Source: Candidatus Margulisiibacteriota bacterium (GTDB lineage: Bacteria > Margulisbacteria > WOR-1 > JAKLHX01 > JBAZKV01). From it: a DNA stretch of 64,000 nucleotides. The notes below the pieces were generated by a model. It saw nothing but the letters and a program-made list of their open reading frames with translations, did not search any database and was not told where the DNA came from. This document shows, piece after piece, positions 1 to 64,000 of this stretch (the first letter of the stretch is position 1; every line of letters begins with the position of its first letter). A program made the position numbers and the translations under genes. Location: the NCBI GenBank assembly GCA_041650635.1, contig JBAZKV010000008.1, positions 2,253 through 66,252 of the forward strand, in the 5' to 3' direction.

Positions 1-2
1 TA

Positions 3-941
3 GATGACCACTGTTTTAACTTGCTATACGAGCGCTGGAACAATATTCAGGACTATTCACCGGTTAGACAAGCCTATATTGCCAATTCGTATCTTGGTTT
101 TTTGGGCGAACCTATGGATTATTACCGTGTCCCCAACTGGCACGGGGTAGAGATGGTGCGCAGTTTTCGGGACGGGTTTGGCCGCCCCGTTTATCAGGCT
201 TTGCTTGACACCGGCGAGATGAGAGGGGTCGATCCAGAACATATGTCATGGAGTCTTTCTGGCGACATATACCTCAAAGAAAAATGGAAGATTGACACAG
301 GCAATAAGCTGCCGCGAATCGGATGGAACGACATCCTGACCAGGATGCTTTTTAAACACCTTATAGAACAATACGAAGAAGCTCCCAATACGAACATGAT
401 ATTCAGGTCAACCCCTCTCTATTATTTAGATTCTCTTCTCAGCCAAGAACCGTCAAACGGTTACTTCTGGTTCTCATTTTGCAGACAATATTCTGCCACT
501 TTCAACAATAAAAAGAGCTCTCCAGAAGGAGCCGTTAAACAAATAAGACATTTCCTGAAGGATGGAATTGATCTTTCTGCCATCGTCCATCTTGCAGACG
601 GCGGCTTGTCCTGGAAGATAAGCGGTCCGGACCAGATACTACCTCCAGAACAAATCCTACCAGACGGCATTGTTGCAGGCTTAAGGGAAGCCTGGGAAAT
701 CACCCATCCGGAAGTGCGCCAGCTGGTAGAATTCGAGTTGGATACACCATCTATGTCAACGCTCATATGGACATTCATGGAAAGGATAAGGAACGGATGG
801 ATAGAGGGGCTCTCAGAAATTCCGTCAGAAACGGGAGATTTTGTCGCAAAGTTTGACCGCGGGTGTTATCCGACCTTCAAATTGCCGGGAGTTTGTTGGA
901 ATCGTGCCTCTTTCTCGTATTATAACCTGTCCGATCTCTAA
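3..941 (+). CDS. Hypothetical protein, probably 5'-truncated by the window edge
   Basis: Frame is open from position 3 to the stop at 941 (track starts at TTG 21). No family motif recognised. Confidence 0.65.
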   Translation, partial: DDHCFNLLYERWNNIQDYSPVRQAYIANSYLGFLGEPMDYYRVPNWHGVEMVRSFRDGFGRPVYQALLDTGEMRGVDPEHMSWSLSGDIYLKEKWKIDTGNKLPRIGWNDILTRMLFKHLIEQYEEAPNTNMIFRSTPLYYLDSLLSQEPSNGYFWFSFCRQYSATFNNKKSSPEGAVKQIRHFLKDGIDLSAIVHLADGGLSWKISGPDQILPPEQILPDGIVAGLREAWEITHPEVRQLVEFELDTPSMSTLIWTFMERIRNGWIEGLSEIPSETGDFVAKFDRGCYPTFKLPGVCWNRASFSYYNLSDL

Positions 942-952
942 TGCCATCACCC

Positions 953-1993
953 CTAGCGTATCAGCCCTTCCAGCCAATTCTTTGCAGCAGGCGTTTCCGA
1001 AACACAATATTGATGCATCTCCAGTTTTTTGAGCAGTCCCAAAGGAGTAGGATAAGCAAATTCGAACGGAGGGACAACTGAAGCCATGTCGCGCACCTGG
1101 TCCGAAATATCGGTTAGCGCCACGATCCCTCTTTCGTAGTCTCCCAGAAATTGGGGGGCTATCCCCAGCATCAGAGAGCGTCTGAACATCCTTGAGCCGT
1201 CAAGGTCCTTATCAGGGTCCCATTGAACATAATTGGGGTTTAATTCCGCATCATTGTAGAACCCGTCCTCGGAATAATAGTGAACCCCCATGATTGGGTC
1301 AAGCAGATGGGACCTTTCAAGGAGTTTCTCAAAAGTGCTTCTCATAAGGTCAACCGGGATCACTCTATCTCTGCCGGGCGCAGTTGCCCACTCGCTTCTT
1401 TTCATGGTCCACAGGAACGACGGTTTTATCCAGACCCGGCTTCTTTTTAAAAAGGTTCCCGAAAGAACATGATTGGCCAGGAAAAAGTCAGCCCCTTCGT
1501 CGTTCATGTTCTGATAGACCCTTATCGTCTCGTCCCCGTAGTTTGCCCTTATCATTCTTCTGAAAGGAAAATGCCAGCCAAGGGTATTTACGGAATACGC
1601 TCTGCCAAGATCTTCCGGCCAGTCCGCTTGTCCCGACAAAGTCAACCGTACTTCCTTACCGCGCCGGGATATTTTATCAATGCTCAATGGCTCCGTAAAT
1701 GCCGCGTCCTGCCTGTCCAGGACATTAATATGCCCTCTGTCTGATAAAACCTGCTCTCCTACACACGGCTTCACAGCAAGTTCAATAGAGGCGCCGTTCC
1801 GCTTAATATCCCTGACCAACCCAAAGAATTCATCCCCTCTCGGGAACATGTCAAGCACCTGATAATGGGCCCCAAGCCTTTCATAGGCTTCGATGAATTG
1901 AGGCCTCAAGCGGTCATGCTTTCTCCCCTCGGGCCTGAATACGGCCTCTGCTCTGGTGTAAGGCATTAAGCTGATCCTGGCTGGCATGCGCAT
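953..1993 (-). CDS. Hypothetical protein; C-terminal half may have a degenerate PlsC/LPLAT acyltransferase-like fold
   Basis: 346 aa with an AAAGGA RBS. Ordered motifs FFLANH, IPVD, YYSEDG, FRRS, FAYPTPL loosely follow PlsC blocks, but HX4D is not intact. Confidence 0.6.
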   Translation of the reverse strand: MRMPARISLMPYTRAEAVFRPEGRKHDRLRPQFIEAYERLGAHYQVLDMFPRGDEFFGLVRDIKRNGASIELAVKPCVGEQVLSDRGHINVLDRQDAAFTEPLSIDKISRRGKEVRLTLSGQADWPEDLGRAYSVNTLGWHFPFRRMIRANYGDETIRVYQNMNDEGADFFLANHVLSGTFLKRSRVWIKPSFLWTMKRSEWATAPGRDRVIPVDLMRSTFEKLLERSHLLDPIMGVHYYSEDGFYNDAELNPNYVQWDPDKDLDGSRMFRRSLMLGIAPQFLGDYERGIVALTDISDQVRDMASVVPPFEFAYPTPLGLLKKLEMHQYCVSETPAAKNWLEGLIR

Positions 1994-2067
1994 TTGTCCT
2001 TTCTTTGACTAAAAGACCATCTGTAGGTATATCGGCTGTCTTGGAGGCGGATTTCAATTTTGCAGGA

Positions 2068-3303
2068 CTATATCGCAGGTTTGCCGAACAGATCATGCCT
2101 GCCTGATGAGGATATGACCGCTCTGATAAATTCTCCGAGGCTAACTTTCTTTGCATTTTTCACATGCACTCTTCCGTCTATCTCGGGAGCATCCCTAAAA
2201 GACCTCCCGACGAGGTCCTTGCCTTTCCTCCCTTCGATGAGGACCTCCAGAGTTCGGCCCGCAAGTTTTGCGTTGATCTTTCTTGAGATACCGGCCTGCA
2301 GCTTCATCAGTTCGCACGCCCTTCTGCGCTTTACTTTTTCCGGGACCTGTCCTTTCATCATAAAAGCCTTGGTCCCCTTTTCCCTGCTGTAGGGAAAAAC
2401 CCCGAGCCGGTCAAACTTTGCCTGTTTTATGAACTCTTTGAGGTTTTCAAAATCCCTCTCCGTCTCTCCCGGAAAACCGACTATGACCGAAGTCCTTATC
2501 GCAATTCCGGGCATCATTTCCCTCAGTAATTTCAATTGTATTTCAATTGTATTTCTACCGTATTTCCTGCGCATCGATCTTAATATCCTATCCTCCGAGT
2601 GTTGTATCGGCAGATCTATATACTTAACTATCTTCTTTTCTTCTGCCATTACTTTGATAGTGCTTTGCGACAGATGCCCGGGATGCGCGTACATCAGCCT
2701 GATCCAGCGTATCCCTTTGATCTTTGCGGTCAACTTTAAAAGTCGCGCAAGATAAGGATAAGCGGTCGTATCCTGCGCGATATAGATTATTTCCTTGACT
2801 CCCCTCTTTGCCAGCCCTTTGACCTCAGCCAGGATGTCCCGGACCTTGCGGTGCCTTAATCTTCCTCTTATCTTTGGGATAAGACAATATGTGCAATTGT
2901 TATTGCAGCCCTCGGATATCTTTACATACGCAAACCACGGCTGCGTTGCCTTGATCCTAGGCACTCCGCACTCATAAAGATTTATGCTATCTATAATTCC
3001 ATCGATTCTCCGTACGGGCGATTCATGAATCGCCCCTCCAATTTTTCTTAAATACTCCGGCAAACATCCAGCGACCAATAACTGCCTGCACCTGCCCTTT
3101 TCCTTCCACTTGGCCATCTCTCTAATAACTGCCGCCGCCTCATCTCTGGCAGCTTTCAAAAATGCGCAGGTGTTCACGACTATAGTATCGGCTTCTTTGG
3201 GATTTAAGGTGATCTGGTGACCGCTTGAAGTAAACTTCCCCATCAGGACTTCGCTGTCTGTGAGGTTCTTGGGGCAGCCGAGGCTGACAAAAAAGACCTT
3301 CAT
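2068..3303 (-). CDS. rimO: Ribosomal protein S12 methylthiotransferase RimO
   Basis: [25 protein letters not shown] radical SAM motif, C-terminal TRAM with DAPEIDG. ATGA overlap with trpB. Confidence 0.93.
3012..3039. repeat. 28-nt REP-like palindrome inside rimO (encodes GAIHESPV)
   Basis: GGGCGATTCATGAATCGCCC is a perfect 20-nt palindrome at 3016-3035, starting with GTAC. Confidence 0.8.
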
Positions 3304-4481
3304 TTTCTGAAGATAATATCGAGATCTTTGTCGCCGCGGCCGGAGAGGCAGACAACAACTACGGACTTTTTGCCGATCTTTCCTTTAAGCTTTGGAAGGT
3401 AGGCAAGAGCGTGGGAGGATTCAAGAGCCGGGATGATGCCTTCTTCGCGGGAAAGCAAGCGAAAAGCCTCGAGAGCTTCTTTATCGCTTACGGACACATA
3501 TCTTACCCTGCCGGTATCCTTTAAATAGGAATGCTCCGGCCCCACCCCGGGATAGTCAAGCCCCGCAGAAACAGAATGAGTGTCGCTTACCTGTCCGTCC
3601 TTTGTCTGCAATAGATAACTTTTGGCCCCGTGCAAGATACCGGGTTTGCCGTAGGCAAGCGGGGCTGAATTCTGGCAAGTGCCTTTGCCCCTGCCGCCTG
3701 CTTCAACGCCTATCAATTTGACTTTTTTATCATCAATAAAAGGATGGAACATCCCCATTGAGTTGCTGCCGCCGCCTACGCAGGCAATAAGATGCAAGAG
3801 GCCTCGTGTACTACATATTTTATTTAACTGAACCTTTGTTTCCATGCCGATCACGCTTTGAAAATCCCTGACCATCATCGGATAAGGATGAGGTCCGATG
3901 CAGGAGCCGATGCAGTAAAAAGTTTTTTCCGGATCGCTCATCCAGTCTCTCAGGGCCTCGTTAACGGCCTCCTTGAGAGTTGCCGTGCCGGACCGCACCG
4001 GGATCACCTCTGCCCCCAGCAGTTCCATCCTCAGCACATTAGGGGCCTGCCTTTTGATATCCTGCTCCCCCATATAGACCACGCATTTTATCCCAAAAAG
4101 CGCAGCCACCGTAGCCGTTGCCACCCCGTGCTGCCCGGCGCCTGTTTCAGCGATCATTCTTTTCTTGCCCATCTTTTTGGCAAGCAGACCCTGGCCGATG
4201 CAATTATTTATCTTGTGAGCGCCTGTATGGCACAGGTCTTCTCTTTTTAGATAGACCTTAAATCCGTATTTGCGGCTTAGATTGCTGCAATAATAAAGCG
4301 GTGTGGGCCTGCCGGCGTAATGAGACAAATAATCGTTGAGTTCTTTTAGAAAGTTCCTGTCTTTCCTATATCTTGAGTAAGCGGCTTTAAGCTCTTCCAG
4401 GCAGGGCATCAGGGTTTCCGGCACAAAGGAACCGCCGTAATTGCTAAAATAACCCCTTTTGTCCGGCAGATCATATCTCAT
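3300..4481 (-). CDS. trpB: Tryptophan synthase beta chain
   Basis: [48 protein letters not shown]. Start moved to MRYDLP at 4481. Confidence 0.96.
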
Positions 4482-4488
4482 TTTCCCA

Positions 4489-4508
4489 ATTATAGCATGT
4501 GCTATAAT
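4489..4508. promoter_or_regulatory. Back-to-back extended -10 promoters for trpB (-) and leuS (+)
   Basis: ATTATAGCA-TG-TGCTATAAT gives TGCTATAAT on both strands, 7 nt and 11 nt from the two ATGs. Confidence 0.75.
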
Positions 4509-4519
4509 CTTAGAGATAA

Positions 4520-7033
4520 ATGTCAAATTACACCCCTAAAGAGATAGAGCCTCTCAGGCAAAGAGCCTGGCAGGAAAAAAAGCTTTTTGAAGCCGACAAT
4601 TCATCGAACAAGCCAAAATACTACGACCTCGTCATGTTCCCCTACCCTTCCGGCAAGATACACATGGGACATGTGCGAAATTATGCCATAGGAGATGTGC
4701 TCGCTAGGTACAAGAGGATGAAGGGTTTTAATGTCCTCCATCCGATCGGCTGGGACGCCTTTGGCATGCCGGCAGAAAATGCTGCCATCAAGAACAGCTC
4801 TCATCCCAGGGACTGGACCACAAAATGCATAGCGGACATGACCGTCCAGTTGAAAAGACTGGGACTTTCGTACGACTGGTCAAGGGAAGTGACCACCTGC
4901 AGAGAGGATTACTACAAGTGGACACAGTGGATCTTTCTGAAATTCTTTGAAAAAGGCCTGGCATACAGGAAAAAGGCAAAAGTGAACTGGTGCCCTAAAT
5001 GCGAAACTGTCCTGGCCAACGAGCAGGCAAAGGACGGAAAATGCTGGAGATGCGACAGCGCTGTTCGATCAAAGGACATAGAACAATGGTTCTTTAAAAT
5101 AACGCAGTACGCGCAAAGGCTCCTTGATGACATAGAAAAACTGGAAGGCTGGCCCGAGAGCGTTAGGATAATGCAGAGAAACTGGATAGGACGCTCCGAA
5201 GGAACAAGCATAGAGTTCGCTATAAAGGGTTTGGATAAGAAGCTTAAGATATTTACCACCAGGCCGGACACTCTTTTCGGGGTAACCTATATGACCCTTG
5301 CCCCAGAAAACCCGCTAACCGTAGAGTTGTCGCAAGGAACAAGACAGGAGAAAGAGGTCCTTTCCTATATAGAGAGCGTAAAAAGAAAGGACCCTTCGCT
5401 GCGCCAGGTGTCGGAAGAAAAGACCGGAGTGTTCACGGGGGCTTATGCGATAAACCCGGCCAACAACGAGACAATACCGATCTGGACTTCCGATTATGTC
5501 CTAATGGAGTACGGCACCGGCGCTGTCATGGCAGTTCCGGCCCACGACCAGAGAGATTTTGAATTCGCAAAAAAATTTGATCTTCCGATAAAAGAGGTAA
5601 TCGTTCCTAATGGTCCCTCACCCCGGCCTTTGGCCACCCCTCTCCCAACCCCTCGACTACGCTCGGGGCAAGAGGGAGAGGGGCCGGAGATCAGGGCGGC
5701 CTACACTCCCCCCGGCACCATGGTCAATTCCGCACAATTCAACGGCATGGACAGCAATAAGGCCATCGATGCAATAACCCTCTGGCTTGAAGAAAAAGGC
5801 ATCGGCAAAAAAGAGGTTAATTTTAAGCTGAGGGATTGGCTAATATCCCGCCAGAGGTATTGGGGTGCGCCTATTCCCATCGTATATTGCAATAAATGCG
5901 GGGCAGTTCCGGTACCGGATAAAGACCTTCCGGTAAAATTGCCCTATGATGTCAAATTCACGGGGGAAGGCGGTTCTCCCCTGCTGAAGGCTAAAGATTT
6001 TATCAGCACTGCCTGCCCCAAATGCGGCGGAAAGGCAAGCAGGGAAACCGACACGCTTGACACCTTTAACTGCTCCTCCTGGTATTTCTTAAGGTACACG
6101 AACACAGAAAAGGATTCTGACACGCCTTTTGAGCCAAAGGACCTCAAATACTGGCTTCCCGTAGACCAGTATATAGGCGGCATAGAACATGCGATATTGC
6201 ATCTTCTTTACTCAAGGTTCTTCTGCAAAGTTCTGAGCGACATGGGATTTATCCCTGTGGACGAGCCCTTTAAGAACCTTTTGACGCAGGGAATGGTGGT
6301 AAAAGACGGTGCAAAAATGAGCAAGTCCAAAGGCAATGTTGTTGATCCAGACTATATTATTGAAAAATACGGGGCGGACACAGCCAGGGTCTTTATCCTT
6401 TTTGCCTCTCCTCCGGAAAGGGAGCTTGAGTGGAGTGATGCGGGAGTTGAGGGGAGTTATAGATTTTTGAGCAGGATCTGGAGATTGATCAGCGACAATA
6501 AGCCCTCACCCCCTTCCCCTCTCCCAACCCCTCGACTACGCTCGGGGCAAGAGGTAGAGGGGCGCAGGACTGATGGGACCACCCGTATTCTTCACAAAAC
6601 CATAAAAGGTGTTTCAGAAGATATCGAGAGATTCTCCTTTAACACGGCGATCGCAAAGATAATGGAACTGCTTAACGCGCTTCAGGGTTCGCCTCTCGAT
6701 AAAAAGACCGCCGAGACGCTGCTTCTGCTGCTTTCCCCATTTGCTCCGCATGCAGCAGATGAGCTTTGGGAAAAAATAGGCAATACCGGAAGTACGCTGG
6801 AGCAGGACTGGCCGGGCTTTGATCCTGCTCTTGTTAAAGAAACCGAGATCGAGATACCAATACAGGTCAATGGAAAACTAAAGGACAGGATCATGATAGC
6901 AGCGGACCTGCCGGAGGAGCAGGTCAGGGAAAAAGCTCTTCAGTCAGAGAAGATAAAACAGTTGCTGCAGGGTAAAGAAATAGTAAAAGTTATATTTGCC
7001 AACAGAAAACTGGTAAATATAGTTGTCAGGTGA
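4520..7033 (+). CDS. leuS: Leucine--tRNA ligase
   Basis: [13 protein letters not shown] (HIGH), KMSKS, CP1 editing domain, YIGGIEHA. Confidence 0.98.
5615..5687 (+). repeat. Composite palindromic element in frame in leuS, copy 1
   Basis: CCCTCACCCC lead-in, outer CCCCTCTCCC/GGGAGAGGGG stem, inner 24-nt module at 5649-5672. Confidence 0.9.
6503..6562 (+). repeat. Composite palindromic element in frame in leuS, copy 2
   Basis: 6516-6562 matches 5637-5683 at 46 of 47 nt. Confidence 0.9.
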
Positions 7034-7040
7034 GTCCTGT

Positions 7041-8546
7041 CTAATCGTTAACCGTAAAATTCTCCAGCCTTAAATTCCCGCTAAGCGCTGGGTGAATGCA
7101 CATTTTGGTTGTACCTTCGGGTATCTTGAGGGAAACAGGCCCGTCCCGCCGCACCCTTTCGTCCGCCAGCACCGTATCAGTCCCAGAAGCATCATTTATG
7201 AATAATATCATTATTTCGCCTTTGATCTTAGATGCATCAAAGGCCAGTGTGCCCATAACAGCCCTGTCAAGGATAAAATAACCGCCGGCATCGTAATTGC
7301 CTTTTGGAGCGCTTATCTCGATCGCACCGTCTTCCAGCCTGAGCCTTGCACCTCCAAAAGCCCCCTGGGACAAGAAAAGGTCCTTAATATCGGCCCCGGA
7401 CTGCATATCCGGGACAATGGCAGCCGCCGGCTCCGATGCACCGGAATTCGGCTCCATGGGACTGGAAGAAAAGCTTCCGCTGTATTTTTCGAACTGTTCT
7501 CTCAGGCATCCGGTACCTCCATCTGTAATGGACCATATCCTTCTGCATCCCGTTTCTGTTTTTGTGGTATTAAAGTAGAACACCCCTGCCAGATCATCCT
7601 GAACTGCCAGTTCGAAAAGGCTTTTAAGGAACTGTGCCTCGCCCGCGGCTGAGCCCCCGTTGCCTTTGTCATATCCGGTCTCAAGTATCCAGAGCGGCTT
7701 TCCCGGATACAATTGCCTCATCAGTCCAATGGCCGGGCCAAACAGCGCCCTTGCATCCGCGGGGTTTCCTGTCCAGTCGGTACTGTAACCGTCCAGGCCT
7801 ATTCCGTCAACATATCTGTCCCCGGGATAATACGCCGAAGGATCTGTCCCAACATTTGGGTTCCAAAGCCAGGTCGCATATTTATTGGCCCCCGCTCTTT
7901 CAAATGTTTCCCACACATGGATGTAGGCTTCTTTGTATAATTCAGGATGCCCCGCCCAAGGATACCAATCGCCGTTCATTTCGTGGCCAAAGGTCAAAAG
8001 CATTGGGGTATTTTGTGCGGCAAGCCCGGCAGCAAATTTTGCCAGCCCGGTATCAAATTTGCCCGCGATAAGGTTCTCAAGACTGAAGGAATTATCCGAC
8101 TTGCCCTTCCAGCTCCACGGCTCCAGTTTTATAAGCGAAGCGATACCTTTTTGGCGCAAGACACTGACCGTTTCTGAAGGGAAATCAAATCCCTTGCCGA
8201 AGGCGTGAAACTGCAGTACCATGTCAAGATTCCCGCCTATCAGGCTGTTGAACCGGGAAACGCCGGCCGGGGAAAGAGCATCATCCAAAAAGGCCCCAAA
8301 ATAGATACCGTTAGGAGTTATCAGGTTCCTGGCTGGAGTCGCCTCCATCTGGGGCATTCCTCTCTGGATCTCACTGGCAGGAACAGGAACTTGGGGACGG
8401 GGCCTTTCACAGGAGGTAAGGCTCCCGGCTAAAAAAGCAGCCGGAAGTATTAAACGTCCGGATCTATACAAAGACGCCAAAACTGAATTGGATGTTCTCA
8501 TAACAGAGGTTTCATCTCCCTGTTTATTTGTCGGCATTTCCCTCAT
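7041..8546 (-). CDS. Glycoside hydrolase family 26 protein, probable lipoprotein, with C-terminal beta-rich extension
   Basis: FGHEMNGDWYPW, GLDGY, WILETG catalytic motifs; LTSC lipobox-like segment. Start uncertain (8546, 8537 or later). Confidence 0.8.
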   Translation of the reverse strand: MREMPTNKQGDETSVMRTSNSVLASLYRSGRLILPAAFLAGSLTSCERPRPQVPVPASEIQRGMPQMEATPARNLITPNGIYFGAFLDDALSPAGVSRFNSLIGGNLDMVLQFHAFGKGFDFPSETVSVLRQKGIASLIKLEPWSWKGKSDNSFSLENLIAGKFDTGLAKFAAGLAAQNTPMLLTFGHEMNGDWYPWAGHPELYKEAYIHVWETFERAGANKYATWLWNPNVGTDPSAYYPGDRYVDGIGLDGYSTDWTGNPADARALFGPAIGLMRQLYPGKPLWILETGYDKGNGGSAAGEAQFLKSLFELAVQDDLAGVFYFNTTKTETGCRRIWSITDGGTGCLREQFEKYSGSFSSSPMEPNSGASEPAAAIVPDMQSGADIKDLFLSQGAFGGARLRLEDGAIEISAPKGNYDAGGYFILDRAVMGTLAFDASKIKGEIMILFINDASGTDTVLADERVRRDGPVSLKIPEGTTKMCIHPALSGNLRLENFTVND

Positions 8547-8578
8547 ATGATTTCAGCTTTTTATAGTATAATTCAAAC

Positions 8579-9310
8579 ATGAATGTTGCAAAAAAACGCT
8601 CCTCAAAAAGGAGGTCTCGCCGCACAGATACCGTAAAAGCGCTTTCCGAAATAAGCCGCACTATCACTTCGGATCTTTTGATAGAGGACATTCTTGCTTC
8701 GATAGTGGAAGTAACCGCGAAATTGATGGGCTCCAATATCTGCTCCATTTTTCTTCTGGACAGCGAAAAAAACCTGCTGGTGAACAAAGCGTCCCAAAGC
8801 GTAAGCGCACTCTATAACAATAAGCCCCCGCTAAAGGCTGGCGAGGGTATCGCGGGAAAGGTGCTTTTGCTCAACAAGCCCGCCGCCGTTAAGGATGTCA
8901 AAAAAGAGCCGGAGTACAAATACAGGGACATCGCCAAAAAAGAGGGGCTATGCTCTCTATTGTGCGTGCCCCTGGCGGTAAAAGGAAAGGCTATCGGCGT
9001 TATCAACTCCTATACTTCCAAACCTCATGCTTTTACAGGGACAGAGATCGAGGTCCTTAGCGCGATAGCATCGCTTGCGGCAATGGCCATAGAGAACACA
9101 GGCCTGCTGATGAAGGCAAAAAGCGTTGAGGAAGAGCTGCAATCGCGCAAATCTATCGAAAGGGCCAAAGGGATCCTTATGAGGGACGAGGGGCTTTCCG
9201 AAGAGGACGCTTATCTGAGGATACAAAGATTCTCTATGGACTCGCGCAAGACCATGAGAGAGATTGCAGACTCCCTTATCCTGAGTTATAATCTTAGAAG
9301 GCTCAGGTGA
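8579..9310 (+). CDS. GAF + ANTAR domain RNA-binding regulator
   Basis: GAF (LLCVPLAVKGKAIGVIN) followed by ANTAR (IERAKGILM..LSEEDAY..IQRFSMDSRKTMREIA). Confidence 0.92.
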   Translation: MNVAKKRSSKRRSRRTDTVKALSEISRTITSDLLIEDILASIVEVTAKLMGSNICSIFLLDSEKNLLVNKASQSVSALYNNKPPLKAGEGIAGKVLLLNKPAAVKDVKKEPEYKYRDIAKKEGLCSLLCVPLAVKGKAIGVINSYTSKPHAFTGTEIEVLSAIASLAAMAIENTGLLMKAKSVEEELQSRKSIERAKGILMRDEGLSEEDAYLRIQRFSMDSRKTMREIADSLILSYNLRRLR

Positions 9311-9313
9311 ACC

Positions 9314-10714
<1,401 letters not shown>

Positions 10715-10739
10715 CTCTTTCTAAAGGTCCTGGCTCCAA

Positions 10740-10766
10740 GGGGCGGGTTTTCCCGCCCCTTTTTTT
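10740..10766 (+). terminator. Rho-independent terminator after gdhA
   Basis: GGGGCGGG-TTTT-CCCGCCCC followed by T7. Confidence 0.88.
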
Positions 10767-10849
10767 GCTTTCGATACCCAATTCCTGAAATTCCAAAAAA
10801 TATCCTTCGACAACTTCTTGTGAACAGCATAATCACAAAGGAGAAATAG

Positions 10850-12844
10850 ATGCCGACAACGCCGCTTATAAGGACTATAGCAGGAATGCCGGAATTTTCG
10901 GGCAGGCTGGGAACAGAAGTTCTTAGAAGTATGGTGATCAGGGATAACAATTCAGGGTTCTATCACTCCAGAGGACAGGCCCCCTTGTCCGTAATGATAA
11001 ACGGTCCCCAGCTGGCACCTTTTCTTGGTGTGAGTCAGCCGCCGCTTTATTACACAATGACCGCTTCCGGACAGGTCCATACAGGCAATGTCAGCTGTAT
11101 CAGGCTGGCAACCGATCTTGCCAAAGACATGGGTTTTAAGAACCCTCTGGCCGAGGTCTGTCTTGACGGGGGAAAGTCAGTCTTATATCTTTCCAAAGGG
11201 GGTTATTTTGCGGTCACCTGCGTGTACGGGGATCCCGATCTATTTAAGAGAGGGGATGTTATCGCTAAAGGCGGGGTCAGGATAATGGCGGAAGCCGGTC
11301 TTGCCGAAACAGCCATCCTAAACATGATCGAGCCTACTGTCTCACAATACCTGCGAGCTTTTGTAGATCTTGGCACCTTGGGCTTCAGCCGCTCCGAAGG
11401 CCCCGATATGAAACCGGCCTGCCTGGACGAAGGAGCATTAATGGGGCTGATGGACCGCATAGGAAGGCAGGCAGAAGACGATCTTGGCGTGCAGTTGGTC
11501 CCTTTTACGACAAGCGGACCCGGAGAACTGGGGTTCTTTAACCACGACGAATGGAGAGGGACTTCTTACGGACATCTTGAATGTCTTTGCGCATTGTTGT
11601 CCAATGCCTCCGTACTTTCACATTTTGGCATAGACCGCTCAAACCCGATCACTATGAACATTCAGGGCTACGGAGAAGTCGGTTCCAATATCGTCAGGCT
11701 TCTAAGGGAAGTGGAAAGATATTCAAGGTACGGATTTGCGGTTTCCGGAATATCTGATGAATCGGGGGCTTTTTATAATCCCTCGGGGTTTTCTTTGGAT
11801 CTTCTTTACGAGCTTGCCCAAGAAAGAGAGCGCGGCTGGGGCATTAATGCAAGCACTCCTTTCACCTTGGCCGCCAGTTCCCACTATAGGACTATTGCCC
11901 CGCATCAAATAGAAAGGGACGCTCTGATCTTTATGCCGGCAGTCATTTCTATAGCAGCCGGACCGCCTTATGTTATAAGAGATACCAATGATGTTTCAAG
12001 ACTTCAAACCAGGATCTGGGCTCCTGTTGCTAACGCTCCTCTCGGGACAAAGACTTCGTCCGGAGAAGAGATCAGGCAGATAGAAACGGCGATGCAAGAC
12101 AAAAGGATCATTAACCTGCCTGCATGGATGCTCAATTTTGGAGGGATAGCACTTTCAAAAGAAGAGATACTCCACAGGCTTATGGCCGGAGGCATACATA
12201 ATATGACGGATCCCCTAACAAGAGCCTGGCTAAAGGAACATGTTAACGAAGGCGATGTTAGCGACACAGCCTGGACAAATATGGGGTGGGCTTTGCACGA
12301 ATGGGCAAAAGTCGGCTACGGATCCCCGATAAGCGATATTTTGGGAAACCGCATAGCCCATATTCAAGAAAGAAGAAGGCAGATACTCATGGGATGGGAC
12401 AGAAGCGATAGCCTGCCTGGAAATTTAATGAGGATGGACAGCGCCACCATGAGAGCAAAAATGGAAGTAATGGCAAATGACTTCTCAAGCGAAGAACTGG
12501 AGAACATGAGGCGTCTTTTGACCGACTGGGACGCTCCGGAAGAGGAAAGAAGGGTTGCCGCCGATGTTTTAGGAAAGCTCTGTTCAAAGGGCTGCCAAAA
12601 CGATTTCTTGGAAATAATTGAAAGGGGCTTAACAGCAGATCTTCAAACGCTCGCACAGAGCACTGTCATGTTCAGGAACGCAGCCACCGGCCTCGGGTAC
12701 ATCCTCGAAGGCAGGGCTGCCACGCACGGGGACATCTTGAACAGATTAAAGGAAGTTCTCATAGTGCTGAAGTCCCAAAACACCGAAGAGGCTTTCGGCA
12801 AGATCGTGGCGCTCGAATGGCTCTTGGACAAACTTGGTTCCTGA
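10850..12844 (+). CDS. Highly divergent Glu/Leu/Phe/Val dehydrogenase-like protein with HEAT-like C-terminal extension
   Basis: LAKDMGFKN..DGGKSV, GPDM, IQGYGEVG, ISDESGAFYNPSG, ANAP and LNFGG occur in ELFV-dehydrogenase order; AAAGGAG RBS. Confidence 0.65.
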   Translation: MPTTPLIRTIAGMPEFSGRLGTEVLRSMVIRDNNSGFYHSRGQAPLSVMINGPQLAPFLGVSQPPLYYTMTASGQVHTGNVSCIRLATDLAKDMGFKNPLAEVCLDGGKSVLYLSKGGYFAVTCVYGDPDLFKRGDVIAKGGVRIMAEAGLAETAILNMIEPTVSQYLRAFVDLGTLGFSRSEGPDMKPACLDEGALMGLMDRIGRQAEDDLGVQLVPFTTSGPGELGFFNHDEWRGTSYGHLECLCALLSNASVLSHFGIDRSNPITMNIQGYGEVGSNIVRLLREVERYSRYGFAVSGISDESGAFYNPSGFSLDLLYELAQERERGWGINASTPFTLAASSHYRTIAPHQIERDALIFMPAVISIAAGPPYVIRDTNDVSRLQTRIWAPVANAPLGTKTSSGEEIRQIETAMQDKRIINLPAWMLNFGGIALSKEEILHRLMAGGIHNMTDPLTRAWLKEHVNEGDVSDTAWTNMGWALHEWAKVGYGSPISDILGNRIAHIQERRRQILMGWDRSDSLPGNLMRMDSATMRAKMEVMANDFSSEELENMRRLLTDWDAPEEERRVAADVLGKLCSKGCQNDFLEIIERGLTADLQTLAQSTVMFRNAATGLGYILEGRAATHGDILNRLKEVLIVLKSQNTEEAFGKIVALEWLLDKLGS

Positions 12845-12893
12845 CCGATACCTGTAAGGGCAGGACATCGTTCATTTGTTATAATGATGACAG

Positions 12894-14492
12894 ATGCATG
12901 ACCTTATTCGCGATAAAATCCTGCCGGCCGTATCAAAGCCCGCGCGCTATATCGGAAACGAGCTGAATTCCATTCACAAAGGCCACAAAGGCATGGTAAA
13001 GGTGGCGCTGTGCTATCCGGACACCTATGAGATAGGCATGTCCAACCTGGGGCTGTCCATTCTTTATCACCTGATCATCAAAAGAGAGGATGCCATTTGC
13101 GAAAGAGTTTTTTCCCCATGGCCCGACATGGAAGCGGCCATGAAAGAGCACGGAGTACCGCTTTTTTCGCTTGAATCCTGGAAACCGATAAAGGATTTTG
13201 ATATCCTCGGGTTTTCTCTGCAGCATGAGCTTACTTACACGAACATGCTCAACATCCTTAAATTGTCGGACATCCCGCTTAAGCGGAAAGAAAGGACCGG
13301 AGGCCATCCCCTGATAATTGCCGGAGGGGCCTGCACCAATAATCCGGAGCCGTTATCCGATTTTATCGATGCCTTTGTTCTAGGCGACGGCGAAGAGGTG
13401 ATACGGGAGATAATAGATGCATATAAATCCTGTAGGGATCGGCCACAACCGACCCCTACGCACACGCCTTTATTGGATAATTTGTCCAAAATCGACGGGG
13501 TATATGTACCCGATCATAATGAATTGAAAAATGTCAAACGCCGGACGGTTAAGGACCTGAACTCTATCGATTATCCCGCCAAACCGATAGTCCCTTTCAT
13601 AGAGGTAGTCCACGACAGGGCCACCATAGAGATAATGCGGGGCTGTCCCAGAAGATGCAGTTTTTGCCAGGCCGGAACAGTAAATAAGCCCGTCCGGCTG
13701 GTTGACCCGGAAAAGGTAGTTGCTCTTGCTAAAGAAACAATAAAGAACACCGGGTTTGAAGAGGTCTCTCTTGTTTCGCTCTCCAGCTGCGATTATCCCA
13801 GGATCTGGGAGGTCGCAAACGAGCTGGGAAAGGCCTTTGGGCCAAAAAGGATCTCTGTCTCTCTGCCCTCGATGAGGCCCGACAGCTTTAGGGCTGATAT
13901 AGCAAAAGAACTGCAGAATGTCAGAAAGTCAGGAATTACTCTGGCTCCCGAGGCAGGAACACAGAGGCTGCGCGATCATATACACAAGGACCTGACGGAA
14001 GAAAACATCCTGTCCTCCATAGGTAACGCTTTTGCATCCGGCGCCAACAGCGTAAAACTCTATTTTATGATAGGGCTCCCGACAGAAACAGAAGAAGACC
14101 TGGCAGGAATTGTTGCTTTATCCAACAGAATAATCAAAGAAGGCAAGACCGTTAATCCCCGGGCAAAGATAACCGTTAATGTTTCGACATTCATACCAAA
14201 GAAAAACACTCCTTTTGAGAATGAAAAGATGATCTCACTGGATAAGATACAGAAAAAACAGAACTATCTTAAACAGAACCTTAGGCATAAAAGCATAGAA
14301 CTGCGCTGGCATAAAGCGGAGATGTCCGTCATAGAAGGCTTGTTTTCATCCCTCGAAGCCGGACGAGGGCTTCCTATGGCCAAAATATTGCTTGATGCTT
14401 TTGAAGCCGGCTGCAGATTTGACAACTGGACCGAACATTTTGACTATTGCAAATGGGAGGTGGCAATTGCAGCGCATAAGGATCAAATATAA
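12894..14492 (+). CDS. B12-binding radical SAM protein (TIGR03960-like)
   Basis: KPARYIGNELN, YPDTYEIGMSNLG, EIMRGCPRRCSFCQAG, TLAPEAGTQRLR. Confidence 0.9.
   Translation: MHDLIRDKILPAVSKPARYIGNELNSIHKGHKGMVKVALCYPDTYEIGMSNLGLSILYHLIIKREDAICERVFSPWPDMEAAMKEHGVPLFSLESWKPIKDFDILGFSLQHELTYTNMLNILKLSDIPLKRKERTGGHPLIIAGGACTNNPEPLSDFIDAFVLGDGEEVIREIIDAYKSCRDRPQPTPTHTPLLDNLSKIDGVYVPDHNELKNVKRRTVKDLNSIDYPAKPIVPFIEVVHDRATIEIMRGCPRRCSFCQAGTVNKPVRLVDPEKVVALAKETIKNTGFEEVSLVSLSSCDYPRIWEVANELGKAFGPKRISVSLPSMRPDSFRADIAKELQNVRKSGITLAPEAGTQRLRDHIHKDLTEENILSSIGNAFASGANSVKLYFMIGLPTETEEDLAGIVALSNRIIKEGKTVNPRAKITVNVSTFIPKKNTPFENEKMISLDKIQKKQNYLKQNLRHKSIELRWHKAEMSVIEGLFSSLEAGRGLPMAKILLDAFEAGCRFDNWTEHFDYCKWEVAIAAHKDQI
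13432..13459. repeat. 28-nt GTAG-type REP-like palindrome inside the radical SAM gene
   Basis: GTAGGGATCGG-CCACAA-CCGACCCCTAC, encoding CRDRPQPTPT. Confidence 0.75.
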
Positions 14493-15057
14493 AAAAGGCG
14501 GCGGGCTCGTGTTTATCGGCCACCTTGACATGATCCGGCTGTGGGAGCGCGCGGTAAGGAGAGGCGAGCTGCCGGTCGCATATTCTCAGGGTTATAATCC
14601 GAGGCAAAAATTGGCGTTCGGCCCTCCCCTGCCCCTTGGCATGGCCTCAGACTGCGAATACCTGGACATCTTTCTGGAAAAATGGGCCTCGGCTGAAAAA
14701 GTGAAAGCGGACCTGGAGCTTACGCTTATGCCAGGCATAGAGATACTGGGAGTTACTTCCGTGTTTTCCGGCATGCCTTCTATCTCTTCCTCAATAAAGA
14801 CCGCTGTTTACGAAATAAAGACCGTAAAGGACCCGTCAAAGAAAGCGCAGGAAATACTGTCAACCAATTCAATTATTGTTGTCAGGAAAGAAAATCAGAT
14901 GGATATACGGCCCATGATAAAAAAGATAGGGTTTTCCGGAAATACAGTCAACATTGAGGTCAGATGCGACAACAGCGGCTCTATCAAAGGCAGCGAACTT
15001 AAAGGCCTTTTCAAAGAAACCGGCATCGCTTCAATTAAGAGGACAAACCTTTTCTGA
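14467..15057 (+). CDS. Radical SAM-linked protein (TIGR03936/DUF2344-like)
   Basis: FIGHLDMIRLWERAVRR, YSQGYNP, FGPPLPLG. TTG start at 14467 with GGGAGG RBS is preferred to 14392. Confidence 0.88.
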   Translation: MQRIRIKYKKGGGLVFIGHLDMIRLWERAVRRGELPVAYSQGYNPRQKLAFGPPLPLGMASDCEYLDIFLEKWASAEKVKADLELTLMPGIEILGVTSVFSGMPSISSSIKTAVYEIKTVKDPSKKAQEILSTNSIIVVRKENQMDIRPMIKKIGFSGNTVNIEVRCDNSGSIKGSELKGLFKETGIASIKRTNLF

Positions 15058-16233
15058 TCACAGATATTTCTTGGCCACGGCAAAGAGTTTTTTGTTCAAA
15101 ACAAAATTGTCTGTAGAAAGGAGCGTGAAAAGGTCTTTCTTTCTGCTTCCATAGATGCCGTAAAAGTTGTCCATTCCTGTCTTTGTTGCCGCATTGCCTA
15201 TGATGCCGCTGGCATCGGACAACTGAAAAACCCCGTCCGGCAAAGGGACCCCTTTTACCGATTTATAGGTCCAGTAGGTCCAGTGTATCCCGTATTTTTT
15301 GAACAGGGACAGCACATCGTCCACCCATCTGTACTCTGCTCCGCAGAGGTCGCACCTGGAAGCCACTCCGAACTCCCCGCAAAAAAGCGGCTTCTTCAAT
15401 TTATTTGCAAATCTGACGCTGTCTTTTATCAGCTTTTCCATCTCTTTTTTGTTCCATAGCTTTCCCAGCACCCTGCCGGGATATTTTAGTCCTGGGAGCC
15501 AGTTAAAAGTGTATTCTACGGGACGGTAATAATGTATGCTGACCGCCAAATTATCATCTTTAAGGCTTTCAATATAGTCAGTGTCCATACCCCAATTGTT
15601 GCCCTCAACAAAGATGATATGCCTGTCCCCCTGTCCTCTTACCGCCGAGATCACCTTCTGGAAGGTCTTTGTAAGCAAAGGGATGTTGTCCGTCACCGGC
15701 TCGTTCATAACATCATAGCCGGCTATCATCTTTTCGCTCTTAAAGGCGGATGAAAGCTTTTTCCAGAGCTTTATGTACTGGTTTCTATACCCCGGCCTCT
15801 GCCAGAAAAGAGCCCTGCCGTCGCTGTCGGAGTGCCAGTCTATGTTCTGGGAACCCGGGACCGCATGCATGTCCAGGATCACATAGAGCCCCTGCTGCGC
15901 AAAAAGCCTGACCGTTTTTTTTAGATATGAGAGTCCGTTCTTTTCCTCAAGTAGCCTGTGATTGAAAGGCAGCCGAACGCAGTTGAACCCCAGATTCTTT
16001 ATCCTTTTGACATCCTCCTTAGAAAAATAGGAATCCCTGAAAAGCTTTGTAAACTCAAGGGGGGCATTCTTTCCATGGAGCCTTGCCAGTTCCTTTTTGA
16101 ACAAATGTTCGGGTATATTGCGGCCGCCAAGCATATACCCTTCCATCATCAGCCAGCCGCCGATATTGATGCCTTTGAGCGTTATTCTTTTGCCATGCTC
16201 ATCAACGATATGTGTGCCGGAGGTTTTAAGCAT
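15058..16233 (-). CDS. Glycoside hydrolase family 5 protein
   Basis: GINIGGWLMMEG, VRLPF, LDMHAVPGSQN, NEP and GEFG catalytic glutamates. Confidence 0.88.
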   Translation of the reverse strand: MLKTSGTHIVDEHGKRITLKGINIGGWLMMEGYMLGGRNIPEHLFKKELARLHGKNAPLEFTKLFRDSYFSKEDVKRIKNLGFNCVRLPFNHRLLEEKNGLSYLKKTVRLFAQQGLYVILDMHAVPGSQNIDWHSDSDGRALFWQRPGYRNQYIKLWKKLSSAFKSEKMIAGYDVMNEPVTDNIPLLTKTFQKVISAVRGQGDRHIIFVEGNNWGMDTDYIESLKDDNLAVSIHYYRPVEYTFNWLPGLKYPGRVLGKLWNKKEMEKLIKDSVRFANKLKKPLFCGEFGVASRCDLCGAEYRWVDDVLSLFKKYGIHWTYWTYKSVKGVPLPDGVFQLSDASGIIGNAATKTGMDNFYGIYGSRKKDLFTLLSTDNFVLNKKLFAVAKKYL

Positions 16234-17926
16234 GAGTAATACTTGAGATTAATTGCTCGATAGACTGAGGGCCCAGATCGCCTTTTTCCCTTGACCGCAC
16301 CGCTACTTGCTTTGCTTCAACTTCTTTGTCCCCGATAACCAGCATATAGGGCACCTTTTGCAGCTGGGCTTCGCGTATCTTAAAGCCGACTTTTTCGTTG
16401 CGGCTGTCCACTTCCACCCTGAGCCCTGTCTCCTCCAGTTTTCCTGCGATCTCTTTTGCATAAGCTGCGTGCCTGTCGGCAATAGGCAGCACTATGACCT
16501 GCACCGGAGCAAGCCACAGGGGGAAAGCCCCGGCATAATGCTCCGTCAGAACACCGATGAACCTTTCCATGCTGCCGAGGACCACCCTGTGTATCATTAC
16601 CGGCCTGTGCTTTTGGCCGTCCTCGCCGGCATAAGTAAGGTCAAACCTCTCCGGCAGGTTAAAGTCGGCCTGGATGGTAGGCCCCTGCCACAGCCGCCCG
16701 ATCGCATCCTTTATTTTTACATCTATTTTTGGCCCGTAGAACACTCCTGCCCCGGGATCTATCTTGTACTCTATCCCCTTTGCTTTGAGCGCGGCCTCCA
16801 GGGCTTCGGTTGCGTTCTTCCAGTTTTCCTGGCTCCCTACCGCTTTGTCCGGACGGGTAGAAAGATATACTTCATAATTTTCAAAGCCGAATTTTTTTAG
16901 CATGTCAAAGGCAAAATCGATGGTCTTTTTTATCTCTTCGTTCAATTGGTCAGGCCTGCAAAAAATATGCGCGTCATCCTGGGTAAAACCTCTAACCCGC
17001 AAAAGCCCGTGCAGTACCCCCGAGCGCTCGTGCCTGTAAACCGTCCCAAGTTCAAAATACCTGATCGGAAGGTCCTTATAACTGTTGATCTTTCTTTTAT
17101 AAATGAGCAGATGGTAAGGGCAGTTCATCGGCTTAAGCACATAATCCTGCTCGTCCACACTTAAAAAATACATGTTCTCTTTATAATATCCGGTGTGTCC
17201 CGAAGTTTTCCAGAGATTTTCCCTTGCGATGTGGGGAGTAATGACATGGCTGTAGCCCCTTTTTGCGTGCTCTTTTTTGAGATAGTCCTCGATCAACTGC
17301 CGCAAAATTGCTCCTTTGGGATGATAGAACACAAGCCCTGCACCGGCTTCTTCATGATAGATGTTAAACAGGTCGAGATCTTTCCCGAGTTTTCTATGAT
17401 CCCTTTTTGCCGCCTCCTCAAGCCTCTTCAGGTATTCATCAAGCTCTTTTTGCGTTTCAAAAGCTGTGCCGTAGATCCTCTGGAGCATTGCGTTCTTTTC
17501 GTCCCCTCTCCAGTAGGCTCCCGCTGTCTTTAGCAGCTTAAACGCCTTGATCTTGCCGGTAGAAGCGATATGCGGCCCGCGGCACATATCAATGAACTCC
17601 CCGCTCTTATAAAAGGAGATCTTTTCATCGGGGATGCCGCTGATCAACTCGATCTTGTAGGTCTGGCCCTGCTTCTGCATCATTTGCAAAGCTTCTGCCC
17701 TGGGATATTCCACGCGCTCAAATTTTTCGTTCTTCTTTATGATCTCGCGCATCTTTTCTTCTATCACAGGCAGGTCTTCTTCCTTTAGGGCGCGGGGGAG
17801 TTCAAGATCATAATAAAAGCCGTCCTCGATGGCAGGGCCTATGGCCAGCTTTGCCTGCGGGAAGAGCTCTTTAACGGCCGCCGCCATTACATGCGATGCC
17901 GAGTGTCTTAATACTGTTATATCCAT
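16226..17926 (-). CDS. thrS: Threonine--tRNA ligase lacking the N-terminal TGS domain
   Basis: RHSASHVMA, DMCRGPH, RDHRKLG, KPMNCP, RVRGFTQDDAH. Start MDITVL at 17926. Confidence 0.97.
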   Translation of the reverse strand: MDITVLRHSASHVMAAAVKELFPQAKLAIGPAIEDGFYYDLELPRALKEEDLPVIEEKMREIIKKNEKFERVEYPRAEALQMMQKQGQTYKIELISGIPDEKISFYKSGEFIDMCRGPHIASTGKIKAFKLLKTAGAYWRGDEKNAMLQRIYGTAFETQKELDEYLKRLEEAAKRDHRKLGKDLDLFNIYHEEAGAGLVFYHPKGAILRQLIEDYLKKEHAKRGYSHVITPHIARENLWKTSGHTGYYKENMYFLSVDEQDYVLKPMNCPYHLLIYKRKINSYKDLPIRYFELGTVYRHERSGVLHGLLRVRGFTQDDAHIFCRPDQLNEEIKKTIDFAFDMLKKFGFENYEVYLSTRPDKAVGSQENWKNATEALEAALKAKGIEYKIDPGAGVFYGPKIDVKIKDAIGRLWQGPTIQADFNLPERFDLTYAGEDGQKHRPVMIHRVVLGSMERFIGVLTEHYAGAFPLWLAPVQVIVLPIADRHAAYAKEIAGKLEETGLRVEVDSRNEKVGFKIREAQLQKVPYMLVIGDKEVEAKQVAVRSREKGDLGPQSIEQLISSITHA

Positions 17927-17935
17927 TTTTCTACG

Positions 17936-17996
17936 CCCGAACATAAATGTTCGGCTCCGTTTTTCTTCAACATGGAGCCGACGCTTTAGCGTCGGG
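17936..17996. repeat. Inverted pair of 23-nt hairpin repeats (BIME-like) in the thrS leader
   Basis: CCCGAACATAAATGTTCGGCTCC (17936-17958) and GGAGCCGACGCTTTAGCGTCGGG (17974-17996). Same pair recurs at 22355-22444. Confidence 0.8.
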
Positions 17997-18005
17997 ATGT
18001 TCCCA

Positions 18006-19079
18006 TTATACTATTTTTTCTGCTTCCAGCCTTGCCCACTTTTCCGCTTCAAGTATCTGACCGAGTTTGGGACTCTTGATAAACCTGTGTTTTTTCATAA
18101 CGGAAGAAACTATCCCGGGAATGTCATAAAACCCTATCTTTGCATTTAAGAACAGCTCCACCGCGGTATCGTTGGCTGCAGACAGGACAGCAGGAAGGGT
18201 CCCTCCAGTTTTCCCCGCCTTGTATGCAAGTTTAAGGCACGGGAATCTGTCAGTGTCCGGCTTTTGAAATGTGAGCTCGCCCGTTTTTGCAAGATCAACG
18301 CTGCCGTACGATCTGGGCTGCCTGTTCGGGTATGTCAGAGCATATTGTATCGCCGTTCTCATATCCGGAACCCCTATCTGGGCAAGAACGGAGCCGTCCA
18401 CAAATTCGACCATTGAATGTATCACGCTTTGGGGATGAACAACAACCTCGATCTTTTCATAAGGTATGCCAAAAAGATGGTGAGCTTCTATTACTTCTAA
18501 TCCCTTATTCATGAGCGTGGCACAGTCTATAGTTATCTTTGGCCCCATTTTCCAGGTCGGGTGCTTCAGCGCCTGTTTTGCCGTTACTTTGGAAAGCTGC
18601 TTTTTAGAATATTTGCGGAAGGGACCTCCGGATGCGGTAAGTATGATCCTCTTTATTTTTTTATTTGGACATTGGGAATTGGACATTGGGAATTGGACAT
18701 TATTCTGGGCTTCTCCCTGAATACACTGAAACACCGCGCTATGCTCGCTATCCAGCGGCAATATCTGCGCCCCATATCTTTTTGCCTCCGCCATAACAAC
18801 ATCTCCCGCAGCAACCAGTATCTCTTTGCTGGCAAGGGCAATGGTCTTTCTCTTTTTTATGGCAGCAATAACGGCAGCAAGCCCGGCGGTCCCGACAATG
18901 GCCATTACAACAATATCGGTTTTGGGGTCGGAGGCTATTTTTACAAGGCCTTCTCCGTCATTGTGGCCTAGATAGGCAAGCCCTGACACGCGGAATAAAG
19001 AAGGAAAGGCAGACACCACATCAAGCGCCTGCCTCCCTATAGATCCCGTTGAACCAAGTACCGCGATCCCCTTTTTCAT
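18006..19079 (-). CDS. dxr: 1-deoxy-D-xylulose 5-phosphate reductoisomerase
   Basis: LGSTGSIG, LASKE, PLDSEHSA, LTASGGPF, HPTWKMGPKIT, NKGLEVIEAH. Confidence 0.95.
   Translation of the reverse strand: MKKGIAVLGSTGSIGRQALDVVSAFPSLFRVSGLAYLGHNDGEGLVKIASDPKTDIVVMAIVGTAGLAAVIAAIKKRKTIALASKEILVAAGDVVMAEAKRYGAQILPLDSEHSAVFQCIQGEAQNNVQFPMSNSQCPNKKIKRIILTASGGPFRKYSKKQLSKVTAKQALKHPTWKMGPKITIDCATLMNKGLEVIEAHHLFGIPYEKIEVVVHPQSVIHSMVEFVDGSVLAQIGVPDMRTAIQYALTYPNRQPRSYGSVDLAKTGELTFQKPDTDRFPCLKLAYKAGKTGGTLPAVLSAANDTAVELFLNAKIGFYDIPGIVSSVMKKHRFIKSPKLGQILEAEKWARLEAEKIV
18665..18699. repeat. Heptamer tandem tract inside dxr
   Basis: TTGGACA/TTGGGAA alternating, 5 units; encodes VQFPMSNSQCP. Confidence 0.88.
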
Positions 19080-19115
19080 CTATCGGTCTTCTTTTCTCCT
19101 TCAGCTCTTAAGCGC

Positions 19116-20114
19116 TTAAGCCTTTTTCTTCAGCCAGCTCATCATCTGGCGCAGTTCTTTGCCTACTTTTTCTATAAGGTGCTCGGCGCCCCTTTTTCTC
19201 TGGGCCAAAAACACCGGCCTTCCGGCCTGGTTCTCAAGTATCCATTCTTTGGCAAAGGTCCCGTTCTGGATCCTTCCGAGGATGAATTTCATTCTTTCGC
19301 GGGTGCCTTCGTCAATTATGTGCGGCCCCACGGTAAGGTCGCCGTACTCTGCTGTATTGCTGATGGCGGCCCTCATTCCTGAGATGCCTTTTTCGTACAT
19401 AAGGTCAACGATCAGTTTGAGTTCGTGCATGCATTCAAAGTAAGCTATCTCCGGCTGATATCCGGCGTTCACCAGAGTTTCGAACCCCGCCATTACAAGG
19501 GCCGTGCAACCTCCGCAAAGGACCGCCTGCTCTCCAAACAGGTCTGTCTCTGTTTCTTCTTTGAAGGTGGTCTCAAGCACTCCGGCTTTTGTGGCGCCAA
19601 TGCCCTTGGCCATTGCAAGAGCGGTCTTTCTGGCTTTGCCCGAAGCGTCCTGATACACGGCGATCAGCGCCGGGACTCCTCCGCCTTCGGTATAGACCTT
19701 TCTTACCAGAGGCCCGGGCCCCTTTGGAGCGATCATTATGACATCAACATCAGCAGGCGGTATTATTTGATGATAATGGATGTTGAAGCCGTGGGAAAAC
19801 ACGAGCGTTTTGCCTTTTGAAAGGTTTTTTTCTATCGATTCCTTATATACCCTGGCTTGAAGTTCGTCCGGAACAAGTATCTGGATTATGTCCGCTTTTT
19901 TTGCGGCTTCATCGGCGGACATTACCTCCATGCCGTCGGCCTTTGCTTTTTTATACTGGGCGGTGCCTTCCAGCTCTGCCACTATCACACTAACCCCGCT
20001 GTCCTTGTGGTTCATTCCCTGAGCGCTTCCCTGGCTGCCGTAGCCGATTATCGCTATCGTTTTTCCTTTCAGCAGCTTAAGGTCCGCGTCTTTATCGTAG
20101 TACATCTTTGCCAT
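19116..20114 (-). CDS. ilvC: Ketol-acid reductoisomerase
   Basis: [39 protein letters not shown]. Confidence 0.97.
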
Positions 20115-20129
20115 CTGACTTCTCCTTTT

Positions 20130-20618
20130 TTATTTTATTTCTTCCGACCTTGAAAGCGAGATCTTCCCTGTCCTTACCATCTCCTTTACCCCGTATTTGG
20201 TCAGCATATTCTCCAGGGCATCGATCTTTTCGGAATCACCCGTGGCCTCGATAATAAGCGCATCCGCTCCAAGGTCCACTATCCTGGCCCTAAAAATATC
20301 CACTATTTTGGTTATCTCCGGCCTTGTTTTTTCGTTTGCCGCCACCTTTATCAGGACAAGCTCCCTGTCAACTGCCGGGACCCCTGAGAGTTCTATGACC
20401 TTTACAACATCGATCAGCTTATACAGCTGTTTTATTATCTGCTCAAGGACCACATCGTCGCCTTCGACAACTATCGTCATTCTCGAGACATTGGGCTCTT
20501 CGGTTGTCCCGACCGCAAGACTGTGTATGTTATAGCCTCTGCGGCTAAAAAGCCCGGAGACCCTGGAAAGGACACCTGCCCTGTTCTCTACGATGACCGC
20601 CAAAGTGTGTTTTTTCAT
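20130..20618 (-). CDS. ilvN: Acetolactate synthase small subunit
   Basis: VENRAGVLSRVSGLFSRRGYNI ACT domain, EMVRTG. Confidence 0.96.
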   Translation of the reverse strand: MKKHTLAVIVENRAGVLSRVSGLFSRRGYNIHSLAVGTTEEPNVSRMTIVVEGDDVVLEQIIKQLYKLIDVVKVIELSGVPAVDRELVLIKVAANEKTRPEITKIVDIFRARIVDLGADALIIEATGDSEKIDALENMLTKYGVKEMVRTGKISLSRSEEIK

Positions 20619-20619
20619 A

Positions 20620-22293
20620 TTAATCCACTATCATTTCGTTTATGGGCTGCCCAGCCGGAACGAACGGAAAGACATTCTCTTCTCTTGCAATGACAAAATC
20701 TATGACTGTCGGCCTTTCCCTGTTGGCGATCGCCCTTTTCATGGCCGGGACAACCTCTTCCAGCTTGTGGACCCTTATGCCAAGCGCTCCGTACGCCTCC
20801 GCGATCTTTAAAAAATCCGGGTTATTGTTTAGGTCCGTATGGGAATACCTTCTGCCGTGCAAAAGTTCCTGCCACTGGCGCACCATTCCCAGATAGCCGT
20901 TGTTGAGTATCGCTATTATGACCGGGAGTTTATTGTTGACCGCGGTATTAAGTTCCTGGATGTTCATCTGGATGCTGCCGTCGCCGGCTATATCAATAAC
21001 AACCTTGTCGGGACAGCCGACCTGGGCGCCTATGGCCGCAGGAAATCCAAACCCCATGGTCCCAAGCCCTCCAGAAGTGATAAATGTTCTGGGCTTTGTA
21101 TAGCGATAGAATTGCGCCGCCCACATCTGGTTCTGGCCGACTTCCGTGGTTATTATCGCCTCTCCGGATGTTGCTTCGTAGATCTTTTCTATGACCTGCT
21201 GCGGCTTTAGGCTGCCGTCATTCTTAAAACAGAGAGGATGCTTATCCTTCCAGCCAAGGACCTGTTCCAGCCACGGGGTCTGCTGCTCCTTTTTTGACAG
21301 CTGCTTTATCAGAGCTTTCAGCACATTCTTAACATCCCCGACTATCGGAACATCGACCCCCACATTCTTGCCGATCTCCGCGGGATCTATGTCAATGTGT
21401 ATCACCTTGGCCTTGGGCGCAAAGTGGTCTATATGTCCTGTGACCCTGTCGTCAAAACGCGCGCCCACCGCTATCAGGAGGTCGCATTCCGTGACGGAAT
21501 AGTTGGCATAAACCGTACCGTGCATACCTAACATGCCCAGGGACAGATGGTGCGTTTCCGGGAACGCGCCCTTGCCAAGAAGGGTGGTAGTGGCAGGCGC
21601 CGATATCATTTCGGCAAGTTCAAGAAGTTCTTTGTCGGCTCCCGACATGATCACCCCTCCGCCGGCATATATCATCGGTTTTTCCGAAGAGCCGATAAGT
21701 TTTGCAGCGGCCGCTATCTGCTTGGGATGTCCGTGATAGGTCGGTTTATAGGCCGGCATGCTTATCTTTTCGGGATAAACGAACTCGGCTTTCTTGATCT
21801 GGATATCCTTTGGTATATCCACAAGGACCGGGCCTTTTCTGCCTGTGGAAGCAACATGGAACGCCTCTTTTATGACAGCGGGGATCTCTGCCGTGCTCTT
21901 GACAAGATAATTGTGCTTGGTTATTGGAAGAGTGATCCCGGTAATATCCGCTTCCTGGAATGAGTCCTTTCCCAGGAAAGCGGTCCCAACCTGACCGGTG
22001 ATGGCAACCATAGGGATGGAATCCATATGGGCATTGGCGATCGCGGTGACAAGGTTTGTTGCGCCCGGACCGGATGTTGCCAGACAAACGCCAGTCTTTC
22101 CGGTTGCCCTTGCATAACCGTCTGCCGCGTGCCCCGCCGCCTGCTCATGCCGGACCAGGATATGCTTTATTTCCTTGAAATTGTAAAGGGAATCATAAAT
22201 TGGCAGAACGGAGCCTCCTGGAAGACCAAATATAACTTCAACGCCTTCCTTTTTTAGAGATTCCAACAATGCGTCCGAGCCGGAAAGTTCCAT
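20620..22293 (-). CDS. ilvB: Acetolactate synthase large subunit
   Basis: [41 protein letters not shown]. Confidence 0.97.
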
Positions 22294-22354
22294 AAAGGGG
22301 CCTTTCTGTATTTGATATATTTTACCAAATTATGGAGAGGGGCGCAACCAAGCA

Positions 22355-22444
22355 CCCGAACCTAAAGGTTCGGCTCCAGGAGCCGACCTGCCCGCCATCC
22401 CGCCGAGCCGGGAAGGCTTGGCAGGCGGGTGCTTTAGCGTCGGG
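22355..22444. repeat. BIME-like hairpin pair with a nested 43-nt CCTGCCCGCC..GGCAGGCGGG hairpin
   Basis: CCCGAACCTAAAGGTTCGGCTCC, then GGAGCCGAC[43 nt]GCTTTAGCGTCGGG; compare the intact copy at 17974-17996. Confidence 0.8.
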
Positions 22445-24097
22445 CTAAGTTTTTAATACTGCTCCTGTGCTTGCGCTTGTTACAAAATGCGCATATCTGG
22501 CAAGATAACCTGTCAGTTTTTTCTTTAACGGTTTGAAATTTTTGAGCCTCTTTGAGATCTCTTCTTGGCTGACCTTAAGCTCAAGCTTTCTGTCAGGTAT
22601 GTTTATTTCTATCTCATCTCCGTCCTTTATGACTCCAATAGGGCCGCCTTCCGCCGCTTCGGGAGAAACATGCCCGACAGCCGGACCTCTGGTGCCTCCG
22701 GAAAACCTTCCGTCCGTTATGAGGCCGACTTTATCGCCAAGGCCCATCCCCACAATTGCAGCCGTAGGAGAAAGCATTTCCCTCATTCCTGGGCCGCCTT
22801 TGGGCCCTTCATAGCGGATAACCACAACATCCCCGGCCTTTATCTTTCCTTCCATTATGGCCTCCATTCCCGCCTCTTCCCCGTCAAAGCACTTTGCTTT
22901 TCCTATTATGACCCTCGCGCTCTCATTAACCGCGCTCTGCTTGACAACGGAGCCGTCCGGGGCAAGATTTCCTTTTAGGACCGCGATCCCTCCTTCTTTA
23001 TGATAAGCGCTGGCAAGGTCCCTTATGACGGAACTGTCGTAGACTTCGGCTTCTTTTGCGAGCTGCTTGACGGATTTGCCGCTTACGGTAGGGTTGTCCG
23101 CTATCATGTTTACAAGGACCTTCATCGCGGCCTGAACCCCTCCGGCATATTCAAAATCCTCCATAAAATGCTCGCCTCCTGGCCGGAGATTGGTTATATG
23201 AGGCGTAACTTTGCTGATTTCTTCTATGGTATCAAGGCCGACTTCAACTCCGACCTCATGCGCTATTGCCGGGATGTGAAGACAGGAGTTTGTCGAGCCT
23301 CCAAGCGCCATATCAATTCTTATCCCGTTCATCACTGCTTCTTTTGTCATTATTTTGCGAGAGGTGATATTGTTTTTGACCAGTTCCACTATCTTTTCCC
23401 CGCTCTTATAAGCTATCATCCTCTTTTTTGATGAAACAGCCAGCGCGGTCCCGCAGCCCGGAAGGGACATCCCCATTGCCTCGGTAACGCAGGCCATTGT
23501 GTTAGCCGTATAAAGTCCGGCACAGGAACCAACCCCGGGACAGGCGCACATCTCAAGTTCTTCAAGCTCCTTATGAGATATCTTGCCCTGCTGGCAGGCA
23601 GCCAGCGCTTCAAAAGTATCTCTCACCAGGTCCGTTCTCCTGCCTTTGTGCCTTCCTGCAAGCATGGGGCCGACATTGACAATTATGCAGGGAATATCCA
23701 GCCTTCCTGCAGCCATAAGCATGCCCGGAGTGATCTTATCGCAGGCGGTCAAAAGGACCAGGCCGTCAAGCGCATGGGCTTTTGCAACGGTCTCGACCTC
23801 ATCAGCTATCAATTCCCTCGAAGGAAGAGAAAAATGCATCCCGTCATGCCCCATTGCAATACCGTCGCAGATAGCCGGCAGGCCGAACTCAAAAGCAACC
23901 CCTCCCCCGCTGTGCACGCCCTTTGCGATGATCTGTGAAAGGTCTCTCATGCTAATGTGCCCGGGTACCAGGTCCGTGAAACTGTTTGCGACCCCTATGA
24001 AAGGTTTTTCAAGGCTTCCTTTTGTCACGCCTGTAGCATGCAGCAGTGACCTGTGGGGCGCTCTTTCTATGCCTTTTTTTACGCTGTCGCTTTTCAT
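22445..24097 (-). CDS. ilvD: Dihydroxy-acid dehydratase
   Basis: [32 protein letters not shown]. Start MKSD at 24097 with GGAGG RBS. Confidence 0.97.
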
Positions 24098-24201
24098 GAG
24101 GACACCTCCAGGATATGTTAATGGAATTATATCATCTGCAGGCGGTGTTTTTTGCATACAGATGTCCAGCCCGGCATCAGCAGAAGAATACAGGTCTTAG
24201 T

Positions 24202-24230
24202 TTGACACCTTTTTTCTACACTGCTAACAT
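24202..24230 (+). promoter_or_regulatory. Sigma70-type promoter for the NSS transporter
   Basis: TTGACA-17 nt-TAACAT with a TG extension. Confidence 0.7.
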
Positions 24231-24243
24231 ATGTCTATCCAAA

Positions 24244-25821
24244 ATGGCCGAAGCAAAAAAAGACCGCTGGAGTTCAAAATTAGGAGTTATCCTTGCAGTT
24301 GCGGGCTCTGCCGTCGGGCTGGGGAACTTTCTGCGGTTCCCTTCGCAGGCGGCAAACAACGGCGGCGGCGCTTTCATGATCCCATACTTTATCTCCCTTC
24401 TTCTGATCGGTATTCCTCTTATGTGGATCGAGTGGTCTATTGGAAGGTACGGCGGAGTGCACGGGCATTCTACCGCTCCGGGAATGCTGCACCGACTTTG
24501 GAAGCACAGACTGTCTAAATATTTTGGGGTTATCGGCATCTTCGGTCCTCTGGTTATTTTTATCTATTATGTCTACATCGAATCCTGGCTCTTGGGTTAC
24601 TGCTACTACTCTCTGACAGGACTTTTGACCAGCCTTCCGGACAAGACCTCTATGGCACAGTTCCTAGCAGGCTATCAGGGTCTTGCTTCAAACCAATATT
24701 TTAACGGCATTTCTTCGGCATATATCTTTTTTGCCATAACCTTTGCGCTAAACATGTGGATAATCTTCAGGGGCGTTTCAAAAGGGATAGAGCTGCTATG
24801 CAAGGTGGCCATGCCGGCGCTTTTTATAGCCGCTGTTATCATCCTGCTTAGAGTGGTAACGCTGGGCGCCCCCGACCTTGCCAGGCCGGACTGGAACATA
24901 TTTAACGGTTTCGGGTTCTTATGGAACCCTGACTTTTCCGCACTTCTTAGCGCCAGGACCTGGCTTGCGGCCGCAGGACAGATGTTCTTTACGCTTAGCG
25001 TGGGGATAGGCGTTATCCTGACTTATGCAAGCTATCTTAAAAGGGGCGATGACATAGCTCTTTCGGGGTTGTCGGCGGCTTCGACAAATGAACTGGCAGA
25101 GGTGATCCTGGGAGGGAGCATAATAATTCCTCTTGCCTTTGCTTTTTTCGGGCCGGACGGCATAAAGGAGATCGCCTCAAGCGGCACATTCAATCTCGGC
25201 TTTATTACAATGCCTCTCATCTTTTCCAAGATATCATTCGGGGCTGTTTTCGCCTTCTTGTGGTTCTTTCTTCTTTTCTTGGCGGGACTGACCTCTTCTG
25301 TTTCGCTTATTGAGCCGACAGTAGCTTTTGTCCGGGACGATTTTAAGCTTTCCAGAAAAAAAGCTGCCTCGTTCGTTGCCGCAGCAACTTTCATCCTGTG
25401 CCAGCCGGTCATATTCTTTTTTGGCAGAGGTGTTTTGGATGAGATGGACTTCTGGGGAGGGACCTTCTGCCTGGTCCTGTTCGGCACGGTAGAGGCTCTG
25501 CTGTTAGTCTGGGCTTTCGGCATCGACAGGGCCTGGGAAGAGATCCATCACGGAGCTCAGCTCAGGATCCCTGGGTTCTACAAATGGATCATTAAATATG
25601 TCACGCCTTCGCTTCTACTGGCTATCCTGATCTCCTGGTTCGTTCAGCAGGGCTGGTCGACCATCCTAATGAAAGGCGTTGACCCCGCAAATGCGCCTTA
25701 CATCCTTTGGACTAGGATCGGCTTGCTGTCGGTCTTTTTTGCTCTGGCGCTGCTGGTAAGGATATCCTGGAAAAGGGCTTCGACCCCCTCCGCTGGCTCA
25801 GCCCAAGGAGAAGAAAAATGA
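24244..25821 (+). CDS. Sodium-dependent transporter, NSS/SNF family
   Basis: GSAVGLGNFLRFP, GGGAFMIPY, W..AAGQMFFTLS; many TM segments. Start MAEAKK at 24244. Confidence 0.93.
   Translation: MAEAKKDRWSSKLGVILAVAGSAVGLGNFLRFPSQAANNGGGAFMIPYFISLLLIGIPLMWIEWSIGRYGGVHGHSTAPGMLHRLWKHRLSKYFGVIGIFGPLVIFIYYVYIESWLLGYCYYSLTGLLTSLPDKTSMAQFLAGYQGLASNQYFNGISSAYIFFAITFALNMWIIFRGVSKGIELLCKVAMPALFIAAVIILLRVVTLGAPDLARPDWNIFNGFGFLWNPDFSALLSARTWLAAAGQMFFTLSVGIGVILTYASYLKRGDDIALSGLSAASTNELAEVILGGSIIIPLAFAFFGPDGIKEIASSGTFNLGFITMPLIFSKISFGAVFAFLWFFLLFLAGLTSSVSLIEPTVAFVRDDFKLSRKKAASFVAAATFILCQPVIFFFGRGVLDEMDFWGGTFCLVLFGTVEALLLVWAFGIDRAWEEIHHGAQLRIPGFYKWIIKYVTPSLLLAILISWFVQQGWSTILMKGVDPANAPYILWTRIGLLSVFFALALLVRISWKRASTPSAGSAQGEEK
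25776..25807 (+). repeat. Variant TCGAC..GCTC module encoding the NSS C-terminal tail
   Basis: GGCT-TCGAC-11 nt-GCTC-AGCC-CAAG; stem differs from the leuS copies but still pairs. Confidence 0.6.
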
Positions 25822-25925
25822 ACTTGTTCGGCTGGCTCTTCCTCATCTTCTCCTGGGCTCTGATACTGGGGCTGTGCGCATTTTGTTTTTACAGGGTATT
25901 GGTCGAAAAAGAAGAGGAGCTGTAG
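25818..25925 (+). CDS. 35-aa single-TM protein, probable NSS transporter small subunit (not in ORF track)
   Basis: MNLFGWLFLIFSWALILGLCAFCFYRVLVEKEEEL; ATGA overlap with the NSS stop and AGGAG RBS. Confidence 0.75.
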   Translation: MNLFGWLFLIFSWALILGLCAFCFYRVLVEKEEEL

Positions 25926-25958
25926 TCCCTCGCGTTGTTTTTTTGCTATCATTGTTGC

Positions 25959-27473
25959 ATGAAGAAGATACTATCCGCAGCATTGATCTTGTTTTTTCTT
26001 TCCGCATCGCTTGGAGCAGCTGTGCTTAACGGCCTCCGCCACAGCAGCGACAGCGAAAAGATCAGGCTTGTTCTTGACCTTGATTCCACGGCAGTTTTCC
26101 GCCACAGCTTATCAGACACCGGGATAACGCTTGAAATAGATGATTCTGTGGCGGCAGAAGGTCTTTCGGAGTACAGGATCCTTGATGCATTGCTCGGCCC
26201 AATTTCTATGACAGGCTCAAATAGGACCCTCAAAATAACGATCCCGACCCATTACAGGGTCGAAGGCCGGGTCTTTGCTCTGTCGCAGCCGGACAGGATA
26301 GTTGTTGACATAAACCGCACGGAAATATCCCAAGCCCCCGCCTCAGAACAATCCCCCAAAGCCAGAAAAACTCCGTTTGAGCTTCCCTCATGGTTCGGTA
26401 AAGCTCAGGAAATATCAGAAGGCCTCTATTATCTTCCGATCGATCAGGACATAAAAGGTAAAGCCGTCAGGTCGCACGCGGTCCTGGCATCACTAACAAA
26501 ATTAGATCTGACCCCGGCAATAGTCGTGCCGCAGATCAAGGGAAAGGATACCGTTCCGGTATTCAGCCCGTTGTTCGATTTTTTTGGCAGGCTTTTTGGA
26601 GAAGAAAAAGAGGAACGCTATGTTCACTTTACCAGAAGAACGGTCAATACCTTTGTCAAATCGCTCGGAGGCCTTGCCGGGGTGAACGGGACCTTTTTTG
26701 GGGCGGGGGGAACTCCGCTGGGGGTATTGATAATCGACGGACAGCTGGTATCTTCTCCCTTGTTCAACAGGACAGCGCTTATAGTGAGTAAGGACGGCAG
26801 TGCAAGGATAGCACCGGTAAAAATGGAAGGGTATCTAAAACTTGAGAACGGCCAGACACTGGGGTTTTCCGCCCTTAATCAGCCGGTGGGACAGAATCAG
26901 ATCGTTGTCCAGACCCCTTATTACCAGATGACCGACCCGTCCGGAGCCACTACCAACATTGTTGTTGAAGATGACAGAGTGGTCGATATCACATACGGCG
27001 AAACAAAAGTTCCCGGAAGAGGGTTCGTGGTCTGTGCCAACGGCGCTGCCGGCGAGGCGATAAGGCCCCTGTTCAAAAAAGGCGATACCGTGAAGTGGTT
27101 CTTTATCACGTCTCCGCCGTTTGACAATATAAAACATGTTATCGGAGGAGGCCCCAGGCTCGTGCAAAAAGGATATGTTAATGTCACTTCAATTGAGGAG
27201 AATTTTAGGAGGGATGTTGCCTCCGGCAGAGCGGCCCGTACTGCGGTCGGCATAACAAAAAGCGGAGATATCATACTTGCGATGGTGGAAAAGAACCAGG
27301 CCAGCATAGGCGCCACGCTTGAAGAACTGGCATCTCTTATGGTAAAACTCGGGGCCTATGAAGCTATGAACTTTGACGGGGGAGGCTCTTCTGCTCTTTC
27401 GATAAGCGGAAAATCGATGAACAGCGGCTCGCCCAGAGCGGTCAGCAACGCCATCGTGGTCATTCCCAAATAA
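25959..27473 (+). CDS. Phosphodiester glycosidase (NAGPA/DUF2233) family protein with N-terminal AMIN-like domain
   Basis: Signal peptide, IRLVLDL and PDRIVVD, VNGTFF, ARTAVG, AMNFDGGGSS. Confidence 0.85.
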   Translation: MKKILSAALILFFLSASLGAAVLNGLRHSSDSEKIRLVLDLDSTAVFRHSLSDTGITLEIDDSVAAEGLSEYRILDALLGPISMTGSNRTLKITIPTHYRVEGRVFALSQPDRIVVDINRTEISQAPASEQSPKARKTPFELPSWFGKAQEISEGLYYLPIDQDIKGKAVRSHAVLASLTKLDLTPAIVVPQIKGKDTVPVFSPLFDFFGRLFGEEKEERYVHFTRRTVNTFVKSLGGLAGVNGTFFGAGGTPLGVLIIDGQLVSSPLFNRTALIVSKDGSARIAPVKMEGYLKLENGQTLGFSALNQPVGQNQIVVQTPYYQMTDPSGATTNIVVEDDRVVDITYGETKVPGRGFVVCANGAAGEAIRPLFKKGDTVKWFFITSPPFDNIKHVIGGGPRLVQKGYVNVTSIEENFRRDVASGRAARTAVGITKSGDIILAMVEKNQASIGATLEELASLMVKLGAYEAMNFDGGGSSALSISGKSMNSGSPRAVSNAIVVIPK

Positions 27474-28428
27474 AGCTGTCCCCTGCCTCTATCCTGTAGC
27501 CCCGTGCGAACTCCAGAGAGGACATCGCTTTGGAATTTTCCGGCTGGACCCGCGTTATCAATAGGCCGCCTTCACCCGTGGAGATCACAATTCCCTGATC
27601 TTTTATGACATCCATGACCCGGCCGGGGGGTGCATCAGAAGATCCGGTAAAGACGCCCCGGCGGGGCGTCTTTACAAAGAGTTTTCCATCCAACAGTTTT
27701 ATTACCGTCCCCTTATATCTGCATACCGCCCCCGGCCAAGGAGTAAAGGCCCTTATCTTGTTCCTGATCTCTTCCGCAGGTCTGGAAAAATCTATGATGC
27801 CATCCGTTTTCTTGATCGTCGCGCAATATGAGGCAAGGGATTCCTCTTGCCGCCTTGACCCTATGCCCTTGACCCTATCATTATCGCTTAAAACTCTCAA
27901 CAATAATCCCGCTCCCGCCTTGAACAATTTATCCGTCAATGTCCCTGAATTGTCTTCGTCATTTATAACGATCTTTTCCTGGGCTATTATGTCCCCTGCG
28001 TCAAGGCGTTCAATTATCTTCATGATAGTAACACCGGTCTCTTTGTCGCCGTTCAATAGTGCCGCCTGAACTGGCGAGGCTCCGCGGTATTTCGGAAGAA
28101 ATGACGCATGAACATTGATACAGCCATATTTTGGAATATCCAGGAATTCTTTTGTCAGTATCTTTCCGTAAGCAACAACAACAATAAGATCAGGTTTTAT
28201 CCGGGAGATCTCTTTAACGAATGCGGCATCCCCGACGTTTTCCGGTTTATAAACCGGCAGGTTATGTTCTTTTGCCAGGGCTGAGACCTTTGAGCTTAGG
28301 ACCCTTAACCCTCTGCCGGTGGGCTTGTCGGGCCGGGATATCACCGCGGCCACATCCTTTTTGGCGGAAAGCAGGCAGGAAAGGATATCCGCAGCGCCTT
28401 GGGGGGTCCCCATGAAAACGAGCCTCAT
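27460..28428 (-). CDS. fmt: Methionyl-tRNA formyltransferase
   Basis: RLVFMGTP, INVHASFLPKYRGASP, LDAGDI, FTPWPGA. Confidence 0.96.
   Translation of the reverse strand: MRLVFMGTPQGAADILSCLLSAKKDVAAVISRPDKPTGRGLRVLSSKVSALAKEHNLPVYKPENVGDAAFVKEISRIKPDLIVVVAYGKILTKEFLDIPKYGCINVHASFLPKYRGASPVQAALLNGDKETGVTIMKIIERLDAGDIIAQEKIVINDEDNSGTLTDKLFKAGAGLLLRVLSDNDRVKGIGSRRQEESLASYCATIKKTDGIIDFSRPAEEIRNKIRAFTPWPGAVCRYKGTVIKLLDGKLFVKTPRRGVFTGSSDAPPGRVMDVIKDQGIVISTGEGGLLITRVQPENSKAMSSLEFARGYRIEAGDSFIWE
27647..27675. repeat. 29-nt REP-like palindrome inside fmt (VKTPRRGVFT)
   Basis: GTAAAGACGCCCC-GGC-GGGGCGTCTTTAC, a perfect 13-bp inverted repeat. Confidence 0.88.
27853..27880. repeat. Heptamer tract inside fmt
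   Basis: CCTTGAC CCTATGC CCTTGAC CCTATCA. Confidence 0.55.
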
Positions 28429-28910
28429 ATCGTTTCGTCTTTTCCCGGTTTTGTATGCCTTATTCTGGAAGGGTCTTTTATCCTGTCAACAAAAAGCACG
28501 CCGTCCAGATGATCGATCTCATGCTGAAGAACTATAGCAAGATAGCCTTCAGCATCGATGCAAAGAGGTTCTCCGTTTTTATCCAAACCTTTTACAAGGA
28601 CCTTTTCGCTCCTTTCGACCTGGCCCTCTATACCGGGGACCGAAAGACAGCCTTCGTAGAACATGCACTTGCCGCTTTTCTTCTGTATCTTTGGATTGAT
28701 AAGCGCCACAAGCCCCTGCCCCACATCGGCAATTATAATTCTCTGTGAGACGCCCACCTGAGGAGCGGCAAGCCCCACACCCGGGGCAAGGCGCATAGTC
28801 TCTTCCATGTCCTCGATCAGTTTTTTGGTTTCGGGCAGGACTTTCGCGACAGACCTTGACTTTTTCCTTAGGATCGGGTTGCCGTCGGTAAGTATCTTTA
28901 AAGCCGCCAT
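28425..28910 (-). CDS. def: Peptide deformylase
   Basis: GVGLAAPQVG, EGCLSVP, QHEIDHLDG. Confidence 0.97.
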   Translation of the reverse strand: MAALKILTDGNPILRKKSRSVAKVLPETKKLIEDMEETMRLAPGVGLAAPQVGVSQRIIIADVGQGLVALINPKIQKKSGKCMFYEGCLSVPGIEGQVERSEKVLVKGLDKNGEPLCIDAEGYLAIVLQHEIDHLDGVLFVDRIKDPSRIRHTKPGKDETI

Positions 28911-28921
28911 ATAGTGCCTTT

Positions 28922-30916
28922 CTATCCCAGGTTAACGGGATCAACATCAACGCTCAGTCTTATCTGCCTGTTCTTTGACAGGACAGCAACCATCTCTTTG
29001 AGCTTTGATTTAATGATAGCCAAATCCTGTCCCTTAATCAACATCTGATATCTGACCATACCGCGAAGTTTTTCCAGAGGGGCTTTTACCGGCCCCAGTA
29101 TCTCTATTGTCCGATCAAAGGCTTTGAGCTGCGAACAAATCTGCAGCGCCTCTTGCCTTACCGCCTCCCGGTCTTTTCCGGAGAGTATCACATTGATCAG
29201 GAAAGAGAACGGAGGATATCCGAAATCCTTTCTGGACATTATCTCCGTGGCATAGAACTTTTTGTAGTCCCCTTCCACCGCGCTTGTGACGGCATAATGC
29301 TGAGGATTAAGGGTTTGGATCACAACCCTGTCCGGAGGTATAGCGTTGTTATCTCCTGCGGTTATACGAAAAAGGAAGTCGAACGCGGACTCGGCCGCCC
29401 GAAAGTCGGGAGAGTTCAGTGCTGCGTCCGCCGAGATCACCGCGACAAGCCCGAACTTCTTTTTTGGCAGGGCCTTTAGCACCATCTGCGTCCCTATAAG
29501 CACCTGCGCTTCGTCCTTTACAAAGGCCTCAAGAGCTATCGAAGCGTTCTTTTTGGAACTGAGGTTGTCCCTGTCTATCCTTATGGTCCTGACCTTCGGG
29601 AACAGTTTTCCTATCTCGGATTCTATCTTCTGGGTCCCCGCACCGAAATAATTGATCGAATGGCTGAAGCATTTAGGACACACGATCTTTTTTTCCGAAA
29701 GAAAACCGCATCTGTGGCACCTGATAGTGCCATCCGGAGAATGATATGTAAGGGAAAGCGAACAGTTGGGACATTCTATCGCATTACCGCAGGCGCCGCA
29801 GACCAAAAATGGTGCGTATCCCCTCCTGTTCTGGATCAACATTACCGGCTTTTGTTCATCAAGCGATCGCGCTATCTCTTCCTTTAGAACTGAGCTTAAC
29901 TGCCTTGACCTTTCTTCCTTTGTGTCAACAACAAGGATCTCCGGCTTGCTGTCATTGACGATTTGATCTTTCTCGCTAAAAAAATACTTTCCGTTCTGAG
30001 CCCTAAAAAAAGACTCTACGCTTGGGCTTGAAGAGCTCAGGATCAACCGGGCGGACAGTTTTTCTGCCATGAACAAAGCGGTATCCCTAACATGGTATTT
30101 GGGGGTCTGCTCGGATTTATAGGTGAACTCGTTTTCATCCTCAACAATAATAAGTCCGGGATAGTGCACGGGCGCAAATATCGCGCTTCTTGTCCCTATG
30201 GCTATTTTTGCTTTCCCCAGGTACAGCCTTTCCCATTCACAAAACCTTTCTTTTTCGGTCATATTGCTATGGATAACGGCAACAATATCTCCGAAGTTCT
30301 TTTTGAATTCTTCCACGAACCGGTTGTCATGGCCTATCTCGGGCAGAAGCAGTATGACCCCCCTGTTTTCTGAAAGGGTTTTCTGGGCCTCTTTAATGTA
30401 TGTACCCGTCCTTTCTGACAAACCCGCATTAAAAAGCAGGACAGGCTTCCCAGCATCTTTCTTAGTTTGTTCTTTGGGAATTGGAAATTGTTTGCCCCGA
30501 TCCCTGTCGAGGGGGAAATTGCTTGCCCCGAGCCCTGTCGAGGGGGAAATTGGAAATTCTATCCTTCTCTTCCCCGCCGTCTTCTCATAAGCCTCTATCC
30601 CCGGAGGAAGGAACAGCCTTAGGGCGCTGCCGAACAGGCAGCAGTAGTAAAAAGAGATCCACTTTGCTGTCTCAACTGAGCGTCGGGAAAACAGAGGAAC
30701 TCTGGTCCTTATCTCAAGTATTTCTTTAAGGCGCTCTACCCCGGCTGGGGCTTCTTTTGAAATAGCCGTGATATAGCCGACCGCTTTTGCCCTGCCAAAA
30801 GGGATAAGCACCTGAATCCCGACAGCAGCTCTTGAGGTTGATTCCGCAGGGATCTTATATGTATATTCTTTGTCGGTCTGGGGAGAAACCTTGGAAAGGA
30901 CTACCTGGACATACAT
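28922..30916 (-). CDS. priA: Primosomal protein N' (PriA)
   Basis: LLPEI, GTRSAIFAP, NRRGYAP, Cys-rich zinc motifs, GTQKIE, VDVDP terminus. Walker A region looks degenerate. Confidence 0.9.
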   Translation of the reverse strand: MYVQVVLSKVSPQTDKEYTYKIPAESTSRAAVGIQVLIPFGRAKAVGYITAISKEAPAGVERLKEILEIRTRVPLFSRRSVETAKWISFYYCCLFGSALRLFLPPGIEAYEKTAGKRRIEFPISPSTGLGASNFPLDRDRGKQFPIPKEQTKKDAGKPVLLFNAGLSERTGTYIKEAQKTLSENRGVILLLPEIGHDNRFVEEFKKNFGDIVAVIHSNMTEKERFCEWERLYLGKAKIAIGTRSAIFAPVHYPGLIIVEDENEFTYKSEQTPKYHVRDTALFMAEKLSARLILSSSSPSVESFFRAQNGKYFFSEKDQIVNDSKPEILVVDTKEERSRQLSSVLKEEIARSLDEQKPVMLIQNRRGYAPFLVCGACGNAIECPNCSLSLTYHSPDGTIRCHRCGFLSEKKIVCPKCFSHSINYFGAGTQKIESEIGKLFPKVRTIRIDRDNLSSKKNASIALEAFVKDEAQVLIGTQMVLKALPKKKFGLVAVISADAALNSPDFRAAESAFDFLFRITAGDNNAIPPDRVVIQTLNPQHYAVTSAVEGDYKKFYATEIMSRKDFGYPPFSFLINVILSGKDREAVRQEALQICSQLKAFDRTIEILGPVKAPLEKLRGMVRYQMLIKGQDLAIIKSKLKEMVAVLSKNRQIRLSVDVDPVNLG
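30474..30558. repeat. Heptamer tract interrupted by two 24-nt hairpin modules inside priA
   Basis: TTGGAAA units; two are split TTG|24 nt|GAAA, with inserts at 30491-30514 and 30522-30545. Confidence 0.85.
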
Positions 30917-30925
30917 GACAGATAT

Positions 30926-32131
30926 CTAAAGGACCGAGTCCAGAATGGCTGCGGCCAGTTTTGCTTTGTCCATCTTCTTTAGTTTAACGGACTTTCCGCC
31001 GGAAATCATAAGCACAGCCTCGGATTCATCGCTTTCAAAAGCCGAAACAGGATTGGCCACGATAAGGTCCAGGTTCTTTTCCTTCAGTTTCAGTTCTGAA
31101 TTCTTGATCAGATCCTTTGATTCGACCGAAAATCCTACCAGGACCTTATTCCCCTTCTTTTTCCCGAGTTCCTGCAGAATGTCATCTGTTCTCTCAAGTT
31201 TAATTGCTGCTTCGGTATCCGGTATGCGGTCCCCGGTCCCCTTTTTTATCTTGTCCTGCGACACAACAGCCGGCTTAAAATCGGAGACCGCGGCAGCCAT
31301 GATGACAATATCCGCCCAATCAAAATATTTGAGCGCGGCTTTCTTCATTTCCAAAGCCGTAGAGACCTTTTCTACCGCGGCTTCTTTTGGAAAGTCGATC
31401 CTGGCATCTGCCAGAACAACCCTGACCTCTGCTCCCCTGTCCAAGGCCTGGCGGGCCAGAGCAAAACCCATCTTACCCGATGAACGGTTGCCGATAAACC
31501 TGACCGGATCTATCGCTTCCCTGGTGCCCCCCGCCGTGATAAGGACTTTTTTACCGTCAAGGTCCTGCTTAATGCCAATTTTGCTTTGTACAGCGGCAAT
31601 AATGTCCTCAAGACGGGCAAGCCGTCCGTCACCTTCAATCCCGCAGGCAAGTTCTCCGGAATCCGGACCTACAAAGCAGTATCCAAGGCTTTTGAGTTTT
31701 TTGACATTCTCCTGCACTAAAGGGTTATCCCACATCCTTGTGTTCATCGCCGGAGCAAAAACCTTTGGGGAGCGGCAGGCCATTATTGTGGTAGAGAGCA
31801 TATCATCAGCTATCCCGCCCGCAGTTTTGCCTATGATATTTGCGGTCGCAGGAGCCACCAGCAGCAGGTCCGCTGAATCAGAAATGGAAACATGCGGCAC
31901 GGGCGTCATTACTGCGGAACTGTCATACAGTTCCGTTATGCAAGGATTTCCGGAAAGGGTGCGAAAGGTTAAAGGAGCAACAAATTCCCGGGCAGACCTG
32001 GTCATTATGACCCAAACATCCGCACCAAGTTTTTTAAGGGCCCTTAGAAGTTCTGCCGATTTGTAGGCTGCAATGCAGCCGGTGACCCCAAGGATGATCT
32101 TTTTATCTCTGAGAGGCTTAGCAGTTTGCAT
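30926..32131 (-). CDS. coaBC: Bifunctional PPC decarboxylase/synthetase
   Basis: GVTGCIAAYK, APATAN, APAMN, ITAGGTRE, NRSSGKMG. Confidence 0.96.
   Translation of the reverse strand: MQTAKPLRDKKIILGVTGCIAAYKSAELLRALKKLGADVWVIMTRSAREFVAPLTFRTLSGNPCITELYDSSAVMTPVPHVSISDSADLLLVAPATANIIGKTAGGIADDMLSTTIMACRSPKVFAPAMNTRMWDNPLVQENVKKLKSLGYCFVGPDSGELACGIEGDGRLARLEDIIAAVQSKIGIKQDLDGKKVLITAGGTREAIDPVRFIGNRSSGKMGFALARQALDRGAEVRVVLADARIDFPKEAAVEKVSTALEMKKAALKYFDWADIVIMAAAVSDFKPAVVSQDKIKKGTGDRIPDTEAAIKLERTDDILQELGKKKGNKVLVGFSVESKDLIKNSELKLKEKNLDLIVANPVSAFESDESEAVLMISGGKSVKLKKMDKAKLAAAILDSVL
31211..31238. repeat. Heptamer tract inside coaBC
   Basis: TTCGGTA TCCGGTA TGCGGTC CCCGGTC; encodes GTGDRIPDTE. Confidence 0.7.
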
Positions 32132-32160
32132 TTTGTTCCCGGGGCAATGGCGCTGGCGGG

Positions 32161-32475
32161 CTATTTTTTCTTCTTGCTTGTTTTTTTTGCCTTTTTCAGC
32201 TCTTTTTTCTCAAGCGTATCAATGGACCAGAAATCCTTAGCCTTCTGTTCTATCTCTTTGACGGGTTTTTCAACCGGCCCCTTAAGAACCTTTACACTGA
32301 ACTTGTTCTCTACAAATTCGCGCATTGAGGTGTCGATGGGGTCCAGCGGATTGAATTCCTCTATATAAGGGAGGGAGCCTTCGCTTATTTCCTTTGCCCT
32401 CTGAGCCAGGGCGTTGGACAGAAGGAACTTGTTGCTGACCTTTTTGAGGAGCATATCTATATTAGGGCTTTTCAA
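32161..32475 (-). CDS. rpoZ: RNA polymerase omega subunit with Lys-rich tail
   Basis: IDMLLKKVSNKFLLSNALAQRAKEI; sits between gmk and coaBC. Confidence 0.88.
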   Translation of the reverse strand: MKSPNIDMLLKKVSNKFLLSNALAQRAKEISEGSLPYIEEFNPLDPIDTSMREFVENKFSVKVLKGPVEKPVKEIEQKAKDFWSIDTLEKKELKKAKKTSKKKK

Positions 32476-33083
32476 TTTAATAAGGTCCTTTCTTTTTCCA
32501 CCTTTATTATAGCATTAATTTTGTCGGCCGCGGTCTCTACCCTGTCGTTGACCACTATGTAGTCGTATTTTTCCATGACCTGGAGTTCGGCAACCGCGGC
32601 CCTCAAGCGGTAATTAAGCTCCTCTACTTTTTCGGTTTTCCTGCGCCGGAGGCGGAAAGCAAGGATATCCACCGAAGGGGGAATAAGGAAGATGAAGACC
32701 GAACCAGCACTTTTTAGGATATTTTTGCCGGCAGTTTCTTTGACTTTGGCGGCTCCCTGTACATCAACCTCAAGCACAGCGGTCCCGCCTTTTTCAAGGA
32801 CTTCCTGGACATAGCTCTTAGGAGTGCCGTAATATGCCCCGTGGACCTTTGCCCACTCCAAAAATTCTCCCTTTTCCGCGCCTTCAAAGAACTGCTGTTC
32901 GGTCATAAAAAAATAATCCCTTCCGTGTTTTTCCATGACCCTGGGAGCGCGCGTTGTTGCGGAGATCGAAAGCATAAGACCCGGGTTGGACTTTAGCAGG
33001 CGGTTGACCACGGTGCTTTTGCCCACGCCGGAAGGCCCGGAAATGATAACAAGCAGGCCTTTTTTACTCTTGCTCTTTTTCAA
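32472..33083 (-). CDS. gmk: Guanylate kinase
   Basis: ISGPSGVGKST, SATTRAPR, YYGTP, LEVDVQGA. Confidence 0.96.
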   Translation of the reverse strand: MKKSKSKKGLLVIISGPSGVGKSTVVNRLLKSNPGLMLSISATTRAPRVMEKHGRDYFFMTEQQFFEGAEKGEFLEWAKVHGAYYGTPKSYVQEVLEKGGTAVLEVDVQGAAKVKETAGKNILKSAGSVFIFLIPPSVDILAFRLRRRKTEKVEELNYRLRAAVAELQVMEKYDYIVVNDRVETAADKINAIIKVEKERTLLN

Positions 33084-33140
33084 AGAAGCTCCAAAAACCT
33101 TGACTACTCGTAATATATATTATAGCATAATAGAGATTTT

Positions 33141-33650
33141 ATGCTCAGAAACAGAATGAATATCCTCATCCTTGCAATTATTGCCGTAACGGCGCTGGCA
33201 GGGTGCAGCGGCAACACTATCAACACCCCGGGTTATTATTCCGGCCCGGGAGGAAGTTCCTTTGCCACCGCCATCGCTCCCAATTATGGGACCGGAGCTT
33301 TCGACAAATATTCTTATTCCGTCAACTACTGCGACATCTACTGTTCTATCAGCGCTCCGACCGATGAACAATGGTTCTTGATCCCTTCTGTTTCAGGAGG
33401 CTACGGGATCACCGTTACAATAACAAAACAGAGCGGGGAGTTGCCCATCACGATATACGGGGAGCTTTACGACCAGTCCGGAAGCCATATATCGGGAGGA
33501 GGAGAGATAGTTTCTCCTTCTTCAGGTCTGTCCGAGACCTATTATCTTTCCCCTTCAGCACAGAACTACGCTCTAAGGGTCCGCGGCAACGGAAGCCAGT
33601 CGTTCGGATTCAAGGCTACCGTGATCTATGGCAGCGGAGTGTCATACTAA
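33141..33650 (+). CDS. Lipoprotein with a PPC-like beta-sandwich domain
   Basis: LAGC lipobox; DEQWF..VTITK..LYDQSG..YALRV pattern. Start 33141 or 33156. Confidence 0.65.
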   Translation: MLRNRMNILILAIIAVTALAGCSGNTINTPGYYSGPGGSSFATAIAPNYGTGAFDKYSYSVNYCDIYCSISAPTDEQWFLIPSVSGGYGITVTITKQSGELPITIYGELYDQSGSHISGGGEIVSPSSGLSETYYLSPSAQNYALRVRGNGSQSFGFKATVIYGSGVSY

Positions 33651-33701
33651 GCCGTGATCGCAGCTTGATCTGATCCGATATTATGGAAAGGAGTATTAAG
33701 C

Positions 33702-33926
33702 ATGAGTGGCGGAGTATCCCCCATCTACAAAGGGCTTGGCGGATTAAAGACCAGAAGGCCGGAAGGGGCAAAGGTCCCGGCTAACGCAGAGCCCCTTGTC
33801 AAAAGCATGGAAAATGCCTGCACCTACACACTGGGTTCAAGGGGCTTAGCCAATAATGACTTTTGGGCAGAGGTGAAGAACTTGTACAACAGGACCTGGC
33901 TCGGGAAAAGGCTCCCAATAAAATAG
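33702..33926 (+). CDS. Small hypothetical protein (74 aa)
   Basis: AAGGAG RBS; fills the gap between two genes without overlap. Confidence 0.55.
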   Translation: MSGGVSPIYKGLGGLKTRRPEGAKVPANAEPLVKSMENACTYTLGSRGLANNDFWAEVKNLYNRTWLGKRLPIK

Positions 33927-33932
33927 AGGGCT

Positions 33933-34436
33933 TTAAGCAAGCCTTTTGCTTATCTCCTCGGTGAGTTTTTTTACGCCCTCATAAAGGCCTTCGCCGTACT
34001 TGCTCTGTTTAAAGAACGGGACTATGGTCTCATCCAGAAGCTTCTCCGTGAATTCCTCGCTTATCCTGCTCTCAAGGCCGAACCCGATCTCAGTCTCTAT
34101 CCTGCGCTCGAACATAGAAACGAGTATAAGTATGGCCTCATGTTTTTTCTTGCCAAGTCCCCATCTGTTAAAGAGATAAAATGCATAGTTTTCGGGTGGC
34201 ATCGGTTTGGTGGTGCCGATCACGGTCACTACTATCTCTATGCCGCTCCTTCTTTCAAGATCGGTAGAGAGCTTTATCAGTTTGCCCATGTATTCCCCGC
34301 CTATAACGGCTTCATAATCGTTAACAAGTCCGATCTGCTTTGGGGGCAGCGGATACTTTTTAAAATCGAACTTAAACCCGCAGGCACAGCCCTTTTTCCA
34401 TTCCGGAATTGACGCTTTGCATTTGGGACACTTCAT
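33933..34436 (-). CDS. TPM-domain protein with N-terminal zinc ribbon
   Basis: CPKC..CACG; LVNDY, LFNRWGLG, RRIETEIGFGLE. Confidence 0.85.
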   Translation of the reverse strand: MKCPKCKASIPEWKKGCACGFKFDFKKYPLPPKQIGLVNDYEAVIGGEYMGKLIKLSTDLERRSGIEIVVTVIGTTKPMPPENYAFYLFNRWGLGKKKHEAILILVSMFERRIETEIGFGLESRISEEFTEKLLDETIVPFFKQSKYGEGLYEGVKKLTEEISKRLA

Positions 34437-34452
34437 TAACTGGTTCCTCCTT

Positions 34453-35181
34453 TTAGCCGCCTGTGGCCAGCAGCCGCGCCAAGTCTTCGGACAGCCCGGC
34501 CTTTTTCATCTTTTGCTGAACAGCGGCAATATCATATTCGGCTCTTTTGATCTCAATAGTCTTTTTAGCAGCATCATATAGCCCGAACGACGCTCTGGGG
34601 TCCCCGTCCCTGGGCTGACCGACGCTCCCCGCATTGATTATAGCCTTATAGATCCTTGACACATCTATCATCTGCCCATCCTTCAAAACAGCCGCATCGT
34701 ATGAACCGCCGATGTCTTTTTGTATAATGAAAGGCTTGTGGGAGTGTCCCACAAAACAGAGGGTCTTTTCTAGCACGCTGAAAGTGGGGAGGCTTTCCCT
34801 TACGCTGGTTATATATTCATGCAGCTGGTTCTTTAGGCTGCCGTGGACCCCGACAAAATCATCTTCCGAGATCTCAAGGGGGAGACCTTCTAGGTAATCC
34901 AGGTTCTCTTTCTTCATGTTGGAAAGTGCCCACATCACCGCTTCCTGGCCGTCCTGAGGAAAATAGCTCATATCTATCTGCCCCAGCACCGCTTTATCGT
35001 GATTCCCGGCAACACAAAGGGCTTTTTTTTCTCTGATTATCTCAACGCACCTGTCCGGGTCGGGCCCGTAACCCACTATATCACCGAGACAAATCAGTCT
35101 GTCAACATCTCCCATTTTTGACAGGACCGTTTGCAAGGCTTCGAGGTTGCCGTGGATATCCGAAATGACGCCGTATCGCAT
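34453..35181 (-). CDS. Calcineurin-like metallophosphoesterase
   Basis: SDIHGN, CLGDIVGYG, GNHD, VGHSH, INAGSVGQPRDGDP. Start MRYG at 35181. Confidence 0.92.
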   Translation of the reverse strand: MRYGVISDIHGNLEALQTVLSKMGDVDRLICLGDIVGYGPDPDRCVEIIREKKALCVAGNHDKAVLGQIDMSYFPQDGQEAVMWALSNMKKENLDYLEGLPLEISEDDFVGVHGSLKNQLHEYITSVRESLPTFSVLEKTLCFVGHSHKPFIIQKDIGGSYDAAVLKDGQMIDVSRIYKAIINAGSVGQPRDGDPRASFGLYDAAKKTIEIKRAEYDIAAVQQKMKKAGLSEDLARLLATGG

Positions 35182-35203
35182 GGATAAGGGAATTATAATT
35201 CTA

Positions 35204-36247
35204 TCAGGGCGCAATGACAACAGGGGTGATAAGAAATACCACATCTGTTTTTGTCTTTTCCTTGGTCCTCTTAAGAAAAAGCTCCTTTATGACGGGCAGG
35301 TCCCCCGCCAAAGGCACTTTTGAGATGTTTTCCCTGTCCGTTTCGTTGATAAGCCCTGCCACAACTATGGTCTGGCCGCTTTCAACCCTTACCGAAGTGC
35401 TGGCATTTCTGGTAGAAATAACGGGAAAATCCCCCGCCGCGGTCGTTCTCCATTCAGAGATAGAACTTACTTCGGGCTTGATCTCTGCCGTTATCATGCC
35501 GTCCCCGCCGATGCGCGGCAGTATTTTTAGGCTGACCCCCGCATCAATATACTGTACCGCCCACTGGGTCACCCCTGCAGACCCGGAAACAGGGACCGCG
35601 TACGGGATCCTGTCCCCTATATTTATTGACGCCTCCAGGTTATCAAGCGTCGAGATCCTCGGGGATGCGATAAGTTTTGCTTCTCCTTTTGACACAAGTG
35701 CGCTTAAAACCGCCGGGATGTCACCCACCCTGACCTTGCCTTCCTCTGGGACGATGGTGACCTTGACCCCGCTGCCCCAGGCAAAGCCTATGGACCTAAG
35801 CCCGCTTTCGCTTATCTCCATTATCCTGCTCTCTATCGTGATCTGCGGGACCGGCCTGTCCGCGGAGGTAAGTATTTTTTTCATCTTCCACATATCGGCG
35901 GGCTTACCCTTTAAGATGACGGAACTTCCTTTTTCCCCCTCCATGGCCAGGGCCTCGGGAATAAGCCTCGAAACTATTTCCGATGCCTTTTTGCCGGACA
36001 GGTATTTCAATTCCATTACCTCAAAGACCGGAATTAGTTCTTCGGGCGAAGCCGCCGGCTCTTTAAAGACAAGGCCGTCTTCGGTCGGGGCCTTTTCCTG
36101 CCCAACTCCTTCGGGTGTGGGGATTTTCAACACTTCGGCGGGTGGACTCTCCTCTTCGGAAGACTTAACGATCTCTATACCCGGATCGTTTGAACACGCG
36201 GATACGGTCAGCAGCAAAAGGAACAGAAGGCCAAGGGCTTGTTTCAT
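35204..36247 (-). CDS. Minimal secretin (single N domain plus secretin domain), lipoprotein
   Basis: VSAC lipobox, QITIESRIMEI, ASPRISTLDN, GQTIVVAGLI, VPLAGDLP, VFLITP. Confidence 0.88.
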   Translation of the reverse strand: MKQALGLLFLLLLTVSACSNDPGIEIVKSSEEESPPAEVLKIPTPEGVGQEKAPTEDGLVFKEPAASPEELIPVFEVMELKYLSGKKASEIVSRLIPEALAMEGEKGSSVILKGKPADMWKMKKILTSADRPVPQITIESRIMEISESGLRSIGFAWGSGVKVTIVPEEGKVRVGDIPAVLSALVSKGEAKLIASPRISTLDNLEASINIGDRIPYAVPVSGSAGVTQWAVQYIDAGVSLKILPRIGGDGMITAEIKPEVSSISEWRTTAAGDFPVISTRNASTSVRVESGQTIVVAGLINETDRENISKVPLAGDLPVIKELFLKRTKEKTKTDVVFLITPVVIAP

Positions 36248-36292
36248 GCCTGCATCTCCTTACGGAGGCTACAAGCAATTTACGCGCCACGG

Positions 36293-37585
36293 TTACTTTA
36301 CCAGGGCCCCGTCCTTTAGGACCAACTGTCCTTTAACGATGGTATGCAGCACCCGGCCTTTAAGTTTCCAGCCGTTAAACGGAGAATTGGAGCTTTTTGA
36401 AGCGAATTTTGAGGTATCGACCGTAAATTCCCTGCCAAGGTCAGCGATCGTGATATCCGCATCAACCCCGGAAGAAAGCGTGCCTTTTTTTATCCCGAGT
36501 ATCCTTGCCGGATTAAGGGACATTTTTTCGACCAACTGGCCAAGCGTCAGGATCTTGCTGTGCAGCAGTTCCGAGACCGCAAGCCCAAAGGATGTTTCGA
36601 GCCCGTCTATTCCCGAAGCCGCAAGGGCAAACTCGGTGTTCTTTTCATCGATCGTATGGGGGGCATGGTCGCACGCTATCGCGTCTATTGTGCCATCCTT
36701 TAATCCCTGTATGACAGCCTCCACATCCTTTTCGCCGCGCAGCGGAGGGTTGACCTTTGCGTTGGTATTATAGCCCTCGACCTCGGTCTCTGTAAGGCAA
36801 AAATAATGAGGGGCTGTTTCGCAGGTTATGCGGATGCCTTCCTCCTTTGCCCTTCTTATCCTTGCCACAGAACCCGCGGTAGAAACATGGGCTATATGCA
36901 CCCTGCCAAACTCCCTTGCAAGACCTATCTCCCGCTCTACCATTATCTCTTCGGCAACGCAGGGATATCCCTTAAGGCCCATTATCGTGGAAAGAGAGCC
37001 CTCGTTCATCTGCGCCGCCTGCGTTAGAGAGTGGTCTTCACAGTGGGAAATTATGACTTTGTTGAATTGCACGGCATATTCGAGGGCCCTTCGCATCACA
37101 TCGGAGCGCATCACGCATCTGCCGTCATCCGAAAACGCGACCGCTCCCGCCTTTGACATAAAACCCATTTCGGAAAGTTCCTGCCCTGCCTGCCCTTTGG
37201 TGATAGAGCCGACCACGAAAACATTGACACAGCCCTCAGACCTGGCCCTTGACAGAACATATTCGACAACAGAGCTGTTGTCTATCACCGGCTCGGTGTT
37301 GGGCATGCAGGCAATAGAAGTGAAACCTCCCGCAGCGGCAGCCCTGGACCCCGAATAAATGGTCTCTTTGTCCGGTCTGCCGGGGTCGCGGAGGTGAACA
37401 TGCATATCCACAAGTCCCGGCATCACAACCTTGCCTTTTGCGTCAATTACCTCGGTATTCTGTGAGGACTGTATGTTTTTTGCAACATCCTTTATCTTTC
37501 CGTCCTCGACAAGAACATCCCTTTCTTCGTCCAGCGACGAAAAGGGATCGCAGACCCTGCCGTTCTTTATCAAAAGCCTCGTCAA
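36293..37585 (-). CDS. pyrC: Dihydroorotase
   Basis: PGLVDMHVHLRDPG, AFSDDG, KVNPPLR, ACDHAPH. Confidence 0.95.
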   Translation of the reverse strand: MTRLLIKNGRVCDPFSSLDEERDVLVEDGKIKDVAKNIQSSQNTEVIDAKGKVVMPGLVDMHVHLRDPGRPDKETIYSGSRAAAAGGFTSIACMPNTEPVIDNSSVVEYVLSRARSEGCVNVFVVGSITKGQAGQELSEMGFMSKAGAVAFSDDGRCVMRSDVMRRALEYAVQFNKVIISHCEDHSLTQAAQMNEGSLSTIMGLKGYPCVAEEIMVEREIGLAREFGRVHIAHVSTAGSVARIRRAKEEGIRITCETAPHYFCLTETEVEGYNTNAKVNPPLRGEKDVEAVIQGLKDGTIDAIACDHAPHTIDEKNTEFALAASGIDGLETSFGLAVSELLHSKILTLGQLVEKMSLNPARILGIKKGTLSSGVDADITIADLGREFTVDTSKFASKSSNSPFNGWKLKGRVLHTIVKGQLVLKDGALVK

Positions 37586-38316
37586 GCTTTTTCCTCCCCC
37601 GCCTCTTCTTTTTCATTTAACTTCTGGAGCGCTTCTTTTGCCGCGTGCTGCTCGGCCTCTTTTTTTGTCCTGCCCCGTCCCGAACCGCACTTTTTCCCTT
37701 TGACCTTGACCGCTATCCAGAAGATCTTCTTGTGTTTGGGCCCGAGTTCCCTGGTAACCTGGTAGAAAGGCAGCCCCCACTTATTCTTCTGGCATAGCTC
37801 CTGCAGGGCTGATTTGTAATCTATGATAAAGTCCTTGGCGCTGGCCTTTGCTATCTGTTCCTTGAGCAGCCTTATGACGACCTCCGCCGCGCTTTCGAGC
37901 CCCCTGTCAAGATAAAGAGCGGCGATCGATGATTCAAGGGCATTGGCCAGGTTGGATTTTTTGAGCTCTCCTCCCGAGGCCCTTTCGTTCTTGCCCAGCA
38001 GAAGGTATTTGCCTATGCCCAGTTTTTTAGAGATCTCCGACAGCGCCAGATCGGACACAACGGCCGCCCTGATCTTGGTAAGGTCCCCTTCTGCCAGATC
38101 CGGAAAATTCCTGAAAATATGGTCGGAGATCACAAGTTTAAGCACAGCATCGCCTAGGAATTCCAGTCTTTCGTTGTTCTTGATATCCTGGCGGAGCAGT
38201 TCGTTGCCAAAACTGCTGTGGGTCAGAGCCTGGTCAAGTATTCCCGTATCTAAAAATGAGGCGCCGAGCTTTTCCTGCAGTTCGTCCAAAGCCTGCTTTC
38301 TTGCGGGGATGGTCAT
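37582..38316 (-). CDS. rnc: Ribonuclease III
   Basis: ALTHSS, NERLEFLGDAVL, dsRBD DYKSALQE. Start MTIP at 38316. Confidence 0.96.
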   Translation of the reverse strand: MTIPARKQALDELQEKLGASFLDTGILDQALTHSSFGNELLRQDIKNNERLEFLGDAVLKLVISDHIFRNFPDLAEGDLTKIRAAVVSDLALSEISKKLGIGKYLLLGKNERASGGELKKSNLANALESSIAALYLDRGLESAAEVVIRLLKEQIAKASAKDFIIDYKSALQELCQKNKWGLPFYQVTRELGPKHKKIFWIAVKVKGKKCGSGRGRTKKEAEQHAAKEALQKLNEKEEAGEEKA

Positions 38317-38392
38317 TTGACATACAATTTTACAGTATGTAGAATAAATTATCAAGAATGCCGCGCGATCCCATATATAGAACGGAGGCTTT

Positions 38393-39304
38393 ATGAGAGG
38401 AACTCTTTCGCCTATTTTAAGCCATCTGGTCCAGACCACCATAGCAGCCGTCGGCGCAAAGGAAAAACTGAACCGCCTGATAAATAAGTACCGCAAGATG
38501 CTGAGGTATGTTACAGGCGGGATGAATGTTTCCGAGATCAGGTTCGGCCTGGCCGACCTTTTGATAACCCGCGACGATCCGGGCGACTGGAAAGAGGCAA
38601 AAACGCATTACGATTATGTCCTGGAAAAGGCCGCTTACGGCTATCTGAGATCGGCCGCCATGGTAGGGAAAGCCGAACTTGCGATCAGGTCCGACAACAA
38701 AAAAGAGGTAGATGAGGCTATCGAGTATACGGAGCGCGCGTTCAATGCTCTTGTTTCTCTTGTGGGCAAAAGCGATTTTTACAGCATAAAAGCCCTGGTC
38801 GTTGGGGCCGAACTCCGCCTCAAGCGCGCAGCAGCGGGGGACGAAAAAGAAGCGCTCAAGCTTTTTGAAAAGGCTCTCAAAGATGAAATGGCCGATCCGT
38901 ATTTCAGGGCAAGGGCAATAGTTGAAAAAGAGGAGCGCATACTCTACAGCGGCAAATTTGACATAAATAAAGAGATACAGCTGTGCCACAGCGCCATAGA
39001 ACTGCTAAAAGAAAGACCGTATGACTATTTTGCGGTAAAAGCAAAACTTCTCCAGGGAGAGTTCATAGCCCGCAGGATGGCACGCTACGACAAATCGAGA
39101 GCGACCGGCATATTTATGGGAGTGATAGGAACAAAAGAAGCCGACGCGGACCTTCAGGCCAGGGCAAGGCTGGACCTGGCCGAGATATCCGAGCCAAAAA
39201 AGGCAAATATCCTGATAAAAGAAGTGCTTTCCGCCAAGAGTATTGACGGCTACCTCGTTGAAAAGGCAAAACGGCTGAGAAAGGAACTGAAGGCAAAGAA
39301 ATAA
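38393..39304 (+). CDS. Alpha-helical TPR-like repeat protein of unknown function
   Basis: About six ~45-aa helical repeats; TAATG coupling to leuC. Confidence 0.7.
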   Translation: MRGTLSPILSHLVQTTIAAVGAKEKLNRLINKYRKMLRYVTGGMNVSEIRFGLADLLITRDDPGDWKEAKTHYDYVLEKAAYGYLRSAAMVGKAELAIRSDNKKEVDEAIEYTERAFNALVSLVGKSDFYSIKALVVGAELRLKRAAAGDEKEALKLFEKALKDEMADPYFRARAIVEKEERILYSGKFDINKEIQLCHSAIELLKERPYDYFAVKAKLLQGEFIARRMARYDKSRATGIFMGVIGTKEADADLQARARLDLAEISEPKKANILIKEVLSAKSIDGYLVEKAKRLRKELKAKK

Positions 39305-40557
39305 TGGGCAGGACCATAGCAGAAAAGATACTTTCAAATCACAGCGGAAAAGACGCAAAAGCCGGAGATATCGTAATTGCCGATCTTGATTTTATGATCG
39401 GCCAGGACGGCACGTCCGGGGTGGCTATCGATGTTTTCAACAAGATGGGGGGCAAAGGGGTATCTGACCCCAAAAAGATCGCCATCATAATAGACCACAG
39501 CAGTCCGTCGCCGAACGAAGGCGTTTCTGCCATACATAAAAAGATCCGGGAATTCACTTCAAAATACGGCATCAAGCTTTATGACATCGGCTGCGGGGTC
39601 TGCCATCAAATAACCCCGGAAATGGGACATGTTGTTCCAGGAGACCTGGTGATAGGCGCCGATTCACACACCTGCACTTATGGAGCTATAAATGTTTTTT
39701 CTACCGGCATAGGTTCAACGGACCTTGCCGCCGGAATGATATCCGGAAAACTCTGGTTCAAAGTGCCGCAGACCATTCAGTTTCTGGTTAACGGCAAATG
39801 GCCGAAAGGAGTCTATTCAAAAGATCTGATACTAAAGATCATCGGAGATGTCAGGGCTGACGGAGCAACGTATTTGGCTTCTGAATTTGTAGGAAGCGCT
39901 ATTGACGATCTCTCCGTTGAGGCAAGATTTACTATCTCTAACATGGCAATAGAAATGGGAGCAAAAGCCGGCTTGATGAAAGCCGATAAAAAAGCGCTTG
40001 AATGGGTCAAAAAACATTCGGCAAGGACTCCGCAACCGGTTGAATCTGATAAAGACGCTGTTTTTTCTGCCGTAAAAGAATATGATGTTTCAAAACTGAC
40101 CCCGATGGTCGCCAAACCGCACACCGTTGATAATTTTGCTCCCATTGAAGAAGTTGAGGGCACAGAGATACAGCAGGGGTTCATCGGGACCTGCACAAAC
40201 GGCAGGCTTGAAGACCTTGAGATCGCGGCAAGCGTTCTTAAAGGTAAAAAAGTTAATAAAAACTCGAGACTCATTGTTGCCCCGGCTTCAAAACAGATAT
40301 TTTTGGATGCAATGAAGAAGGGGATTGTAGAAACGATAATCGAAGCCGGAGGAGTTTTTGTAACACCAGGCTGCGGTCCGTGCGTTGGTACTCATAACGG
40401 AGTTCCTTCTGACGGGGAAAAGGCAATTTCTACAGCCAACAGGAACTTTAAAGGCAGGATGGGAAACCCCAAGGCGGAGATATTCCTTGCCTCCCCTGCT
40501 ACGGTAGCGGCTTCCGTTATAGAAGGAAAGATAGCGGACCCGAGGAGATATCTGTAA
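39304..40557 (+). CDS. leuC: 3-isopropylmalate dehydratase/homoaconitase large subunit (short type)
   Basis: [37 protein letters not shown]. Confidence 0.9.
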
Positions 40558-40558
40558 T

Positions 40559-41062
40559 ATGAAACTACTTGGATTTTCACGCAAACTAAAACAGGAAAAT
40601 GATATCAACACCGATTACATAATTTCCGGCAGGTACAAATTCAAGATCCAGGACCCATATGAACTAGCAAAGCATGTGATGGAAGACCTGGACCCGGAAT
40701 TCTATTCAAAAGTAAAAAAAGGTGACTTTCTTGTGGCCGGCACCAATTTCGGCTGCGGCTCTTCACGCGAGCAGGCTCCCATGGCAATAAAGTATGCCGG
40801 CATATCTGCTGTGTTGGCAAAGTCTTTTGCCCGCATCTTTTACAGGAACTGCTTTAATCTGGGACTTCCTCTCATCGAATGCGATACAGATCAAATCTCC
40901 GACGGTGATGAGCTGGAGATAGACCTTGATAACGGAGTGTTGAAGAATAAAACCAAGAACAAGGATATTAGAATAAAGCCTTTCCCTCCAACAATGCAAA
41001 CTCTGCTGTCAGATGGGGGTCTGGTGGAACATTTTAAGAAACACGGGGGGTTTGAACTGTGA
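40559..41062 (+). CDS. leuD: 3-isopropylmalate dehydratase/homoaconitase small subunit
   Basis: [28 protein letters not shown]. Confidence 0.9.
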
Positions 41063-41502
41063 CAGGGGAACTTGCCATAACGCTTCAGTTGATACTGTCA
41101 GCGGTCCTCGGGGGTGTTATCGGGTTTTTCAGGGAAAGGGACAAAAAAGCCGCGGGATTGCGAACTCACATACTTGTCTGCATGGGCTCTACCCTGCTGA
41201 TGCTGATAGCGGTCCATCTTGCCTCCATATATCCGGGTTCCGATGTAGGCAGGATCGCAGGACAGGTTATAGTGGGCATAGGATTTCTCGGAGCGGGTAC
41301 GATACTGGTGGACAGGGAAAAAGCTTCGGTCATGGGACTGACCACAGCGGCTTCCATATGGGTATCCGCGGCCATCGGCCTTGCGGTCGGCTGCGGCTTC
41401 TACTACGCGGCCCTCATCTCGACACTGATAGTTCTTCTTGTAATCGAGGTCCTGCGCAAGATGGAGAAGAGGTTTATTAGGACGGATAAAGAAGAGTCCT
41501 GA
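41059..41502 (+). CDS. MgtC/SapB family membrane protein
   Basis: [35 protein letters not shown]. Confidence 0.92.
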
Positions 41503-41626
41503 TCCCTTTTCCCGCGCATCATAAGACGGCTTCTTCAACTTAGAATCCTTTTTTCTTTCACTGGCGCCGAAATTGCTGTATACCCCTTTGTGAGGCAAAA
41601 ATGGCTGGATAAAGGAGGTAATAGGC

Positions 41627-42211
41627 GTGGAACATGTTGAGGAATCCCACAGCAAGGCCTTAGTCCCAACGGAAGTCATTGAAAACAAGATCTTCGTGAT
41701 CAGAGGTCTAAAAGTAATGATAGACAAGGATCTGGCTGTCCTATACGGCGTAACCACTAAACGGCTAAATGAGCAGGTAAAAAGAAATATCAAAAGGTTT
41801 CCTCCGGATTTTATGTTAAAACTATCAAAAATCGAAGCTGAGATCGTTCTTGGCATACAAAATCCTTCAAGGTCGCAATTTGCGACCTTAAAGAATGGAG
41901 GTAGAACTCCTCTTAAGAGAGGTCAACATATAAAACATCTTCCCTATGTCTTCACAGAACAGGGGATTGCTATGTTATCCGGGATCCTCAACAGCGACCG
42001 GGCCATTATTGTAAACATCGCCATTATGAGGGCTTTTGTCAAACTGAACTGGATGATCTCAAGAAACAAAGAGCTTGAGCGCAAATTTAACGAACTTGAA
42101 CACAAGGTCGAGCGCCATGATGTCGACATCATGAACATATTCAACGCCATCCGGCAGCTCATGAAAGAAGAGGAAAAACCTAAAGGAAAGATCGGATTTG
42201 CCAGGGATTGA
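41627..42211 (+). CDS. ORF6N-domain protein
   Basis: IRGLKVMIDKDLAVLYGV, EQVKRNIKRFP, RSQFATL, PYVFTEQGIAMLS, IMRAFV. Confidence 0.9.
   Translation: MEHVEESHSKALVPTEVIENKIFVIRGLKVMIDKDLAVLYGVTTKRLNEQVKRNIKRFPPDFMLKLSKIEAEIVLGIQNPSRSQFATLKNGGRTPLKRGQHIKHLPYVFTEQGIAMLSGILNSDRAIIVNIAIMRAFVKLNWMISRNKELERKFNELEHKVERHDVDIMNIFNAIRQLMKEEEKPKGKIGFARD
41866..41916. repeat. Internal palindrome and adjacent 24-nt hairpin in the ORF6N gene
   Basis: AAGGTCGCAA-T-TTGCGACCTT (41869-41889), then AAGA-AT-GGAG-GTAGAA-CTCC-TCTT. Confidence 0.65.
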
Positions 42212-42222
42212 AGGGCCGAGAA

Positions 42223-42270
42223 AGAGCAGGAGAGCACAGAGAGCAGGAGAGCGCGGAGAGCAAGAGTAGG
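42223..42270 (+). repeat. AGAGCAGG-like tandem repeats upstream of the four-helix-bundle gene
   Basis: About 6 imperfect 6-9-nt units running into the AGGAGG RBS. Confidence 0.85.
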
Positions 42271-42279
42271 AGGTGAGAA

Positions 42280-42624
42280 ATGTCTAATTATAGAAAGCTT
42301 ATTGTTTGGCAAAAAGCGGACAAGCTCGCTACCCTTATATATGAGGCTACAAAATGTTTTCCAAAACATGAACTATTTGGGATAACTTCTCAACTTAGAA
42401 GATCTGCTTTGTCGGTTCCAACTAATATAGTAGAGGGCTATAGCAGAAAGAGCAGAAAGGAATTTAAACGCTTTATTGATATAGCACTTGCCTCACTTTG
42501 CGAATCCGAATATTTGCTGTATTTTTGCAAAAATATTGGTTATTTACATCAAGACACATCAAACATTGATAATCTGCTCACAGAAACGGACCGACTGTTA
42601 TGGAGTTTCTATTTAAACCTGTAA
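42280..42624 (+). CDS. Four helix bundle protein (23S rRNA IVS-protein/Avd-like family)
   Basis: YRKLIVWQKA, FPKHELFGITSQLRRSALSVPTNIVEG, EFKRFIDIA. Confidence 0.93.
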   Translation: MSNYRKLIVWQKADKLATLIYEATKCFPKHELFGITSQLRRSALSVPTNIVEGYSRKSRKEFKRFIDIALASLCESEYLLYFCKNIGYLHQDTSNIDNLLTETDRLLWSFYLNL

Positions 42625-42627
42625 GAA

Positions 42628-42730
42628 AGAGCGAGAGAGCAAGAGAGCAGAAGAGCAAGAGGGAAAATCCAATGTATAAAGGATTCTCATCCCGCTCCTG
42701 CTCTCCCATACTCCTGCCCTCCTGCTCTCC
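42628..42730. repeat. Direct AGAGCNAG octamers followed by complementary CTCCTGCTCTC tracts
   Basis: Purine tract 42628-42662; pyrimidine tract 42694-42730. Confidence 0.85.
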
Positions 42731-42749
42731 TATGTTATAATTACTTATC

Positions 42750-43427
42750 ATGTTCCACGATTGGACATTGCTGTTCCTGCTGCCGGCCATGATACTGGCG
42801 TTCTACGCCCAGTATAAGGTCAGCTCCACCTTTGCAAAGTATTCCAAGATCATGTCGGGCTCGGGTCTTTCCGGACAGCAATTTGCAAAGAACCTGCTTG
42901 ACAGAAACAGCCTGGGAAATGTCCTGGTAAAACAAACGCAGGGACATCTTTCTGATAACTATGACCCCAGGGACAAGACCCTTAACCTGTCAACCTCGGT
43001 TTACGGAGGCTCTTCCGTTGCCGCCCTGGGAGTGGTAGCCCACGAAGTAGGCCATGCAGTCCAGGATTCAAAAGCCTATTTCCCGTTAAAGCTGCGCTCG
43101 GCCCTGGTCCCTGTATCAAGCCTCGGCTCGCAACTTTCTATACCGCTGTTCTTTGTCGGCCTGATCTTTGCCATCGGCCCTCTGATGGATGCAGGCATAA
43201 TTTTTTTCTCGCTGGCGGTCGCTTTTACCGTTATTACCCTGCCGGTCGAGTTCAATGCCAGCAAAAGGGCGTATGCCATGATGACGGAAAGCGGCTATCT
43301 GTCCATGGAAGAAGCAGGCCAGGCAAAAAAGGTGCTTAATGCGGCCGCTCTCACCTATGTTGCCGCAACAGCAATGTCCGTGGCTCAGCTTTTGAGGCTG
43401 CTTATCCTGCGCGATTCAAGGAGATGA
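42750..43427 (+). CDS. Putative neutral zinc metallopeptidase (YugP-like)
   Basis: LSDNYDP, VAHEVGHAVQ, TLPVEFNAS, AAALTYVAA. Confidence 0.92.
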   Translation: MFHDWTLLFLLPAMILAFYAQYKVSSTFAKYSKIMSGSGLSGQQFAKNLLDRNSLGNVLVKQTQGHLSDNYDPRDKTLNLSTSVYGGSSVAALGVVAHEVGHAVQDSKAYFPLKLRSALVPVSSLGSQLSIPLFFVGLIFAIGPLMDAGIIFFSLAVAFTVITLPVEFNASKRAYAMMTESGYLSMEEAGQAKKVLNAAALTYVAATAMSVAQLLRLLILRDSRR

Positions 43428-44380
43428 ACGACACGATCCTGCTCTTTGGCCCCACCGCCTCCGGCAAAACAGACCTTTCGATAGAACTTGCACAGCAGAT
43501 CAACGGCGAAATAATCTCGGCCGATTCCATGCAGGTCTACCGTTATATGGACATCGGCACCGCCAAACCAACAAAAGAACAAAGAAAAAAGATCCCTCAT
43601 CATCTTATAGATATTGTTGATCCGGATGAAGAATGGACAGTATCTGATTTTATTCAGAGGTCTAACCGTTTTATCCGGGAGATCAGAGAAAAAGGAAAAA
43701 CTCCTATGATCGTTGGCGGTACAGGACTTTATCTGAATGCCTTTATAAACGGTTATTCCTTCCCTATCGCGGCAAAGAATGAAAAGATAAGAGAAAGATT
43801 ATCAAAAATGGGAACGGCGGACCTGTATAAAAAACTGCAGGATGTAGACGCCGACGCGGCAAAAAAGATCGATAAGAACGATAAAAAACGCATCATCCGG
43901 GCCCTTGAGGTGTATGAACAGACTGGGATGCCGATATCCAGGTTACAGCGCAATAATGTAGGGGCCGGTCGCGACAGGCCCTTACGGTTGATATGCCTCG
44001 ACCTTGATCGCACAATATTATACGACCGCATCAACCTCCGTGTGGACAAGATGATAACGGACGGATTGATCGATGAGGTCAAATCTTTATTATCTAAATA
44101 CGGCAAAGTAAGGGCGAATGATAATTCGCCCCTGCCTTCCCTGCAGGCACTGGGGTATAAAGAGACCATCGGATACCTTGAAGGAAAATACGGACTTGAT
44201 GAAATGACCGGGCTCATCAAACAAAAAACACGCAATTTTGCAAAAAGACAGCTGACCTGGTTCAAAAGGTTCGAGAATGTTACCTGGATAGATGCGCCAC
44301 ACACTCAATATGAGCAGTGTGCGGGAACATATCCACCGGCTGGATCTTTACTGTCTTGTATTTTCCGGAAAACAGCTTAA
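43424..44380 (+). CDS. miaA: tRNA dimethylallyltransferase
   Basis: GPTASGKT, SADSMQVY, DIGTAKP, VGGTGLY, NFAKRQLTWF. Confidence 0.96.
   Translation: MNDTILLFGPTASGKTDLSIELAQQINGEIISADSMQVYRYMDIGTAKPTKEQRKKIPHHLIDIVDPDEEWTVSDFIQRSNRFIREIREKGKTPMIVGGTGLYLNAFINGYSFPIAAKNEKIRERLSKMGTADLYKKLQDVDADAAKKIDKNDKKRIIRALEVYEQTGMPISRLQRNNVGAGRDRPLRLICLDLDRTILYDRINLRVDKMITDGLIDEVKSLLSKYGKVRANDNSPLPSLQALGYKETIGYLEGKYGLDEMTGLIKQKTRNFAKRQLTWFKRFENVTWIDAPHTQYEQCAGTYPPAGSLLSCIFRKTA
43958..43985. repeat. 28-nt GTAG-type REP inside miaA (VGAGRDRPL)
   Basis: GTAGGGGCCGGTCGCGACAGGCCCTTAC hairpin. Confidence 0.85.
44108..44135. repeat. Second 28-nt REP inside miaA (VRANDNSPL)
   Basis: GTAA-GGGCGAAT-GATA-ATTCGCCC-CTGC. 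Confidence 0.85.
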
Positions 44381-45695
44381 GGTCCCTTGCCAGGGTGGCA
44401 GGATCGCACGAAACATAAATAATCCTTGAGGGTTTAAGTTTAATTACAGATCCTATGACCCCCTGTGAGCACCCCGATCTTGGCGGATCCAGCACAACGA
44501 CATCAAATTTGGCATCGGTGTCCAAGAACTGCCTGATAATAACCTCTGAAGTCCCGCATTTAAAGAATGCGTTCTTTATGCCGTTTACCCCGGCATTTTC
44601 TTTTGCATCATCAATGGCATAATTATTTTCTTCAACGCCCCAGACCTCCTTGGCTTTTTTGGCCAGCCAAAGAGATATTGAACCGGTACCGCAATAGAGG
44701 TCAAGAACTGCTTCTTTACCCGAAAGAGAGGCAAAGTCTTCAACAACAGAATACAATTTGAGCGTTTGAACGGGATTGATCTGAAAAAATGACTTGGCAG
44801 AGATCTTGAACTCTAAAGGCCCGAGTTTTTCCTTTATCTTTTCCTGCCCCCACAATGGCTTTGTCTTTTCGCCAAGGATGACATTGGTGGACCGGCGGTT
44901 TTCATTCACCACAACACCTTTAAGGCCAAACTCCTTTTCCTCCTGCTCAATACTTTTTGTTAATGCGCTTACCAGATTTCTTGACCCTGGGATATTTATT
45001 TCTTTAGCCACAAGGCACAGGATGGCTTCTTTGGATGTAAACCCCACCCTTGCCAGGACATGCCTTATCAAACCACTGCCCCTGTCTTCGTCATAAACAG
45101 GAATATTGAAGTCGCTTATCAGCTTTTTAACAGCATTGGAAATCTTATTCAAAAAAGGATGCAGAACAAGACAATTATCAATATCAACTATCTCATGCGT
45201 TCCTTTCTTAAAATACCCCATTGCCACCATCAGCTGTTTGGAATTTGTAATTTGTGATTTGTTTAGGATTTTGGATTTAGGATTTAGGATTTTCCTGACA
45301 GGGTACTGCACTTTATTCCTGTACCCCCAGGGATCTTCCATGCCTACGACGGGCCTCACCACTTCCGGAGAGATCCCTCCGATCTTTTTCATTGTGTCTT
45401 TAACTATCTGTTCCTTTAATTTTAACTGTGCGCTGTATTCTATGTGCTGCATGTCGCAAGCCCCGCACTTTTCAAAATACTTGCACGGCGGCTGCACGCG
45501 GGACGGTGAAGCGGTAAGGATCTTATGTATCTTTGCGCGGCAATAATGTGATTTTGCTTCAGCTATCCTTATCTCGAGTTCGTCTCCGGGAACACCGTTA
45601 TCGACAAATACCGTCATCCCGTCTATGCGGGCTATCCCCTGACCTCCTGCGGCCAGAGTCTCTATTTTTGCTTTAACTATCTGTCCCTGTTGCAT
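44280..45695 (-). CDS. rlmD: 23S rRNA (uracil-5)-methyltransferase RlmD
   Basis: TRAM domain, C..FEKCGAC, SFFQIN, DLYCGTG, DPPRSG, YVSCDPATLARD, DMFPHT. Confidence 0.94.
   Translation of the reverse strand: MQQGQIVKAKIETLAAGGQGIARIDGMTVFVDNGVPGDELEIRIAEAKSHYCRAKIHKILTASPSRVQPPCKYFEKCGACDMQHIEYSAQLKLKEQIVKDTMKKIGGISPEVVRPVVGMEDPWGYRNKVQYPVRKILNPKSKILNKSQITNSKQLMVAMGYFKKGTHEIVDIDNCLVLHPFLNKISNAVKKLISDFNIPVYDEDRGSGLIRHVLARVGFTSKEAILCLVAKEINIPGSRNLVSALTKSIEQEEKEFGLKGVVVNENRRSTNVILGEKTKPLWGQEKIKEKLGPLEFKISAKSFFQINPVQTLKLYSVVEDFASLSGKEAVLDLYCGTGSISLWLAKKAKEVWGVEENNYAIDDAKENAGVNGIKNAFFKCGTSEVIIRQFLDTDAKFDVVVLDPPRSGCSQGVIGSVIKLKPSRIIYVSCDPATLARDLKLFSGKYKTVKIQPVDMFPHTAHIECVAHLSR
45237..45289. repeat. 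Heptamer tract inside rlmD
   Basis: TTTGGAA TTTGTAA TTTGTGA TTTG TTTAGGA TTTTGGA TTTAGGA TTTAGGA; encodes ILNPKSKILNKSQITNSK. Confidence 0.88.
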
Positions 45696-45750
45696 TGTAA
45701 ATCTCTACACATTGAATTCAAAACTTATTCTATGATAGCATAGCCGTATA

Positions 45751-46434
45751 ATGGATATCGGCAAGAGAATAGACCTGCATACCCACTCTCTTTTAAGCGA
45801 TGGGGCGCTTCTTCCAAGCGAGGCAATGAGGTATGCCTCAACTATGGGGTTTGCAGCAATGGCAATTACGGACCATGTGGACTATTCAAATATTGAATCC
45901 GTTATCGAAAAACTCCTCTTGTTTTCGGAAAAACAGGGCAAATACCTTGATGTTGTCTTTGTCCCGGGTGTAGAGATAACCCATGCCGACCCAAGGCAGA
46001 TACCTGAACTCGCATCCGAGGCCAGAAAAATGGGAGCAAAGATCGTTGTCTGCCACGGCGAAACAGTGGCCGAACCGGTGATAAAAGGCACCAATAATGC
46101 TGCAGTATCAACAAAAGGGCTCGTGGACATTCTTGCTCATCCCGGAAAGATAACCGAAGAGGATGCGCTCCTGGCAAAAGAGAATGGAATCTATCTAGAA
46201 ATAACCTCGAGAAAACTTCACAACGCGACAAACAGGCATGTTGTTTCAATCGCAAAAAAGACTGGGGCAAAACTGCTGGTGAATACGGATTCTCACCTGC
46301 CGGAAAACTACATAACCCAGGAACAGGCGTACAAACTTGCCAAAAGTTGCGGGCTCAGGGAAGAAGAGGCAAAGCTGGTCGTTAATGACAACCCCAGAGA
46401 ACTGCTTGAAAAGCTCGGCTTTAGAATTCCTTAA
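45751..46434 (+). CDS. PHP-family phosphoesterase (histidinol-phosphatase-like)
   Basis: DLHTHS, ITDH, GVEITH, HGET, LAHPG, NTDSH. Confidence 0.88.
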   Translation: MDIGKRIDLHTHSLLSDGALLPSEAMRYASTMGFAAMAITDHVDYSNIESVIEKLLLFSEKQGKYLDVVFVPGVEITHADPRQIPELASEARKMGAKIVVCHGETVAEPVIKGTNNAAVSTKGLVDILAHPGKITEEDALLAKENGIYLEITSRKLHNATNRHVVSIAKKTGAKLLVNTDSHLPENYITQEQAYKLAKSCGLREEEAKLVVNDNPRELLEKLGFRIP

Positions 46435-47605
46435 AGCGGATATTGACCGATTCCCCGTGAGCTTTTAATCCTTCTATAGAAGAGAACCTGATCAGGTCCT
46501 TTCTTACCCTTGAAAGAGCCGGCTTTGTATAACCTATAACGCTCTGATACTTGACAAAATCCCACACACCTAGAGGGGAAGAGAATCTTGCCGTGCCGTC
46601 CGTCGGAAGCACATGGTTGGGACCTGCCAGATAGTCCCCCACCGCCACGGGAGAGTACGGGCCCATAAATACCGCTCCCGCATTGGTTATCTTTCCCAAA
46701 AGTGCGTGCGGGACCGACACCAGAAGCTCCAAATGCTCCGGCGCGATCTCATTTGAAAGCCGCGCGGCCTCGTCCAGATCATTTGCTTTATAAAATTTGC
46801 ACTGTCCCGACTTTTTCAATTTTTTCATCTGGGCTTTTGCATCGCGCAGAATATCATCGGAGGTGCTGATAAGGACGGCTTTTGAGTTAGGATCGTGCTC
46901 CGCCTGGGCGGCCATGTCGGAAGAGATGAACCTTATGTCTGCGCTTTCGTCCGCTATTATTACAACATCGCTGGGCCCGGCCAGTTTGTCTATGCCTACT
47001 TCTCCAAAAAGCATTTTCTTGGCTAGCGTCACATAAATATTCCCCGGCCCCACTATCTTATCCACTTTTTTTATGGTCCTGGTCCCTATGGCAAGGGCGG
47101 CAACTGCCTGAGCCCCTCCCATTTTGTATATTTCCGAAATGCCGGCCTCTTTTGCAGCTGCCAGTATGTACGGGTTCACCTTCTTATTCTTCCCGCAGGG
47201 AACGGCGATGACTATCCTTTTTACCCCGGCTATCTTAGCGGGAATGGCGTTCATTAGTACAGAAGAAGGATAAACCGCTCTGCCGGAGGGCACATACAGC
47301 CCCACTGACTCTATAGGAATTATTCTGAATCCCAGCACCACATCATCCGGCAGAGTGTCAAACCATTCGCTCTGTTTTTGTTTTTCGTGATAGGCCCTGA
47401 TATTTCTGGCGGCAAGGCGTATTGTCGAGACAAATTCGCTGCCCACAAATGAGAACGCCTCTTCTATTTCCTGCGGGGCTACGCGCAGCTCCTGTGCCGA
47501 GATCTTGATATTCTCAAATTTCTCGGCATATTTGATTATCGCGGCATCACCGGTCTTGCGCACATCAGCGATTATTCTCTTTACTATTGCTTCTTCTTTA
47601 TTCAT
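46421..47605 (-). CDS. hisD: Histidinol dehydrogenase
   Basis: GLYVPSG, GGAQAVAALA, GPGNIYV, AGPSD, QAEHDP, APEHL, GDYLAGPNHVLPT. Confidence 0.95.
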   Translation of the reverse strand: MNKEEAIVKRIIADVRKTGDAAIIKYAEKFENIKISAQELRVAPQEIEEAFSFVGSEFVSTIRLAARNIRAYHEKQKQSEWFDTLPDDVVLGFRIIPIESVGLYVPSGRAVYPSSVLMNAIPAKIAGVKRIVIAVPCGKNKKVNPYILAAAKEAGISEIYKMGGAQAVAALAIGTRTIKKVDKIVGPGNIYVTLAKKMLFGEVGIDKLAGPSDVVIIADESADIRFISSDMAAQAEHDPNSKAVLISTSDDILRDAKAQMKKLKKSGQCKFYKANDLDEAARLSNEIAPEHLELLVSVPHALLGKITNAGAVFMGPYSPVAVGDYLAGPNHVLPTDGTARFSSPLGVWDFVKYQSVIGYTKPALSRVRKDLIRFSSIEGLKAHGESVNIRFKEF

Positions 47606-47639
47606 TGTACGGGCAAATTCACCAATTGCCCTTACCCTT

Positions 47640-48707
47640 CTACGCCAACTTCGACCCCTTCTTTACGATCGAATAATCCGCCAGTACCACGCCCTCTCCT
47701 ATTTCCGCAAAATCCTCGATTATGCAGTTCTCTCCGATTATGCAGTCATGCAGTTTGACATCCTTGCCAATTAAAGAATTCCTTAAAATGACCGAATCCT
47801 CTATTGTTGCCCCCTCGCTTATCCTGACAGCGTCCCCTATAGTTGAATGAGGATTTATCCTTGCATTTGCCGCTATCCTGGTGTGCGGGCCGACTATGGA
47901 CGGCCCCCTGAGTTTGGCCGAAGGACTGATATTTGCTCCTTCGCAGATCCAGACCTCGTTCTGGTTCTTTTTTCCGTCAAAGGAGACTTTGACCTCGCCT
48001 CTCAAAATATCCCTGTGGGCCTCAAGATATTTTTTAGGGCTCCCTATATCAAGCCAGTACGAGTCGAAAGAGATCCCGTAAACCGGCTTGCCCTCTTCGA
48101 GCAATCTTGGATATAAGTCTCTTTCAAATGAGTATTTTATCCCCTTTCCAAAAGAGGCAAAGATAGAAGGGTCTAGGACATATATACCGGCATTTATCAT
48201 GTTGCCGGACACGCTTACGCTGTTCCAGCCCGGTTTTTCTATGAATTTTTTTACCCTGCCTTTCTCATCGGTTATTACCAGCCCAAAAGGCGTTGGGTCC
48301 TCCACCCTGGTCAGGGCAATAGTGGCCACTGCCTTATTCTTTTTATGAAAACTGATGAGCCTCGAAATGTCCGCATCGGTAAGGACATCCCCGTTAAAAG
48401 CAACCATCGGTTCGCTGTCAAAGAATTCTTCGGCATTCTTTACCGCTCCGGCAGTGCCCAGAGGAGATCCTTCTATTGAATAGTAGATCTTTACCCCGAG
48501 CCTGCTTCCGTCCCCGAGAAATTCCTCTATGCTGTCGGACAAATAATGCAGATTGACGATTATTTCTTTGATGCCATGCTTCTTAAGAAGTTCTATCTGA
48601 TGGATGACAAAAGGCTTGTTAACCATAGGGACTATCGGCTTTGGCCTGTTGTAGGTAAGAGGCCGCAGCCTTGTGCCCAGTCCGCCCGCTATTATTATGG
48701 CCTTCAT
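47640..48707 (-). CDS. Sugar-phosphate nucleotidyltransferase (mannose-1-P guanylyltransferase-like) with hexapeptide repeats
   Basis: AGGLGTRLRPLT, PLGTAGA, NGDVL, EKP, WLDIG. Confidence 0.9.
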   Translation of the reverse strand: MKAIIIAGGLGTRLRPLTYNRPKPIVPMVNKPFVIHQIELLKKHGIKEIIVNLHYLSDSIEEFLGDGSRLGVKIYYSIEGSPLGTAGAVKNAEEFFDSEPMVAFNGDVLTDADISRLISFHKKNKAVATIALTRVEDPTPFGLVITDEKGRVKKFIEKPGWNSVSVSGNMINAGIYVLDPSIFASFGKGIKYSFERDLYPRLLEEGKPVYGISFDSYWLDIGSPKKYLEAHRDILRGEVKVSFDGKKNQNEVWICEGANISPSAKLRGPSIVGPHTRIAANARINPHSTIGDAVRISEGATIEDSVILRNSLIGKDVKLHDCIIGENCIIEDFAEIGEGVVLADYSIVKKGSKLA

Positions 48708-49765
48708 TTTTTTGCCAGCGCCTTTTTTAGGTCCTCTATGGCATCAACAGGGGTCGGATCTGTCCCGCCCAGCAGGGCAAGATAAACACTGACATAATCC
48801 CCTAAATGAATAAGAGACAGGATCTTTTCTAGTTTTGATGAGCCTTGCGCCCAGACCTCTTCAACGGGGCTTGCCCCTTTTTCCAGAAGGCCTTTTGTTA
48901 TTTCAAATCTTAATTTGACCCTTTTGTTGTCCGACGCATCCCTCAAGAAAAGCGCATGGAAACCGCATTTTTTGTTGCTCTTTAGCCCCAGGTTGACCAG
49001 TTCGTTATGGTTAAGCTCCGGGAACACGTTCTGGAGAGCCGTCATCTTGCTGTTTTCACTTAGCTGTGTCTTCCATCTGTATGCCGCCGATTCTGTTCCC
49101 ATAAAGGAACCAAAAACAAGAGGTATCCTGTCCTTAAGCAGCAGCGCAAGCTTTTTTGCCGGGTTCTTGTAAGAAGGGTTCCCCATACGGTATTTGAGCT
49201 GGGTCCTTTTTAGAAGGGTGGCAGCCCTTTGGGACTCACGCACCAGTCCTTTAAAGCCTGCTCCATCCAGAATGTGCAGCATCGGGACCAGCATGTAAGG
49301 AAGCGCGGATCTAGGAGGCAGTCCTGCCGGAATGGCTAAAGTGCTGAGCTTTTTCGACTTTGAGATACCGCTAATGCGGCCTCCGGAAGTGACAGTAACA
49401 ATGCGGCATTTTTTTGAAACGGCTTCATTAAGCACAGAAAGGGTCTCTTCCGTATTGCCCGAGTAGCTTAGGATAAAAACCAGGGTGTTCTTGCCGGCGC
49501 TTTTGGGAAGGCTGTATCCTCTAACCACCTGCACAGGGCAAGAGAACCTGTCAAAAAAGATGGTTTTAATGATGTCCCCTGCCATGGCGGAGCCGCCCAT
49601 ACCCGCTATTATTACTTCGTCAAATCCGCCTTTTAGCCTGATGCCGCTGGAATCGCTTATAAAAAGAGCGTCTTCCATCATGTATGGGAAGCTGTCCACA
49701 AGGCACATCATATCGCTCTTGTCTATCTTGAACACTTTTTCCGGATCATCGAGTATTGTTTTCAT
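48704..49765 (-). CDS. Bifunctional phosphoglucose/phosphomannose isomerase (SIS fold)
   Basis: GMGGSAMAG, SYSGNTEET, PPRSA, WKTQLSENSK, PELNHNE. Confidence 0.9.
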   Translation of the reverse strand: MKTILDDPEKVFKIDKSDMMCLVDSFPYMMEDALFISDSSGIRLKGGFDEVIIAGMGGSAMAGDIIKTIFFDRFSCPVQVVRGYSLPKSAGKNTLVFILSYSGNTEETLSVLNEAVSKKCRIVTVTSGGRISGISKSKKLSTLAIPAGLPPRSALPYMLVPMLHILDGAGFKGLVRESQRAATLLKRTQLKYRMGNPSYKNPAKKLALLLKDRIPLVFGSFMGTESAAYRWKTQLSENSKMTALQNVFPELNHNELVNLGLKSNKKCGFHALFLRDASDNKRVKLRFEITKGLLEKGASPVEEVWAQGSSKLEKILSLIHLGDYVSVYLALLGGTDPTPVDAIEDLKKALAKK

Positions 49766-49766
49766 G

Positions 49767-50768
49767 CTACTTTGTAAAGTCTATCCTCCACTGGCTGGGC
49801 GTAGCCAGGTCCCTCGTCGCGTTCCTGAGGTCCCTGAAGCCTATCAGGATCGATGCCAGGTCCCCGAAATTGGCATACCAGCTCTGCGGCACATACACAA
49901 TGTCTCCCGGCAGCATGCTTACCTCTTCGACCCCTTTTCCCCAGTCAAAGAACCTTCTCATGCCGACTTTGATAACAGTTGGACTAGAAGGGTTCCCTCT
50001 AAGCACTGCCACGCTGTCGGAAGCGGCCACTTTGGCAAAACCGCCTGCCTGGGCAATGTAATCGGCTATGCTGGCCTCTTGAACATACGGTACCGGACCT
50101 GGCTTATTGACAAGTCCCAGCACATATACCTGGTTGTAGATCTGCGGAACTATTATGGTATCGCCGTCTTTTATCATTCTGTTCTGCTCTATATCCGTTT
50201 TTGAGACCAGTTTTCTTAGGTCAACAAAGGAGGCTTCCTGACTGGAGCCATTTTTGCGGAGTATTTTGATATTGCCCATGTCCGAAAGCGCGGTAAACCC
50301 CCCCGAAGCGTTTATAAAGTTCATGACCCTTAACTCTTCTGCATTCCCGTCAGGGATCCCGTACATTCCGGGGCGGGACACTTCCCCCATTACATAGGCT
50401 TTAATGGTTTTCGGGGTTTTTATCAGGACCTTGACTTTCCCGCCCTTCAAATAAAAGCTCAGGCCCCTGTCAAGAACATCCTCCAGCTCTGCTATGGTCT
50501 TCCCTTCGACCTTGATGGCCCCCACCATAGGAACATAGATCCTTCCATCGCGGGACACCGTGACCGCATGCTGGTCGATAAGAGTGGTGGCTACAACACC
50601 CACACCTACGGGATTGACCACCAGAAGGTCCGGATTGCTGCTGTTCCAGGCCCTTATCTCCAGGACATCGCCTGGGCCTATGACATAGTTGTCTCCCATG
50701 TAGGAAAAAGCCGGAGCCAGGACGCCGGCAAAAAAGATCAAAGCCGCAGCTATTATTCTGGAAAGCAT
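49767..50768 (-). CDS. Polysaccharide export protein with SLBB domains (Wza/KpsD-like)
   Basis: YVIGPGDVL, DGRIYVPMVG, VMGEVSRPG, two SLBB repeats, PGDIVYVP. Confidence 0.88.
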   Translation of the reverse strand: MLSRIIAAALIFFAGVLAPAFSYMGDNYVIGPGDVLEIRAWNSSNPDLLVVNPVGVGVVATTLIDQHAVTVSRDGRIYVPMVGAIKVEGKTIAELEDVLDRGLSFYLKGGKVKVLIKTPKTIKAYVMGEVSRPGMYGIPDGNAEELRVMNFINASGGFTALSDMGNIKILRKNGSSQEASFVDLRKLVSKTDIEQNRMIKDGDTIIVPQIYNQVYVLGLVNKPGPVPYVQEASIADYIAQAGGFAKVAASDSVAVLRGNPSSPTVIKVGMRRFFDWGKGVEEVSMLPGDIVYVPQSWYANFGDLASILIGFRDLRNATRDLATPSQWRIDFTK

Positions 50769-50769
50769 C

Positions 50770-52038
50770 TTATTCCCCCTTCCCGGTTTTCTTGACCGTT
50801 TCGGATATCTTTCCTTTTAAGATCTCACGCGCTTTTATCAGTTGCACATCCTTTGCAGGGTCTTTGTCCATGACCGGCTCATCATCATCTTCTTCTGAAA
50901 CGGCCTCTTCCGTTCCGTTTGAAAGGTCCCTTTCCCTGCCTGTTTTGACAATTATATCCGGAATTATGCCTTTTTTCGAGATGTCAAGGCCGCTCGGCGT
51001 CTGGTATTTGGCTATCGTCACAAGTAGAGCTGATCCGTCCTGGAGCTGTCTTATATTCTGGACAGAGGCCTTGCCGAAAGAGTGATATCCGACTATGGTG
51101 CCCACATGGTTGTCCTTTATCGCCCCAGCAAGGATCTCGGAAGCGCTTGCGCTGCTCTGGTCTATCAGGACCACCAGAGGTTTTTTCCAGATGCCAGGGC
51201 CGTAGGAATATATGACATCCCTCTGCCCGTCCCTGTCAACGGTGGCAACGATCGGAAGGTCTTTGTTAAGGAACATATTGGAGATCTCCACCGCGTTGGC
51301 AAGAAGTCCTCCGCCGTTGCCTCTCAGGTCAAGGATGAGCCCTTTCATCTTTTTGCCTTCCATGAACTTGATGGCTTTTTCCATTTCTTTGTTAGCATTA
51401 AGGTTCTCAAAAGTGTTCAATTTTATATACCCGCTGTCTTTATCGAGGACCTTATACTCCACGCTCTTAATGGTGATCTTGTCCCTGATGATCCTGTATT
51501 CTTTTTGCTTTTTCTCTTTGCCTCTCAGTATCCCGATCTTCACCGCAGTGCCTTTGGGGCCCCGGATCATACTTACCGCTTCTTCAAGGCCCATATCCCT
51601 GGTTGGCTTGCCCTCTATGGTAACTATATGGTCCATTGCTTTTAGCCCGAGCCGGTCAGCCGGGGTGTCAGGAATGGGGGAAATGACTATCAGCTTTTTT
51701 TTCTTGAGTCCTATGTATATCCCTATCCCGCTGTACGAACCGTTGAGCCGGGCTTTCATCTCTTTGAAGGCAGGCGGCTCCATGAACCTCGTGTATGGAT
51801 CATCAAGCCCTTCGAGGAACCCTCTTATGGCCCCGTAAACCATCTTTTTGTCATCAAGGTCCTTTTCTACATGATCGCTTTTAACGATGTCAATTACCTG
51901 AAGAAAGACCTGTAATTTGCTGTTCAACTCATCCGCCGCCCTTACTCTCTGCGCTCCGGAAACTGCAAGAGCGATCAATAAAAGCGCCAGGGACATCGCA
52001 GCCCAGTTTATAAATCCCTTCCTCTTCCTATTTTCCAT
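50770..52038 (-). CDS. ctpA: C-terminal processing peptidase, S41 family with PDZ domain
   Basis: LDDPYT, GIGI, LDLRGNGGG, SASASEI, SFGKASVQ. Confidence 0.92.
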   Translation of the reverse strand: MENRKRKGFINWAAMSLALLLIALAVSGAQRVRAADELNSKLQVFLQVIDIVKSDHVEKDLDDKKMVYGAIRGFLEGLDDPYTRFMEPPAFKEMKARLNGSYSGIGIYIGLKKKKLIVISPIPDTPADRLGLKAMDHIVTIEGKPTRDMGLEEAVSMIRGPKGTAVKIGILRGKEKKQKEYRIIRDKITIKSVEYKVLDKDSGYIKLNTFENLNANKEMEKAIKFMEGKKMKGLILDLRGNGGGLLANAVEISNMFLNKDLPIVATVDRDGQRDVIYSYGPGIWKKPLVVLIDQSSASASEILAGAIKDNHVGTIVGYHSFGKASVQNIRQLQDGSALLVTIAKYQTPSGLDISKKGIIPDIIVKTGRERDLSNGTEEAVSEEDDDEPVMDKDPAKDVQLIKAREILKGKISETVKKTGKGE

Positions 52039-52047
52039 GCTTTCCCC

Positions 52048-53229
52048 TTACCTTGGCAGCCAGCTTACAGGATTTTTTGGAACGCCTTCTTTTCTTACTT
52101 CAAAATGCAAATGCGGGCCGGTTGACCAACCCGTGCTTCCGACCAGCCCAAGCACCTGGCCTTTTGCCACCTTCTGGTCCTTTTGCGCATAGATCCTGGA
52201 CATGTGCGCGTACAGAGTGGAAATACCCTTGCCATGGTCAAGTATGACCAGTTTTCCATATCCTCTCCACCATCCGGAGTATATCACTTCTCCCCCGTCA
52301 GCGGCTTTAATGGGGCTGCCGTGCGATGCGGCAATATCAAGACCGGTGTGGAAACTCCTTCCGCCCCAGATAGGGCTCCTCCTATATCCGAAGGTCGAAG
52401 TTATTCTGCCGTAGAGAGGCCAGATGAATGTCCCGGTACCCTGGGGGCCGGCCAGGCCTTTTGCCTTGCGTTCCGCAAGCATTTTCTTGACCATGTTCTC
52501 TATCTCTTTTGAGCTCTGTTCCAGTTCCGCAATGTTCTTTTCATACTCGCGCTTTCTCTGTTCGAGAGATTTGTAGACCTTCTGTTTTTCTTCTGCCAGA
52601 TTCTCGATATATGTTTTCTTGCTCTGTATGTTCCTTGCAAGCTTTTTTATCTCTATGGTCACGCCTTCCAGCTCTTCCTTGGTAGAACTGAGCTTTGAGT
52701 GTTCCTGCGTAAGCTGATCCACGATACCAATGTCCCTTCCGATGATCTTCTCGAAAAAGTAAGAACGGCTTATGAAGTCGGCCAATGTGTCGGCGGTCAG
52801 AAGAAGCCCGAAAAGATTTACTCCGCCCGTTCTGTATATTTCGTTGAGCCTTTTTGAAAAAAGTGCGCTCTTTGAATCCATTTTTGCCTTTGTTTCAGCA
52901 AGCGAACCTCTAAGGTATCCGATCTTGTTCTCGTTCCTCTGGATCTGGTCCTGCGCCCTTGAGAGCTGGCCTTTTGTCACTTTGAGGTCTCTGTTGATAA
53001 TGAAAAGCCTGTTTATTACGCTTTCTTCCTGCTGTTTTGTCTCTCTCAGCTTGCGCCTGCTCTGCTCCAGCTTTTTATATATTTCATCCAGCTGGTCCTG
53101 TTTTTCTTTTAGAGAATCCTTTGCATCCTTGTTCGCATATGCCTGCATTGTCCATGCGGACAAGGCAAAGACAAAAAAAATAACAAGGACAGCGACCGCT
53201 CCCGCTTTTGTTTTTGCATGATTAAACAT
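52048..53229 (-). CDS. M23 peptidase with coiled coil (EnvC-like)
   Basis: Long coiled coil followed by HTGLD, YAHMS, TGPHLHFEVR. Start uncertain. Confidence 0.9.
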   Translation of the reverse strand: MFNHAKTKAGAVAVLVIFFVFALSAWTMQAYANKDAKDSLKEKQDQLDEIYKKLEQSRRKLRETKQQEESVINRLFIINRDLKVTKGQLSRAQDQIQRNENKIGYLRGSLAETKAKMDSKSALFSKRLNEIYRTGGVNLFGLLLTADTLADFISRSYFFEKIIGRDIGIVDQLTQEHSKLSSTKEELEGVTIEIKKLARNIQSKKTYIENLAEEKQKVYKSLEQRKREYEKNIAELEQSSKEIENMVKKMLAERKAKGLAGPQGTGTFIWPLYGRITSTFGYRRSPIWGGRSFHTGLDIAASHGSPIKAADGGEVIYSGWWRGYGKLVILDHGKGISTLYAHMSRIYAQKDQKVAKGQVLGLVGSTGWSTGPHLHFEVRKEGVPKNPVSWLPR

Positions 53230-53271
53230 CAGGGATTTTTTTAGATGATAACACACCGCACAGGTCATTTC

Positions 53272-53305
53272 AAGAAAGAAAAGGCCCCCGGGTTGCGGGG
53301 GCCTT
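53272..53305 (-). terminator. Rho-independent terminator after the beta-barrel gene
   Basis: AAGGCCCCCG-5 nt-CGGGGGCCTT with a U-rich tail on the minus strand. Confidence 0.8.
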
Positions 53306-53328
53306 AGTAAAGCCGAAGTGTTGCCCGG

Positions 53329-54108
53329 TCAGAACAGATAGCTGTATCCGACCGCTGCCGACATGGCTTTCAGCGCCGGCTGAGATGAGGCGTATTTTAT
53401 CCCTCCATAACCAATTTCACCGTAGATACATCCGAAATCCTCAACAACATAGTTGCCTCCAAGGGCCGCCTCGATACCCCACGAACCGGTCCTGCCCGCA
53501 TTCACTTTCCACGGGTAAAGGAAAGAACCCGTAACATACCAGTCTATCGGCATATCCTCGGATTTCAACATATCCAGAGCATATACAAATCCAAGCCTGA
53601 GGTCGGAGATCTTATAGCTGTCATTGCCGTTGGGATTGGTTCCGGTAAGATAGTCGCCTCCCACTCTGATCTTGACCCCGGACAGCAATCCGGAGATAGG
53701 ATAATCAAGGTCCACTATCATGCCGGTGGCGCCTGCCGAAAGTCCGATCTTGGCTCCCAGCGAAATCCCGCTGCTTTTTACGGGAGCAGCCTTGGCTTTG
53801 GATGATTCCTGGGCAGGGCTTATCGGTTTTGGAGCGGGCGGCACCCATGGAGCAGCGGCCTCTGTTTCTTCAGATTCCGCCTTTGCCTTGAGGGCTTCCC
53901 ATCTTTTCAAAGTGGCCTTCTTTTCCGCCTGCATCTGTTTCATTTTCTTGGTGTTGCCCTGTTTCCTGAACTTTATGATCTTAGCGTCTACGACTTTGAG
54001 GTATTTTCTTACAGCCTGTTTTTCTTCCTCAAGAGTCCTGGCAAAAGAGGTGGACACGATCATCAGGGCAAATGAAACCATGAGCGCTACTGCCAATAAC
54101 TTTTTCAT
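53329..54108 (-). CDS. Secreted protein: basic coiled coil, Pro/Ala linker and probable outer-membrane beta-barrel
   Basis: Signal peptide ending SFA; alternating-hydrophobic strands; terminal VGYSYLF. Start MKKL at 54108. Confidence 0.7.
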   Translation of the reverse strand: MKKLLAVALMVSFALMIVSTSFARTLEEEKQAVRKYLKVVDAKIIKFRKQGNTKKMKQMQAEKKATLKRWEALKAKAESEETEAAAPWVPPAPKPISPAQESSKAKAAPVKSSGISLGAKIGLSAGATGMIVDLDYPISGLLSGVKIRVGGDYLTGTNPNGNDSYKISDLRLGFVYALDMLKSEDMPIDWYVTGSFLYPWKVNAGRTGSWGIEAALGGNYVVEDFGCIYGEIGYGGIKYASSQPALKAMSAAVGYSYLF

Positions 54109-54145
54109 TCTTTCACCACCTTTCGGGTTCGACAAAACTTGATTT

Positions 54146-54175
54146 ATGCTAACTCTAAACCCTTTATCTTGTCAA
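54146..54175 (-). promoter_or_regulatory. Possible sigma70 promoter for the beta-barrel gene
   Basis: TTGACA-18 nt-TAGCAT on the minus strand. Confidence 0.5.
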
Positions 54176-54188
54176 GGGCCGCAAACCG

Positions 54189-54911
54189 TCAGGTGCCGCA
54201 TATTTTAATTTTTCCCCAGACCCCTATTTTGTCGTCCTTAACTATAAGGACTCCGTGCAGGCCTCTGATCTTTTTTGCGGCCAGCACGCCCTTCTCAAGG
54301 TCCTTTCCGGTCTTTACGGCATTGCCGATGGCTGTTGCGGCGGCATCGGCAAGAGCGGCAGACCTTGCACAAACTGCCACAGCATCCGCGCTCCCAAAAC
54401 TGAGCGAGTGCCCTACTGTACCGGAAGAAGTGCAGATCCCTATCGGAGTATCTTCGGGACCTATCTCAAGCGCTATCCTGCCGGAAAAAGGAGAGCCGCC
54501 GGCAAGAACGGATACTCTGCGCGGGATAGAGCTCTTTATATAGATATCCCCGCCGTTCTCAACTATCACCTGCTTTGAATATTTAAGAAGCCTTTTCCCC
54601 ACATATTCGGCCACGGCGCCAGCGACCGCAGCCATGGGCCCTACACCGGTTTTTTTTGAACACCTGAGCATCTCTGCTACTATTTTAGGCGCTCCTATAT
54701 CAGAAGGCAGAGGGACAAAACTTTTCTCAAAATTGGGGTGTTTTAGTATATATTTTGTGAGGTCGATCCGGGCCTTTTTGACCAGTTCTTTTACTTTTGG
54801 GGCAAGGTCCCTGTCCGCGCAGATCAGCAGGTCGGTTTCGGCCTCAACGACCTCAAAAGAGACCAGGTCCCCGGTTTTTACCAGCGAGCGGTATGTCCTT
54901 GGCTCATACAT
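54189..54911 (-). CDS. UPF0280/ApbE-like protein
   Basis: ETDLLI, GPMAAVAGA, VENGGDI, CTSSGTVGHSLSFG, ADAAATA. Confidence 0.9.
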   Translation of the reverse strand: MYEPRTYRSLVKTGDLVSFEVVEAETDLLICADRDLAPKVKELVKKARIDLTKYILKHPNFEKSFVPLPSDIGAPKIVAEMLRCSKKTGVGPMAAVAGAVAEYVGKRLLKYSKQVIVENGGDIYIKSSIPRRVSVLAGGSPFSGRIALEIGPEDTPIGICTSSGTVGHSLSFGSADAVAVCARSAALADAAATAIGNAVKTGKDLEKGVLAAKKIRGLHGVLIVKDDKIGVWGKIKICGT

Positions 54912-56238
54912 TTTTTAGCGCGCAGCAAAGCATCTCGAGCTCTTCTTCAGTATTCATCTCCGTAACGCAAAAAAGCATGTGGTCCTTAAGGCCCGGGTAC
55001 AGGTCTTCCAGAGGAAGCCCTCCAATTATCCCTTTTTCCGAAAGAAGTTCATTTATCTTCCGTGCCGGCTTCGGCAATCTCACAGCGAACTCTCTGAAAA
55101 AGGGCCTGTCAAAAGCAAGAGAGAAACCTTTTATCGATGTTATCCTGCGTTTTAAGTCTTCTCCCTTATTATGGCAGGCTTGCGCCACATCAAGCAGGCC
55201 GCCATCCCCTTTTGAGGTCAGATAAACACACGCGGCAAGCGCGCAGAGAGCCTCGTTGCTGCAGATATTGGAGGTGGCCTTTTCTCTCCTTATATGCTGC
55301 TCTCTGGTCTGCAGTGTCAGTACATAGCCCGGCATCCCGGATGAGTCCTGGGTTTTTCCGACAACGCGGCCGGGCATATACCTTAGATACTGCTTCTTTA
55401 CGGCAAAGATACCAAGATAAGGGCCTCCGAAATTCAAAGGGTTGCCTAGCGGCTGGCCTTCTCCGACAACAATATCGGCCCCGTATTCGGACGGGCTGTT
55501 CAACACCGCAAGAGAGACCGGGTCCGCGCATGCGACAAAAAGAGCCCCTTTATCATGGGCCGCCTTTGAAAGGTCAAATACTTCTTCAAGACAGCCGAAA
55601 AAATTAGGCTGCTGTACGATCACGCAGGCGGTGTTTTCCCCGATGATCTTTTTTGCCGCGGAAAGGTCTGTGATCCCATCCTGGAACGGGACCTCTTTGA
55701 GCATTAGTCCGGAACCGGCAGCATATGCGGAAAGGACCCGGCGGTAAAAGGGGTTGACCGCTGATGAAACTACCACTTCTTTTTTCTTTGTATATGAAGA
55801 GGCAAGCAGAGCTGCTTCTGCCATAGCGGTAGAAGCGTCGTACATTGAGGCATTGGCCGCATCCATACCCGTAAGGCGGCATATCATGGTCTGGTATTCG
55901 TAGACCGCCTGAAGTATCCCCTGGCTGATCTCCGGCTGGTACGGGGTATAGGCCGTGTAGAATTCGGACCTTGAAACAATGTGCTTTACAACGGACGGGA
56001 TATAGTGGTTATAGGCCCCTGCCCCAAGAAAACTCGGTTTTTTGGAAACGGACTTGTTGCTGCCGCTCAGCAATCTCAGCTCTCTTGCAAGGTCCATCTC
56101 ACAAAGAGCCTGCGGCAGATCGATCTGAGGGTTCCTGAGCGCCTTGGGGACATCACAAAACAGCTCCTCGACAGAAGCAGCCCCGCAGACCTTGAGCATA
56201 GCCCCTCTGTCGTCGTCAGTGTTTGGGATGTAGCTCAT
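54904..56238 (-). CDS. gcvPA: Glycine cleavage system P protein subunit 1
   Basis: MSYIPNT, FLGAGAY, YTPYQPEISQG, NASMYD, LQTREQHIRREKATSNICSN. Confidence 0.95.
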   Translation of the reverse strand: MSYIPNTDDDRGAMLKVCGAASVEELFCDVPKALRNPQIDLPQALCEMDLARELRLLSGSNKSVSKKPSFLGAGAYNHYIPSVVKHIVSRSEFYTAYTPYQPEISQGILQAVYEYQTMICRLTGMDAANASMYDASTAMAEAALLASSYTKKKEVVVSSAVNPFYRRVLSAYAAGSGLMLKEVPFQDGITDLSAAKKIIGENTACVIVQQPNFFGCLEEVFDLSKAAHDKGALFVACADPVSLAVLNSPSEYGADIVVGEGQPLGNPLNFGGPYLGIFAVKKQYLRYMPGRVVGKTQDSSGMPGYVLTLQTREQHIRREKATSNICSNEALCALAACVYLTSKGDGGLLDVAQACHNKGEDLKRRITSIKGFSLAFDRPFFREFAVRLPKPARKINELLSEKGIIGGLPLEDLYPGLKDHMLFCVTEMNTEEELEMLCCALKNV

Positions 56239-56599
56239 CTAAGTACTTCTGGTAGGACGCCAGGTCCATCAGGCTTTCAAGCTGAGAGGCTTCTTTGATC
56301 TTCAGTTTTGCGATCCAACCGCTTCCGTAAGGCTCACGGTTGACGAGTTCCGGAGACGAGGACAGGGCGGCATTGACTTTGAGAACGCTTCCGGATACAG
56401 GGCTGTAAACGCTTGATACGGCCTTTACCGATTCCAGGACACAGAGCTCCTGTCCGGCCTCAAGCGTTTTGCCGGCCTCCGGCAGCTCTACAAAAACCAC
56501 ATCTCCGAGCTCTTTTTGAGCATAATCGCTCACCCCCACAGTTCCGTCTGGCGCTATCCATTCATGTTCTTTGGTATATTTTATCTCTTCCGGTTTCAA
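56216..56599 (-). CDS. gcvH: Glycine cleavage system H protein
   Basis: YTKEHEW, LGDVVFVELP, ESVKA lipoyl-Lys motif. TTG start after GGAGG. Confidence 0.95.
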   Translation of the reverse strand: MKPEEIKYTKEHEWIAPDGTVGVSDYAQKELGDVVFVELPEAGKTLEAGQELCVLESVKAVSSVYSPVSGSVLKVNAALSSSPELVNREPYGSGWIAKLKIKEASQLESLMDLASYQKYLDELHPKH

Positions 56600-56625
56600 A
56601 TCATTACCTCCCGCGATCAAGTTTG

Positions 56626-57696
56626 CTAACTAATTTTAGCATATCTTTTATAGAACGGCAGTTTTACCATTTTTGAGGGGTGCAGTTTCTCCCTGATCTG
56701 CACGGTTATTTCTCCATCCGGTAAAACAGAGCCCGGCTCGACATATCCCATAAAGACCGGCTTTTTCAGAGTCGGGGAAAATGTCCCGGATGTTACAGCT
56801 CCGATCTTTCTGCCTTTTGATATCAATACGCAGCCCTGTCTGGCTATAGCCTTGTCCAGGACTTCAAATCCGGAGAGCACTTTACTTATGCCTGAGGCTC
56901 TCTGCTCCTCCAGAGCTTTTTTCCCGGTAAATTCGCTTTTTCCAAGGTCAACGGCAAAAGAGAGGCCTGCCTCAAGAGGCGTTGTATCTTCGTCCAGTTC
57001 ATGGCCGTAGAGCGGGAGTCCCGCTTCAAGCCGCAGGCTGTCCCTGGATCCCAGGCCGCACGCTTTTGCGCCTTCAGAAATGAACCCGTCCCACAGCCGG
57101 GATGCATAAGACCTGTCAAAAAAGAACTCAAAGCCGTCCTCTCCAGTATACCCTGACCTTGAAGCAAATACCTCTACCCCCAGGACCTCCATCCATACAC
57201 AATCCCTGTGCTTTAAAGCGGAAAGGTCGGTCTTGGTCAGTTTTTGCACAATAGAAGCCGCCTGAGGCCCCTGGATGGCCACAGCGGTGCTTGAATCATA
57301 GAGTAGTTTGAACTTTTTTGAACTGCGGCAAAAATGCGAAAAAACCCTGTCCGCGTTGGAGGCATTGGCTATCACCAGAAATTCGCTCCCGGTCCTGTAA
57401 ACAAGGATGTCGTCCAGGATGCCTCCTCTTTCGTTAAGGACAAAAGAATACTGCGCGCGGTTGTCCTTTAATTTGGCCAGGTCATTGGAGGTAAGCCTCT
57501 GCAAAGCGTCAAAGTCGTCGGTCTTTATCTGGCCCATGTGCCCTATATCAAAAAGCCCGCAGCCCTGTCTGGCGTAATTGTGCTCTTCGATTATGCCTGT
57601 ATACTGTACCGGCATGACCCAGGAGGCAAAGTCCACCATTTTGGCCCCGAGCCTTAAGTGCTCTTGATAAAGCGCTGTTCTTTTTGGCTCGGACAT
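56626..57696 (-). CDS. gcvT: Glycine cleavage system T protein
   Basis: DFASWVMPVQY, FDIGHMG, SGYTGEDGFE, RDSLRLEAG. Confidence 0.95.
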   Translation of the reverse strand: MSEPKRTALYQEHLRLGAKMVDFASWVMPVQYTGIIEEHNYARQGCGLFDIGHMGQIKTDDFDALQRLTSNDLAKLKDNRAQYSFVLNERGGILDDILVYRTGSEFLVIANASNADRVFSHFCRSSKKFKLLYDSSTAVAIQGPQAASIVQKLTKTDLSALKHRDCVWMEVLGVEVFASRSGYTGEDGFEFFFDRSYASRLWDGFISEGAKACGLGSRDSLRLEAGLPLYGHELDEDTTPLEAGLSFAVDLGKSEFTGKKALEEQRASGISKVLSGFEVLDKAIARQGCVLISKGRKIGAVTSGTFSPTLKKPVFMGYVEPGSVLPDGEITVQIREKLHPSKMVKLPFYKRYAKIS

Positions 57697-57697
57697 C

Positions 57698-58783
57698 CTA
57701 AAGTATTTCCCTTAATGATCTGATGAACTCCCTGTTCTGGAAGGGTTTGCCGATCGTGACCCTTATCGCCGTGGGAAGGCCGAACGAGTTTAGAGGCCTT
57801 ATTATTATCCCCCGCTGCATCAGTTTGACAAAGACCTCTTCTGCGTTCCTTTTGAGATCTATATAAATAAAATTCGCCTGGGTCTTTAGAAAGCTGAGCC
57901 CTAGTTTCGACAGTTCTTTATACAGGTATTTTTTGCCCAGGGAATTGTTCTTAATGCTTTTTTTGACGAATTCCGCGTCGTCAAGCGCTGCCAGTGCGGC
58001 GATCTGACCGATACGGTTCACATTGAACGGCATTTTGACCAGATTAAGGCACTCTATAAGTTTTTTGCTGGCAACTCCGTACCCCACGCGCAATGCGGCA
58101 AGCCCGTATATTTTTGAAAAGGTCTTAAGAACGATCAGATTATCATATTTGCCTATCAATCCGGCAGCAGAAGTGAATTCTTCTCTCTCGCAATAGTCCC
58201 CGTAAGCCTCGTCAACGACCACTACTGTGTCTTTAGAGACTTTAGACAATAGATCTTCTATCTTTCCTGCGGCTACTATCGTTCCTGTCGGATTGTTGGG
58301 ATTGCATAGAAATACCAGCTTTGTTTTACTGTTTATCTTTTCCACAAATCCGTCAATATCGTAAGCATGGTCTTTTAAGACTACATGAAGCGGCTTGCCG
58401 TCCATAAGTTTAGTCACAAATTCGTAGACACTGAAAGTATTATCGGACAGAACGGCTTCCTGCCCTGCGCTAAGGAAAGTCTGCGCGATCAAAAGCATGA
58501 TTTCATCAGAGCCGTTGCCAACCACAAAATTATCGGGAAGAAGGCCGAACTTGTCTGCCAGCGCGTTCCTTAGAGGAACATGGTGCTGGTCGGGATATTT
58601 TGAGGACTCTTTGAGGGCCTTTTTAGCAGCACTTAAAGCCTTTGGGCTGGAGCCGAGGGGGTTTTCGTTGGAGGCAAGCTTTATAACACTGCTTAAGCCG
58701 AACTCTTCTTTGACATCCTCTTCCTGCTTGCCGGGGATATATTTCGAAAGGTTCTTCAGGCAGTCTCTTGCCAGCTGGCTCAT
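57698..58783 (-). CDS. hisC: Histidinol-phosphate aminotransferase
   Basis: KLASNENP, GNGSDE, NPNNPTG, DEAY, TFSKIYGLA. Confidence 0.93.
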   Translation of the reverse strand: MSQLARDCLKNLSKYIPGKQEEDVKEEFGLSSVIKLASNENPLGSSPKALSAAKKALKESSKYPDQHHVPLRNALADKFGLLPDNFVVGNGSDEIMLLIAQTFLSAGQEAVLSDNTFSVYEFVTKLMDGKPLHVVLKDHAYDIDGFVEKINSKTKLVFLCNPNNPTGTIVAAGKIEDLLSKVSKDTVVVVDEAYGDYCEREEFTSAAGLIGKYDNLIVLKTFSKIYGLAALRVGYGVASKKLIECLNLVKMPFNVNRIGQIAALAALDDAEFVKKSIKNNSLGKKYLYKELSKLGLSFLKTQANFIYIDLKRNAEEVFVKLMQRGIIIRPLNSFGLPTAIRVTIGKPFQNREFIRSLREIL

Positions 58784-58806
58784 GACAAAAAGATTATATC
58801 ACATCC

Positions 58807-60171
58807 TCATCTGGGCTCCCGTCTTCTTATTTTCACTTTCTTTTTATCGCCGTGAAGCTTGTAATAACTCTTGATGGTCTCCTTCTTTATTACCGCACCG
58901 TTCTTCTTGACGGTCCTTGTCACCGTGGTCCAGAACGCTCCTGTCTGCACCAGTTTTTCCTCAGGGACCTCGGAAGTCGGATCTTTTGTTGTCACTATCT
59001 CATATCTGTATCTTATTGCCGCAGGAGAAAAAGATACTGTCTTGCCCGAGGGAGCACCTATGATCCTGAAGGTCAGCCCTTTCTTGAACGGAACAGCCTG
59101 TATCACGACAGGATGCCCGGTATTGTTCCTGAGCTTTAGGTCCGTGGAAGGAGGATAGATCGTAGCGTCCCTTCCCAGAGGGTAGATGGAAAAATACATG
59201 CCGTGGTTCCTTCTGTTAACTATCTCAAGGTCCGCCATGAGGGCGCTGTTATAGAGAGTGGTGGCTATCTGGCACGCCCCTCCGCCGTATTCCGGCACCA
59301 GTTCATCCCCAATGATCACATAAGCCTCTTTAAAACCTCTTTCCCCTGTGAACTCGCCTATAAGAGGAAGGAGCGAAAAAACTTCGCCGGAGGCCAGAAA
59401 GGTATTATCGACAAATGAGGATACCAGATAGATGTTGGAGATCCTGTTTGGCGAATCATGGGTCCCATAGTAGGTGGTGTAACTGCCGATGACCTCGGCG
59501 CTGGGAATGCTCTGGAGCATCTCCCGGCTTATCCTGGGACGGGCCAGATCGAGTATTACAGCAGACTCCAAAGCTCCATTTTCCAGAGAACTTTTTAGCA
59601 GCAGCCTAGTCTCTTCTCGTTTCAACTGTCTGCCTGTAGTGTGCGGTCTTATGGACACCCTGGTCCTTCCCGACGGGTCCTTTGAGATCAAAAATCTCGC
59701 GTTCTCTTTGTCCCTGTCAATATAAGAAGCCACCTGGGCGATAAGGGCCTTCAAATGCAGTTCATTTGCCACCTTCATGACAGGAGGGACCTCTCTCCTT
59801 TTCCTGCCAAGCCCGTAAGAAATCCTGCCCAGATAGCCTTCTCTCTGGGAGATCTGTATTACCCTGTCAACTGATTCTTCCGGAAAAAGTATCAGACCGG
59901 CCTGCGAGGGCTTGAACTCGTACCTTATCTGGCGTTTGTCCTCTTCCAGGACAAGCGCGGGAAGTCTTTCTATAACACTGTCCGCTTCAAAAGTCGAAAG
60001 TCTTAAAACCGCCTCCTGCCTGGTAAGGCCGCTCACCGGCACACTGCCTATGTAAAAGCCCTGATCGATCCTTTCTTCCATATAGAACCGGTCGCCAAAA
60101 TAGGCGCCAAAAACGACCGCGGAAATGATAAGAATAAGGAGCGCTGCTTTTATGAGAGGGTGCTTCTTCAT
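58807..60171 (-). CDS. VanW family protein
   Basis: N-terminal TM, NRISNI, YGGGACQIATTLYN, GRDAT, DLKLRN. Confidence 0.9.
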   Translation of the reverse strand: MKKHPLIKAALLILIISAVVFGAYFGDRFYMEERIDQGFYIGSVPVSGLTRQEAVLRLSTFEADSVIERLPALVLEEDKRQIRYEFKPSQAGLILFPEESVDRVIQISQREGYLGRISYGLGRKRREVPPVMKVANELHLKALIAQVASYIDRDKENARFLISKDPSGRTRVSIRPHTTGRQLKREETRLLLKSSLENGALESAVILDLARPRISREMLQSIPSAEVIGSYTTYYGTHDSPNRISNIYLVSSFVDNTFLASGEVFSLLPLIGEFTGERGFKEAYVIIGDELVPEYGGGACQIATTLYNSALMADLEIVNRRNHGMYFSIYPLGRDATIYPPSTDLKLRNNTGHPVVIQAVPFKKGLTFRIIGAPSGKTVSFSPAAIRYRYEIVTTKDPTSEVPEEKLVQTGAFWTTVTRTVKKNGAVIKKETIKSYYKLHGDKKKVKIRRREPR

Positions 60172-60194
60172 GTCCTGCTATTTTCCGTATAAAT

Positions 60195-60225
60195 AAAAAA
60201 CCCCGAACTGCTTCGGGGTTTTTTT
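60195..60225. terminator. Bidirectional-type terminator after tuf
   Basis: AAAAAACCCCGAA-CTGC-TTCGGGGTTTTTTT. Confidence 0.88.
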
Positions 60226-60242
60226 ATCATCTGTTAGACAAC

Positions 60243-61442
60243 CTACTCTATTATCTTGGAAACTACGCCCGCCCCGACCGTGTGCCCGCCTTCCCTGATG
60301 GCAAAACGCAGGCCTTCTTCTATGGCTATGTCTGTTATCAGTTCCACTTTCATGACGATGTTGTCGCCCGGCATGACCATCTCCACTTTATCGGGAAGCT
60401 GGATAGCCCCGGTAACATCGGTGGTCCCCACATAGAACTGCGGTCTGTAGCCCGGGAAGAAAGGAGTGTGCCTTCCGCCTTCTTCTTTGGTTAGAACATA
60501 TATTTGGGCCTCGAACTTCTTGTGAGGCTTGATGGAACCTGGCTTTGCAAGGACCATGCCTCTCTGGATATCATCTTTTTCTATGCCCCTGAGAAGGATG
60601 CCTACGTTGTCCCCGGCCAGACCTTCGTCCAGGGTCTTCCTGAACATCTCTATACCGGTGACAATACTCTTTTTCTGGCTCCCGAGCCCGATTATTTCCA
60701 CCTCATCTCCTACCTTGACCTTGCCTCTACCTATCCTGCCTGTTCCCACAGTGCCTCTGCCGGTGATCGTAAAGACATCTTCGATCGGCATAAGGAAAGG
60801 TTTATCAAGATCTCTCTTCGGGTCGGGAATGTAGGAATCAAGAGCGTCCATCAGCTCATATATGGATTTGCACCACTGGCAGTCGGATTTTCCGCAGCCG
60901 CATTCAAGGGCCTTTAACGCGGAGCCTTTGACGAACGGTATCTTATCGCCGTCAAATTCATATTTCTTCAGGAGCTCTCTTGTCTCCACTTCCACCAATT
61001 CCACCAGTTCCTTATCGTCGACCATGTCCACCTTGTTCAGATATACGACGATGGAAGGGACATTGACCTGTTTGGCAAGAAGGATGTGTTCTCTGGTCTG
61101 GGGCATGGGGCCGTCGGCGGCGCTCACCACAAGTATGGCTCCATCCATCTGGGCGGCTCCGATGACCATGTTCTTAACATAGTCGGCGTGTCCGGGGCAG
61201 TCTATGTGAGCATAATGTCTTTTATCTGTTTCATATTCCACATGGGCGATAGCGATCGTAATACCTCTTGCTTTTTCTTCCGGTGCGCTGTCGATCTCGT
61301 CAAAGGCCTTTGCCTTGGCATAACCTTTTGACGACATCGTTTTTGTGATGGCCGCGGTCAGGGTGGTCTTTCCGTGATCGACATGCCCGATCGTCCCGAC
61401 ATTTACATGGGGCTTTTTCCTCTCAAACTTTTCTCTTGCCAT
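60243..61442 (-). CDS. tuf: Elongation factor Tu
   Basis: [28 protein letters not shown]. Confidence 0.99.
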
Positions 61443-61514
61443 TTTGTTTCCTCCTTGATTTTAATACTGAAATTATATTATACCATAATGCCAGCGTCAA
61501 TGGCCCCGCGCAAC

Positions 61515-61587
61515 AGCCCGCGATCGGGATTGAACCGATGACCTCGTCATTACCAATGACGTGCTCTACCAACTGAGCTACACGGGC
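61515..61587 (-). tRNA. tRNA-Thr (GGT), CCA not encoded
   Basis: Cloverleaf folded by hand: GCCCGTG/CGCGGGC acceptor, CGTCA-TTGGTAA-TGACG, TTCAATC T-loop. Directly upstream of tuf. Confidence 0.96.
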
Positions 61588-61658
61588 ACCTCGACTCCTC
61601 GCTTACGCTCGTCGCTCGGTACAAGCCTGCCCTGAGCGAGCGCTAGCGAGTCGAAGGG
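61587..61658. repeat. Two oppositely oriented, loop-expanded TCGAC..GCTC modules
   Basis: 61587-61625 (39 nt) and 61626-61658 (33 nt); they encode the RlmN tail and stop codon. Confidence 0.8.
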
Positions 61659-62661
61659 TCAATTGTCCGCAGGCGGCATTTATATCTCCGCCGGCGCTTT
61701 TCCTAATTGTAGCATTTGTGCCGCTCCGCACCAACATGTTTTGGAAGAACTGCAGCCTCTTTGGCGAAGAAGGTTCCAGATCGCTGCCTTCGTGCGGATT
61801 GAAGGGTATAAGGTTGACATGGCAGAGCATGTCCTTGAGCATAACAGAAAGCTCCTTGGCATCCTTTATGGAATCGTTGACCCCCATTATCATTACATAC
61901 TCAAAGGAAACCCTTCTGTTGGTCCTGCTGATATAATGACGCACCGCCTCGATAAGGCTGGAAAGGGGGTGCTTTTTGTTGACGGGCATCAGAAAAGACC
62001 TCAAAACATCGTTTGAAGCATTGAGGGATACCGAAAGGTTAAACTGGATCTTTTCGTTCGCCAGTTTCCTTATCTGCGAGGGAAGCCCGCAGGTGGAGAC
62101 CGTTATCCTTCTGGCGCCTATGTTCATGCAATCCGGCAGGTTTATCAAACGGACCGCTTTCATAAGGTTGTCGTAATTTAGCAGCGGCTCGCCCATTCCC
62201 ATAAAGACGATGTTAGGGGAGCCTTCTATCCCCTTTTTTATCTGGATGACCTGGTCGGCGATCTCGGCGGGCGAAAGGTTCCTTATATAGCCGCTGCTTC
62301 CCGTGGCGCAAAAAACACAGCCCATCGGGCAGCCCGCCTGCGTGGAAACGCAGATGGTGTCCCCTATCTTTACGCTTTCGATCTTTTGACCATCCTTCAA
62401 TCCAAAAAGGTATTTTTCTACCCGCGCAGGGACGGCCCTGCGCATACCCATTAATGATAATTTATCTGCCGCGGCAATATCCTTCAATTTCTCACGGAGG
62501 TCTTTTGACAGGTTGGTCATTTCGTCAAACGAAGGCGCGCCCTTTTTGTAGATCCAGTCGCAGAGCTGCTTTGCCCGGAATTTTTCAAGACCGTTCTCTT
62601 TGACGAATTTCTTGATCTCTTCCGCATCAAGGCCGAGGAGGTTAGTTCTGGAATGATTCAT
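61603..62661 (-). CDS. rlmN: Dual-specificity RNA methyltransferase RlmN
   Basis: CVSTQAGCPMGCVFC, FMGMGEPL, ITVSTCG, AACGQL. Start MNHS at 62661. Confidence 0.95.
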   Translation of the reverse strand: MNHSRTNLLGLDAEEIKKFVKENGLEKFRAKQLCDWIYKKGAPSFDEMTNLSKDLREKLKDIAAADKLSLMGMRRAVPARVEKYLFGLKDGQKIESVKIGDTICVSTQAGCPMGCVFCATGSSGYIRNLSPAEIADQVIQIKKGIEGSPNIVFMGMGEPLLNYDNLMKAVRLINLPDCMNIGARRITVSTCGLPSQIRKLANEKIQFNLSVSLNASNDVLRSFLMPVNKKHPLSSLIEAVRHYISRTNRRVSFEYVMIMGVNDSIKDAKELSVMLKDMLCHVNLIPFNPHEGSDLEPSSPKRLQFFQNMLVRSGTNATIRKSAGGDINAACGQLTLRLASARSGQACTERRA

Positions 62662-63082
62662 TAAAGATCTTGCGCGCCAGGCCGGCATCGACATCAGCCC
62701 TTAAAGCCACCACTTCCTTCATCAGCCTTCCTATCTCTTTTGGAGAGGTGATCCCGAGCGAGGATATGGCCTCTTTTATTAATTTACCTGTTTCCTCTTC
62801 GGACAGCATCTTTGGCAGATAGTCTTCCACTATCGCCAGCTCCTTCTTAGCCTGATCTGCTTCCGCCTGCCTTGCGTGCTGCGTCATGATATCGACGGTC
62901 TCTTTGACGCTTTTGGCATAGGTCAAAAGGATCTTGACCACTTCCTTGTCCGAAAGGTCCCCTCTTGCGTTCACCAGAAGGACCTTGGACTTCATCATGC
63001 GCAGCGTTTCAAGACGGGTCTTATCGCCGGACTTCATGGCCGCCGCTATGTCTGAGTTGATGCGGACAAAGAGCTTATCCAT
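62642..63082 (-). CDS. GatB/YqeY domain protein
   Basis: AMKSGDK..LRMMKS, YLPKMLSEEE, IGRLMK. Confidence 0.9.
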   Translation of the reverse strand: MDKLFVRINSDIAAAMKSGDKTRLETLRMMKSKVLLVNARGDLSDKEVVKILLTYAKSVKETVDIMTQHARQAEADQAKKELAIVEDYLPKMLSEEETGKLIKEAISSLGITSPKEIGRLMKEVVALRADVDAGLARKIFNESFQN

Positions 63083-63088
63083 GTTTTA

Positions 63089-63118
63089 ATTATACCACAG
63101 CCAAAAATATGGTATAAT
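63089..63118. promoter_or_regulatory. Divergent extended -10 pair for yqeY (-) and the RRM gene (+)
   Basis: ATTATACCA (63089-63097) and TGGTATAAT (63110-63118) give TGGTATAAT on both strands. Confidence 0.7.
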
Positions 63119-63193
63119 TTTTTCGAGTAAAGGTCGAGGCTTGGCGGCCGCATATGAGCCGCAAAGTCAGAGAAGTTATCAAGGGAGAGATTC

Positions 63194-63481
63194 ATGGCAA
63201 AGACGATATTTGTCGGGAATCTGCCGTGGTCCGTTACGGACGCCGATCTACAGACCAAGTTCAGCGAATTTGGCAATGTGATATCGGCCAGGGTCGTAAT
63301 GGAAAAGTTTTCGGGCCGTTCACGGGGATTCGGGTTCGTTGACATGGATGACGCTGATGCCGACAAGGCCATTTCGGCCCTCACGGGCTACAAATGGGAC
63401 GGCAGAGAGCTCACCATAAACGAGGCCAAGCCAAAGAGCGAAGGCGCTCCAAGAAGAGACAGAGATTACAACAGAATGTAA
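63194..63481 (+). CDS. RRM RNA-binding protein
   Basis: IFVGNL (RNP2), RGFGFVDM (RNP1), GRELTINEAKP. Confidence 0.95.
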   Translation: MAKTIFVGNLPWSVTDADLQTKFSEFGNVISARVVMEKFSGRSRGFGFVDMDDADADKAISALTGYKWDGRELTINEAKPKSEGAPRRDRDYNRM

Positions 63482-63498
63482 TTCTGCTTTTTAATGAA

Positions 63499-63535
63499 GG
63501 GCCCTGTATATCCAACCGGTATGCAGGGCCTTTTT
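63499..63535 (+). terminator. Rho-independent terminator after the RRM gene
   Basis: GGCCCTGTATA..TATGCAGGGCC followed by T5. Confidence 0.75.
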
Positions 63536-63562
63536 CTATCCCCAATGTTATAATGAATGTTA

Positions 63563-63590
63563 TGAGCCGTTGGCCATAAGCCATAGGCCG
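63563..63590. repeat. Heptamer tract in the tRNA-Val leader
   Basis: TGAGCCG TTGGCCA TAAGCCA TAGGCCG. Confidence 0.6.
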
Positions 63591-63594
63591 ATAC

Positions 63595-63669
63595 GGGCGC
63601 GTAGTTTAGTGGTAGAATGTCTCGTTTACACCGAGAAGGTCGCAGGTTCGATCCCTGCCGCGCCCACCA
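63595..63669 (+). tRNA. tRNA-Val (TAC), CCA encoded
   Basis: GGGCGCG/CGCGCCC acceptor, TCTCG-TTTACAC-CGAGA, GCAGG-TTCGATC-CCTGC, ACCA. Confidence 0.97.
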
Positions 63670-64000
63670 TTTTTTCTTCACAAACTATTGGTGTGCCGTT
63701 TTTATTGTCCGCAATTTTCTTCTCATCGATTATTTTTTCGGCGGCGGAATTTTGGCGGGTTTTTTTCGGGTGGGTGCAAAAAACTGTCTCCGTATTTTGT
63801 TTTGGCGCGCGCGCTTTTGTTATCGCAGAGCTATTAATCGACGCAGGCGAGCAATTTGCGCCGTAAAATAATACAACCTCTATGGCGTCTTTCGAATAAA
63901 GTATTTCCTTGATGTGCTCTTTCATGATCAGCCTTCTTTCCATTTTACCGTCAAATTTAGAAGCGTTAACAACGGTTTGGAGTATTTCCCGGGTCCGATC
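63626..64000 (-). CDS. Partial CDS: probable C-terminus of a large serine recombinase ending within tRNA-Val
   Basis: Frame is open to the right edge. ERRLIMKEHIKEILYSKDAIEVVLFY resembles a recombinase C-terminal motif; the last 14 aa are antisense tRNA. Confidence 0.5.
   Translation of the reverse strand, partial: DRTREILQTVVNASKFDGKMERRLIMKEHIKEILYSKDAIEVVLFYGANCSPASINSSAITKARAPKQNTETVFCTHPKKTRQNSAAEKIIDEKKIADNKNGTPIVCEEKMVGAAGIEPATFSV

What the first reader, a model, noticed from the sequence alone, without database searches (positions are those of the whole stretch)
5649..61658. A 24-nt frame-preserving hairpin module with invariant core and covarying stem (7 copies)
Seen: consensus stem4-TCGAC-loop-GCTC-stem4'-CA(A/G)G at 5649-5672, 6528-6551, 25776-25807, 30491-30514, 30522-30545, 61587-61625 and 61626-61658. 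The core differs in only one copy (GATC for GAGC at 30491). The stem covaries: CCCC/GGGG, GGCT/AGCC, CCCT/AGGG, and CACC/GGTA with 3 of 4 pairs. Lengths are 24, 24, 32, 24, 24, 39 and 33 nt; the only non-multiple of 3 is at a protein C-terminus. On the GAGC..GTCGA strand the core gives tandem G.A/A.G mismatches. Inference: a structure-selected unit recognised by a protein or able to move, which tends to land inside other repeats.
Basis: partly seen in the sequence, partly recalled or inferred. Interest (0 to 1): 0.8.

Follow-up and report, generated by a model that had tools for sequence, protein, structure and literature searches.

The report
Tiny 24-base hairpin insertion element
The seven copies are real members of a 24-base DNA hairpin repeat found in very many bacterial phyla; it drops as an exact unit into genes and other repeats, and is a close sibling of the hairpins bound by the recently discovered Ssn single-strand DNA nucleases.

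Summary
All seven copies are at the stated coordinates (6 versus 0.1 expected in shuffles). They lie in housekeeping genes of a Margulisbacteria/Saganbacteria genome: LeuRS (two), PriA (two), and the 3' ends of an SNF symporter gene and rlmN.

The module is not local. The same 24-mer occurs in many phyla and in cultured Sphingomonas, Trichlorobacter and cyanobacteria, with unrelated flanks. Consensus: YCCY-TCGAC-TNC-GCTC-RGGR-CARG.

- The stem covaries in scans that left it free (80 of 129 hits fully paired).
- Removing exactly 24 nt restores the phase of interrupted heptamer arrays, including the PriA array here.
- Copies sit at the apex of other palindromes and inside each other.
- Both orientations and all reading frames occur in ORFs, which argues against an RNA or peptide role.

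On the opposite strand it reads CYTG-stem-GAGC-GNA-GTCGA-stem'. Hairpins flanking small GIY-YIG (Ssn) nuclease genes read GTCA-stem-GAGC-GNA-GCGA-stem'-TC. One ssn gene is flanked by a hybrid: GTCA tag with this module's exact core.

My reading is a REP-like single-strand DNA hairpin element, probably served by an Ssn-type nuclease. No cognate gene was found for the CYTG-tagged class, and how it inserts is unknown. I rate it a new variant of a known kind.

The parts
5649..5672 (+). Module copy 1, CCCC-TCGAC-TAC-GCTC-GGGG-CAAG, in frame inside the leucyl-tRNA synthetase gene (peptide PRLRSGQ).
5637..5683 (+). Host palindrome CCCCTCTCCC-aa[module]a-GGGAGAGGGG. Without the 24-mer it is a 10-bp stem with an AAA loop, so the module sits at its apex.
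   Evidence: read directly; the same composite occurs in L002 and L209
5608..5697 (+). Strain-specific block at LeuRS site 1: 90 nt here, against 48 unrelated nt in the close strain L001, which holds a GTAG-tagged palindrome (GTAGCGAC..GTCGCTAC).
6528..6551 (+). Module copy 2, identical to copy 1, at LeuRS site 2. It is present in L001 with a stem mismatch (GGGT). A 79%-identical ortholog (P0002) lacks the 17 residues.
6516..6562 (+). Host palindrome of copy 2, CCCCTCTCCC..GGTAGAGGGG, with one arm mismatch.
25776..25807 (+). Module copy 3 with an 11-nt loop. It forms the C-terminal tail (ASTPSAGSAQGEEK) of the SNF sodium symporter ORF.
30491..30514 (-). Module copy 4, degenerate (GATC for GCTC, CAAA for CAAG), in the PriA linker.
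30522..30545 (-). Module copy 5, CCCC-TCGAC-AGG-GCTC-GGGG-CAAG, in the PriA linker.
30477..30559 (-). Heptamer array (CAATTTC)n interrupted by copies 4 and 5: 2 units, module, 1 unit, module, 2 units. This accounts for the 31-nt tandem period (24 + 7).
   Evidence: read directly; PriA orthologs lack about 20 residues here
61587..61625 (+). Module copy 6 (long loop, 3 of 4 stem pairs). It is antisense to rlmN, spans its stop codon and abuts the first base of tRNA-Thr.
61626..61658 (-). Module copy 7 (12-nt loop). It forms the C-terminal tail of RlmN (TLRLASARSGQA). With copy 6 it makes a tail-to-tail inverted pair.

Best explanation
The module is a very small, non-coding, REP-like DNA hairpin element that works as single-stranded DNA.

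**Anatomy.** The active strand is most likely the one reading 5'-CYTG, 4-nt variable stem, GAGC, GNA, GTCGA, stem'-3'. This folds as:
- an unpaired 4-nt tag;
- a 4-bp stem of any sequence;
- two sheared G.A/A.G pairs;
- two G:C pairs with a bulged T;
- a GNA triloop.

**Behaviour.** It has been inserted as an exact 24-nt unit, without target duplication. Sites are usually just 5' of a pyrimidine on the TCGAC strand and lie in DNA prone to being single-stranded or folded: heptamer arrays, apices of other palindromes, and other copies of itself. The common CCCC-stem, TTC-loop version has no stop codon in any of the six frames (some variants add one). It is also a multiple of three, so copies survive inside surface loops and at the ends of essential proteins.

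**Relatives.** It is the sibling of the hairpins GTCA-stem-GAGC-GNA-GCGA-stem'-TC. Those flank genes for small single-domain GIY-YIG nucleases of the Ssn family. Ssn enzymes bind such oriented hairpins on one DNA strand and cut single-stranded DNA just 5' of them.

**Proposed mechanism.** I propose that an Ssn-type nuclease with specificity for the CYTG tag recognises this class and is responsible for its spread.

**Shown:** the anatomy, covariation, exact unit length, nesting, cross-phylum spread, and kinship of the core with ssn-flanking hairpins.

**Inferred:** the active strand, the nuclease partner, and any step of insertion.
For: **Enrichment and unit.**
- Enrichment in the window.
- It also occurs in cultured isolates.

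**Stem-free scans.**
- Viral contigs: 20 of 58 hits have 4/4 stem pairs, with stems TACT, TGGT, CGCT, TCCT, CCCT and CCCC.
- Metagenomes: 80 of 129 hits have 4/4, across 11 stem types.
- Covariation test: 0 of 500 shuffles reach the observed value.

**Loop and target.**
- The loop is TNC, which is GNA on the other strand, in 79 of 121 copies against about 7.6 expected.
- Position 25 is a pyrimidine in 100 of 105 copies.

**Exact insertion and nesting.**
- Excising exactly 24 nt restores heptamer phase: L015 21/21, L276 19/21, against 17 or fewer for other lengths. The PriA array in the window shows the same.
- Copies sit at palindrome apices and in the loop of an opposite-strand copy in L191.

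**Strand and frame use.** In long ORFs there are 93 sense and 65 antisense copies, and all frames are used.

**Link to Ssn.**
- ssn genes fetched by protein alone are flanked on both sides by GTCA-NNNY-GAGC-GNA-GCGA-RNNN-TC, with covarying stems TTCT, TCCT and TGCT.
- In L284 two tandem copies of the same hairpin (stem CCCT) lie upstream of the ssn gene.
- L191 has GTCA-CCCC-GAGC-GCA-GTCGA-GGGG and GTCA-TGTC-GAGC..GTCGA-GACA on both sides of an ssn gene.
- A Sphingomonas ssn-like gene is flanked by the TGAACG-tailed version of the module.
- In 2.09 Mb, tag and core sort cleanly. GTCGA goes with CTTG (173), CCTG (66) and GTCA (4). GCGA goes with GTCA (12) and CTTG (1).

**Biochemistry (PMC11893778).** The Neisseria and Wolbachia Ssn enzymes tested cut their own hairpin only as single-stranded DNA, on one strand, upstream of the motif. 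Most ssn genes are flanked by such hairpins.

**Conservation of the nuclease.** Ssn proteins are 68-77% identical across Chloroflexota, Nitrospirota, Burkholderiales and Actinomycetota MAGs. That fits a hairpin core conserved across phyla.
Against: - No gene flanked by CYTG-tagged copies was found to encode a nuclease. The one clean inverted pair encloses a CYTH-like gene.
- The window has no GIY-YIG ORF. The rest of the genome could not be searched.
- None of the seven Margulisbacteria loci holds an ssn gene.
- The published SRM search pattern matches neither this module nor any site in the window.
- Ssn is so far known only as a nuclease. No joining or insertion activity has been shown for it, so the mobility step has no demonstrated enzyme.
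- Ssn cuts a few bases 5' of its motif. That position has not been related to the 24-nt boundaries.
- Small CPR-type GIY-YIG genes near some copies carry no flanking hairpins.
- Predicted folding energies are unremarkable.
Confidence: 0.5

Rival explanations
1. A REP element of the classical kind, mobilised by a RAYT or IS200/IS605-type Y1 (HUH) transposase. Such enzymes also recognise a 4-nt tag 5' of an imperfect hairpin on single-stranded DNA.
For: - The architecture is the same: a tetranucleotide tag plus an imperfect hairpin with an extrahelical base.
- Inverted doublets occur in Sphingomonas and at 61587-61658.
- REPs are known to lie inside genes (PMC3733652).
Against: - The tag is CYTG, not GTAG.
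- phmmer with an IS200 TnpA probe written from memory found no Y1 transposase in 2.1 Mb around elements. This is a weak test.
- The identical core flanks GIY-YIG genes instead.
- RAYT/REP pairs are usually lineage-specific, whereas this core is the same across phyla.
Confidence: 0.12
2. No dedicated enzyme. The hairpin spreads through host replication and repair, by template switching or strand slippage at folded single-stranded DNA. It persists because the tandem G.A, GNA-loop minihairpin is intrinsically stable.
For: - Targets are slippage-prone or hairpin-forming DNA.
- There is no target duplication.
- GNA triloops closed by C:G with sheared G.A pairs are known to be very stable in DNA (own knowledge).
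Against: - An unpaired 4-nt tail (CARG) is conserved, and it changes by lineage to YGAACG in Sphingomonas. That points to sequence-specific recognition.
- Template switching does not explain identical 13 core bases in unrelated phyla.
Confidence: 0.12
3. A functional RNA hairpin (terminator, mRNA stabiliser or protein-binding site) kept by selection in transcripts.
For: - Stem covariation.
- 6 of 7 window copies have the TCGAC strand as the sense strand.
- Many REP-type repeats are transcribed (PMC3733652).
Against: - In a larger sample orientation is 93 sense to 65 antisense, and most copies lie inside ORFs in all frames.
- The better-structured strand is usually the antisense one in the window.
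- No Rfam family matches.
- There is no U-tract.
- The copy in strain L001 has already lost a stem pair.
Confidence: 0.08
4. A peptide repeat selected at the protein level (for example PRLRSGQ).
For: The RSGQ-type peptide recurs in LeuRS and RlmN, and a similar GSAQG peptide ends the SNF ORF.
Against: - PriA reads the module in two other frames.
- All six frames are used elsewhere.
- Many copies are intergenic or lie in heptamer arrays.
- Conservation is at the DNA level, with compensatory stem changes.
Confidence: 0.02

Closest known systems
Ssn-related motifs (SRM/NTS) and Ssn GIY-YIG single-strand DNA nucleases (Chenal et al. 2025, PMC11893778)
   Same: - Short oriented hairpin with an unpaired conserved 5' tag, present in many copies and in many phyla.
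- One subclass that flanks ssn genes has the same 4-bp variable stem, GAGC, GNA loop and CGA.
- A hybrid with this module's exact GTCGA core flanks an ssn gene.
   Different: - The tag is CYTG instead of (C)GTCA.
- There is an extra bulged T (GTCGA against GCGA).
- There is no 3' TC.
- It is not matched by the published degenerate pattern.
- It was not seen flanking an ssn gene.
[quoted passage not shown]
Small dispersed repeats (SDR) of Nostocaceae (Elhai et al. 2008, Genome Res 18:1484). Recalled from memory; the paper is not held in the library.
   Same: - 21-27 nt units.
- Shared hairpin with compensatory changes.
- Embedded in heptamer tandem repeats and in other small elements.
- Evidence of recent insertion.
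   Different: - I could not check whether any SDR family has this sequence.
- SDRs were reported as confined to a few cyanobacteria (PMC5861425 cites this), whereas this module spans many phyla.
REP/REPIN elements with RAYT transposases, and GTAG- or CGTC-tagged REPs (PMC3116915, PMC3733652)
   Same: - Tag plus imperfect palindrome of 20-40 nt.
- Singletons and inverted doublets.
- Occasional in-frame copies inside genes.
- Insertion into other palindromes.
   Different: - The tag is neither GTAG nor CGTC.
- The stem is only 4 bp with a conserved internal loop.
- No RAYT was found.
Rickettsia palindromic elements (RPE; Ogata et al. 2000, own knowledge). PMC3733652 equates RPE-4 and RPE-6 with CGTC-tagged REPs.
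   Same: Palindromic repeats inserted in frame into conserved protein-coding genes, adding surface peptide segments.
   Different: RPEs are about 100-150 bp. This unit is 24 nt and spans phyla.

Membership tests
Ssn-related motif (SRM), Chenal 2025 | 20-50 nt hairpin with a conserved non-palindromic 5' tag that gives it an orientation | tested here: met
   The tag (CARG on the TCGAC strand) is conserved next to a covarying stem, and the sequence is asymmetric.
Ssn-related motif (SRM), Chenal 2025 | Matches the published search pattern HGTCWYN(0-2)YYVSBRHN(0-5)WNVSBRGN(0-2)RNCYNB | tested here: not met
   The pattern matches NTS and the Shinella hairpin. It does not match the module, the GAGC-core hairpins flanking ssn genes, or any site in the window.
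Ssn-related motif (SRM), Chenal 2025 | Flanks an ssn (cd10448 GIY-YIG) gene, typically on both sides | tested here: inconclusive
   CYTG-tagged copies were not seen flanking an ssn gene. GTCA-tagged hairpins with the same core do flank one (L191). A TGAACG-tailed version flanks a Sphingomonas ssn-like gene.
Ssn-related motif (SRM), Chenal 2025 | The host genome encodes an Ssn nuclease | not testable with these tools
   Only 64 kb of the genome is available. There is no GIY-YIG ORF in it, nor in seven Margulisbacteria loci.
Ssn-related motif (SRM), Chenal 2025 | Bound and cut by the cognate Ssn as single-stranded DNA, on one strand only | not testable with these tools
   Needs biochemistry.
REP with RAYT (GTAG-tagged) | GTAG or GTGG tetranucleotide 5' of the hairpin | tested here: not met
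   The tag is CTTG or CCTG in 239 of 253 GTCGA-type hairpins.
REP with RAYT (GTAG-tagged) | Associated Y1 (HUH) transposase gene, usually flanked by the repeats | tested here: inconclusive
   No hit in 2.1 Mb with an IS200 TnpA probe written from memory. The test has low sensitivity for RAYTs.
CGTC-tagged REPs (Di Nocera 2013) | CGTC tag, 8-9 bp stem starting with A/T pairs, 4-5 nt loop, CCA tail | tested here: not met
   The module has a 4-bp stem, a conserved internal loop, a 3-nt loop and no CCA tail, compared with the description in PMC3733652.
Small dispersed repeats (Elhai 2008) | 21-27 nt; hairpin with compensatory changes; embedded in heptamer repeats or other small elements; insertion polymorphism | tested here: met
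   The defining list is from memory of the paper.
Small dispersed repeats (Elhai 2008) | Sequence identity with one of SDR1 to SDR8 | not testable with these tools
   The paper (PMC2527708) is not held.
MITE | Terminal inverted repeats of a parent IS, and a target-site duplication | tested here: not met
   Excision of exactly 24 nt is seamless with no duplication. The single hairpin has no IS-like ends.

The most novel reading that the evidence does not exclude
The CYTG-tagged 24-mer would be the smallest known mobile DNA unit. It would be spread across bacterial phyla by an as yet unidentified clade of Ssn-type single-strand nucleases (or another hairpin enzyme) with a new tag specificity. 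It would insert without duplication into transiently single-stranded DNA, so that it repeatedly adds 8-residue segments to essential proteins. That would give Ssn nucleases a role in generating repeats and protein insertions, not only in restricting transforming DNA.
Probability: 0.3. Interest if true: 0.8.

Novelty: new variant of a known kind. Interest (0 to 1): 0.6.

Why it matters
- **A defined class.** Short 'junk' peptides such as LRLRSGQA and PFDFAQGK are, to my recollection, common in predicted proteins of soil, groundwater and candidate-phylum genomes; I did not search for these peptides here. This work shows a DNA element that yields such peptides. It has a defined anatomy, an exact length and preferred targets.
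- **Two literatures joined.** It connects the very small mobile repeats of cyanobacteria and the in-frame palindromes of Rickettsia with the Ssn single-strand nucleases described in 2025.
- **A testable prediction.** Ssn-type enzymes should exist that read a CYTG tag and a GAGC-GNA-GTCGA core. That would add specificities to a family proposed as tools for cutting single-stranded DNA.
- **Practical uses.**
  - Masking these 24-mers would improve gene calling and protein alignments in metagenome-assembled genomes.
  - Presence or absence of copies could serve as a strain marker.

Tried and rejected
- **Rfam.** Gathering and permissive scans of the window and of 20 element-rich loci found only tRNAs, SRP RNA, Acido-Lenti-1, a group II intron and chance miRNA-like hits. 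Nothing lay on the module.
- **Thermodynamic folding** of each copy as DNA and RNA gave z-scores between -1.2 and +1.3, which is not informative. For CCCC stems it also proposes a shifted register that the covariation data contradict.
- **Literature search** for the sequence itself returned only unrelated primer hits. Searches on heptamer or STRR terms gave nothing useful.
- **Elhai 2008** could not be opened by DOI or PMC id.
- **Exact-protein lookup** of the window's RlmN found no record. The P0002 contig has no DNA held.
- **Y1 transposase probe:** no hits.
- **A gene enclosed by CYTG-tagged inverted pairs:** only ordinary genes, such as CYTH-like and ThiL-like.
- **Ssn homologs in viral contigs** (37 loci) carry no GAGC-core hairpins, so they did not help.
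- **Ideas considered and dropped:**
  - tRNA T-arm or D-arm mimicry;
  - hammerhead or kink-turn motifs;
  - integron attC;
  - rolling-circle plasmid nick sites.

  The resemblances are limited to 4-6 bases, or a required feature is missing (3-nt bulge, CUGAUGA, R/L boxes).

Full report
**1. What is in the window**

A scan for a 4-bp stem, TCGAC, a loop, GCTC and the complementary stem finds five perfect copies and one with 3 of 4 pairs. Dinucleotide shuffles give 0.065 and 0.57 respectively. Allowing two mismatches in the 13 fixed bases adds only the degenerate PriA copy: 6 found, 0.1 expected. The bare core without the stem is not enriched.

The window belongs to a member of the Margulisbacteria/Saganbacteria (WOR-1) lineage, judged from the best LeuRS relatives. 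It is ordinary housekeeping DNA: leuS, ilvD, an SNF symporter, fmt, def, priA, coaBC, rlmN, tRNA-Thr and tuf.

**2. Context of each copy**

*Copies 1 and 2* lie in two variable loops of leucyl-tRNA synthetase. Each sits at the apex of a 10-bp palindrome, CCCCTCTCCC-aa[24-mer]a-GGGAGAGGGG. The two 48-nt composites are near-identical.
- A strain 94-97% identical in DNA (L001) carries the site-2 composite, with one stem pair already broken.
- At site 1, L001 has an unrelated GTAG-tagged palindrome where the window has 90 nt.
- A 79%-identical LeuRS lacks the 17 residues at site 2.

*Copies 4 and 5* are two 24-mers inside a heptamer array in the PriA linker: (CAATTTC)2 [M] CAATTTC [M] (CAATTTC)2. 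This explains the 31-nt period. Orthologs are about 20 residues shorter there.

*Copy 3* forms the last residues of the symporter. *Copy 7* forms the last residues of RlmN. *Copy 6* is inverted against copy 7, spans the rlmN stop codon and touches tRNA-Thr.

**3. The module is not local**

It returned at least 120 stretches from:
- Acidobacteriota and many Patescibacteria;
- Margulisbacteria and Cyanobacteria;
- Zixibacteria, Omnitrophota and Nitrospirota;
- Planctomycetota and Myxococcota;
- a Sphingomonas isolate, and others.

The flanks are unrelated, so the 24-mer is a free-standing unit. BLAST against plasmids and chromids of cultured strains finds it in:
- Sphingomonas parapaucimobilis, with 23-27 places per replicon;
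- Trichlorobacter lovleyi;
- Nostoc, Planktothrix, Pseudanabaena, Microcystis and Anabaena.

**4. Anatomy from unbiased samples**

Two scans left the stem free.
- Viral contigs: 20 of 58 hits have a perfect stem, against about 0.2 expected. Stems are TACT, TGGT, CGCT, TCCT, CCCT and CCCC.
- Metagenomes: 80 of 129 are perfect and 28 have 3 of 4 pairs, across 11 stem types.

On the 123 distinct rows all four pairs show changes on both sides. 86.6% of cells pair against 72.6% when shuffled, and no shuffle of 500 reaches the observed covariation.

The consensus is YCCY-TCGAC-TNC-GCTC-RGGR-CARG. A pyrimidine follows at position 25 in 100 of 105 copies, and an A often precedes. The loop is TNC in 79 of 121 copies where it was left free.

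On the complementary strand this reads as a 5' CYTG tag, a 4-bp stem, tandem G.A/A.G pairs, G:C and C:G pairs with a bulged T, and a GNA triloop. From my own knowledge, GNA loops closed by C:G and sheared G.A pairs make unusually stable DNA minihairpins. The nearest-neighbour model used by the tool does not capture this.

**5. It behaves as an inserted unit**

- Removing exactly 24 nt restores the phase of interrupted heptamer arrays: L015 twice at 21/21, L276 at 19/21, with other excision lengths clearly worse. The same can be read directly for L093, L089 and L066 and for PriA in the window.
- There is no target duplication.
- Copies lie at the apex of CCCTCTCCC-type and GTAG-type palindromes.
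- They occur in head-to-tail 24-nt arrays.
- In L191 a copy lies inside the loop of an opposite-strand copy.
- Of 273 copies, 93 lie in long ORFs in sense, 65 lie antisense and 78 lie outside long ORFs. All frames are used.
- The CCCC-stem, TTC-loop version has no stop codon in any of the six frames (read directly).

These facts argue against an RNA-level or peptide-level function. They fit a selfish DNA element that is tolerated in protein loops and tails.

**6. Kinship with Ssn nuclease hairpins**

*First lead.* In Sphingomonas a 106-residue GIY-YIG gene is surrounded by copies of a version with another tail, GGCT-TCGAC-TTC-GCTC-AGCC-TGAACG. In metagenome locus L191 a homologous gene is flanked on both sides by GTCA-CCCC-GAGC-GCA-GTCGA-GGGG-TC and GTCA-TGTC-GAGC-(13 nt)-GTCGA-GACA.

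*Published background.* These small proteins are the Ssn family described in 2025 (PMC11893778):
- single-domain GIY-YIG enzymes;
- the tested homologs bind an oriented hairpin repeat (NTS/SRM, tag CGTCA);
- they cut only single-stranded DNA, on one strand, just upstream of the motif;
- most ssn genes are flanked by these repeats, which can reach hundreds of copies.

*Loci fetched by protein alone.*
- In plasmids and chromids, ssn genes are flanked by GTCA-tagged hairpins in 7 of 8 loci.
- In four further lineages the flanks read GTCA-NNNY-GAGC-GNA-GCGA-RNNN-TC, with stems TTCT, TCCT and TGCT.
- In L284, found among the element loci, two tandem copies of the same hairpin (stem CCCT) lie upstream of the ssn gene.

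This differs from the module's other strand only in the tag (GTCA against CYTG), the bulged T and the 3' TC.

*Tag and core sort cleanly.* In 2.09 Mb of element-selected DNA:

| Core | CTTG | CCTG | GTCA |
|---|---|---|---|
| GTCGA | 173 | 66 | 4 |
| GCGA | 1 | 0 | 12 |

So there are two sibling classes that co-occur in the same genomes, with rare hybrids. One of those hybrids flanks an ssn gene.

*Limit of the published pattern.* The published degenerate SRM pattern does not match either GAGC-core class.

*Conservation.* Ssn proteins are 68-77% identical across distant phyla. That would explain a hairpin core conserved across phyla.

**7. What is not shown**

- I found no nuclease gene flanked by CYTG-tagged copies.
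- There is no GIY-YIG gene in the window or in seven Margulisbacteria loci.
- I could not search the rest of the genome.
- Ssn has no demonstrated joining activity, so the insertion step is unexplained even for canonical SRMs.
- A Y1 transposase was not detected near elements, but that test was weak.
- I recall that Elhai et al. (2008) described 21-27 nt hairpin repeats in Nostoc, with compensatory changes, embedded in heptamer repeats. I could not open the paper to compare sequences.

**8. Verdict**

The module is a member of a very widespread class of 24-nt single-strand DNA hairpin elements. It is a sibling of the Ssn-related motifs and resembles REPs, cyanobacterial SDRs and Rickettsia RPEs in behaviour. 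I found no description of this tag and core in the literature I could read.

I rate it a new variant of a known kind, with interest 0.6. The anatomy and mobility signature are solid. The enzyme and the mechanism remain to be found.

Noticed in passing
window 28922-30916 (-): The PriA of this lineage lacks the Walker A motif: NAGLSERTGTY here and NMGPTKRINYY in the 66%-identical P0122, where relatives have GxxGSGKT. It also carries no precomputed DEAD or Helicase_C Pfam hits, unlike more distant PriA proteins. It may be an ATPase-dead primosome protein.
   Followed up: partly
window 42223-42731: ORF 42280-42624 is a four-helix-bundle '23S rRNA intervening sequence protein' (PF05635, E 8e-35). 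It is bracketed by AGAGCAAG/AGAGCAGG 8-mer arrays at 42223-42266 and 42628-42661, with their complement (CTCCTGCTCT) at about 42690-42731. It looks like a small cassette with its own repeats.
   Followed up: partly
L001 8800-8828, and LeuRS orthologs P0003, P0004, P0005, P0007: The same LeuRS loop (site 1) holds different palindromic repeats in different relatives. L001 has a GTAG-tagged REP (GTAGCGACACCGCATGCGACGTCGCTAC). Others carry the peptide signatures VETPHAASL, GAQYIAP, GAHGRAP and PSPPGRGDGGEG. The loop is a hot spot for hairpin insertions.
   Followed up: partly
L311, L317, L318, L323, L324, L284: The hairpins flanking these ssn genes, GTCA-NNNY-GAGC-GNA-GCGA-RNNN-TC, are not matched by the published degenerate SRM search pattern. 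The reported share of ssn genes with flanking motifs (71%) may therefore be an underestimate.
   Followed up: yes
P0241-P0360: Ssn-type GIY-YIG proteins of about 95 residues are 68-77% identical between MAGs labelled Chloroflexota, Nitrospirae, Burkholderiales, Deltaproteobacteria, Binatia, Caldilineales and 'Aquicultor'. This suggests frequent horizontal transfer of the gene.
   Followed up: no
L305 4992-5276; L307 4989-5282; L303 4992-5276: ssn genes sit alone between housekeeping or defence genes: gltA and lpxB in S. meliloti, sufB and sufC in Azospirillum, MmeI and DrmA of a DISARM system in Planktothrix. This is the pattern expected of a selfish insertion.
   Followed up: no
window 18665-18701 and 45235-45292: Heptamer and 14-mer tandem arrays (TTGGACATTGGGAA; TTTGTAA and TTTAGGA) with no module inserted. 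They are potential empty targets.
   Followed up: no
L090 about 1520-1620; L075 about 3470-3560; L266 about 945-1095: A more distant, CPR-type small GIY-YIG gene is followed directly by what look like tRNA genes (read by eye, not run through ARAGORN). It has no flanking hairpins, so it is a different subfamily with a different context.
   Followed up: partly
L228 6899-6944 and 9977-10022: Two Acido-Lenti-1 RNA matches (RF01687, above the gathering score) lie within a few kb of two module copies. They do not overlap them.
   Followed up: no
L268 4250-4340 and 5000-5090: In Acidobacteria-like contigs the module recurs inside a larger conserved composite, ..GCCGAGC.GCTCGGC..GGA-[24-mer]-CTCGCGAGGGCGCCCG.CCCCAC (also L190, L224 and L245). 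An inverted pair of this composite brackets a CYTH-like gene.
   Followed up: partly

Follow-up and report, generated by a model that had tools for sequence, protein, structure and literature searches.

The leucyl-tRNA synthetase (LeuRS) gene of an uncultured Margulisbacteria/Saganbacteria-type bacterium contains two near-identical composite repeats, which are very likely in-frame insertions of non-coding-type repeat DNA into hypervariable surface loops of the enzyme. The repeats are real; they are ordinary in kind, as in-frame intragenic repeats, and unusual in detail. The window, the stretch of DNA analyzed here, spans 64 kb of the genome of this organism, a metagenome-assembled genome (MAG), and presents the following features:

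4520..7033, plus strand: leuS, leucyl-tRNA synthetase, 837 aa (ORF list, homologues, PDB 1H3N, motif columns).
5615..5683, plus strand: composite 1, 69 nt, residues 366-388 (23 aa); triplex-motif repeat whose two loops each carry a nested element.
5615..5624, plus strand: putative third-strand box CCCTCACCCC of the triplex motif, with its complement GGGGTGAGGG on the minus strand.
5625..5636, plus strand: mini-hairpin GGCCTTTGGCCA, predicted from its fold, filling motif loop 2 (CTT in copy 2).
5637..5646, plus strand: 5' arm CCCCTCTCCC of a 10-bp hairpin (fold, sequence).
5649..5672, plus strand: micro-repeat CCCCTCGACTACGCTCGGGGCAAG, a 24-nt hairpin lying within the AAA loop (exact copies in other genomes, stem covariation).
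5674..5683, plus strand: 3' hairpin arm GGGAGAGGGG, perfect complement of the 5' arm (fold, sequence).
6503..6562, plus strand: composite 2, 60 nt, residues 662-681 (20 aa), CCCTCACCCC-CTT-CCCCTCTCCC-AA[24-mer]A-GGTAGAGGGG.
6528..6551, plus strand: second 24-nt micro-repeat, identical to 5649-5672 (sequence match).

The leuS reading frame is intact, with the HMGH, KMSKS and editing-domain motifs falling in invariant columns, and encodes an enzyme without the leucine-specific domain. It matched PDB 1H3N with an E-value of 1e-278, and the top matches among 8000 LeuRS homologues were from Margulisbacteria/Saganbacteria. Alignment with Thermus LeuRS placed the first insertion site at approximately residues 364-378, within the C-terminal portion of the CP1 editing domain, and the second at approximately residues 690-722, in the helical anticodon-binding domain, in agreement with the locations proposed in an earlier, sequence-only reading of this DNA. 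In the AlphaFold model of this LeuRS, pLDDT values below 50 were confined to residues 370-388, 591-606, 632-634 and 665-683. Both inserts are modeled as low-confidence coil, in line with the tolerant loops that had been envisaged.

The segments at 5637-5683 and 6516-6562 share 46 of their 47 bases, the exception being G5676 versus T6555, and lie 879 nt (293 codons) apart, start to start, in the same frame of the ORF at 4520-7033. The match and the shared frame on which the sequence-only reading was built hence hold in an intact 837-aa gene. The window holds two copies of the 47-mer and no more, the second with one mismatch; no such match arose in 100 dinucleotide-preserving shuffles, and each copy is predicted to encode 15 residues. 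Identity extends for 39 nt and, past the mismatch, for 8 more, with identical junctions. The 47-nt match stands, but the true composites are longer: both start at CCCTCACCCC (5615-5624 and 6503-6512), which extends the repeat to 69 and 60 nt, respectively. The spacer following this box is GGCCTTTGGCCA in copy 1 versus CTT in copy 2, and the tails also differ (CCGG versus CGCAG). Excision of the 24-mers (5649-5672 and 6528-6551) leaves CCCCTCTCCC-AAA-GGGAGAGGGG. Neither composite contains a stop codon, and the predicted insert peptides are 20-23 residues long and rich in Pro, Gly, Ser and Arg. An Rfam scan of positions 5550-6650 at a permissive E-value returned only chance matches to miRNAs and snoRNAs.

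Misassembly of these repeats can be excluded to the extent that contigs permit. Unitigs from a source-like landfill run (X1) end precisely at the 39-mer common to both copies. One of them, 892 nt long (5654-6545), connects copy 1, at its right side, with the left side of copy 2, and all four insert junctions are represented by their own unitigs at genome depth. Furthermore, the site-1 junction was seen again in a second metagenome (X2), and the site-2 copy in a sister genome (L050) and in a third metagenome (X3). The shared 39-mer presented a depth of 28.6 versus approximately 11, and this excess is explained by another coding locus, the third in this population (L051), in which the composite lies in frame within a flavoprotein gene. 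Over 48 nt, the L051 composite shows 100% identity to copy 1; its reading frame differs from that used in leuS, and the predicted peptide has 16 residues. Its depth matches in the three metagenomes (X1-X3), and on these grounds a first reading of the unitig depths, which had assigned this locus to a second organism, was rejected. The genome contains about three exact composites and a diverged one; copy number hence looks low, leaving active transposition conjectural. The exact composite 36-mer had no match in GTDB genomes, indicating that the species representatives do not include the genome from which the window derives, and the same 36-mer pattern identified a single locus, L051, in metagenome contigs.

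From its sequence, we read the outer unit as an interrupted member of the known family of G/C-rich potential intrastrand triplex motifs of the PIT/TMECO type. The uninterrupted motif, CCCTCACCCC-NNN-CCCCTCTCCC-AAA-GGGAGAGGGG, is found in many phyla. Its 23-mer, CCCCTCTCCC-AAA-GGGAGAGGGG, stands without interruption in no fewer than 120 GTDB genome stretches, and the CCCTCACCCC box lies 2-3 nt upstream in 59 of 84 uninterrupted copies from other genomes. On the minus strand, the motif boxes follow the order C-arm, G-arm and G-box. The arms pair at 10 of 10 positions in copy 1 and at 9 of 10 in copy 2, and both copies have the C-rich/G-rich Watson-Crick hairpin of the published pattern, which spans about 9 nt and tolerates one mismatch. 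A candidate third strand, GGGGTGAGGG, is located on the minus strand of both copies, and all 10 triplets that it would form with the purine arm are allowed. The G-arm and this box are separated by 3 nt in copy 2, as the published pattern requires, and by 12 nt in copy 1, beyond the limits of that pattern. Composite 2 corresponds to the canonical motif, with one G>T change disrupting its stem, and the left arm of copy 1, with its GGCC-TTT-GGCC mini-hairpin, and the CCGG tail are both those of another motif subfamily. The arm of this subfamily is also present at site 2 of a relative (L287, GGCCTTCGGCCA) and in a 2942-nt contig of X1. Only two triplex motifs were identified in the 64-kb window.

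The motif matches the published pattern and the E. coli sequences of Holder et al. (2015, NAR, PMC4666352), where TMECO positions were measured relative to neighboring ORFs, intergenic loci were compared and earlier triplex-motif work by Hoyne, Maher and colleagues is cited. The outer element shares with PIT/TMECO elements the same three boxes (a C-arm of the CCCTCNCCC type, an arm reading GGGNGAGGG and a putative third strand, also GGGNGAGGG) and, when uninterrupted, 3-nt loops, as well as their multicopy presence in many bacteria, including cyanobacteria, and their link with local sequence instability; triplex motifs have been tied to such instability and to recombination (PMC4666352). TMECO-type motifs showed no promoter or terminator activity in published tests and formed no stable triplex in vivo (PMC4666352). 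The leuS elements differ in their 10-nt stems, in lying inside a coding sequence and being predicted to be translated, in the 12-nt hairpin found in loop 2 of copy 1, and in their Margulisbacteria/Saganbacteria-type MAG host. Moreover, with its 24-nt insert loop 1 measures 27 nt, versus 3-6 nt in the published pattern, and 3 nt (AAA) without the 24-mer.

The inner 24-mer, CCCCTCGACTACGCTCGGGGCAAG, belongs to a family of tiny hairpins defined by CCCYTCGAC-NNN-GCTCRGGGCAAG and present in at least ten phyla and in viral contigs. GTDB species genomes with an exact copy number 49 and represent widely differing phyla; the flanks are unrelated and of random composition except for an A at -1 (25/49) and a C at +1 (37/49), and no recurrent neighboring gene was found among the 49 bacterial loci. 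The boundaries are sharp, delimiting a unit of 24 nt (25-26 nt counting the preferred edge A and C) around which no target duplication is detectable. The stem shows covariation between C4:G17 and T4:A17 (CCCC...GGGG versus CCCT...AGGG), and the pair is maintained in all but one of 34 viral-contig copies of the family. Searches of IMG/VR returned no match for the exact 24-mer and 31 contigs for the degenerate family pattern, and BLAST of a doubled 24-mer against PLSDB plasmids produced only chance matches. The 24-mer is found nested in its own copies (L134, L025 and L160), in heptamer arrays (L014, L028, L146 and, in the window, priA at 30458-30560) and in hairpin loops (L009, L015, L163, L164 and the window). 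In other LeuRS genes, filled/empty pairs display an exact 24-nt insertion at one loop position of another hairpin (L163 and L164 versus L165). A majority of instances (34/50) map within open frames of at least 150 codons, using four different frames; the element has a length divisible by three and is open in five of the six frames. The 64-kb window contains only four copies of the family. The occurrence elsewhere of both the uninterrupted 23-mer and the free 24-mer shows that the two element types exist independently and that one is nested in the loop of the other, as had been anticipated from the sequence.

The habits of the 24-mer resemble those of the SDR1-8 repeats of Nostoc punctiforme (Elhai et al. 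2008, Genome Res 18:1484), with which it was compared by description. SDRs are reported to be dispersed 21-27 nt elements, a size class that the 24-mer fits, with sharp edges, no transposase of their own, a hairpin with compensatory changes, and a tendency to nest in their own copies, within arrays of tandem heptamers and inside other small elements; the 24-mer presents all of these features. In contrast, SDRs are reported to be confined to Nostocaceae, whereas the 24-mer family extends to at least ten phyla and viral contigs, and many 24-mer copies lie in ORFs. Intragenic GTAG/CGTC REPs, dual inserts within one ORF and inserts in tRNA synthetase genes have also been documented (Di Nocera et al. 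2013, PMC3733652). Like the leuS composites, Rickettsia palindromic elements (RPEs) and intragenic REPs are palindromic elements lying in frame in housekeeping genes, sometimes twice per ORF, and are presumed to be loop-located and neutral (PMC3733652). Sequence families and sizes differ, however, and nesting of two families is undescribed for RPEs and REPs. The 5' GTAG or CGTC tag of RAYT-mobilized REPs and REPINs is absent from both the composite and the 24-mer. The composites share with RPEs an in-frame, loop-located position in an ORF and predicted translation, but not the Rickettsia-type sequence family, being 60-69 nt elements of unrelated sequence in a different phylum.

Comparison with relatives outlined different histories for the two sites. 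The sister genome L050, 93% identical, carries the site-2 composite with its arm intact, and otherwise differs by one synonymous change in the 24-mer; of the two site-2 differences with the window, one is hence non-synonymous and stem-breaking. At site 1, L050 lacks composite 1 and contains a different, GTAG-tagged palindrome (GTAGCGAC...GTCGCTAC). GTAG-type elements occur in this lineage at this locus of L050 and in miaA of the window. A more distant relative (P0002, 79-83%) contains neither insert; the site-2 boundaries were inferred from the element consensus, given the lack of a closely related empty site. Sliding identity between the window and L050 is a mosaic of 80-100% with a trough at site 1, compatible with allelic recombination or local instability. 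Judging from these alignments, site 2 was acquired before the split from L050 and site 1 after it. The recent origin suggested in the sequence-only reading is thus supported for site 1, but a joint acquisition of both inserts is not. Across 120 LeuRS homologues, both loops hold many different repeat-derived peptides; most relatives have inserts in both loops, of many lengths and with content unrelated between relatives, and other relatives present triplex motifs of either orientation with other nested micro-elements at both sites. In the LeuRS-based GTDB locus search, the relatives among the matches listed were at most 61% identical. These data show that both LeuRS loops are insertion hot spots, and the alignment with relatives indicates that neither insert is ancestral LeuRS sequence; ancestral segments would have refuted the earlier reading.

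One alternative, which is that of the sequence-only reading, is that the site-1 hairpin and its 24-mer were copied from the older site 2 by intragenic duplication or gene conversion. The 39 nt plus 8 nt of identity with identical junctions, the ancestral G that copy 1 shares with site 2 of L050, and the reported link of triplex motifs to local instability and recombination (PMC4666352) are all consistent with such an event. Nonetheless, the left arms (GGCCTTTGGCCA versus CTT) and tails (CCGG versus CGCAG) differ, the arm type of copy 1 is found elsewhere, there is no flank homology between the sites, and L051 is an equally possible donor. The junctions, moreover, are no proof of a single pre-assembled unit, as had been proposed, because independent hits of the 24-mer family at one and the same loop position are seen in other LeuRS genes. 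We hence consider copying from site 2 possible but rather unlikely, and the proposal that copy 1 is a simple duplicate of copy 2 is not supported as it stands, given the different subfamily arm of copy 1.

The persistence of site 2 in two lineages with its frame intact, the presence of inserts in both loops of most relatives and the predicted G-rich triplex orientation on the template strand could instead point to adaptive inserts, with the peptides giving LeuRS a surface for binding or adjusting its editing or its contact with tRNA, or with a DNA or RNA structure, a triplex or hairpin on the template strand, regulating leuS expression. We regard this as improbable, given that insert content is unrelated among relatives, that one of only two site-2 changes alters the protein and breaks the stem, that L051 reads the same composite in a different frame in another gene, that the inserts are low-confidence coil in the AlphaFold model, and that published tests of this motif type detected neither promoter or terminator activity nor a stable triplex in vivo. 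Removal before the mature enzyme, through mini-intron-like RNA excision or protein splicing, has nothing direct in its favor, even if the hairpin might in principle bring its two ends into contact. Segments that are in frame and stop-free do not need to be removed, intein and intron motifs and Rfam matches are absent, and the inserts of relatives are unrelated and of many lengths, so that removal appears extremely improbable. The same very low probability applies to a wrong or chimeric placement of the repeat in leuS, which the metagenomic source and the elevated 39-mer depth might suggest, but which is at odds with the genome-depth unitigs at the four junctions, the 892-nt unitig linking the copies in the given order, the recovery of site 1 (X2) and site 2 (L050, X3) from independent samples and assemblies, and the third locus that accounts for the excess depth.

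Under the preferred reading, insertion of repeat DNA into tolerant loops, each insert is an outer triplex-motif unit placed in a LeuRS loop, with the 24-nt micro-repeat in its own hairpin loop; this micro-repeat behaves like the Nostoc SDRs in being tiny, sharp-edged and prone to nest. Being 60 and 69 nt long and stop-free, the composites would simply be translated into coil tolerated by the enzyme. They are probably selfish or neutral elements, although they may function as protein or nucleic-acid structure, and selection would act only as a filter through which in-frame, stop-free, loop-located insertions pass. Their spread could involve some trans-acting activity aimed at single-stranded hairpin loops, or ectopic gene conversion or repair between motif copies.

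The cross-phylum identity of the 24-mer is hard to account for by known mobile-element biology. Taken jointly, its properties allow the tentative proposal, which we hold with less than even confidence, that CCCYTCGAC-NNN-GCTCRGGGCAAG is a cosmopolitan micro-element, active now or recently, that inserts precisely and without target duplication into single-stranded hairpin loops and colonizes coding loops of essential genes in many phyla and phages, as its length in multiples of three and five open frames would enable it to do. If so, this 24-nt unit would be among the smallest mobile DNAs known, the loops it targets would include triplex motifs, other palindromes and its own copies, and its identity across phyla would imply either frequent horizontal spread or a putative shared host or phage activity that writes the 24-mer. 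The natural filled/empty pairs of an element identical in distant phyla make the movement of tiny repeats directly testable. For annotation, odd PSP...GEG or RLRSGQ peptides in housekeeping proteins denote repeat DNA and not domains. A triplex-type repeat, so far studied in relation to neighboring ORFs and regarded as giving rise to 'genomic instability', can reside within the coding sequence of an essential enzyme, and two LeuRS loops have served as dumping grounds for many repeat families across a whole lineage.

The leuS gene of the window encodes a leucyl-tRNA synthetase (LeuRS) with intact catalytic and editing motifs, whose top database relatives are Margulisbacteria/Saganbacteria (WOR-1) MAGs. 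It contains the 47-mer CCCCTCTCCCAACCCCTCGACTACGCTCGGGGCAAGAGGGAGAGGGG at 5637-5683 and a second copy with one mismatch at 6516-6562; matching against 100 shuffles returned no instances. Because the copies lie 879 nt apart, they share the leuS frame, each encoding a 15-residue peptide, in agreement with the near-identical, same-frame repeats described in the sequence-only reading. Their extent had been underestimated there, since CCCTCACCCC precedes both copies and the complete units (composites 1 and 2, at sites 1 and 2) span 69 and 60 nt:

4520-7033, plus strand: leuS, leucyl-tRNA synthetase, 837 aa (ORF)
5615-5683, plus strand: composite 1, 69 nt, residues 366-388, starting with CCCTCACCCC at a codon boundary
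6503-6562, plus strand: composite 2, 60 nt, residues 662-681, starting with CCCTCACCCC at a codon boundary

The possibility of a misassembly was addressed with Logan unitigs from a landfill metagenome run (X1) containing 99% of the words in the region. These unitigs end exactly at a 39-mer common to both composites, each of the four composite junctions is represented by a separate unitig (depth 10-13), and a single 892-nt unitig spans from the inside of copy 1 to the inside of copy 2. The right junction of copy 1 was reproduced with zero differences in a wastewater run (X2), and copy 2 in a sludge run (X3) and in L050, an NCBI MAG contig from a sister genome. The junction-specific and linking unitigs, together with the agreement of X2, X3 and L050, make an assembly artefact very unlikely and uphold the composites in leuS.

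Removal of an inner 24-nt hairpin micro-repeat (24-mer) from the composite leaves CCCTCACCCC-NNN-CCCCTCTCCC-AAA-GGGAGAGGGG. The uninterrupted 23-mer hairpin CCCCTCTCCC-AAA-GGGAGAGGGG was identified in at least 120 GTDB genome stretches, with hosts among the matches listed including Planctomycetota, Pseudomonas, Chloroflexota, Nostoc, Synechococcus, Ignavibacteria, Peribacteria and one Margulisiibacteriota MAG. The CCCTCACCCC box lies 2-3 nt upstream of the 23-mer in 59 of 84 copies, and the outer flanks are unrelated. The outer element is read as an interrupted member of the known G/C-rich triplex motif family, of exactly the same kind as the potential intrastrand triplex motif TMECO, earlier PIT (5'-CCCTCNCCC N3-6 GGGNGAGGG N3 GGGNGAGGG). 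Holder et al. 2015 (PMC4666352) counted 3610 copies across 262 genomes of proteobacteria. Cyanobacteria are also rich in G/C-rich triplex motifs; the TMECO triplex forms in vitro, a stable triplex was not detected in vivo, and sequence variability is elevated around the motif (PMC4666352). The published orientation corresponds to the minus strand in leuS.

The inner element, the exact 24-mer CCCCTCGACTACGCTCGGGGCAAG, occurs in 49 species-representative genomes, encompassing Patescibacteria (several classes), Acidobacteriota, Ignavibacteria, Gemmatimonadales, Acidimicrobiia, Turneriella, Microcoleus, Methylomirabilis, Planctomycetes and Bacteroidales, among others. Flanking sequences are unrelated up to the unit edge and random beyond positions -1 (A in 25 of 49 copies) and +1 (C in 37 of 49), and no recurrent neighbour gene was found at these 49 bacterial copies. 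Of 50 instances, 34 fall within open frames of 150 codons or more, in four different frames; the unit itself has six frames, five of them open by our own count. A degenerate pattern of the family, CCCYTCGAC-NNN-GCTCRGGGCAAG, matches 31 IMG/VR viral contigs, where C4 co-occurs with G17 and T4 with A17, with one exception, a compensatory pattern denoting a short stem. Family members are nested in their own copies (loci L134, L025 and L160), within heptamer arrays (L014, L028 and L146) and in hairpin loops of other elements (L009 and L015). The separate occurrence of the outer motif and the 24-mer elsewhere lends good support to the proposed nesting of one element within the loop of another.

Two further settings of the 24-mer family were observed. 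In five related viral contigs (L132, L133, L145, L161 and L162; IMG/VR) it lies in a common large ORF and varies solely in the loop triplet (ACA, AGA, GTA), which suggests an old in-frame 24-mer evolving in a phage gene. In the window, a priA-like ORF (28922-30916, minus strand) carries at 30458-30560 two tandem 31-nt units, each with a 24-mer variant (CCCCTCGACAGGGCTCGGGGCAAG and CCCCTCGACAGGGATCGGGGCAAA) set in AATTTCC/AATTCCC heptamer repeats. This in-frame insert (peptide ...FPISPSTGLGASNFPLDRDRGKQFPIP...) lies in the linker that joins the PriA N-terminal and helicase parts, a region for which solved PriA structures offer no alignment.

The closest relative, the sister genome represented by LeuRS P0001 (contig L050), has a 93% identical leuS and synteny over window positions 1-11431. 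Its composite 2 differs at two points: the 24-mer has a synonymous G>T, and the GGGAGAGGGG arm is intact. In the exact place of composite 1, L050 carries (at 8794-8841 of that contig) a GTAG-tagged, REP-like palindrome, GTAGCGAC-ACCGCATGCGAC-GTCGCTAC (VATPHATSL), between linkers of equal length and strongly diverged sequence. A more distant relative (P0002; 79-83% identical) has no insert at either site. The inserts are hence not ancestral LeuRS sequence, and this distribution indicates that the site-2 insertion is older than the divergence from L050 and that the site-1 insertion followed it. Similar site-1 peptides in other relatives (VETPHAASL, VDVPHAEH) suggest that the GTAG-tagged palindrome may be an older occupant of this loop. 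Identity between the window and L050 is mosaic over positions 1-11431 (80%-100% per 300 nt), with troughs at 3001-3300 and 5401-5700 (site 1), consistent with strain recombination or local instability around repeats.

Aligned to Thermus LeuRS (1H3N), site 1 falls at approximately residues 364-378 and site 2 at 690-722, which we take to be the C-terminal part of the editing domain and the helical anticodon-binding domain, as had been proposed. An AlphaFold2 model of the window LeuRS (65 sequences, mean pLDDT 83.8) drops below a pLDDT of 50 only at 370-388 (insert 1), 591-606 (KMSKS loop), 632-634 and 665-683 (insert 2), with both inserts modelled as coil between well-modelled elements. Among 120 LeuRS homologues, site 1 has a baseline length of about 12 residues and site 2 one of 15-23, and many Margulisbacteria/Saganbacteria present unrelated repeat-derived peptides at both sites (PSPxGRGDGGEG, VGAQYIAP, GNRDVQSQVS, KSEIRNPKSETN and others). 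The predicted coil and these unrelated inserts support well the notion of tolerant loops, both of which are insertion hot spots.

Comparison of the insert sites in the DNA of five relatives revealed a triplex motif in reverse orientation (L286), two inverted motifs at site 1 (L287) and a motif with loop 1 filled by a different 21-nt element (L288). At site 2, L287 has a triplex motif with a GGCC mini-hairpin in loop 2 and a CCGG tail, as in window copy 1; its loop 1, GCAAGC, resembles the 24-mer 3' tail (GCAAG+C) and could be the footprint of a lost 24-mer or a chance likeness. A different hairpin, GGAAACCGCGAC-GTTCA-GTCGCAGGTTTCC, is empty in L165 and at site 1 of L164; at site 1 of L163 and site 2 of L164 its loop holds, at an identical position, differing 24-mer-family variants, each a precise 24-nt gain.

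Metagenome contig L051 carries a third composite within a flavoprotein gene, in frame (16-residue peptide) and in a reading frame differing from that of leuS. A 48-nt stretch of it matches copy 1 at 100% identity, and 67 nt align to copy 2 at 94% identity. The depth of L051 follows that of the window in X1, X2 and X3 (about 10, 5 and 4-5), and the 39-mer unitig reaches 28.6 in X1, about three times genome depth; the exact copies in this genome therefore number about three, each within an ORF. A species with 90% identity has the composite in its ortholog of this gene (L001, ~2940-2990, versus L051, 12766-12832) but lacks 12 nt (CCCCTCTCCCAA) between two direct CCCAACCCCTC repeats, an in-frame slippage deletion removing the hairpin 5' arm. 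X1 also contains a diverged composite copy, on an 18,988-nt contig, and a motif with the left arm of copy 1 and another loop filling.

The sequence-only reading had derived the two sites from duplication or conversion of a pre-assembled composite. The data do not support an origin of copy 1 by simple duplication of copy 2, because the arms of the two copies belong to different motif subfamilies, the sites lack flank homology and other donors for site 1 are possible. The shared hairpin may stem from ectopic gene conversion, with the central hairpin transferred from one motif copy to another, or from independent, position-specific insertion of one 24-mer variant into two motifs. Since a loop position of the 24-mer recurs in at least six independent contexts, its target would be hairpin loops exposed as single strands.

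Other genes of the window also contain intragenic repeats. In dxr (18006-19079, minus strand), six heptamers (CAATGTC/CAATTCC; 42 nt, 18656-18702) encode an in-frame 14-residue insertion, NNVQFPMSNSQCPN, absent from the closest solved Dxr (6MH4), and are classed here as STRR-like tandem repeats in an essential gene. The methionyl-tRNA formyltransferase gene fmt (27460-28428, minus strand) harbours a perfect in-frame 14+1+14 palindrome at 27647-27675, GTAAAGACGCCCCG-C-CGGGGCGTCTTTAC (VKTPRRGVFT), and its product is about 9-10 residues longer than solved Fmt (4IQF). Two in-frame palindromes, at 43958-43985 and 44102-44141 (plus strand), lie in a putative tRNA dimethylallyltransferase (miaA-like) gene, presumed as such from a reading of its translation only: the GTAG-tagged GTAGGGGCCGGTCGCGACAGGCCCTTAC (NVGAGRDRPLR) and AGGGCGAAT-GAT-AATTCGCCCCT (KVRANDNSPLP). 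The long minus-strand ORF listed there looks spurious.

Like the leuS composites, Rickettsia RPEs and GTAG/CGTC REPs are palindromic repeats inserted in frame in housekeeping genes, with known cases including double insertions and tRNA synthetase genes (PMC3733652). In the literature searched, no description was found of a triplex motif within coding sequence, of layered nesting of this kind, of lineage-wide LeuRS insertion hot spots or of a cross-phylum 24-mer family. The behaviour of the 24-mer matches the description of Nostoc small dispersed repeats (Elhai et al. 2008); these are reported from Nostocaceae only, whereas the 24-mer family spans many phyla. The elements look selfish or neutral, since insert content is unrelated between relatives, different genes use the same DNA in different frames, and site 2 shows just two changes, one of which disrupts the stem and alters a residue. 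The part of the finding worth following is the 24-mer family.

Follow-up and report, generated by a model that had tools for sequence, protein, structure and literature searches.

A GDH-like ELFV protein with a relocated KGGxR hairpin and a HEAT-like tail, encoded downstream of gdhA in a Candidatus Margulisiibacteriota bacterium

The locus

The window analysed here is a stretch of 64,000 nucleotides from a Candidatus Margulisiibacteriota bacterium (contig JBAZKV010000008.1). For ThrRS, the best match is a protein of an unclassified MAG (67% identity), and matches from Margulisiibacteriota, Auribacterota, and Omnitrophota come next at 60–64%. The window contains a complete open reading frame (ORF) of 664 codons immediately downstream of gdhA (Table 1). 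The gdhA gene encodes a canonical glutamate dehydrogenase (GDH) and is treated as context, outside the 664-residue module. It is followed by an intrinsic terminator with a 10-bp stem, which contains eight GC pairs, and a T-run. Both this terminator and a separate ribosome-binding site for the ORF were found, as the earlier note had described. The related locus L001 carries a structurally equivalent terminator with different stem and loop bases. A GAF-ANTAR regulator is encoded upstream, and together with gdhA it gives the ORF a nitrogen-metabolism neighbourhood. The gdhA terminator was considered as an antitermination target of this regulator and set aside, as by eye the dual hexaloop hairpins do not fit upstream of the stem.

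The motifs quoted previously for the protein are all present, in one copy each and in the claimed order: LAKDMGFKNPLAEVCLDGGKSV (residues 90–111), GPDM (184–187), GTSYG (237–241), IQGYGEVG (271–278), SDESGAFYNPSG (302–313), ANAP (394–397), LNFGG (428–432), ERRVAADVLGKL (566–577), and FRNAATGLGYI (608–618). The protein has no signal peptide, transmembrane segment, or conserved C-terminal domain, and its one borderline hydrophobic stretch lies within the Rossmann domain. PADLOC assigned no family to the ORF or its two downstream neighbours, and membership in an anti-phage defence system was rejected on this basis.

Table 1. Coordinates of the ORF, its domains and motifs, and the preceding gdhA gene within the window.
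Feature	Position	Strand	Residues and remarks
gdhA, canonical NADP-type glutamate dehydrogenase	9380..10714	+	NCBIfam PRK09414 765 bits; both Pfam ELFV domains
gdhA intrinsic terminator	10738..10771	+	stem 10738-10761 plus T-run
Ribosome-binding site AAGGAG	10838..10843	+	6 nt before the ATG of the ORF
ORF, complete; permuted ELFV (GDH-like) dehydrogenase module with HEAT tail	10850..12844	+	664 aa; ATG start
Domain I (substrate-binding/oligomerisation equivalent), strongly diverged	10850..11599	+	aa 1-250; hhalign, Foldseek
Remnant at the canonical hairpin site, PLYYTMTAS-GQVHTGN	11042..11089	+	aa 65-80; without the KGG lysine
Lys-helix and catalytic strand	11096..11194	+	aa 83-115; K97 (FKN, nt 11138-11140), K109 (DGGK, nt 11174-11176)
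Relocated beta-hairpin YFAVTCVYGD...AKGGVRI	11201..11290	+	aa 118-147; K140 nt 11267-11269; insertion relative to canonical GDH (hhalign)
GPDM with D186, equivalent of the catalytic Asp	11399..11410	+	aa 184-187; hhalign to gdhA 'AGDI' Asp
NAD(P)-binding Rossmann domain	11600..12184	+	aa 251-445; PF00208, PDB GDH matches
C-terminal helices	12185..12409	+	aa 446-520; AF2 helices 455-487, 494-515
HEAT-like (PBS/alphaRep-type) helical-repeat tail	12410..12841	+	aa 521-664; repeat A-helices ERRVAADVLGKL (566-577), FRNAATGLGYI (608-618)

Fold and domain organisation

The protein had been described as a highly diverged dehydrogenase paralogue, and its place in the ELFV superfamily is borne out by profile and structure comparison. 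Pfam PF00208 (ELFV_dehydrog), a match common to all family members, covers residues 254–444 with an E-value of 2.2e-10 (41.1 bits against a cut-off of 23.4), and the PDB sequence matches are GDHs at residues 250–457. Using hhalign against canonical GDHs, residues 73–511 align with residues 89–416 of GdhA (probability 99.9%, E 1.2e-33) at an identity of approximately 18%. The AF2 model (pLDDT 85.8, pTM 0.87) matches whole chains of solved GDHs in Foldseek with a probability of 1.00, an E-value of 2e-13, and TM-scores to the target of 0.60–0.66, at 13–17% identity. The best 50 matches listed are all GDH-type ELFV enzymes, one of which is named phosphinothricin dehydrogenase. With these E-values in PF00208, hhalign, and Foldseek, the similarity is far above chance; the profile and structure searches proposed earlier as a check thus found the ELFV fold. 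The term paralogue applies at the superfamily level only. BLASTP against the adjacent GdhA gives no significant similarity (best E 0.65), so the ORF is not a local duplicate of gdhA.

Contrary to what had been stated, the N-terminus is not unrelated but represents a diverged domain I: residues 13–120 align with residues 35–136 of GdhA (hhalign probability 88%), and the Foldseek matches extend over whole GDH chains. PF02812, the Pfam model of the N-terminal domain I, is not matched at E ≤ 1. In the Rossmann domain, the landmarks GYGEVG (273–278), S302-D303, A394-N395, and NFGGIALS (429–436) consist of invariant residues. The C-terminal helices partly match the GDH helices that return to domain I, with the hhalign alignment reaching residue 511 (residue 416 of GdhA).

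ELFV dehydrogenases are textbook enzymes whose architecture varies very little. The hexameric GDHs of about 50 kDa, such as those of Pyrococcus and Thermococcus (1gtm, 1euz), RocG and GudB of B. subtilis (3k92, 3k8z), and GdhA of the window, share the two-domain fold with the ORF protein and are matched over the whole chain in Foldseek. They also share the GxGxxG motif, the 'SD' and 'AN' pairs, the FKN lysine, the catalytic GGK lysine, the catalytic Asp, the KGG lysine, and the serine of NxGG[VI]xxS. The ORF protein differs from them in the position of the hairpin after GGK, in DGGK replacing GG[SAG]K, in the undetected PF02812, and in its additional tail. L-GDH180 enzymes (Pfam Bac_GDH) likewise combine a GDH catalytic core with long flanking helical extensions, but these differ from the extensions found here. 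A relationship with L-GDH180 was rejected, since searches against Pfam (E ≤ 1) and PDB sequences (E ≤ 10) and the fold comparison gave no match to this family. To our knowledge, no permutation is known in the L-GDH180 family.

Rearrangement of domain I

In canonical GDHs, the hairpin precedes the Lys-helix, which is followed by the GGK strand, whereas in the ORF protein the order is Lys-helix, GGK, and KGGxR hairpin. At the canonical hairpin site a remnant is found, of which residues 73–80 are set by hhalign on the segment 'KGGLRFHP' of GdhA. This remnant loop varies across the family, and the AF2 model has no strand at residues 74–82. The rearrangement is also visible in the distance between the KN and GPD motifs, which is 87 residues in the ORF protein and 81–92 residues in its clade, compared with 46–55 residues in canonical GDHs and in relatives of arrangement A. 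The relocated hairpin is the most conserved segment of the ORF, with 88% identity between the window and L001, and the Lys-helix is also among the most conserved parts.

A distant set of uncharacterised 'FDGGK/GPDM' ELFV proteins with HEAT_2 domains (P0022, P0024, P0027, P0028, P0030, P0034, and P0035) shares near-identical KNP[LF]xxVFFDGGK and [IV][AG]GPDM motifs, the hairpin xAVTxIYGN...KGG[IV]R, and a C-terminal HEAT_2 tail. In these proteins, the hairpin lies before the Lys-helix as in GDH, while in the clade of the window it is swapped, with approximately 35–40 additional residues between KN and GPD. The hairpin 'xAVTxxYG[DN]..KGG[VI]R' thus follows the Lys-helix in one group and precedes it in the other. 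Consistently, an HMM built on the hairpin alone matches P0030 and P0027 27–28 residues upstream of their KN motif.

The KGG hairpin has shifted in sequence from a position before the Lys-helix to one after the catalytic GGK, leaving behind a remnant devoid of KGG; the shift probably came about by local duplication and subsequent degeneration. The domain-I β-sheet makes the oligomer interface of GDHs (PMC7326016), and the relocation remodels this sheet. Quaternary structure and allostery may be new, as the rearrangement affects the sheet that builds the GDH hexamer. Full-text literature searches returned no description of a permuted or HEAT-tailed GDH. A domain I in which the hairpin has moved within the chain with retention of all catalytic residues appears to be newly recognised, and the permuted lineage would be well suited to studying how segments of an enzyme core can be permuted in a non-circular manner.

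Active-site residues

K97 is aligned by hhalign with the 'FKN' lysine of GDH and K109 with the catalytic lysine of 'GGGK'. The protein thus keeps the two lysines named in the earlier note, and it also has the Asp and the Rossmann motif. The roles of the catalytic Asp and Lys residues of GDH are taken from PMC7326016. Across 15 modules with identities of 27–94%, K97, K109, D186, G275/V277/G278, S302-D303, A394-N395, and S436 are invariant. The catalytic set is also kept in another permuted clade, at about 25% identity, where D303 to Asn is the sole change. When approximately 25 divergent relatives are considered, the catalytic Lys and Asp and the GDH-type Lys and Ser of the pocket remain invariant.

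Across the family, neither K140 of 'AKGGVRI' nor S436 of 'NFGGIALS' varies. In C. symbiosum GDH, K89 (the 'KGG' lysine) and S380 (the serine of 'NxGG[VI]xxS') contact the γ-carboxylate of the substrate, and their counterparts in LeuDH of B. sphaericus are L40 and V294. In the hhalign alignment, S436 corresponds to the GDH Ser and not to the LeuDH Val; it is taken here to be the equivalent of S380. As far as the alignment goes, the ORF protein resembles GDH and not LeuDH at the pocket positions by which the two enzymes differ. K140 would occupy the three-dimensional position of GDH K89, judging from sequence logic and secondary structure. The family profile matches the LeuDH structures 3vpx, 6acf, and 8gxd at residues 82–116, which comprise the Lys-helix and catalytic strand. 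The parallel to LeuDH that had been drawn for this motif is present, but the resemblance is closer to GDH. The PROSITE-type ELFV signature ([LIV]-x2-G-G-[SAG]-K-x-[GV]-x3-[DNST]-[PL]) matches gdhA of the window, but neither the ORF protein nor any of P0001–P0015. Despite this mismatch, the lysine of DGGK is invariant and aligned with the catalytic lysine.

The HEAT-like tail

The extension of about 150 residues reported previously stands as a C-terminal HEAT-like tail of approximately 145 residues, as the family profile matches the alphaRep structure 6ft5 (E 3.9e-11, aligned at 566–614). Pfam HEAT_2 (PF13646) is found in the relatives P0025 (5e-10), P0018, and P0016, with E-values from 5e-10 to 4e-5, but does not match the ORF protein itself at E ≤ 1. 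In the AF2 model, paired helices run from residue 547 to 663, and the tail comprises only about 2–2.5 repeats. It may serve to dock the enzyme onto partner proteins.

Distribution and fusions

The family is rare, with about 14 full-length representatives among 1.84 billion entries in an exhaustive search. The census rests on this search because a word-indexed profile search, for which 11 module sequences were aligned, recovered the five previously known relatives and one canonical GDH and nothing else. Two degenerate family peptide patterns gave no confirmed relative among the GTDB species representatives, which does not prove absence there as only these two peptides were scanned.

Modules of the same length, about 660 residues, and 42–48% identity are found inside Omnitrophota proteins of 2,000–3,800 residues, namely P0009 (MCX5679481.1) and P0011 (MFA5147201.1). 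The fusion partners in Omnitrophota are GT5 (glycogen-synthase), APH (kinase), GcvT/GcvP (glycine-cleavage), and HEAT domains, and most large relatives carry Sec-type signal peptides. The distant ELFV proteins with HEAT_2 (P0022, P0024, P0027, and others) also tend to occur in multidomain proteins. Giant multi-enzyme proteins of Omnitrophota have been described as 'Archaeovorins', with HEAT_2 as their commonest domain (bioRxiv 10.1101/2023.11.21.568195), and 'multi-enzyme metabolic clusters' have been reported from the same phylum (bioRxiv 10.64898/2026.06.07.730766). The domain types of the module-bearing giants are listed in both papers with the exception of GcvT/GcvP, which neither mentions, and an ELFV/GDH domain is absent from the main text of both. 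Archaeovorin-type giants are several thousand residues long and have a signal peptide or transmembrane anchor as well as many enzyme domains, whereas the ORF protein is free-standing and homologous to one module. No giant gene is present in the window.

Selection and divergence

Among alleles of 94–95% identity, dN/dS of the ORF is 0.23–0.27, which indicates that the ORF is functional; the value is about twice that of neighbouring genes. Between the window and L001, the ORF shows 68% identity and most neighbours 91–95%. The initial impression of a roughly fivefold higher evolutionary rate in the ORF than in its neighbours has to be qualified, since this comparison is mosaic: dS is 0.18 for a cellulase gene and at least 1.7 for both gdhA and the ORF. 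Within the diverged segment, dN of the ORF is 4.6 times that of gdhA. Because dS of gdhA is saturated too, the low identity of the ORF partly reflects a mosaic or recombination boundary.

Proposed function

With a probability of about 0.5, the product of the ORF is an active, cytoplasmic, GDH-like amino-acid dehydrogenase that depends on NAD(P), carries a docking tail, and belongs to a rare branch of the ELFV superfamily with a rearranged structure. Fold, residue conservation, rearrangement, purifying selection, and fusions are shown by the analyses above; catalysis, the choice of substrate and cofactor, and what the tail does are put forward conditionally. On the model of the family's chemistry, the amino acid would bind in the cleft that domain I forms with the Rossmann domain and a hydride would be transferred to NAD(P)+. 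K109, the GGK lysine, would activate water for attack on the imine and D186 would shuttle a proton, giving a 2-oxo acid and ammonium in a reversible reaction. Glutamate/2-oxoglutarate or another acidic amino acid would be the likeliest substrate, as K140 and S436 are GDH-type contacts of the distal carboxylate. One relative is fused to the glycine-cleavage T and P proteins, which is a metabolic setting, and others to GT5 and APH. The glycine-cleavage system releases NH3 and yields NADH through its L-protein.

Several observations count against this proposal. The PROSITE-type signature is mismatched and the Pfam model of domain I is silent. Among the more distant HEAT-type relatives there are fusions to GGDEF and to histidine-kinase ATPase domains, as is typical of sensor modules. 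A nucleotide-dependent enzyme would hardly be expected to carry a Sec-type signal peptide, as most of the large relatives do, unless the topology predictions are wrong or the compartment holds nucleotides. Finally, dN/dS is about twice that of the neighbours and the RNA evidence consists of a single contig.

A wider interpretation is offered tentatively, and the odds are against it. The ORF may be the free-standing cytoplasmic prototype of an undescribed 'permuted GDH + HEAT' cassette, formed by duplication and degeneration of the hairpin, which Omnitrophota would have welded repeatedly into giants bearing signal peptides. There, the cassette would supply, consume, or report NAD(P)H, 2-oxoglutarate, and ammonium within a tethered metabolon, with the HEAT tail for docking. 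The fusions would be sited among oversized enzymes of glycogen metabolism and glycolysis (PGM/PGK, GT5, APH, PFK, and PGI) at a conserved locus, and in one case attached to the glycine-cleavage T and P proteins. In this case, many HEAT_2 matches of Archaeovorins would be tails of such cassettes. The giant Omnitrophota proteins are too large for direct study, and the free-standing 664-residue protein is small and expressible, thus providing a tractable entry to a recurring and unnoticed building block of these giants.

Alternative explanations

The main rival to the dehydrogenase is a ligand-sensing pseudo-enzyme or 'trigger enzyme', which is a serious candidate although somewhat doubtful. The GDH-like core would gauge nitrogen or redox status by binding 2-oxoglutarate, NAD(P)H, or an amino acid and would signal through the HEAT tail to partners or fused output domains, and turnover would not be selected. 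Such a role is suggested by the fusion of distant FDGGK/GPDM proteins with HEAT domains to GGDEF (P0024) and HATPase_c (P0014), and by core modules appended to glycogen-synthase-like and kinase domains, whose activities are plausibly regulated. Helical repeats are suited to protein–protein signalling, dN/dS exceeds that of neighbouring housekeeping genes, and the GAF-ANTAR regulator and gdhA lie nearby. However, pseudo-enzymes usually lose catalytic residues in at least some lineages, and here the catalytic Lys and Asp, beyond the ligand-binding residues, are invariant in all of the approximately 25 divergent sequences. In addition, the glycine-cleavage fusion is metabolic rather than signalling, and the clade of the window has no conserved partner gene.

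A dehydrogenase of new, non-glutamate specificity, similar to LeuDH or PheDH or acting on another substrate, is an unlikely alternative to the GDH-like enzyme. It would account for the LeuDH-like Lys-helix motif with its profile matches to 3vpx, 6acf, and 8gxd, and for the canonical K89 position being a variable, Lys-free loop; pocket geometry must moreover differ after the rearrangement. Against this, the invariant KGGxR hairpin is retained, albeit relocated, S436 aligns with the Ser of GDH rather than the Val of LeuDH, and the best matches in structure and sequence are all GDHs.

The earlier note also raised a regulatory partner of GdhA, which would assemble with or dock onto the upstream NADP-GDH by analogy with the GdhA/GdhB hetero-hexamer of Thermus thermophilus; this is considered very improbable. 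The Thermus complex (3aoe) is among the Foldseek matches and offers a precedent in which two ELFV genes are neighbours and one of them may be regulatory; docking to a partner could be mediated by the HEAT tail. Thermus GdhA and GdhB are both canonical GDHs of about 420 residues that co-assemble. In the present case, by contrast, domain I is rearranged, a strong conserved terminator separates the genes, and the adjacency is not conserved. The ORF directly follows gdhA in the window, in L001 (the relative of 68% identity), and in L096, which form one species-to-genus-level cluster, and probably in L097, where the upstream gene carries no annotation. It does not do so in L002, L003, L007, L088, L091-93, L094, L095, or the Omnitrophota loci, nor in P0003-P0005, P0007/P0158, or any fused form. 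Conserved synteny therefore lends no support to the partnership. The two proteins also lack significant pairwise similarity, and co-assembly into a canonical hexamer is unlikely because the rearranged part is the oligomer-interface sheet of domain I.

A decaying, non-functional ELFV remnant carried along beside gdhA, as might be read from the 68% identity to the L001 orthologue, the weak Pfam score, and the near absence of RNA evidence, is effectively refuted by a dN/dS of 0.23–0.27, a 664-codon frame intact in all alleles, active-site residues invariant across about 25 distant relatives, and a confident AF2 model, the low identity being in part an effect of the mosaic boundary.

The RNA evidence is one identical metatranscriptome contig of 151 nt at depth 2 from a single RNA-seq run, which is too weak for use. 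In public sources, relatives are named 'hypothetical protein', 'glycogen/starch synthase', 'phosphotransferase', or generically 'glutamate dehydrogenase/leucine dehydrogenase', and their annotation would gain even if the protein turned out to be a second, unexceptional GDH carrying a docking tail.

Fold and coding sequence

The protein encoded downstream of gdhA is a member of the ELFV dehydrogenase superfamily. Residues 254-444 match PF00208, the domain that binds NAD(P), with 41 bits (E 2.2e-10; curated cut-off 23.4), and the N-terminal ELFV domain PF02812 was undetected by the Pfam scan. A single-sequence search of the PDB returned GDHs only, with weak scores (1gtm, E 5e-4). With the family profile, B. 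subtilis GDH rises to E 1.6e-10, and leucine dehydrogenase (LeuDH) chains are matched separately at residues 82-116, which contain the Lys motif. Profile-profile alignment (hhalign) of 15 family modules with 13 canonical GDHs gives a probability of 99.9 % and an E value of 1.2e-33, with residues 73-511 aligned to GdhA 89-416. An AlphaFold2 model computed from a six-sequence alignment is confident (mean pLDDT 85.8, pTM 0.87). When the PDB was searched with Foldseek, the best 50 matches of the model were without exception ELFV enzymes of the GDH type, including one that bears the name phosphinothricin dehydrogenase; the alignments span whole chains of about 415 residues (probability 1.00, E down to 2e-13, target-normalised TM 0.60-0.66). 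The ELFV fold, on which the earlier note had staked its proposal, was thus found by Pfam, hhalign and Foldseek alike.

The N-terminus had been described as unrelated. It belongs to ELFV domain I in diverged form, as the first 120 residues alone align with GdhA 35-136 at 88 % probability and the Foldseek alignments cover whole chains. The protein is therefore part of a known superfamily, yet it departs from three of its usual definitions, namely PF02812, the glycine-rich Lys signature and the canonical segment order. The added HEAT tail and an unusual distribution set the family further apart. All motifs named in the earlier note occur, in the order claimed, and the position behind a gdhA terminator with a separate ribosome-binding site is likewise borne out (see table). 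A search of the + strand from this terminator to the ATG gave no sigma-70-like promoter.

Features of the ORF and its surroundings (nucleotide positions refer to the window, aa positions to the ORF product)
Feature	Position	Strand	Remarks
leuS	4520-7033	+	
48-nt element in leuS, two copies	5637-5684; 6516-6563		in-frame, 98 % identical
Glycoside-hydrolase-like gene	7041-8546	-	zero NCBIfam matches
GAF + ANTAR protein	8579-9310	+	69 nt upstream of gdhA; Pfam E 8e-21 and 3e-19
gdhA, canonical NADP-type GDH	9380..10714		upstream of ORF; NCBIfam PRK09414, 765 bits; both Pfam ELFV domains
Intrinsic terminator 3' of gdhA	10738-10761		10-bp stem, 8 GC pairs, T-run
AAGGAG	10838-10843		6 nt 5' of ATG
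ORF	10850..12844	+	ATG start, 664 aa (ORF listing)
LAKDMGFKNPLAEVCLDGGKSV	aa 90-111		single occurrence
GPDM	aa 184-187		single occurrence
GTSYG	aa 237-241		single occurrence
IQGYGEVG	aa 271-278		single occurrence
SDESGAFYNPSG	aa 302-313		single occurrence
ANAP	aa 394-397		single occurrence
LNFGG	aa 428-432		single occurrence
ERRVAADVLGKL	aa 566-577		single occurrence
FRNAATGLGYI	aa 608-618		single occurrence
TIGR03960 B12-binding radical-SAM protein	12894-14492	+	
TIGR03936/DUF2344, usual partner of TIGR03960	14392-15057	+	
Glycoside-hydrolase-like gene	15058-16233	-	Pfam Cellulase/GH5 in syntenic contigs

Active-site residues and the relocated hairpin

In the hhalign comparison, K97 (FKN) is aligned with the 'FKN' lysine of GDH, K109 (DGGK) with the catalytic 'GGGK' lysine, and D186 (GPDM) with the catalytic Asp. 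The roles of the catalytic Lys/Asp pair have been described for AtGDH1 (PMC7326016). These three residues are invariant across 15 aligned modules (identities 27-94 %), as are the Rossmann residues G275/V277/G278, S302-D303, A394-N395, N429 and S436. The last lies within N-F-G-G-I-A-L-S, aligned to N-A-G-G-V-A-T-S of gdhA.

The canonical 'KGGLRFHP' site is represented in the ORF by a variable loop without lysine (residues 73-80). Residues ~119-151, an insertion relative to canonical GDH, hold the most conserved stretch of the family, YxAVTxVYGD-x12-AKGGVRI. Motif scans and side-by-side display were used to sort the relatives (P-numbered proteins) by arrangement. Canonical GDHs and the distant relatives P0022, 24, 27, 28, 30, 34, 35, 46 and 55, which likewise bear HEAT tails or belong to multidomain proteins, have the hairpin '..FEAVTGIYGNPNLP..IISKGGIRYY', then the helix '..RLAEAMxx-KNP[LF]WxVFFDGGK', 46-55 aa and 'YIAGPDM'. 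In the window's clade, comprising the ORF, P0001-P0013, P0015, P0020 and P0023, the order is swapped: the helix 'TDLAxDMxx-KNxLAEVFFDGGK' precedes the same hairpin, which is followed by 'EGPDM', and the KN-to-GPD distance is 81-92 aa. An HMM of the hairpin only, built from residues 117-147 of the core clade, matches P0030 at 102-127 (i-E 1.3e-3) and P0027 at 177-203 (i-E 2.5e-2), 27-28 residues upstream of the KN motif; its KGGxR half matches six further relatives at an unchanged relative position. A third clade (P0016, 17, 18, 21, 26, 33, 40, 45 and 48) is permuted too. It retains K97, K109 (as G-[RK]-K), K140/R144 (KGGDR), GPD, the Rossmann glycines, N395 and S436, the sole change among these residues being D303 to Asn.

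The permutation may have originated in a local duplication of the hairpin-helix-GGK segment. The first hairpin would then have degenerated and the second helix-GGK been lost, leaving the substrate-binding hairpin on the downstream side of the catalytic strand. In the AlphaFold2 model, residues 74-82 are coil and residues 142-147 (GVRIMA) form a strand, which fits a new hairpin occupying the place of the old strand. Relocated K140 is a candidate for the three-dimensional equivalent of GDH K89. In the GDH hexamer, the two-fold interface is made up of the domain-I sheet (PMC7326016), so the rearrangement may alter the quaternary structure.

The HEAT-like tail

According to hhalign, residues ~446-515 are the counterpart of the C-terminal helices of GDH, and residues ~521-664 are extra. 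The family profile matches designed HEAT proteins (alphaRep) in the PDB at residues 566-614 (E 3.9e-11), centred on the consensus RRVAAxxLGK and RNAAxGLGY. These are exactly the two segments previously picked out as HEAT-like. Pfam HEAT_2 leaves the window protein itself unmatched and is found in the relatives P0025 (5e-10), P0018 (5e-6) and P0016 (4e-5). Six paired helices are modelled between residues 547 and 663, corresponding to about two to two-and-a-half repeats.

Distribution and giant relatives

A word-indexed search of 5.8 billion clusters yielded five relatives with 94, 68, 45, 42 and 43 % identity. When 1.84 billion 50 %-representatives were searched exhaustively with the HMM, about 14 proteins had a whole or nearly whole module (E <= 1e-150); 33 matches reached E < 1e-30 and 434 reached E < 1e-3, with ordinary GDHs and generic HEAT proteins at the end of the list. 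Two peptide patterns confirmed zero relatives among GTDB species representatives. The window sequence is also present in landfill, sludge, wastewater and biogas-fermenter metagenomes. For the ThrRS encoded in the window, the closest GTDB representative is an unclassified MAG with 67 % identity, followed by Margulisiibacteriota, Auribacterota and Omnitrophota with 60-64 %.

In eight of the best matches, the whole or nearly whole module of ~660 aa is embedded in a much longer protein; the embedded modules in alignment A2 are 42-48 % identical. P0008 (2750 aa) consists of an N-extension, the module, GcvT, GcvP-alpha and GcvP-beta. In P0009 and P0010 (2128 and 1969 aa), a GT5 starch/glycogen-synthase domain precedes the module, and in P0011 (3846 aa) an APH kinase and GT5 do so, while P0014 (2270 aa) continues from the module into HATPase_c. 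The more distant P0024 combines ELFV with GGDEF. Exact-sequence look-up identified P0009 and P0011 as NCBI proteins from Candidatus Omnitrophota MAGs, annotated solely as 'glycogen/starch synthase' and 'phosphotransferase', P0023 as a Gemmataceae 'hypothetical protein', and P0015 as a JGI 'glutamate dehydrogenase/leucine dehydrogenase'.

Three independent contigs (L088 1-22478, L094 1-31541 and L095 1-26387) share a conserved Omnitrophota locus of oversized central-carbon enzymes. A giant PGM/PMM (+PGK) protein, of at least 3,700 aa in L088 and L094 and 1,726 aa in L095, is followed by the module-bearing giant, two GFO_IDH_MocA genes, AP_endonuc_2 and an ABC permease; in L094 only, a 1150-aa PFK and a 622-aa PGI come after the module-bearing giant. 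The locus continues past the permease with HAD, GH130, MFS and PfkB.

Most large relatives begin with a predicted Sec-type signal peptide. Such peptides were noted in P0005, P0006, P0008, P0009, P0011-P0013, P0016-P0018 and the L088 gene 4361-9796, with the lineage-specific conserved motifs 'FLFNT' and 'LTQ..SSAA[YF]ADIK'. Several large relatives have a C-terminal domain of ~180 aa in common (P0005 869-1046 and P0014 2093-2270 are 58 % identical), and nearly all end in small residues (...AA or ...SA: ...FAxAA, ...LSAA, ...KSA), which may serve as a sorting or degradation tag. HEAT_2, GT5, PGM/PMM, HATPase_c, GGDEF and signal peptides are typical of Omnitrophota giant proteins (bioRxiv 10.1101/2023.11.21.568195; bioRxiv 10.64898/2026.06.07.730766); the main text of neither preprint mentions an ELFV/GDH domain. 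The window protein is free-standing, as are its nearest relatives (P0001-P0004, P0007/P0158), and all of them are without signal peptide and C-terminal domain. It is possible, though less likely than not, that the ORF represents the free-standing prototype of a cassette which became incorporated into giant multi-enzyme proteins in Omnitrophota.

Proposed function

The best-supported reading, with a probability of roughly one half, is that the ORF would encode a catalytically active amino-acid dehydrogenase that depends on NAD(P), in which a pocket of the GDH type is combined with a substrate-binding hairpin at a new position and a HEAT tail for docking. It is favoured because all catalytic residues are invariant in ~25 sequences with identities down to ~25 %, because the ORF is under purifying selection, and because relatives occur in metabolic fusions, such as that with glycine cleavage. 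Glycine cleavage releases NH3 and, via the L-protein, NADH, both of which are substrates of GDH.

The main rival is a ligand-sensing protein, either non-catalytic or a 'trigger enzyme', which is distinctly less probable. It draws on the fusion of more distant relatives to GGDEF and histidine-kinase domains, on the attachment of the module to enzymes plausibly under regulation, and on the puzzling signal peptides of the relatives.

A dehydrogenase acting on hydrophobic substrates is unlikely. In GDHs, the serine at the S436 position and the lysine of 'GPxKGGxR' are the two gamma-carboxylate contacts of glutamate (S380 and K89 in C. symbiosum GDH). Leu, Phe and Val dehydrogenases have hydrophobic residues instead of both contacts (V294 and L40 in B. 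sphaericus LeuDH).

Gene neighbourhood

A dedicated regulatory subunit of GdhA, close to the GDH-like partner suggested in the earlier note, is still harder to credit. The order GAF-ANTAR regulator, gdhA, ORF, TIGR03960 radical-SAM, TIGR03936 (DUF2344), GH5 cellulase and ThrRS is the same in L001, the contig of the 68 % relative. In the shorter contig L096 (95 % allele) this order is retained starting with gdhA, and in L097 (94 % allele) the ORF is flanked by two unannotated partial genes at corresponding positions. Synteny with gdhA is not conserved beyond the window, L001 and L096, the upstream gene of L097 being unannotated: P0005 is preceded by MetRS, P0004 adjoins PfkB, the partial homologue on L007 (74 % relative) follows a transposase-like gene, and P0158 has unrelated neighbours. 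Conserved synteny therefore lends no support to a dedicated partnership. The L007 upstream gene (53-1228, -) encodes 391 aa and has, by eye, the appearance of an IS-type integrase/transposase. Nor is the ORF a recent gdhA duplicate, since BLASTP against the adjacent GdhA gave nothing significant (best E 0.65, a 20-residue Lys motif).

The GAF + ANTAR protein beside gdhA suggests RNA-level (antitermination) control of nitrogen assimilation; inspection by eye around the gdhA terminator revealed no obvious target with dual hexaloops. With its automatically listed TTG start, the DUF2344 ORF overlaps the radical-SAM ORF by 100 nt. The true start is probably at ~14467, because the L001 orthologue aligns from residue 26. 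The two glycoside-hydrolase-like genes flanking the block suggest that the host is a polysaccharide-degrading anaerobe.

Selection and divergence

Three alleles that are 94-95 % identical (window, L096 and L097) give a dN/dS of 0.23-0.27 for the ORF; on these contigs the cellulase has a value of 0.16 and the gdhA fragment one of 0.14. The ORF is thus under purifying selection, somewhat relaxed, and a decaying remnant is very improbable.

Between window 8579-17944 and L001 1-9160, identity is 68 % for the ORF, 91 % for gdhA, 83 % for the radical-SAM gene and 82 % for the regulator, and 94-95 % for DUF2344, cellulase and ThrRS. The contigs are mosaic, because dS is saturated for gdhA (1.7) and the ORF (at least 2.1) and only 0.18 for the cellulase. 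This shift points to a recombination boundary in the radical-SAM gene or close to it, which accounts for part of the low identity of the ORF. Inside the diverged block, the dN of the ORF is still 4.6 times that of gdhA. Its most conserved segments are the relocated hairpin (88 %) and the Lys-helix (75 %), and its least conserved are the N-terminus (53 %) and the HEAT tail (62 %).

In-frame repeats in leuS

The 48-nt element in leuS has inverted termini (CCCCTCTCCC...GGGAGAGGGG), and no further copies were found within the window. Each copy adds a peptide ending in [GV]EG to LeuRS. The insertions are recent, as P0162 is without copy 1 and P0163 without both in a comparison of LeuRS orthologues at or above 90 % identity. 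They are reminiscent of the palindromic elements of Rickettsia, which enter genes without disrupting the reading frame.
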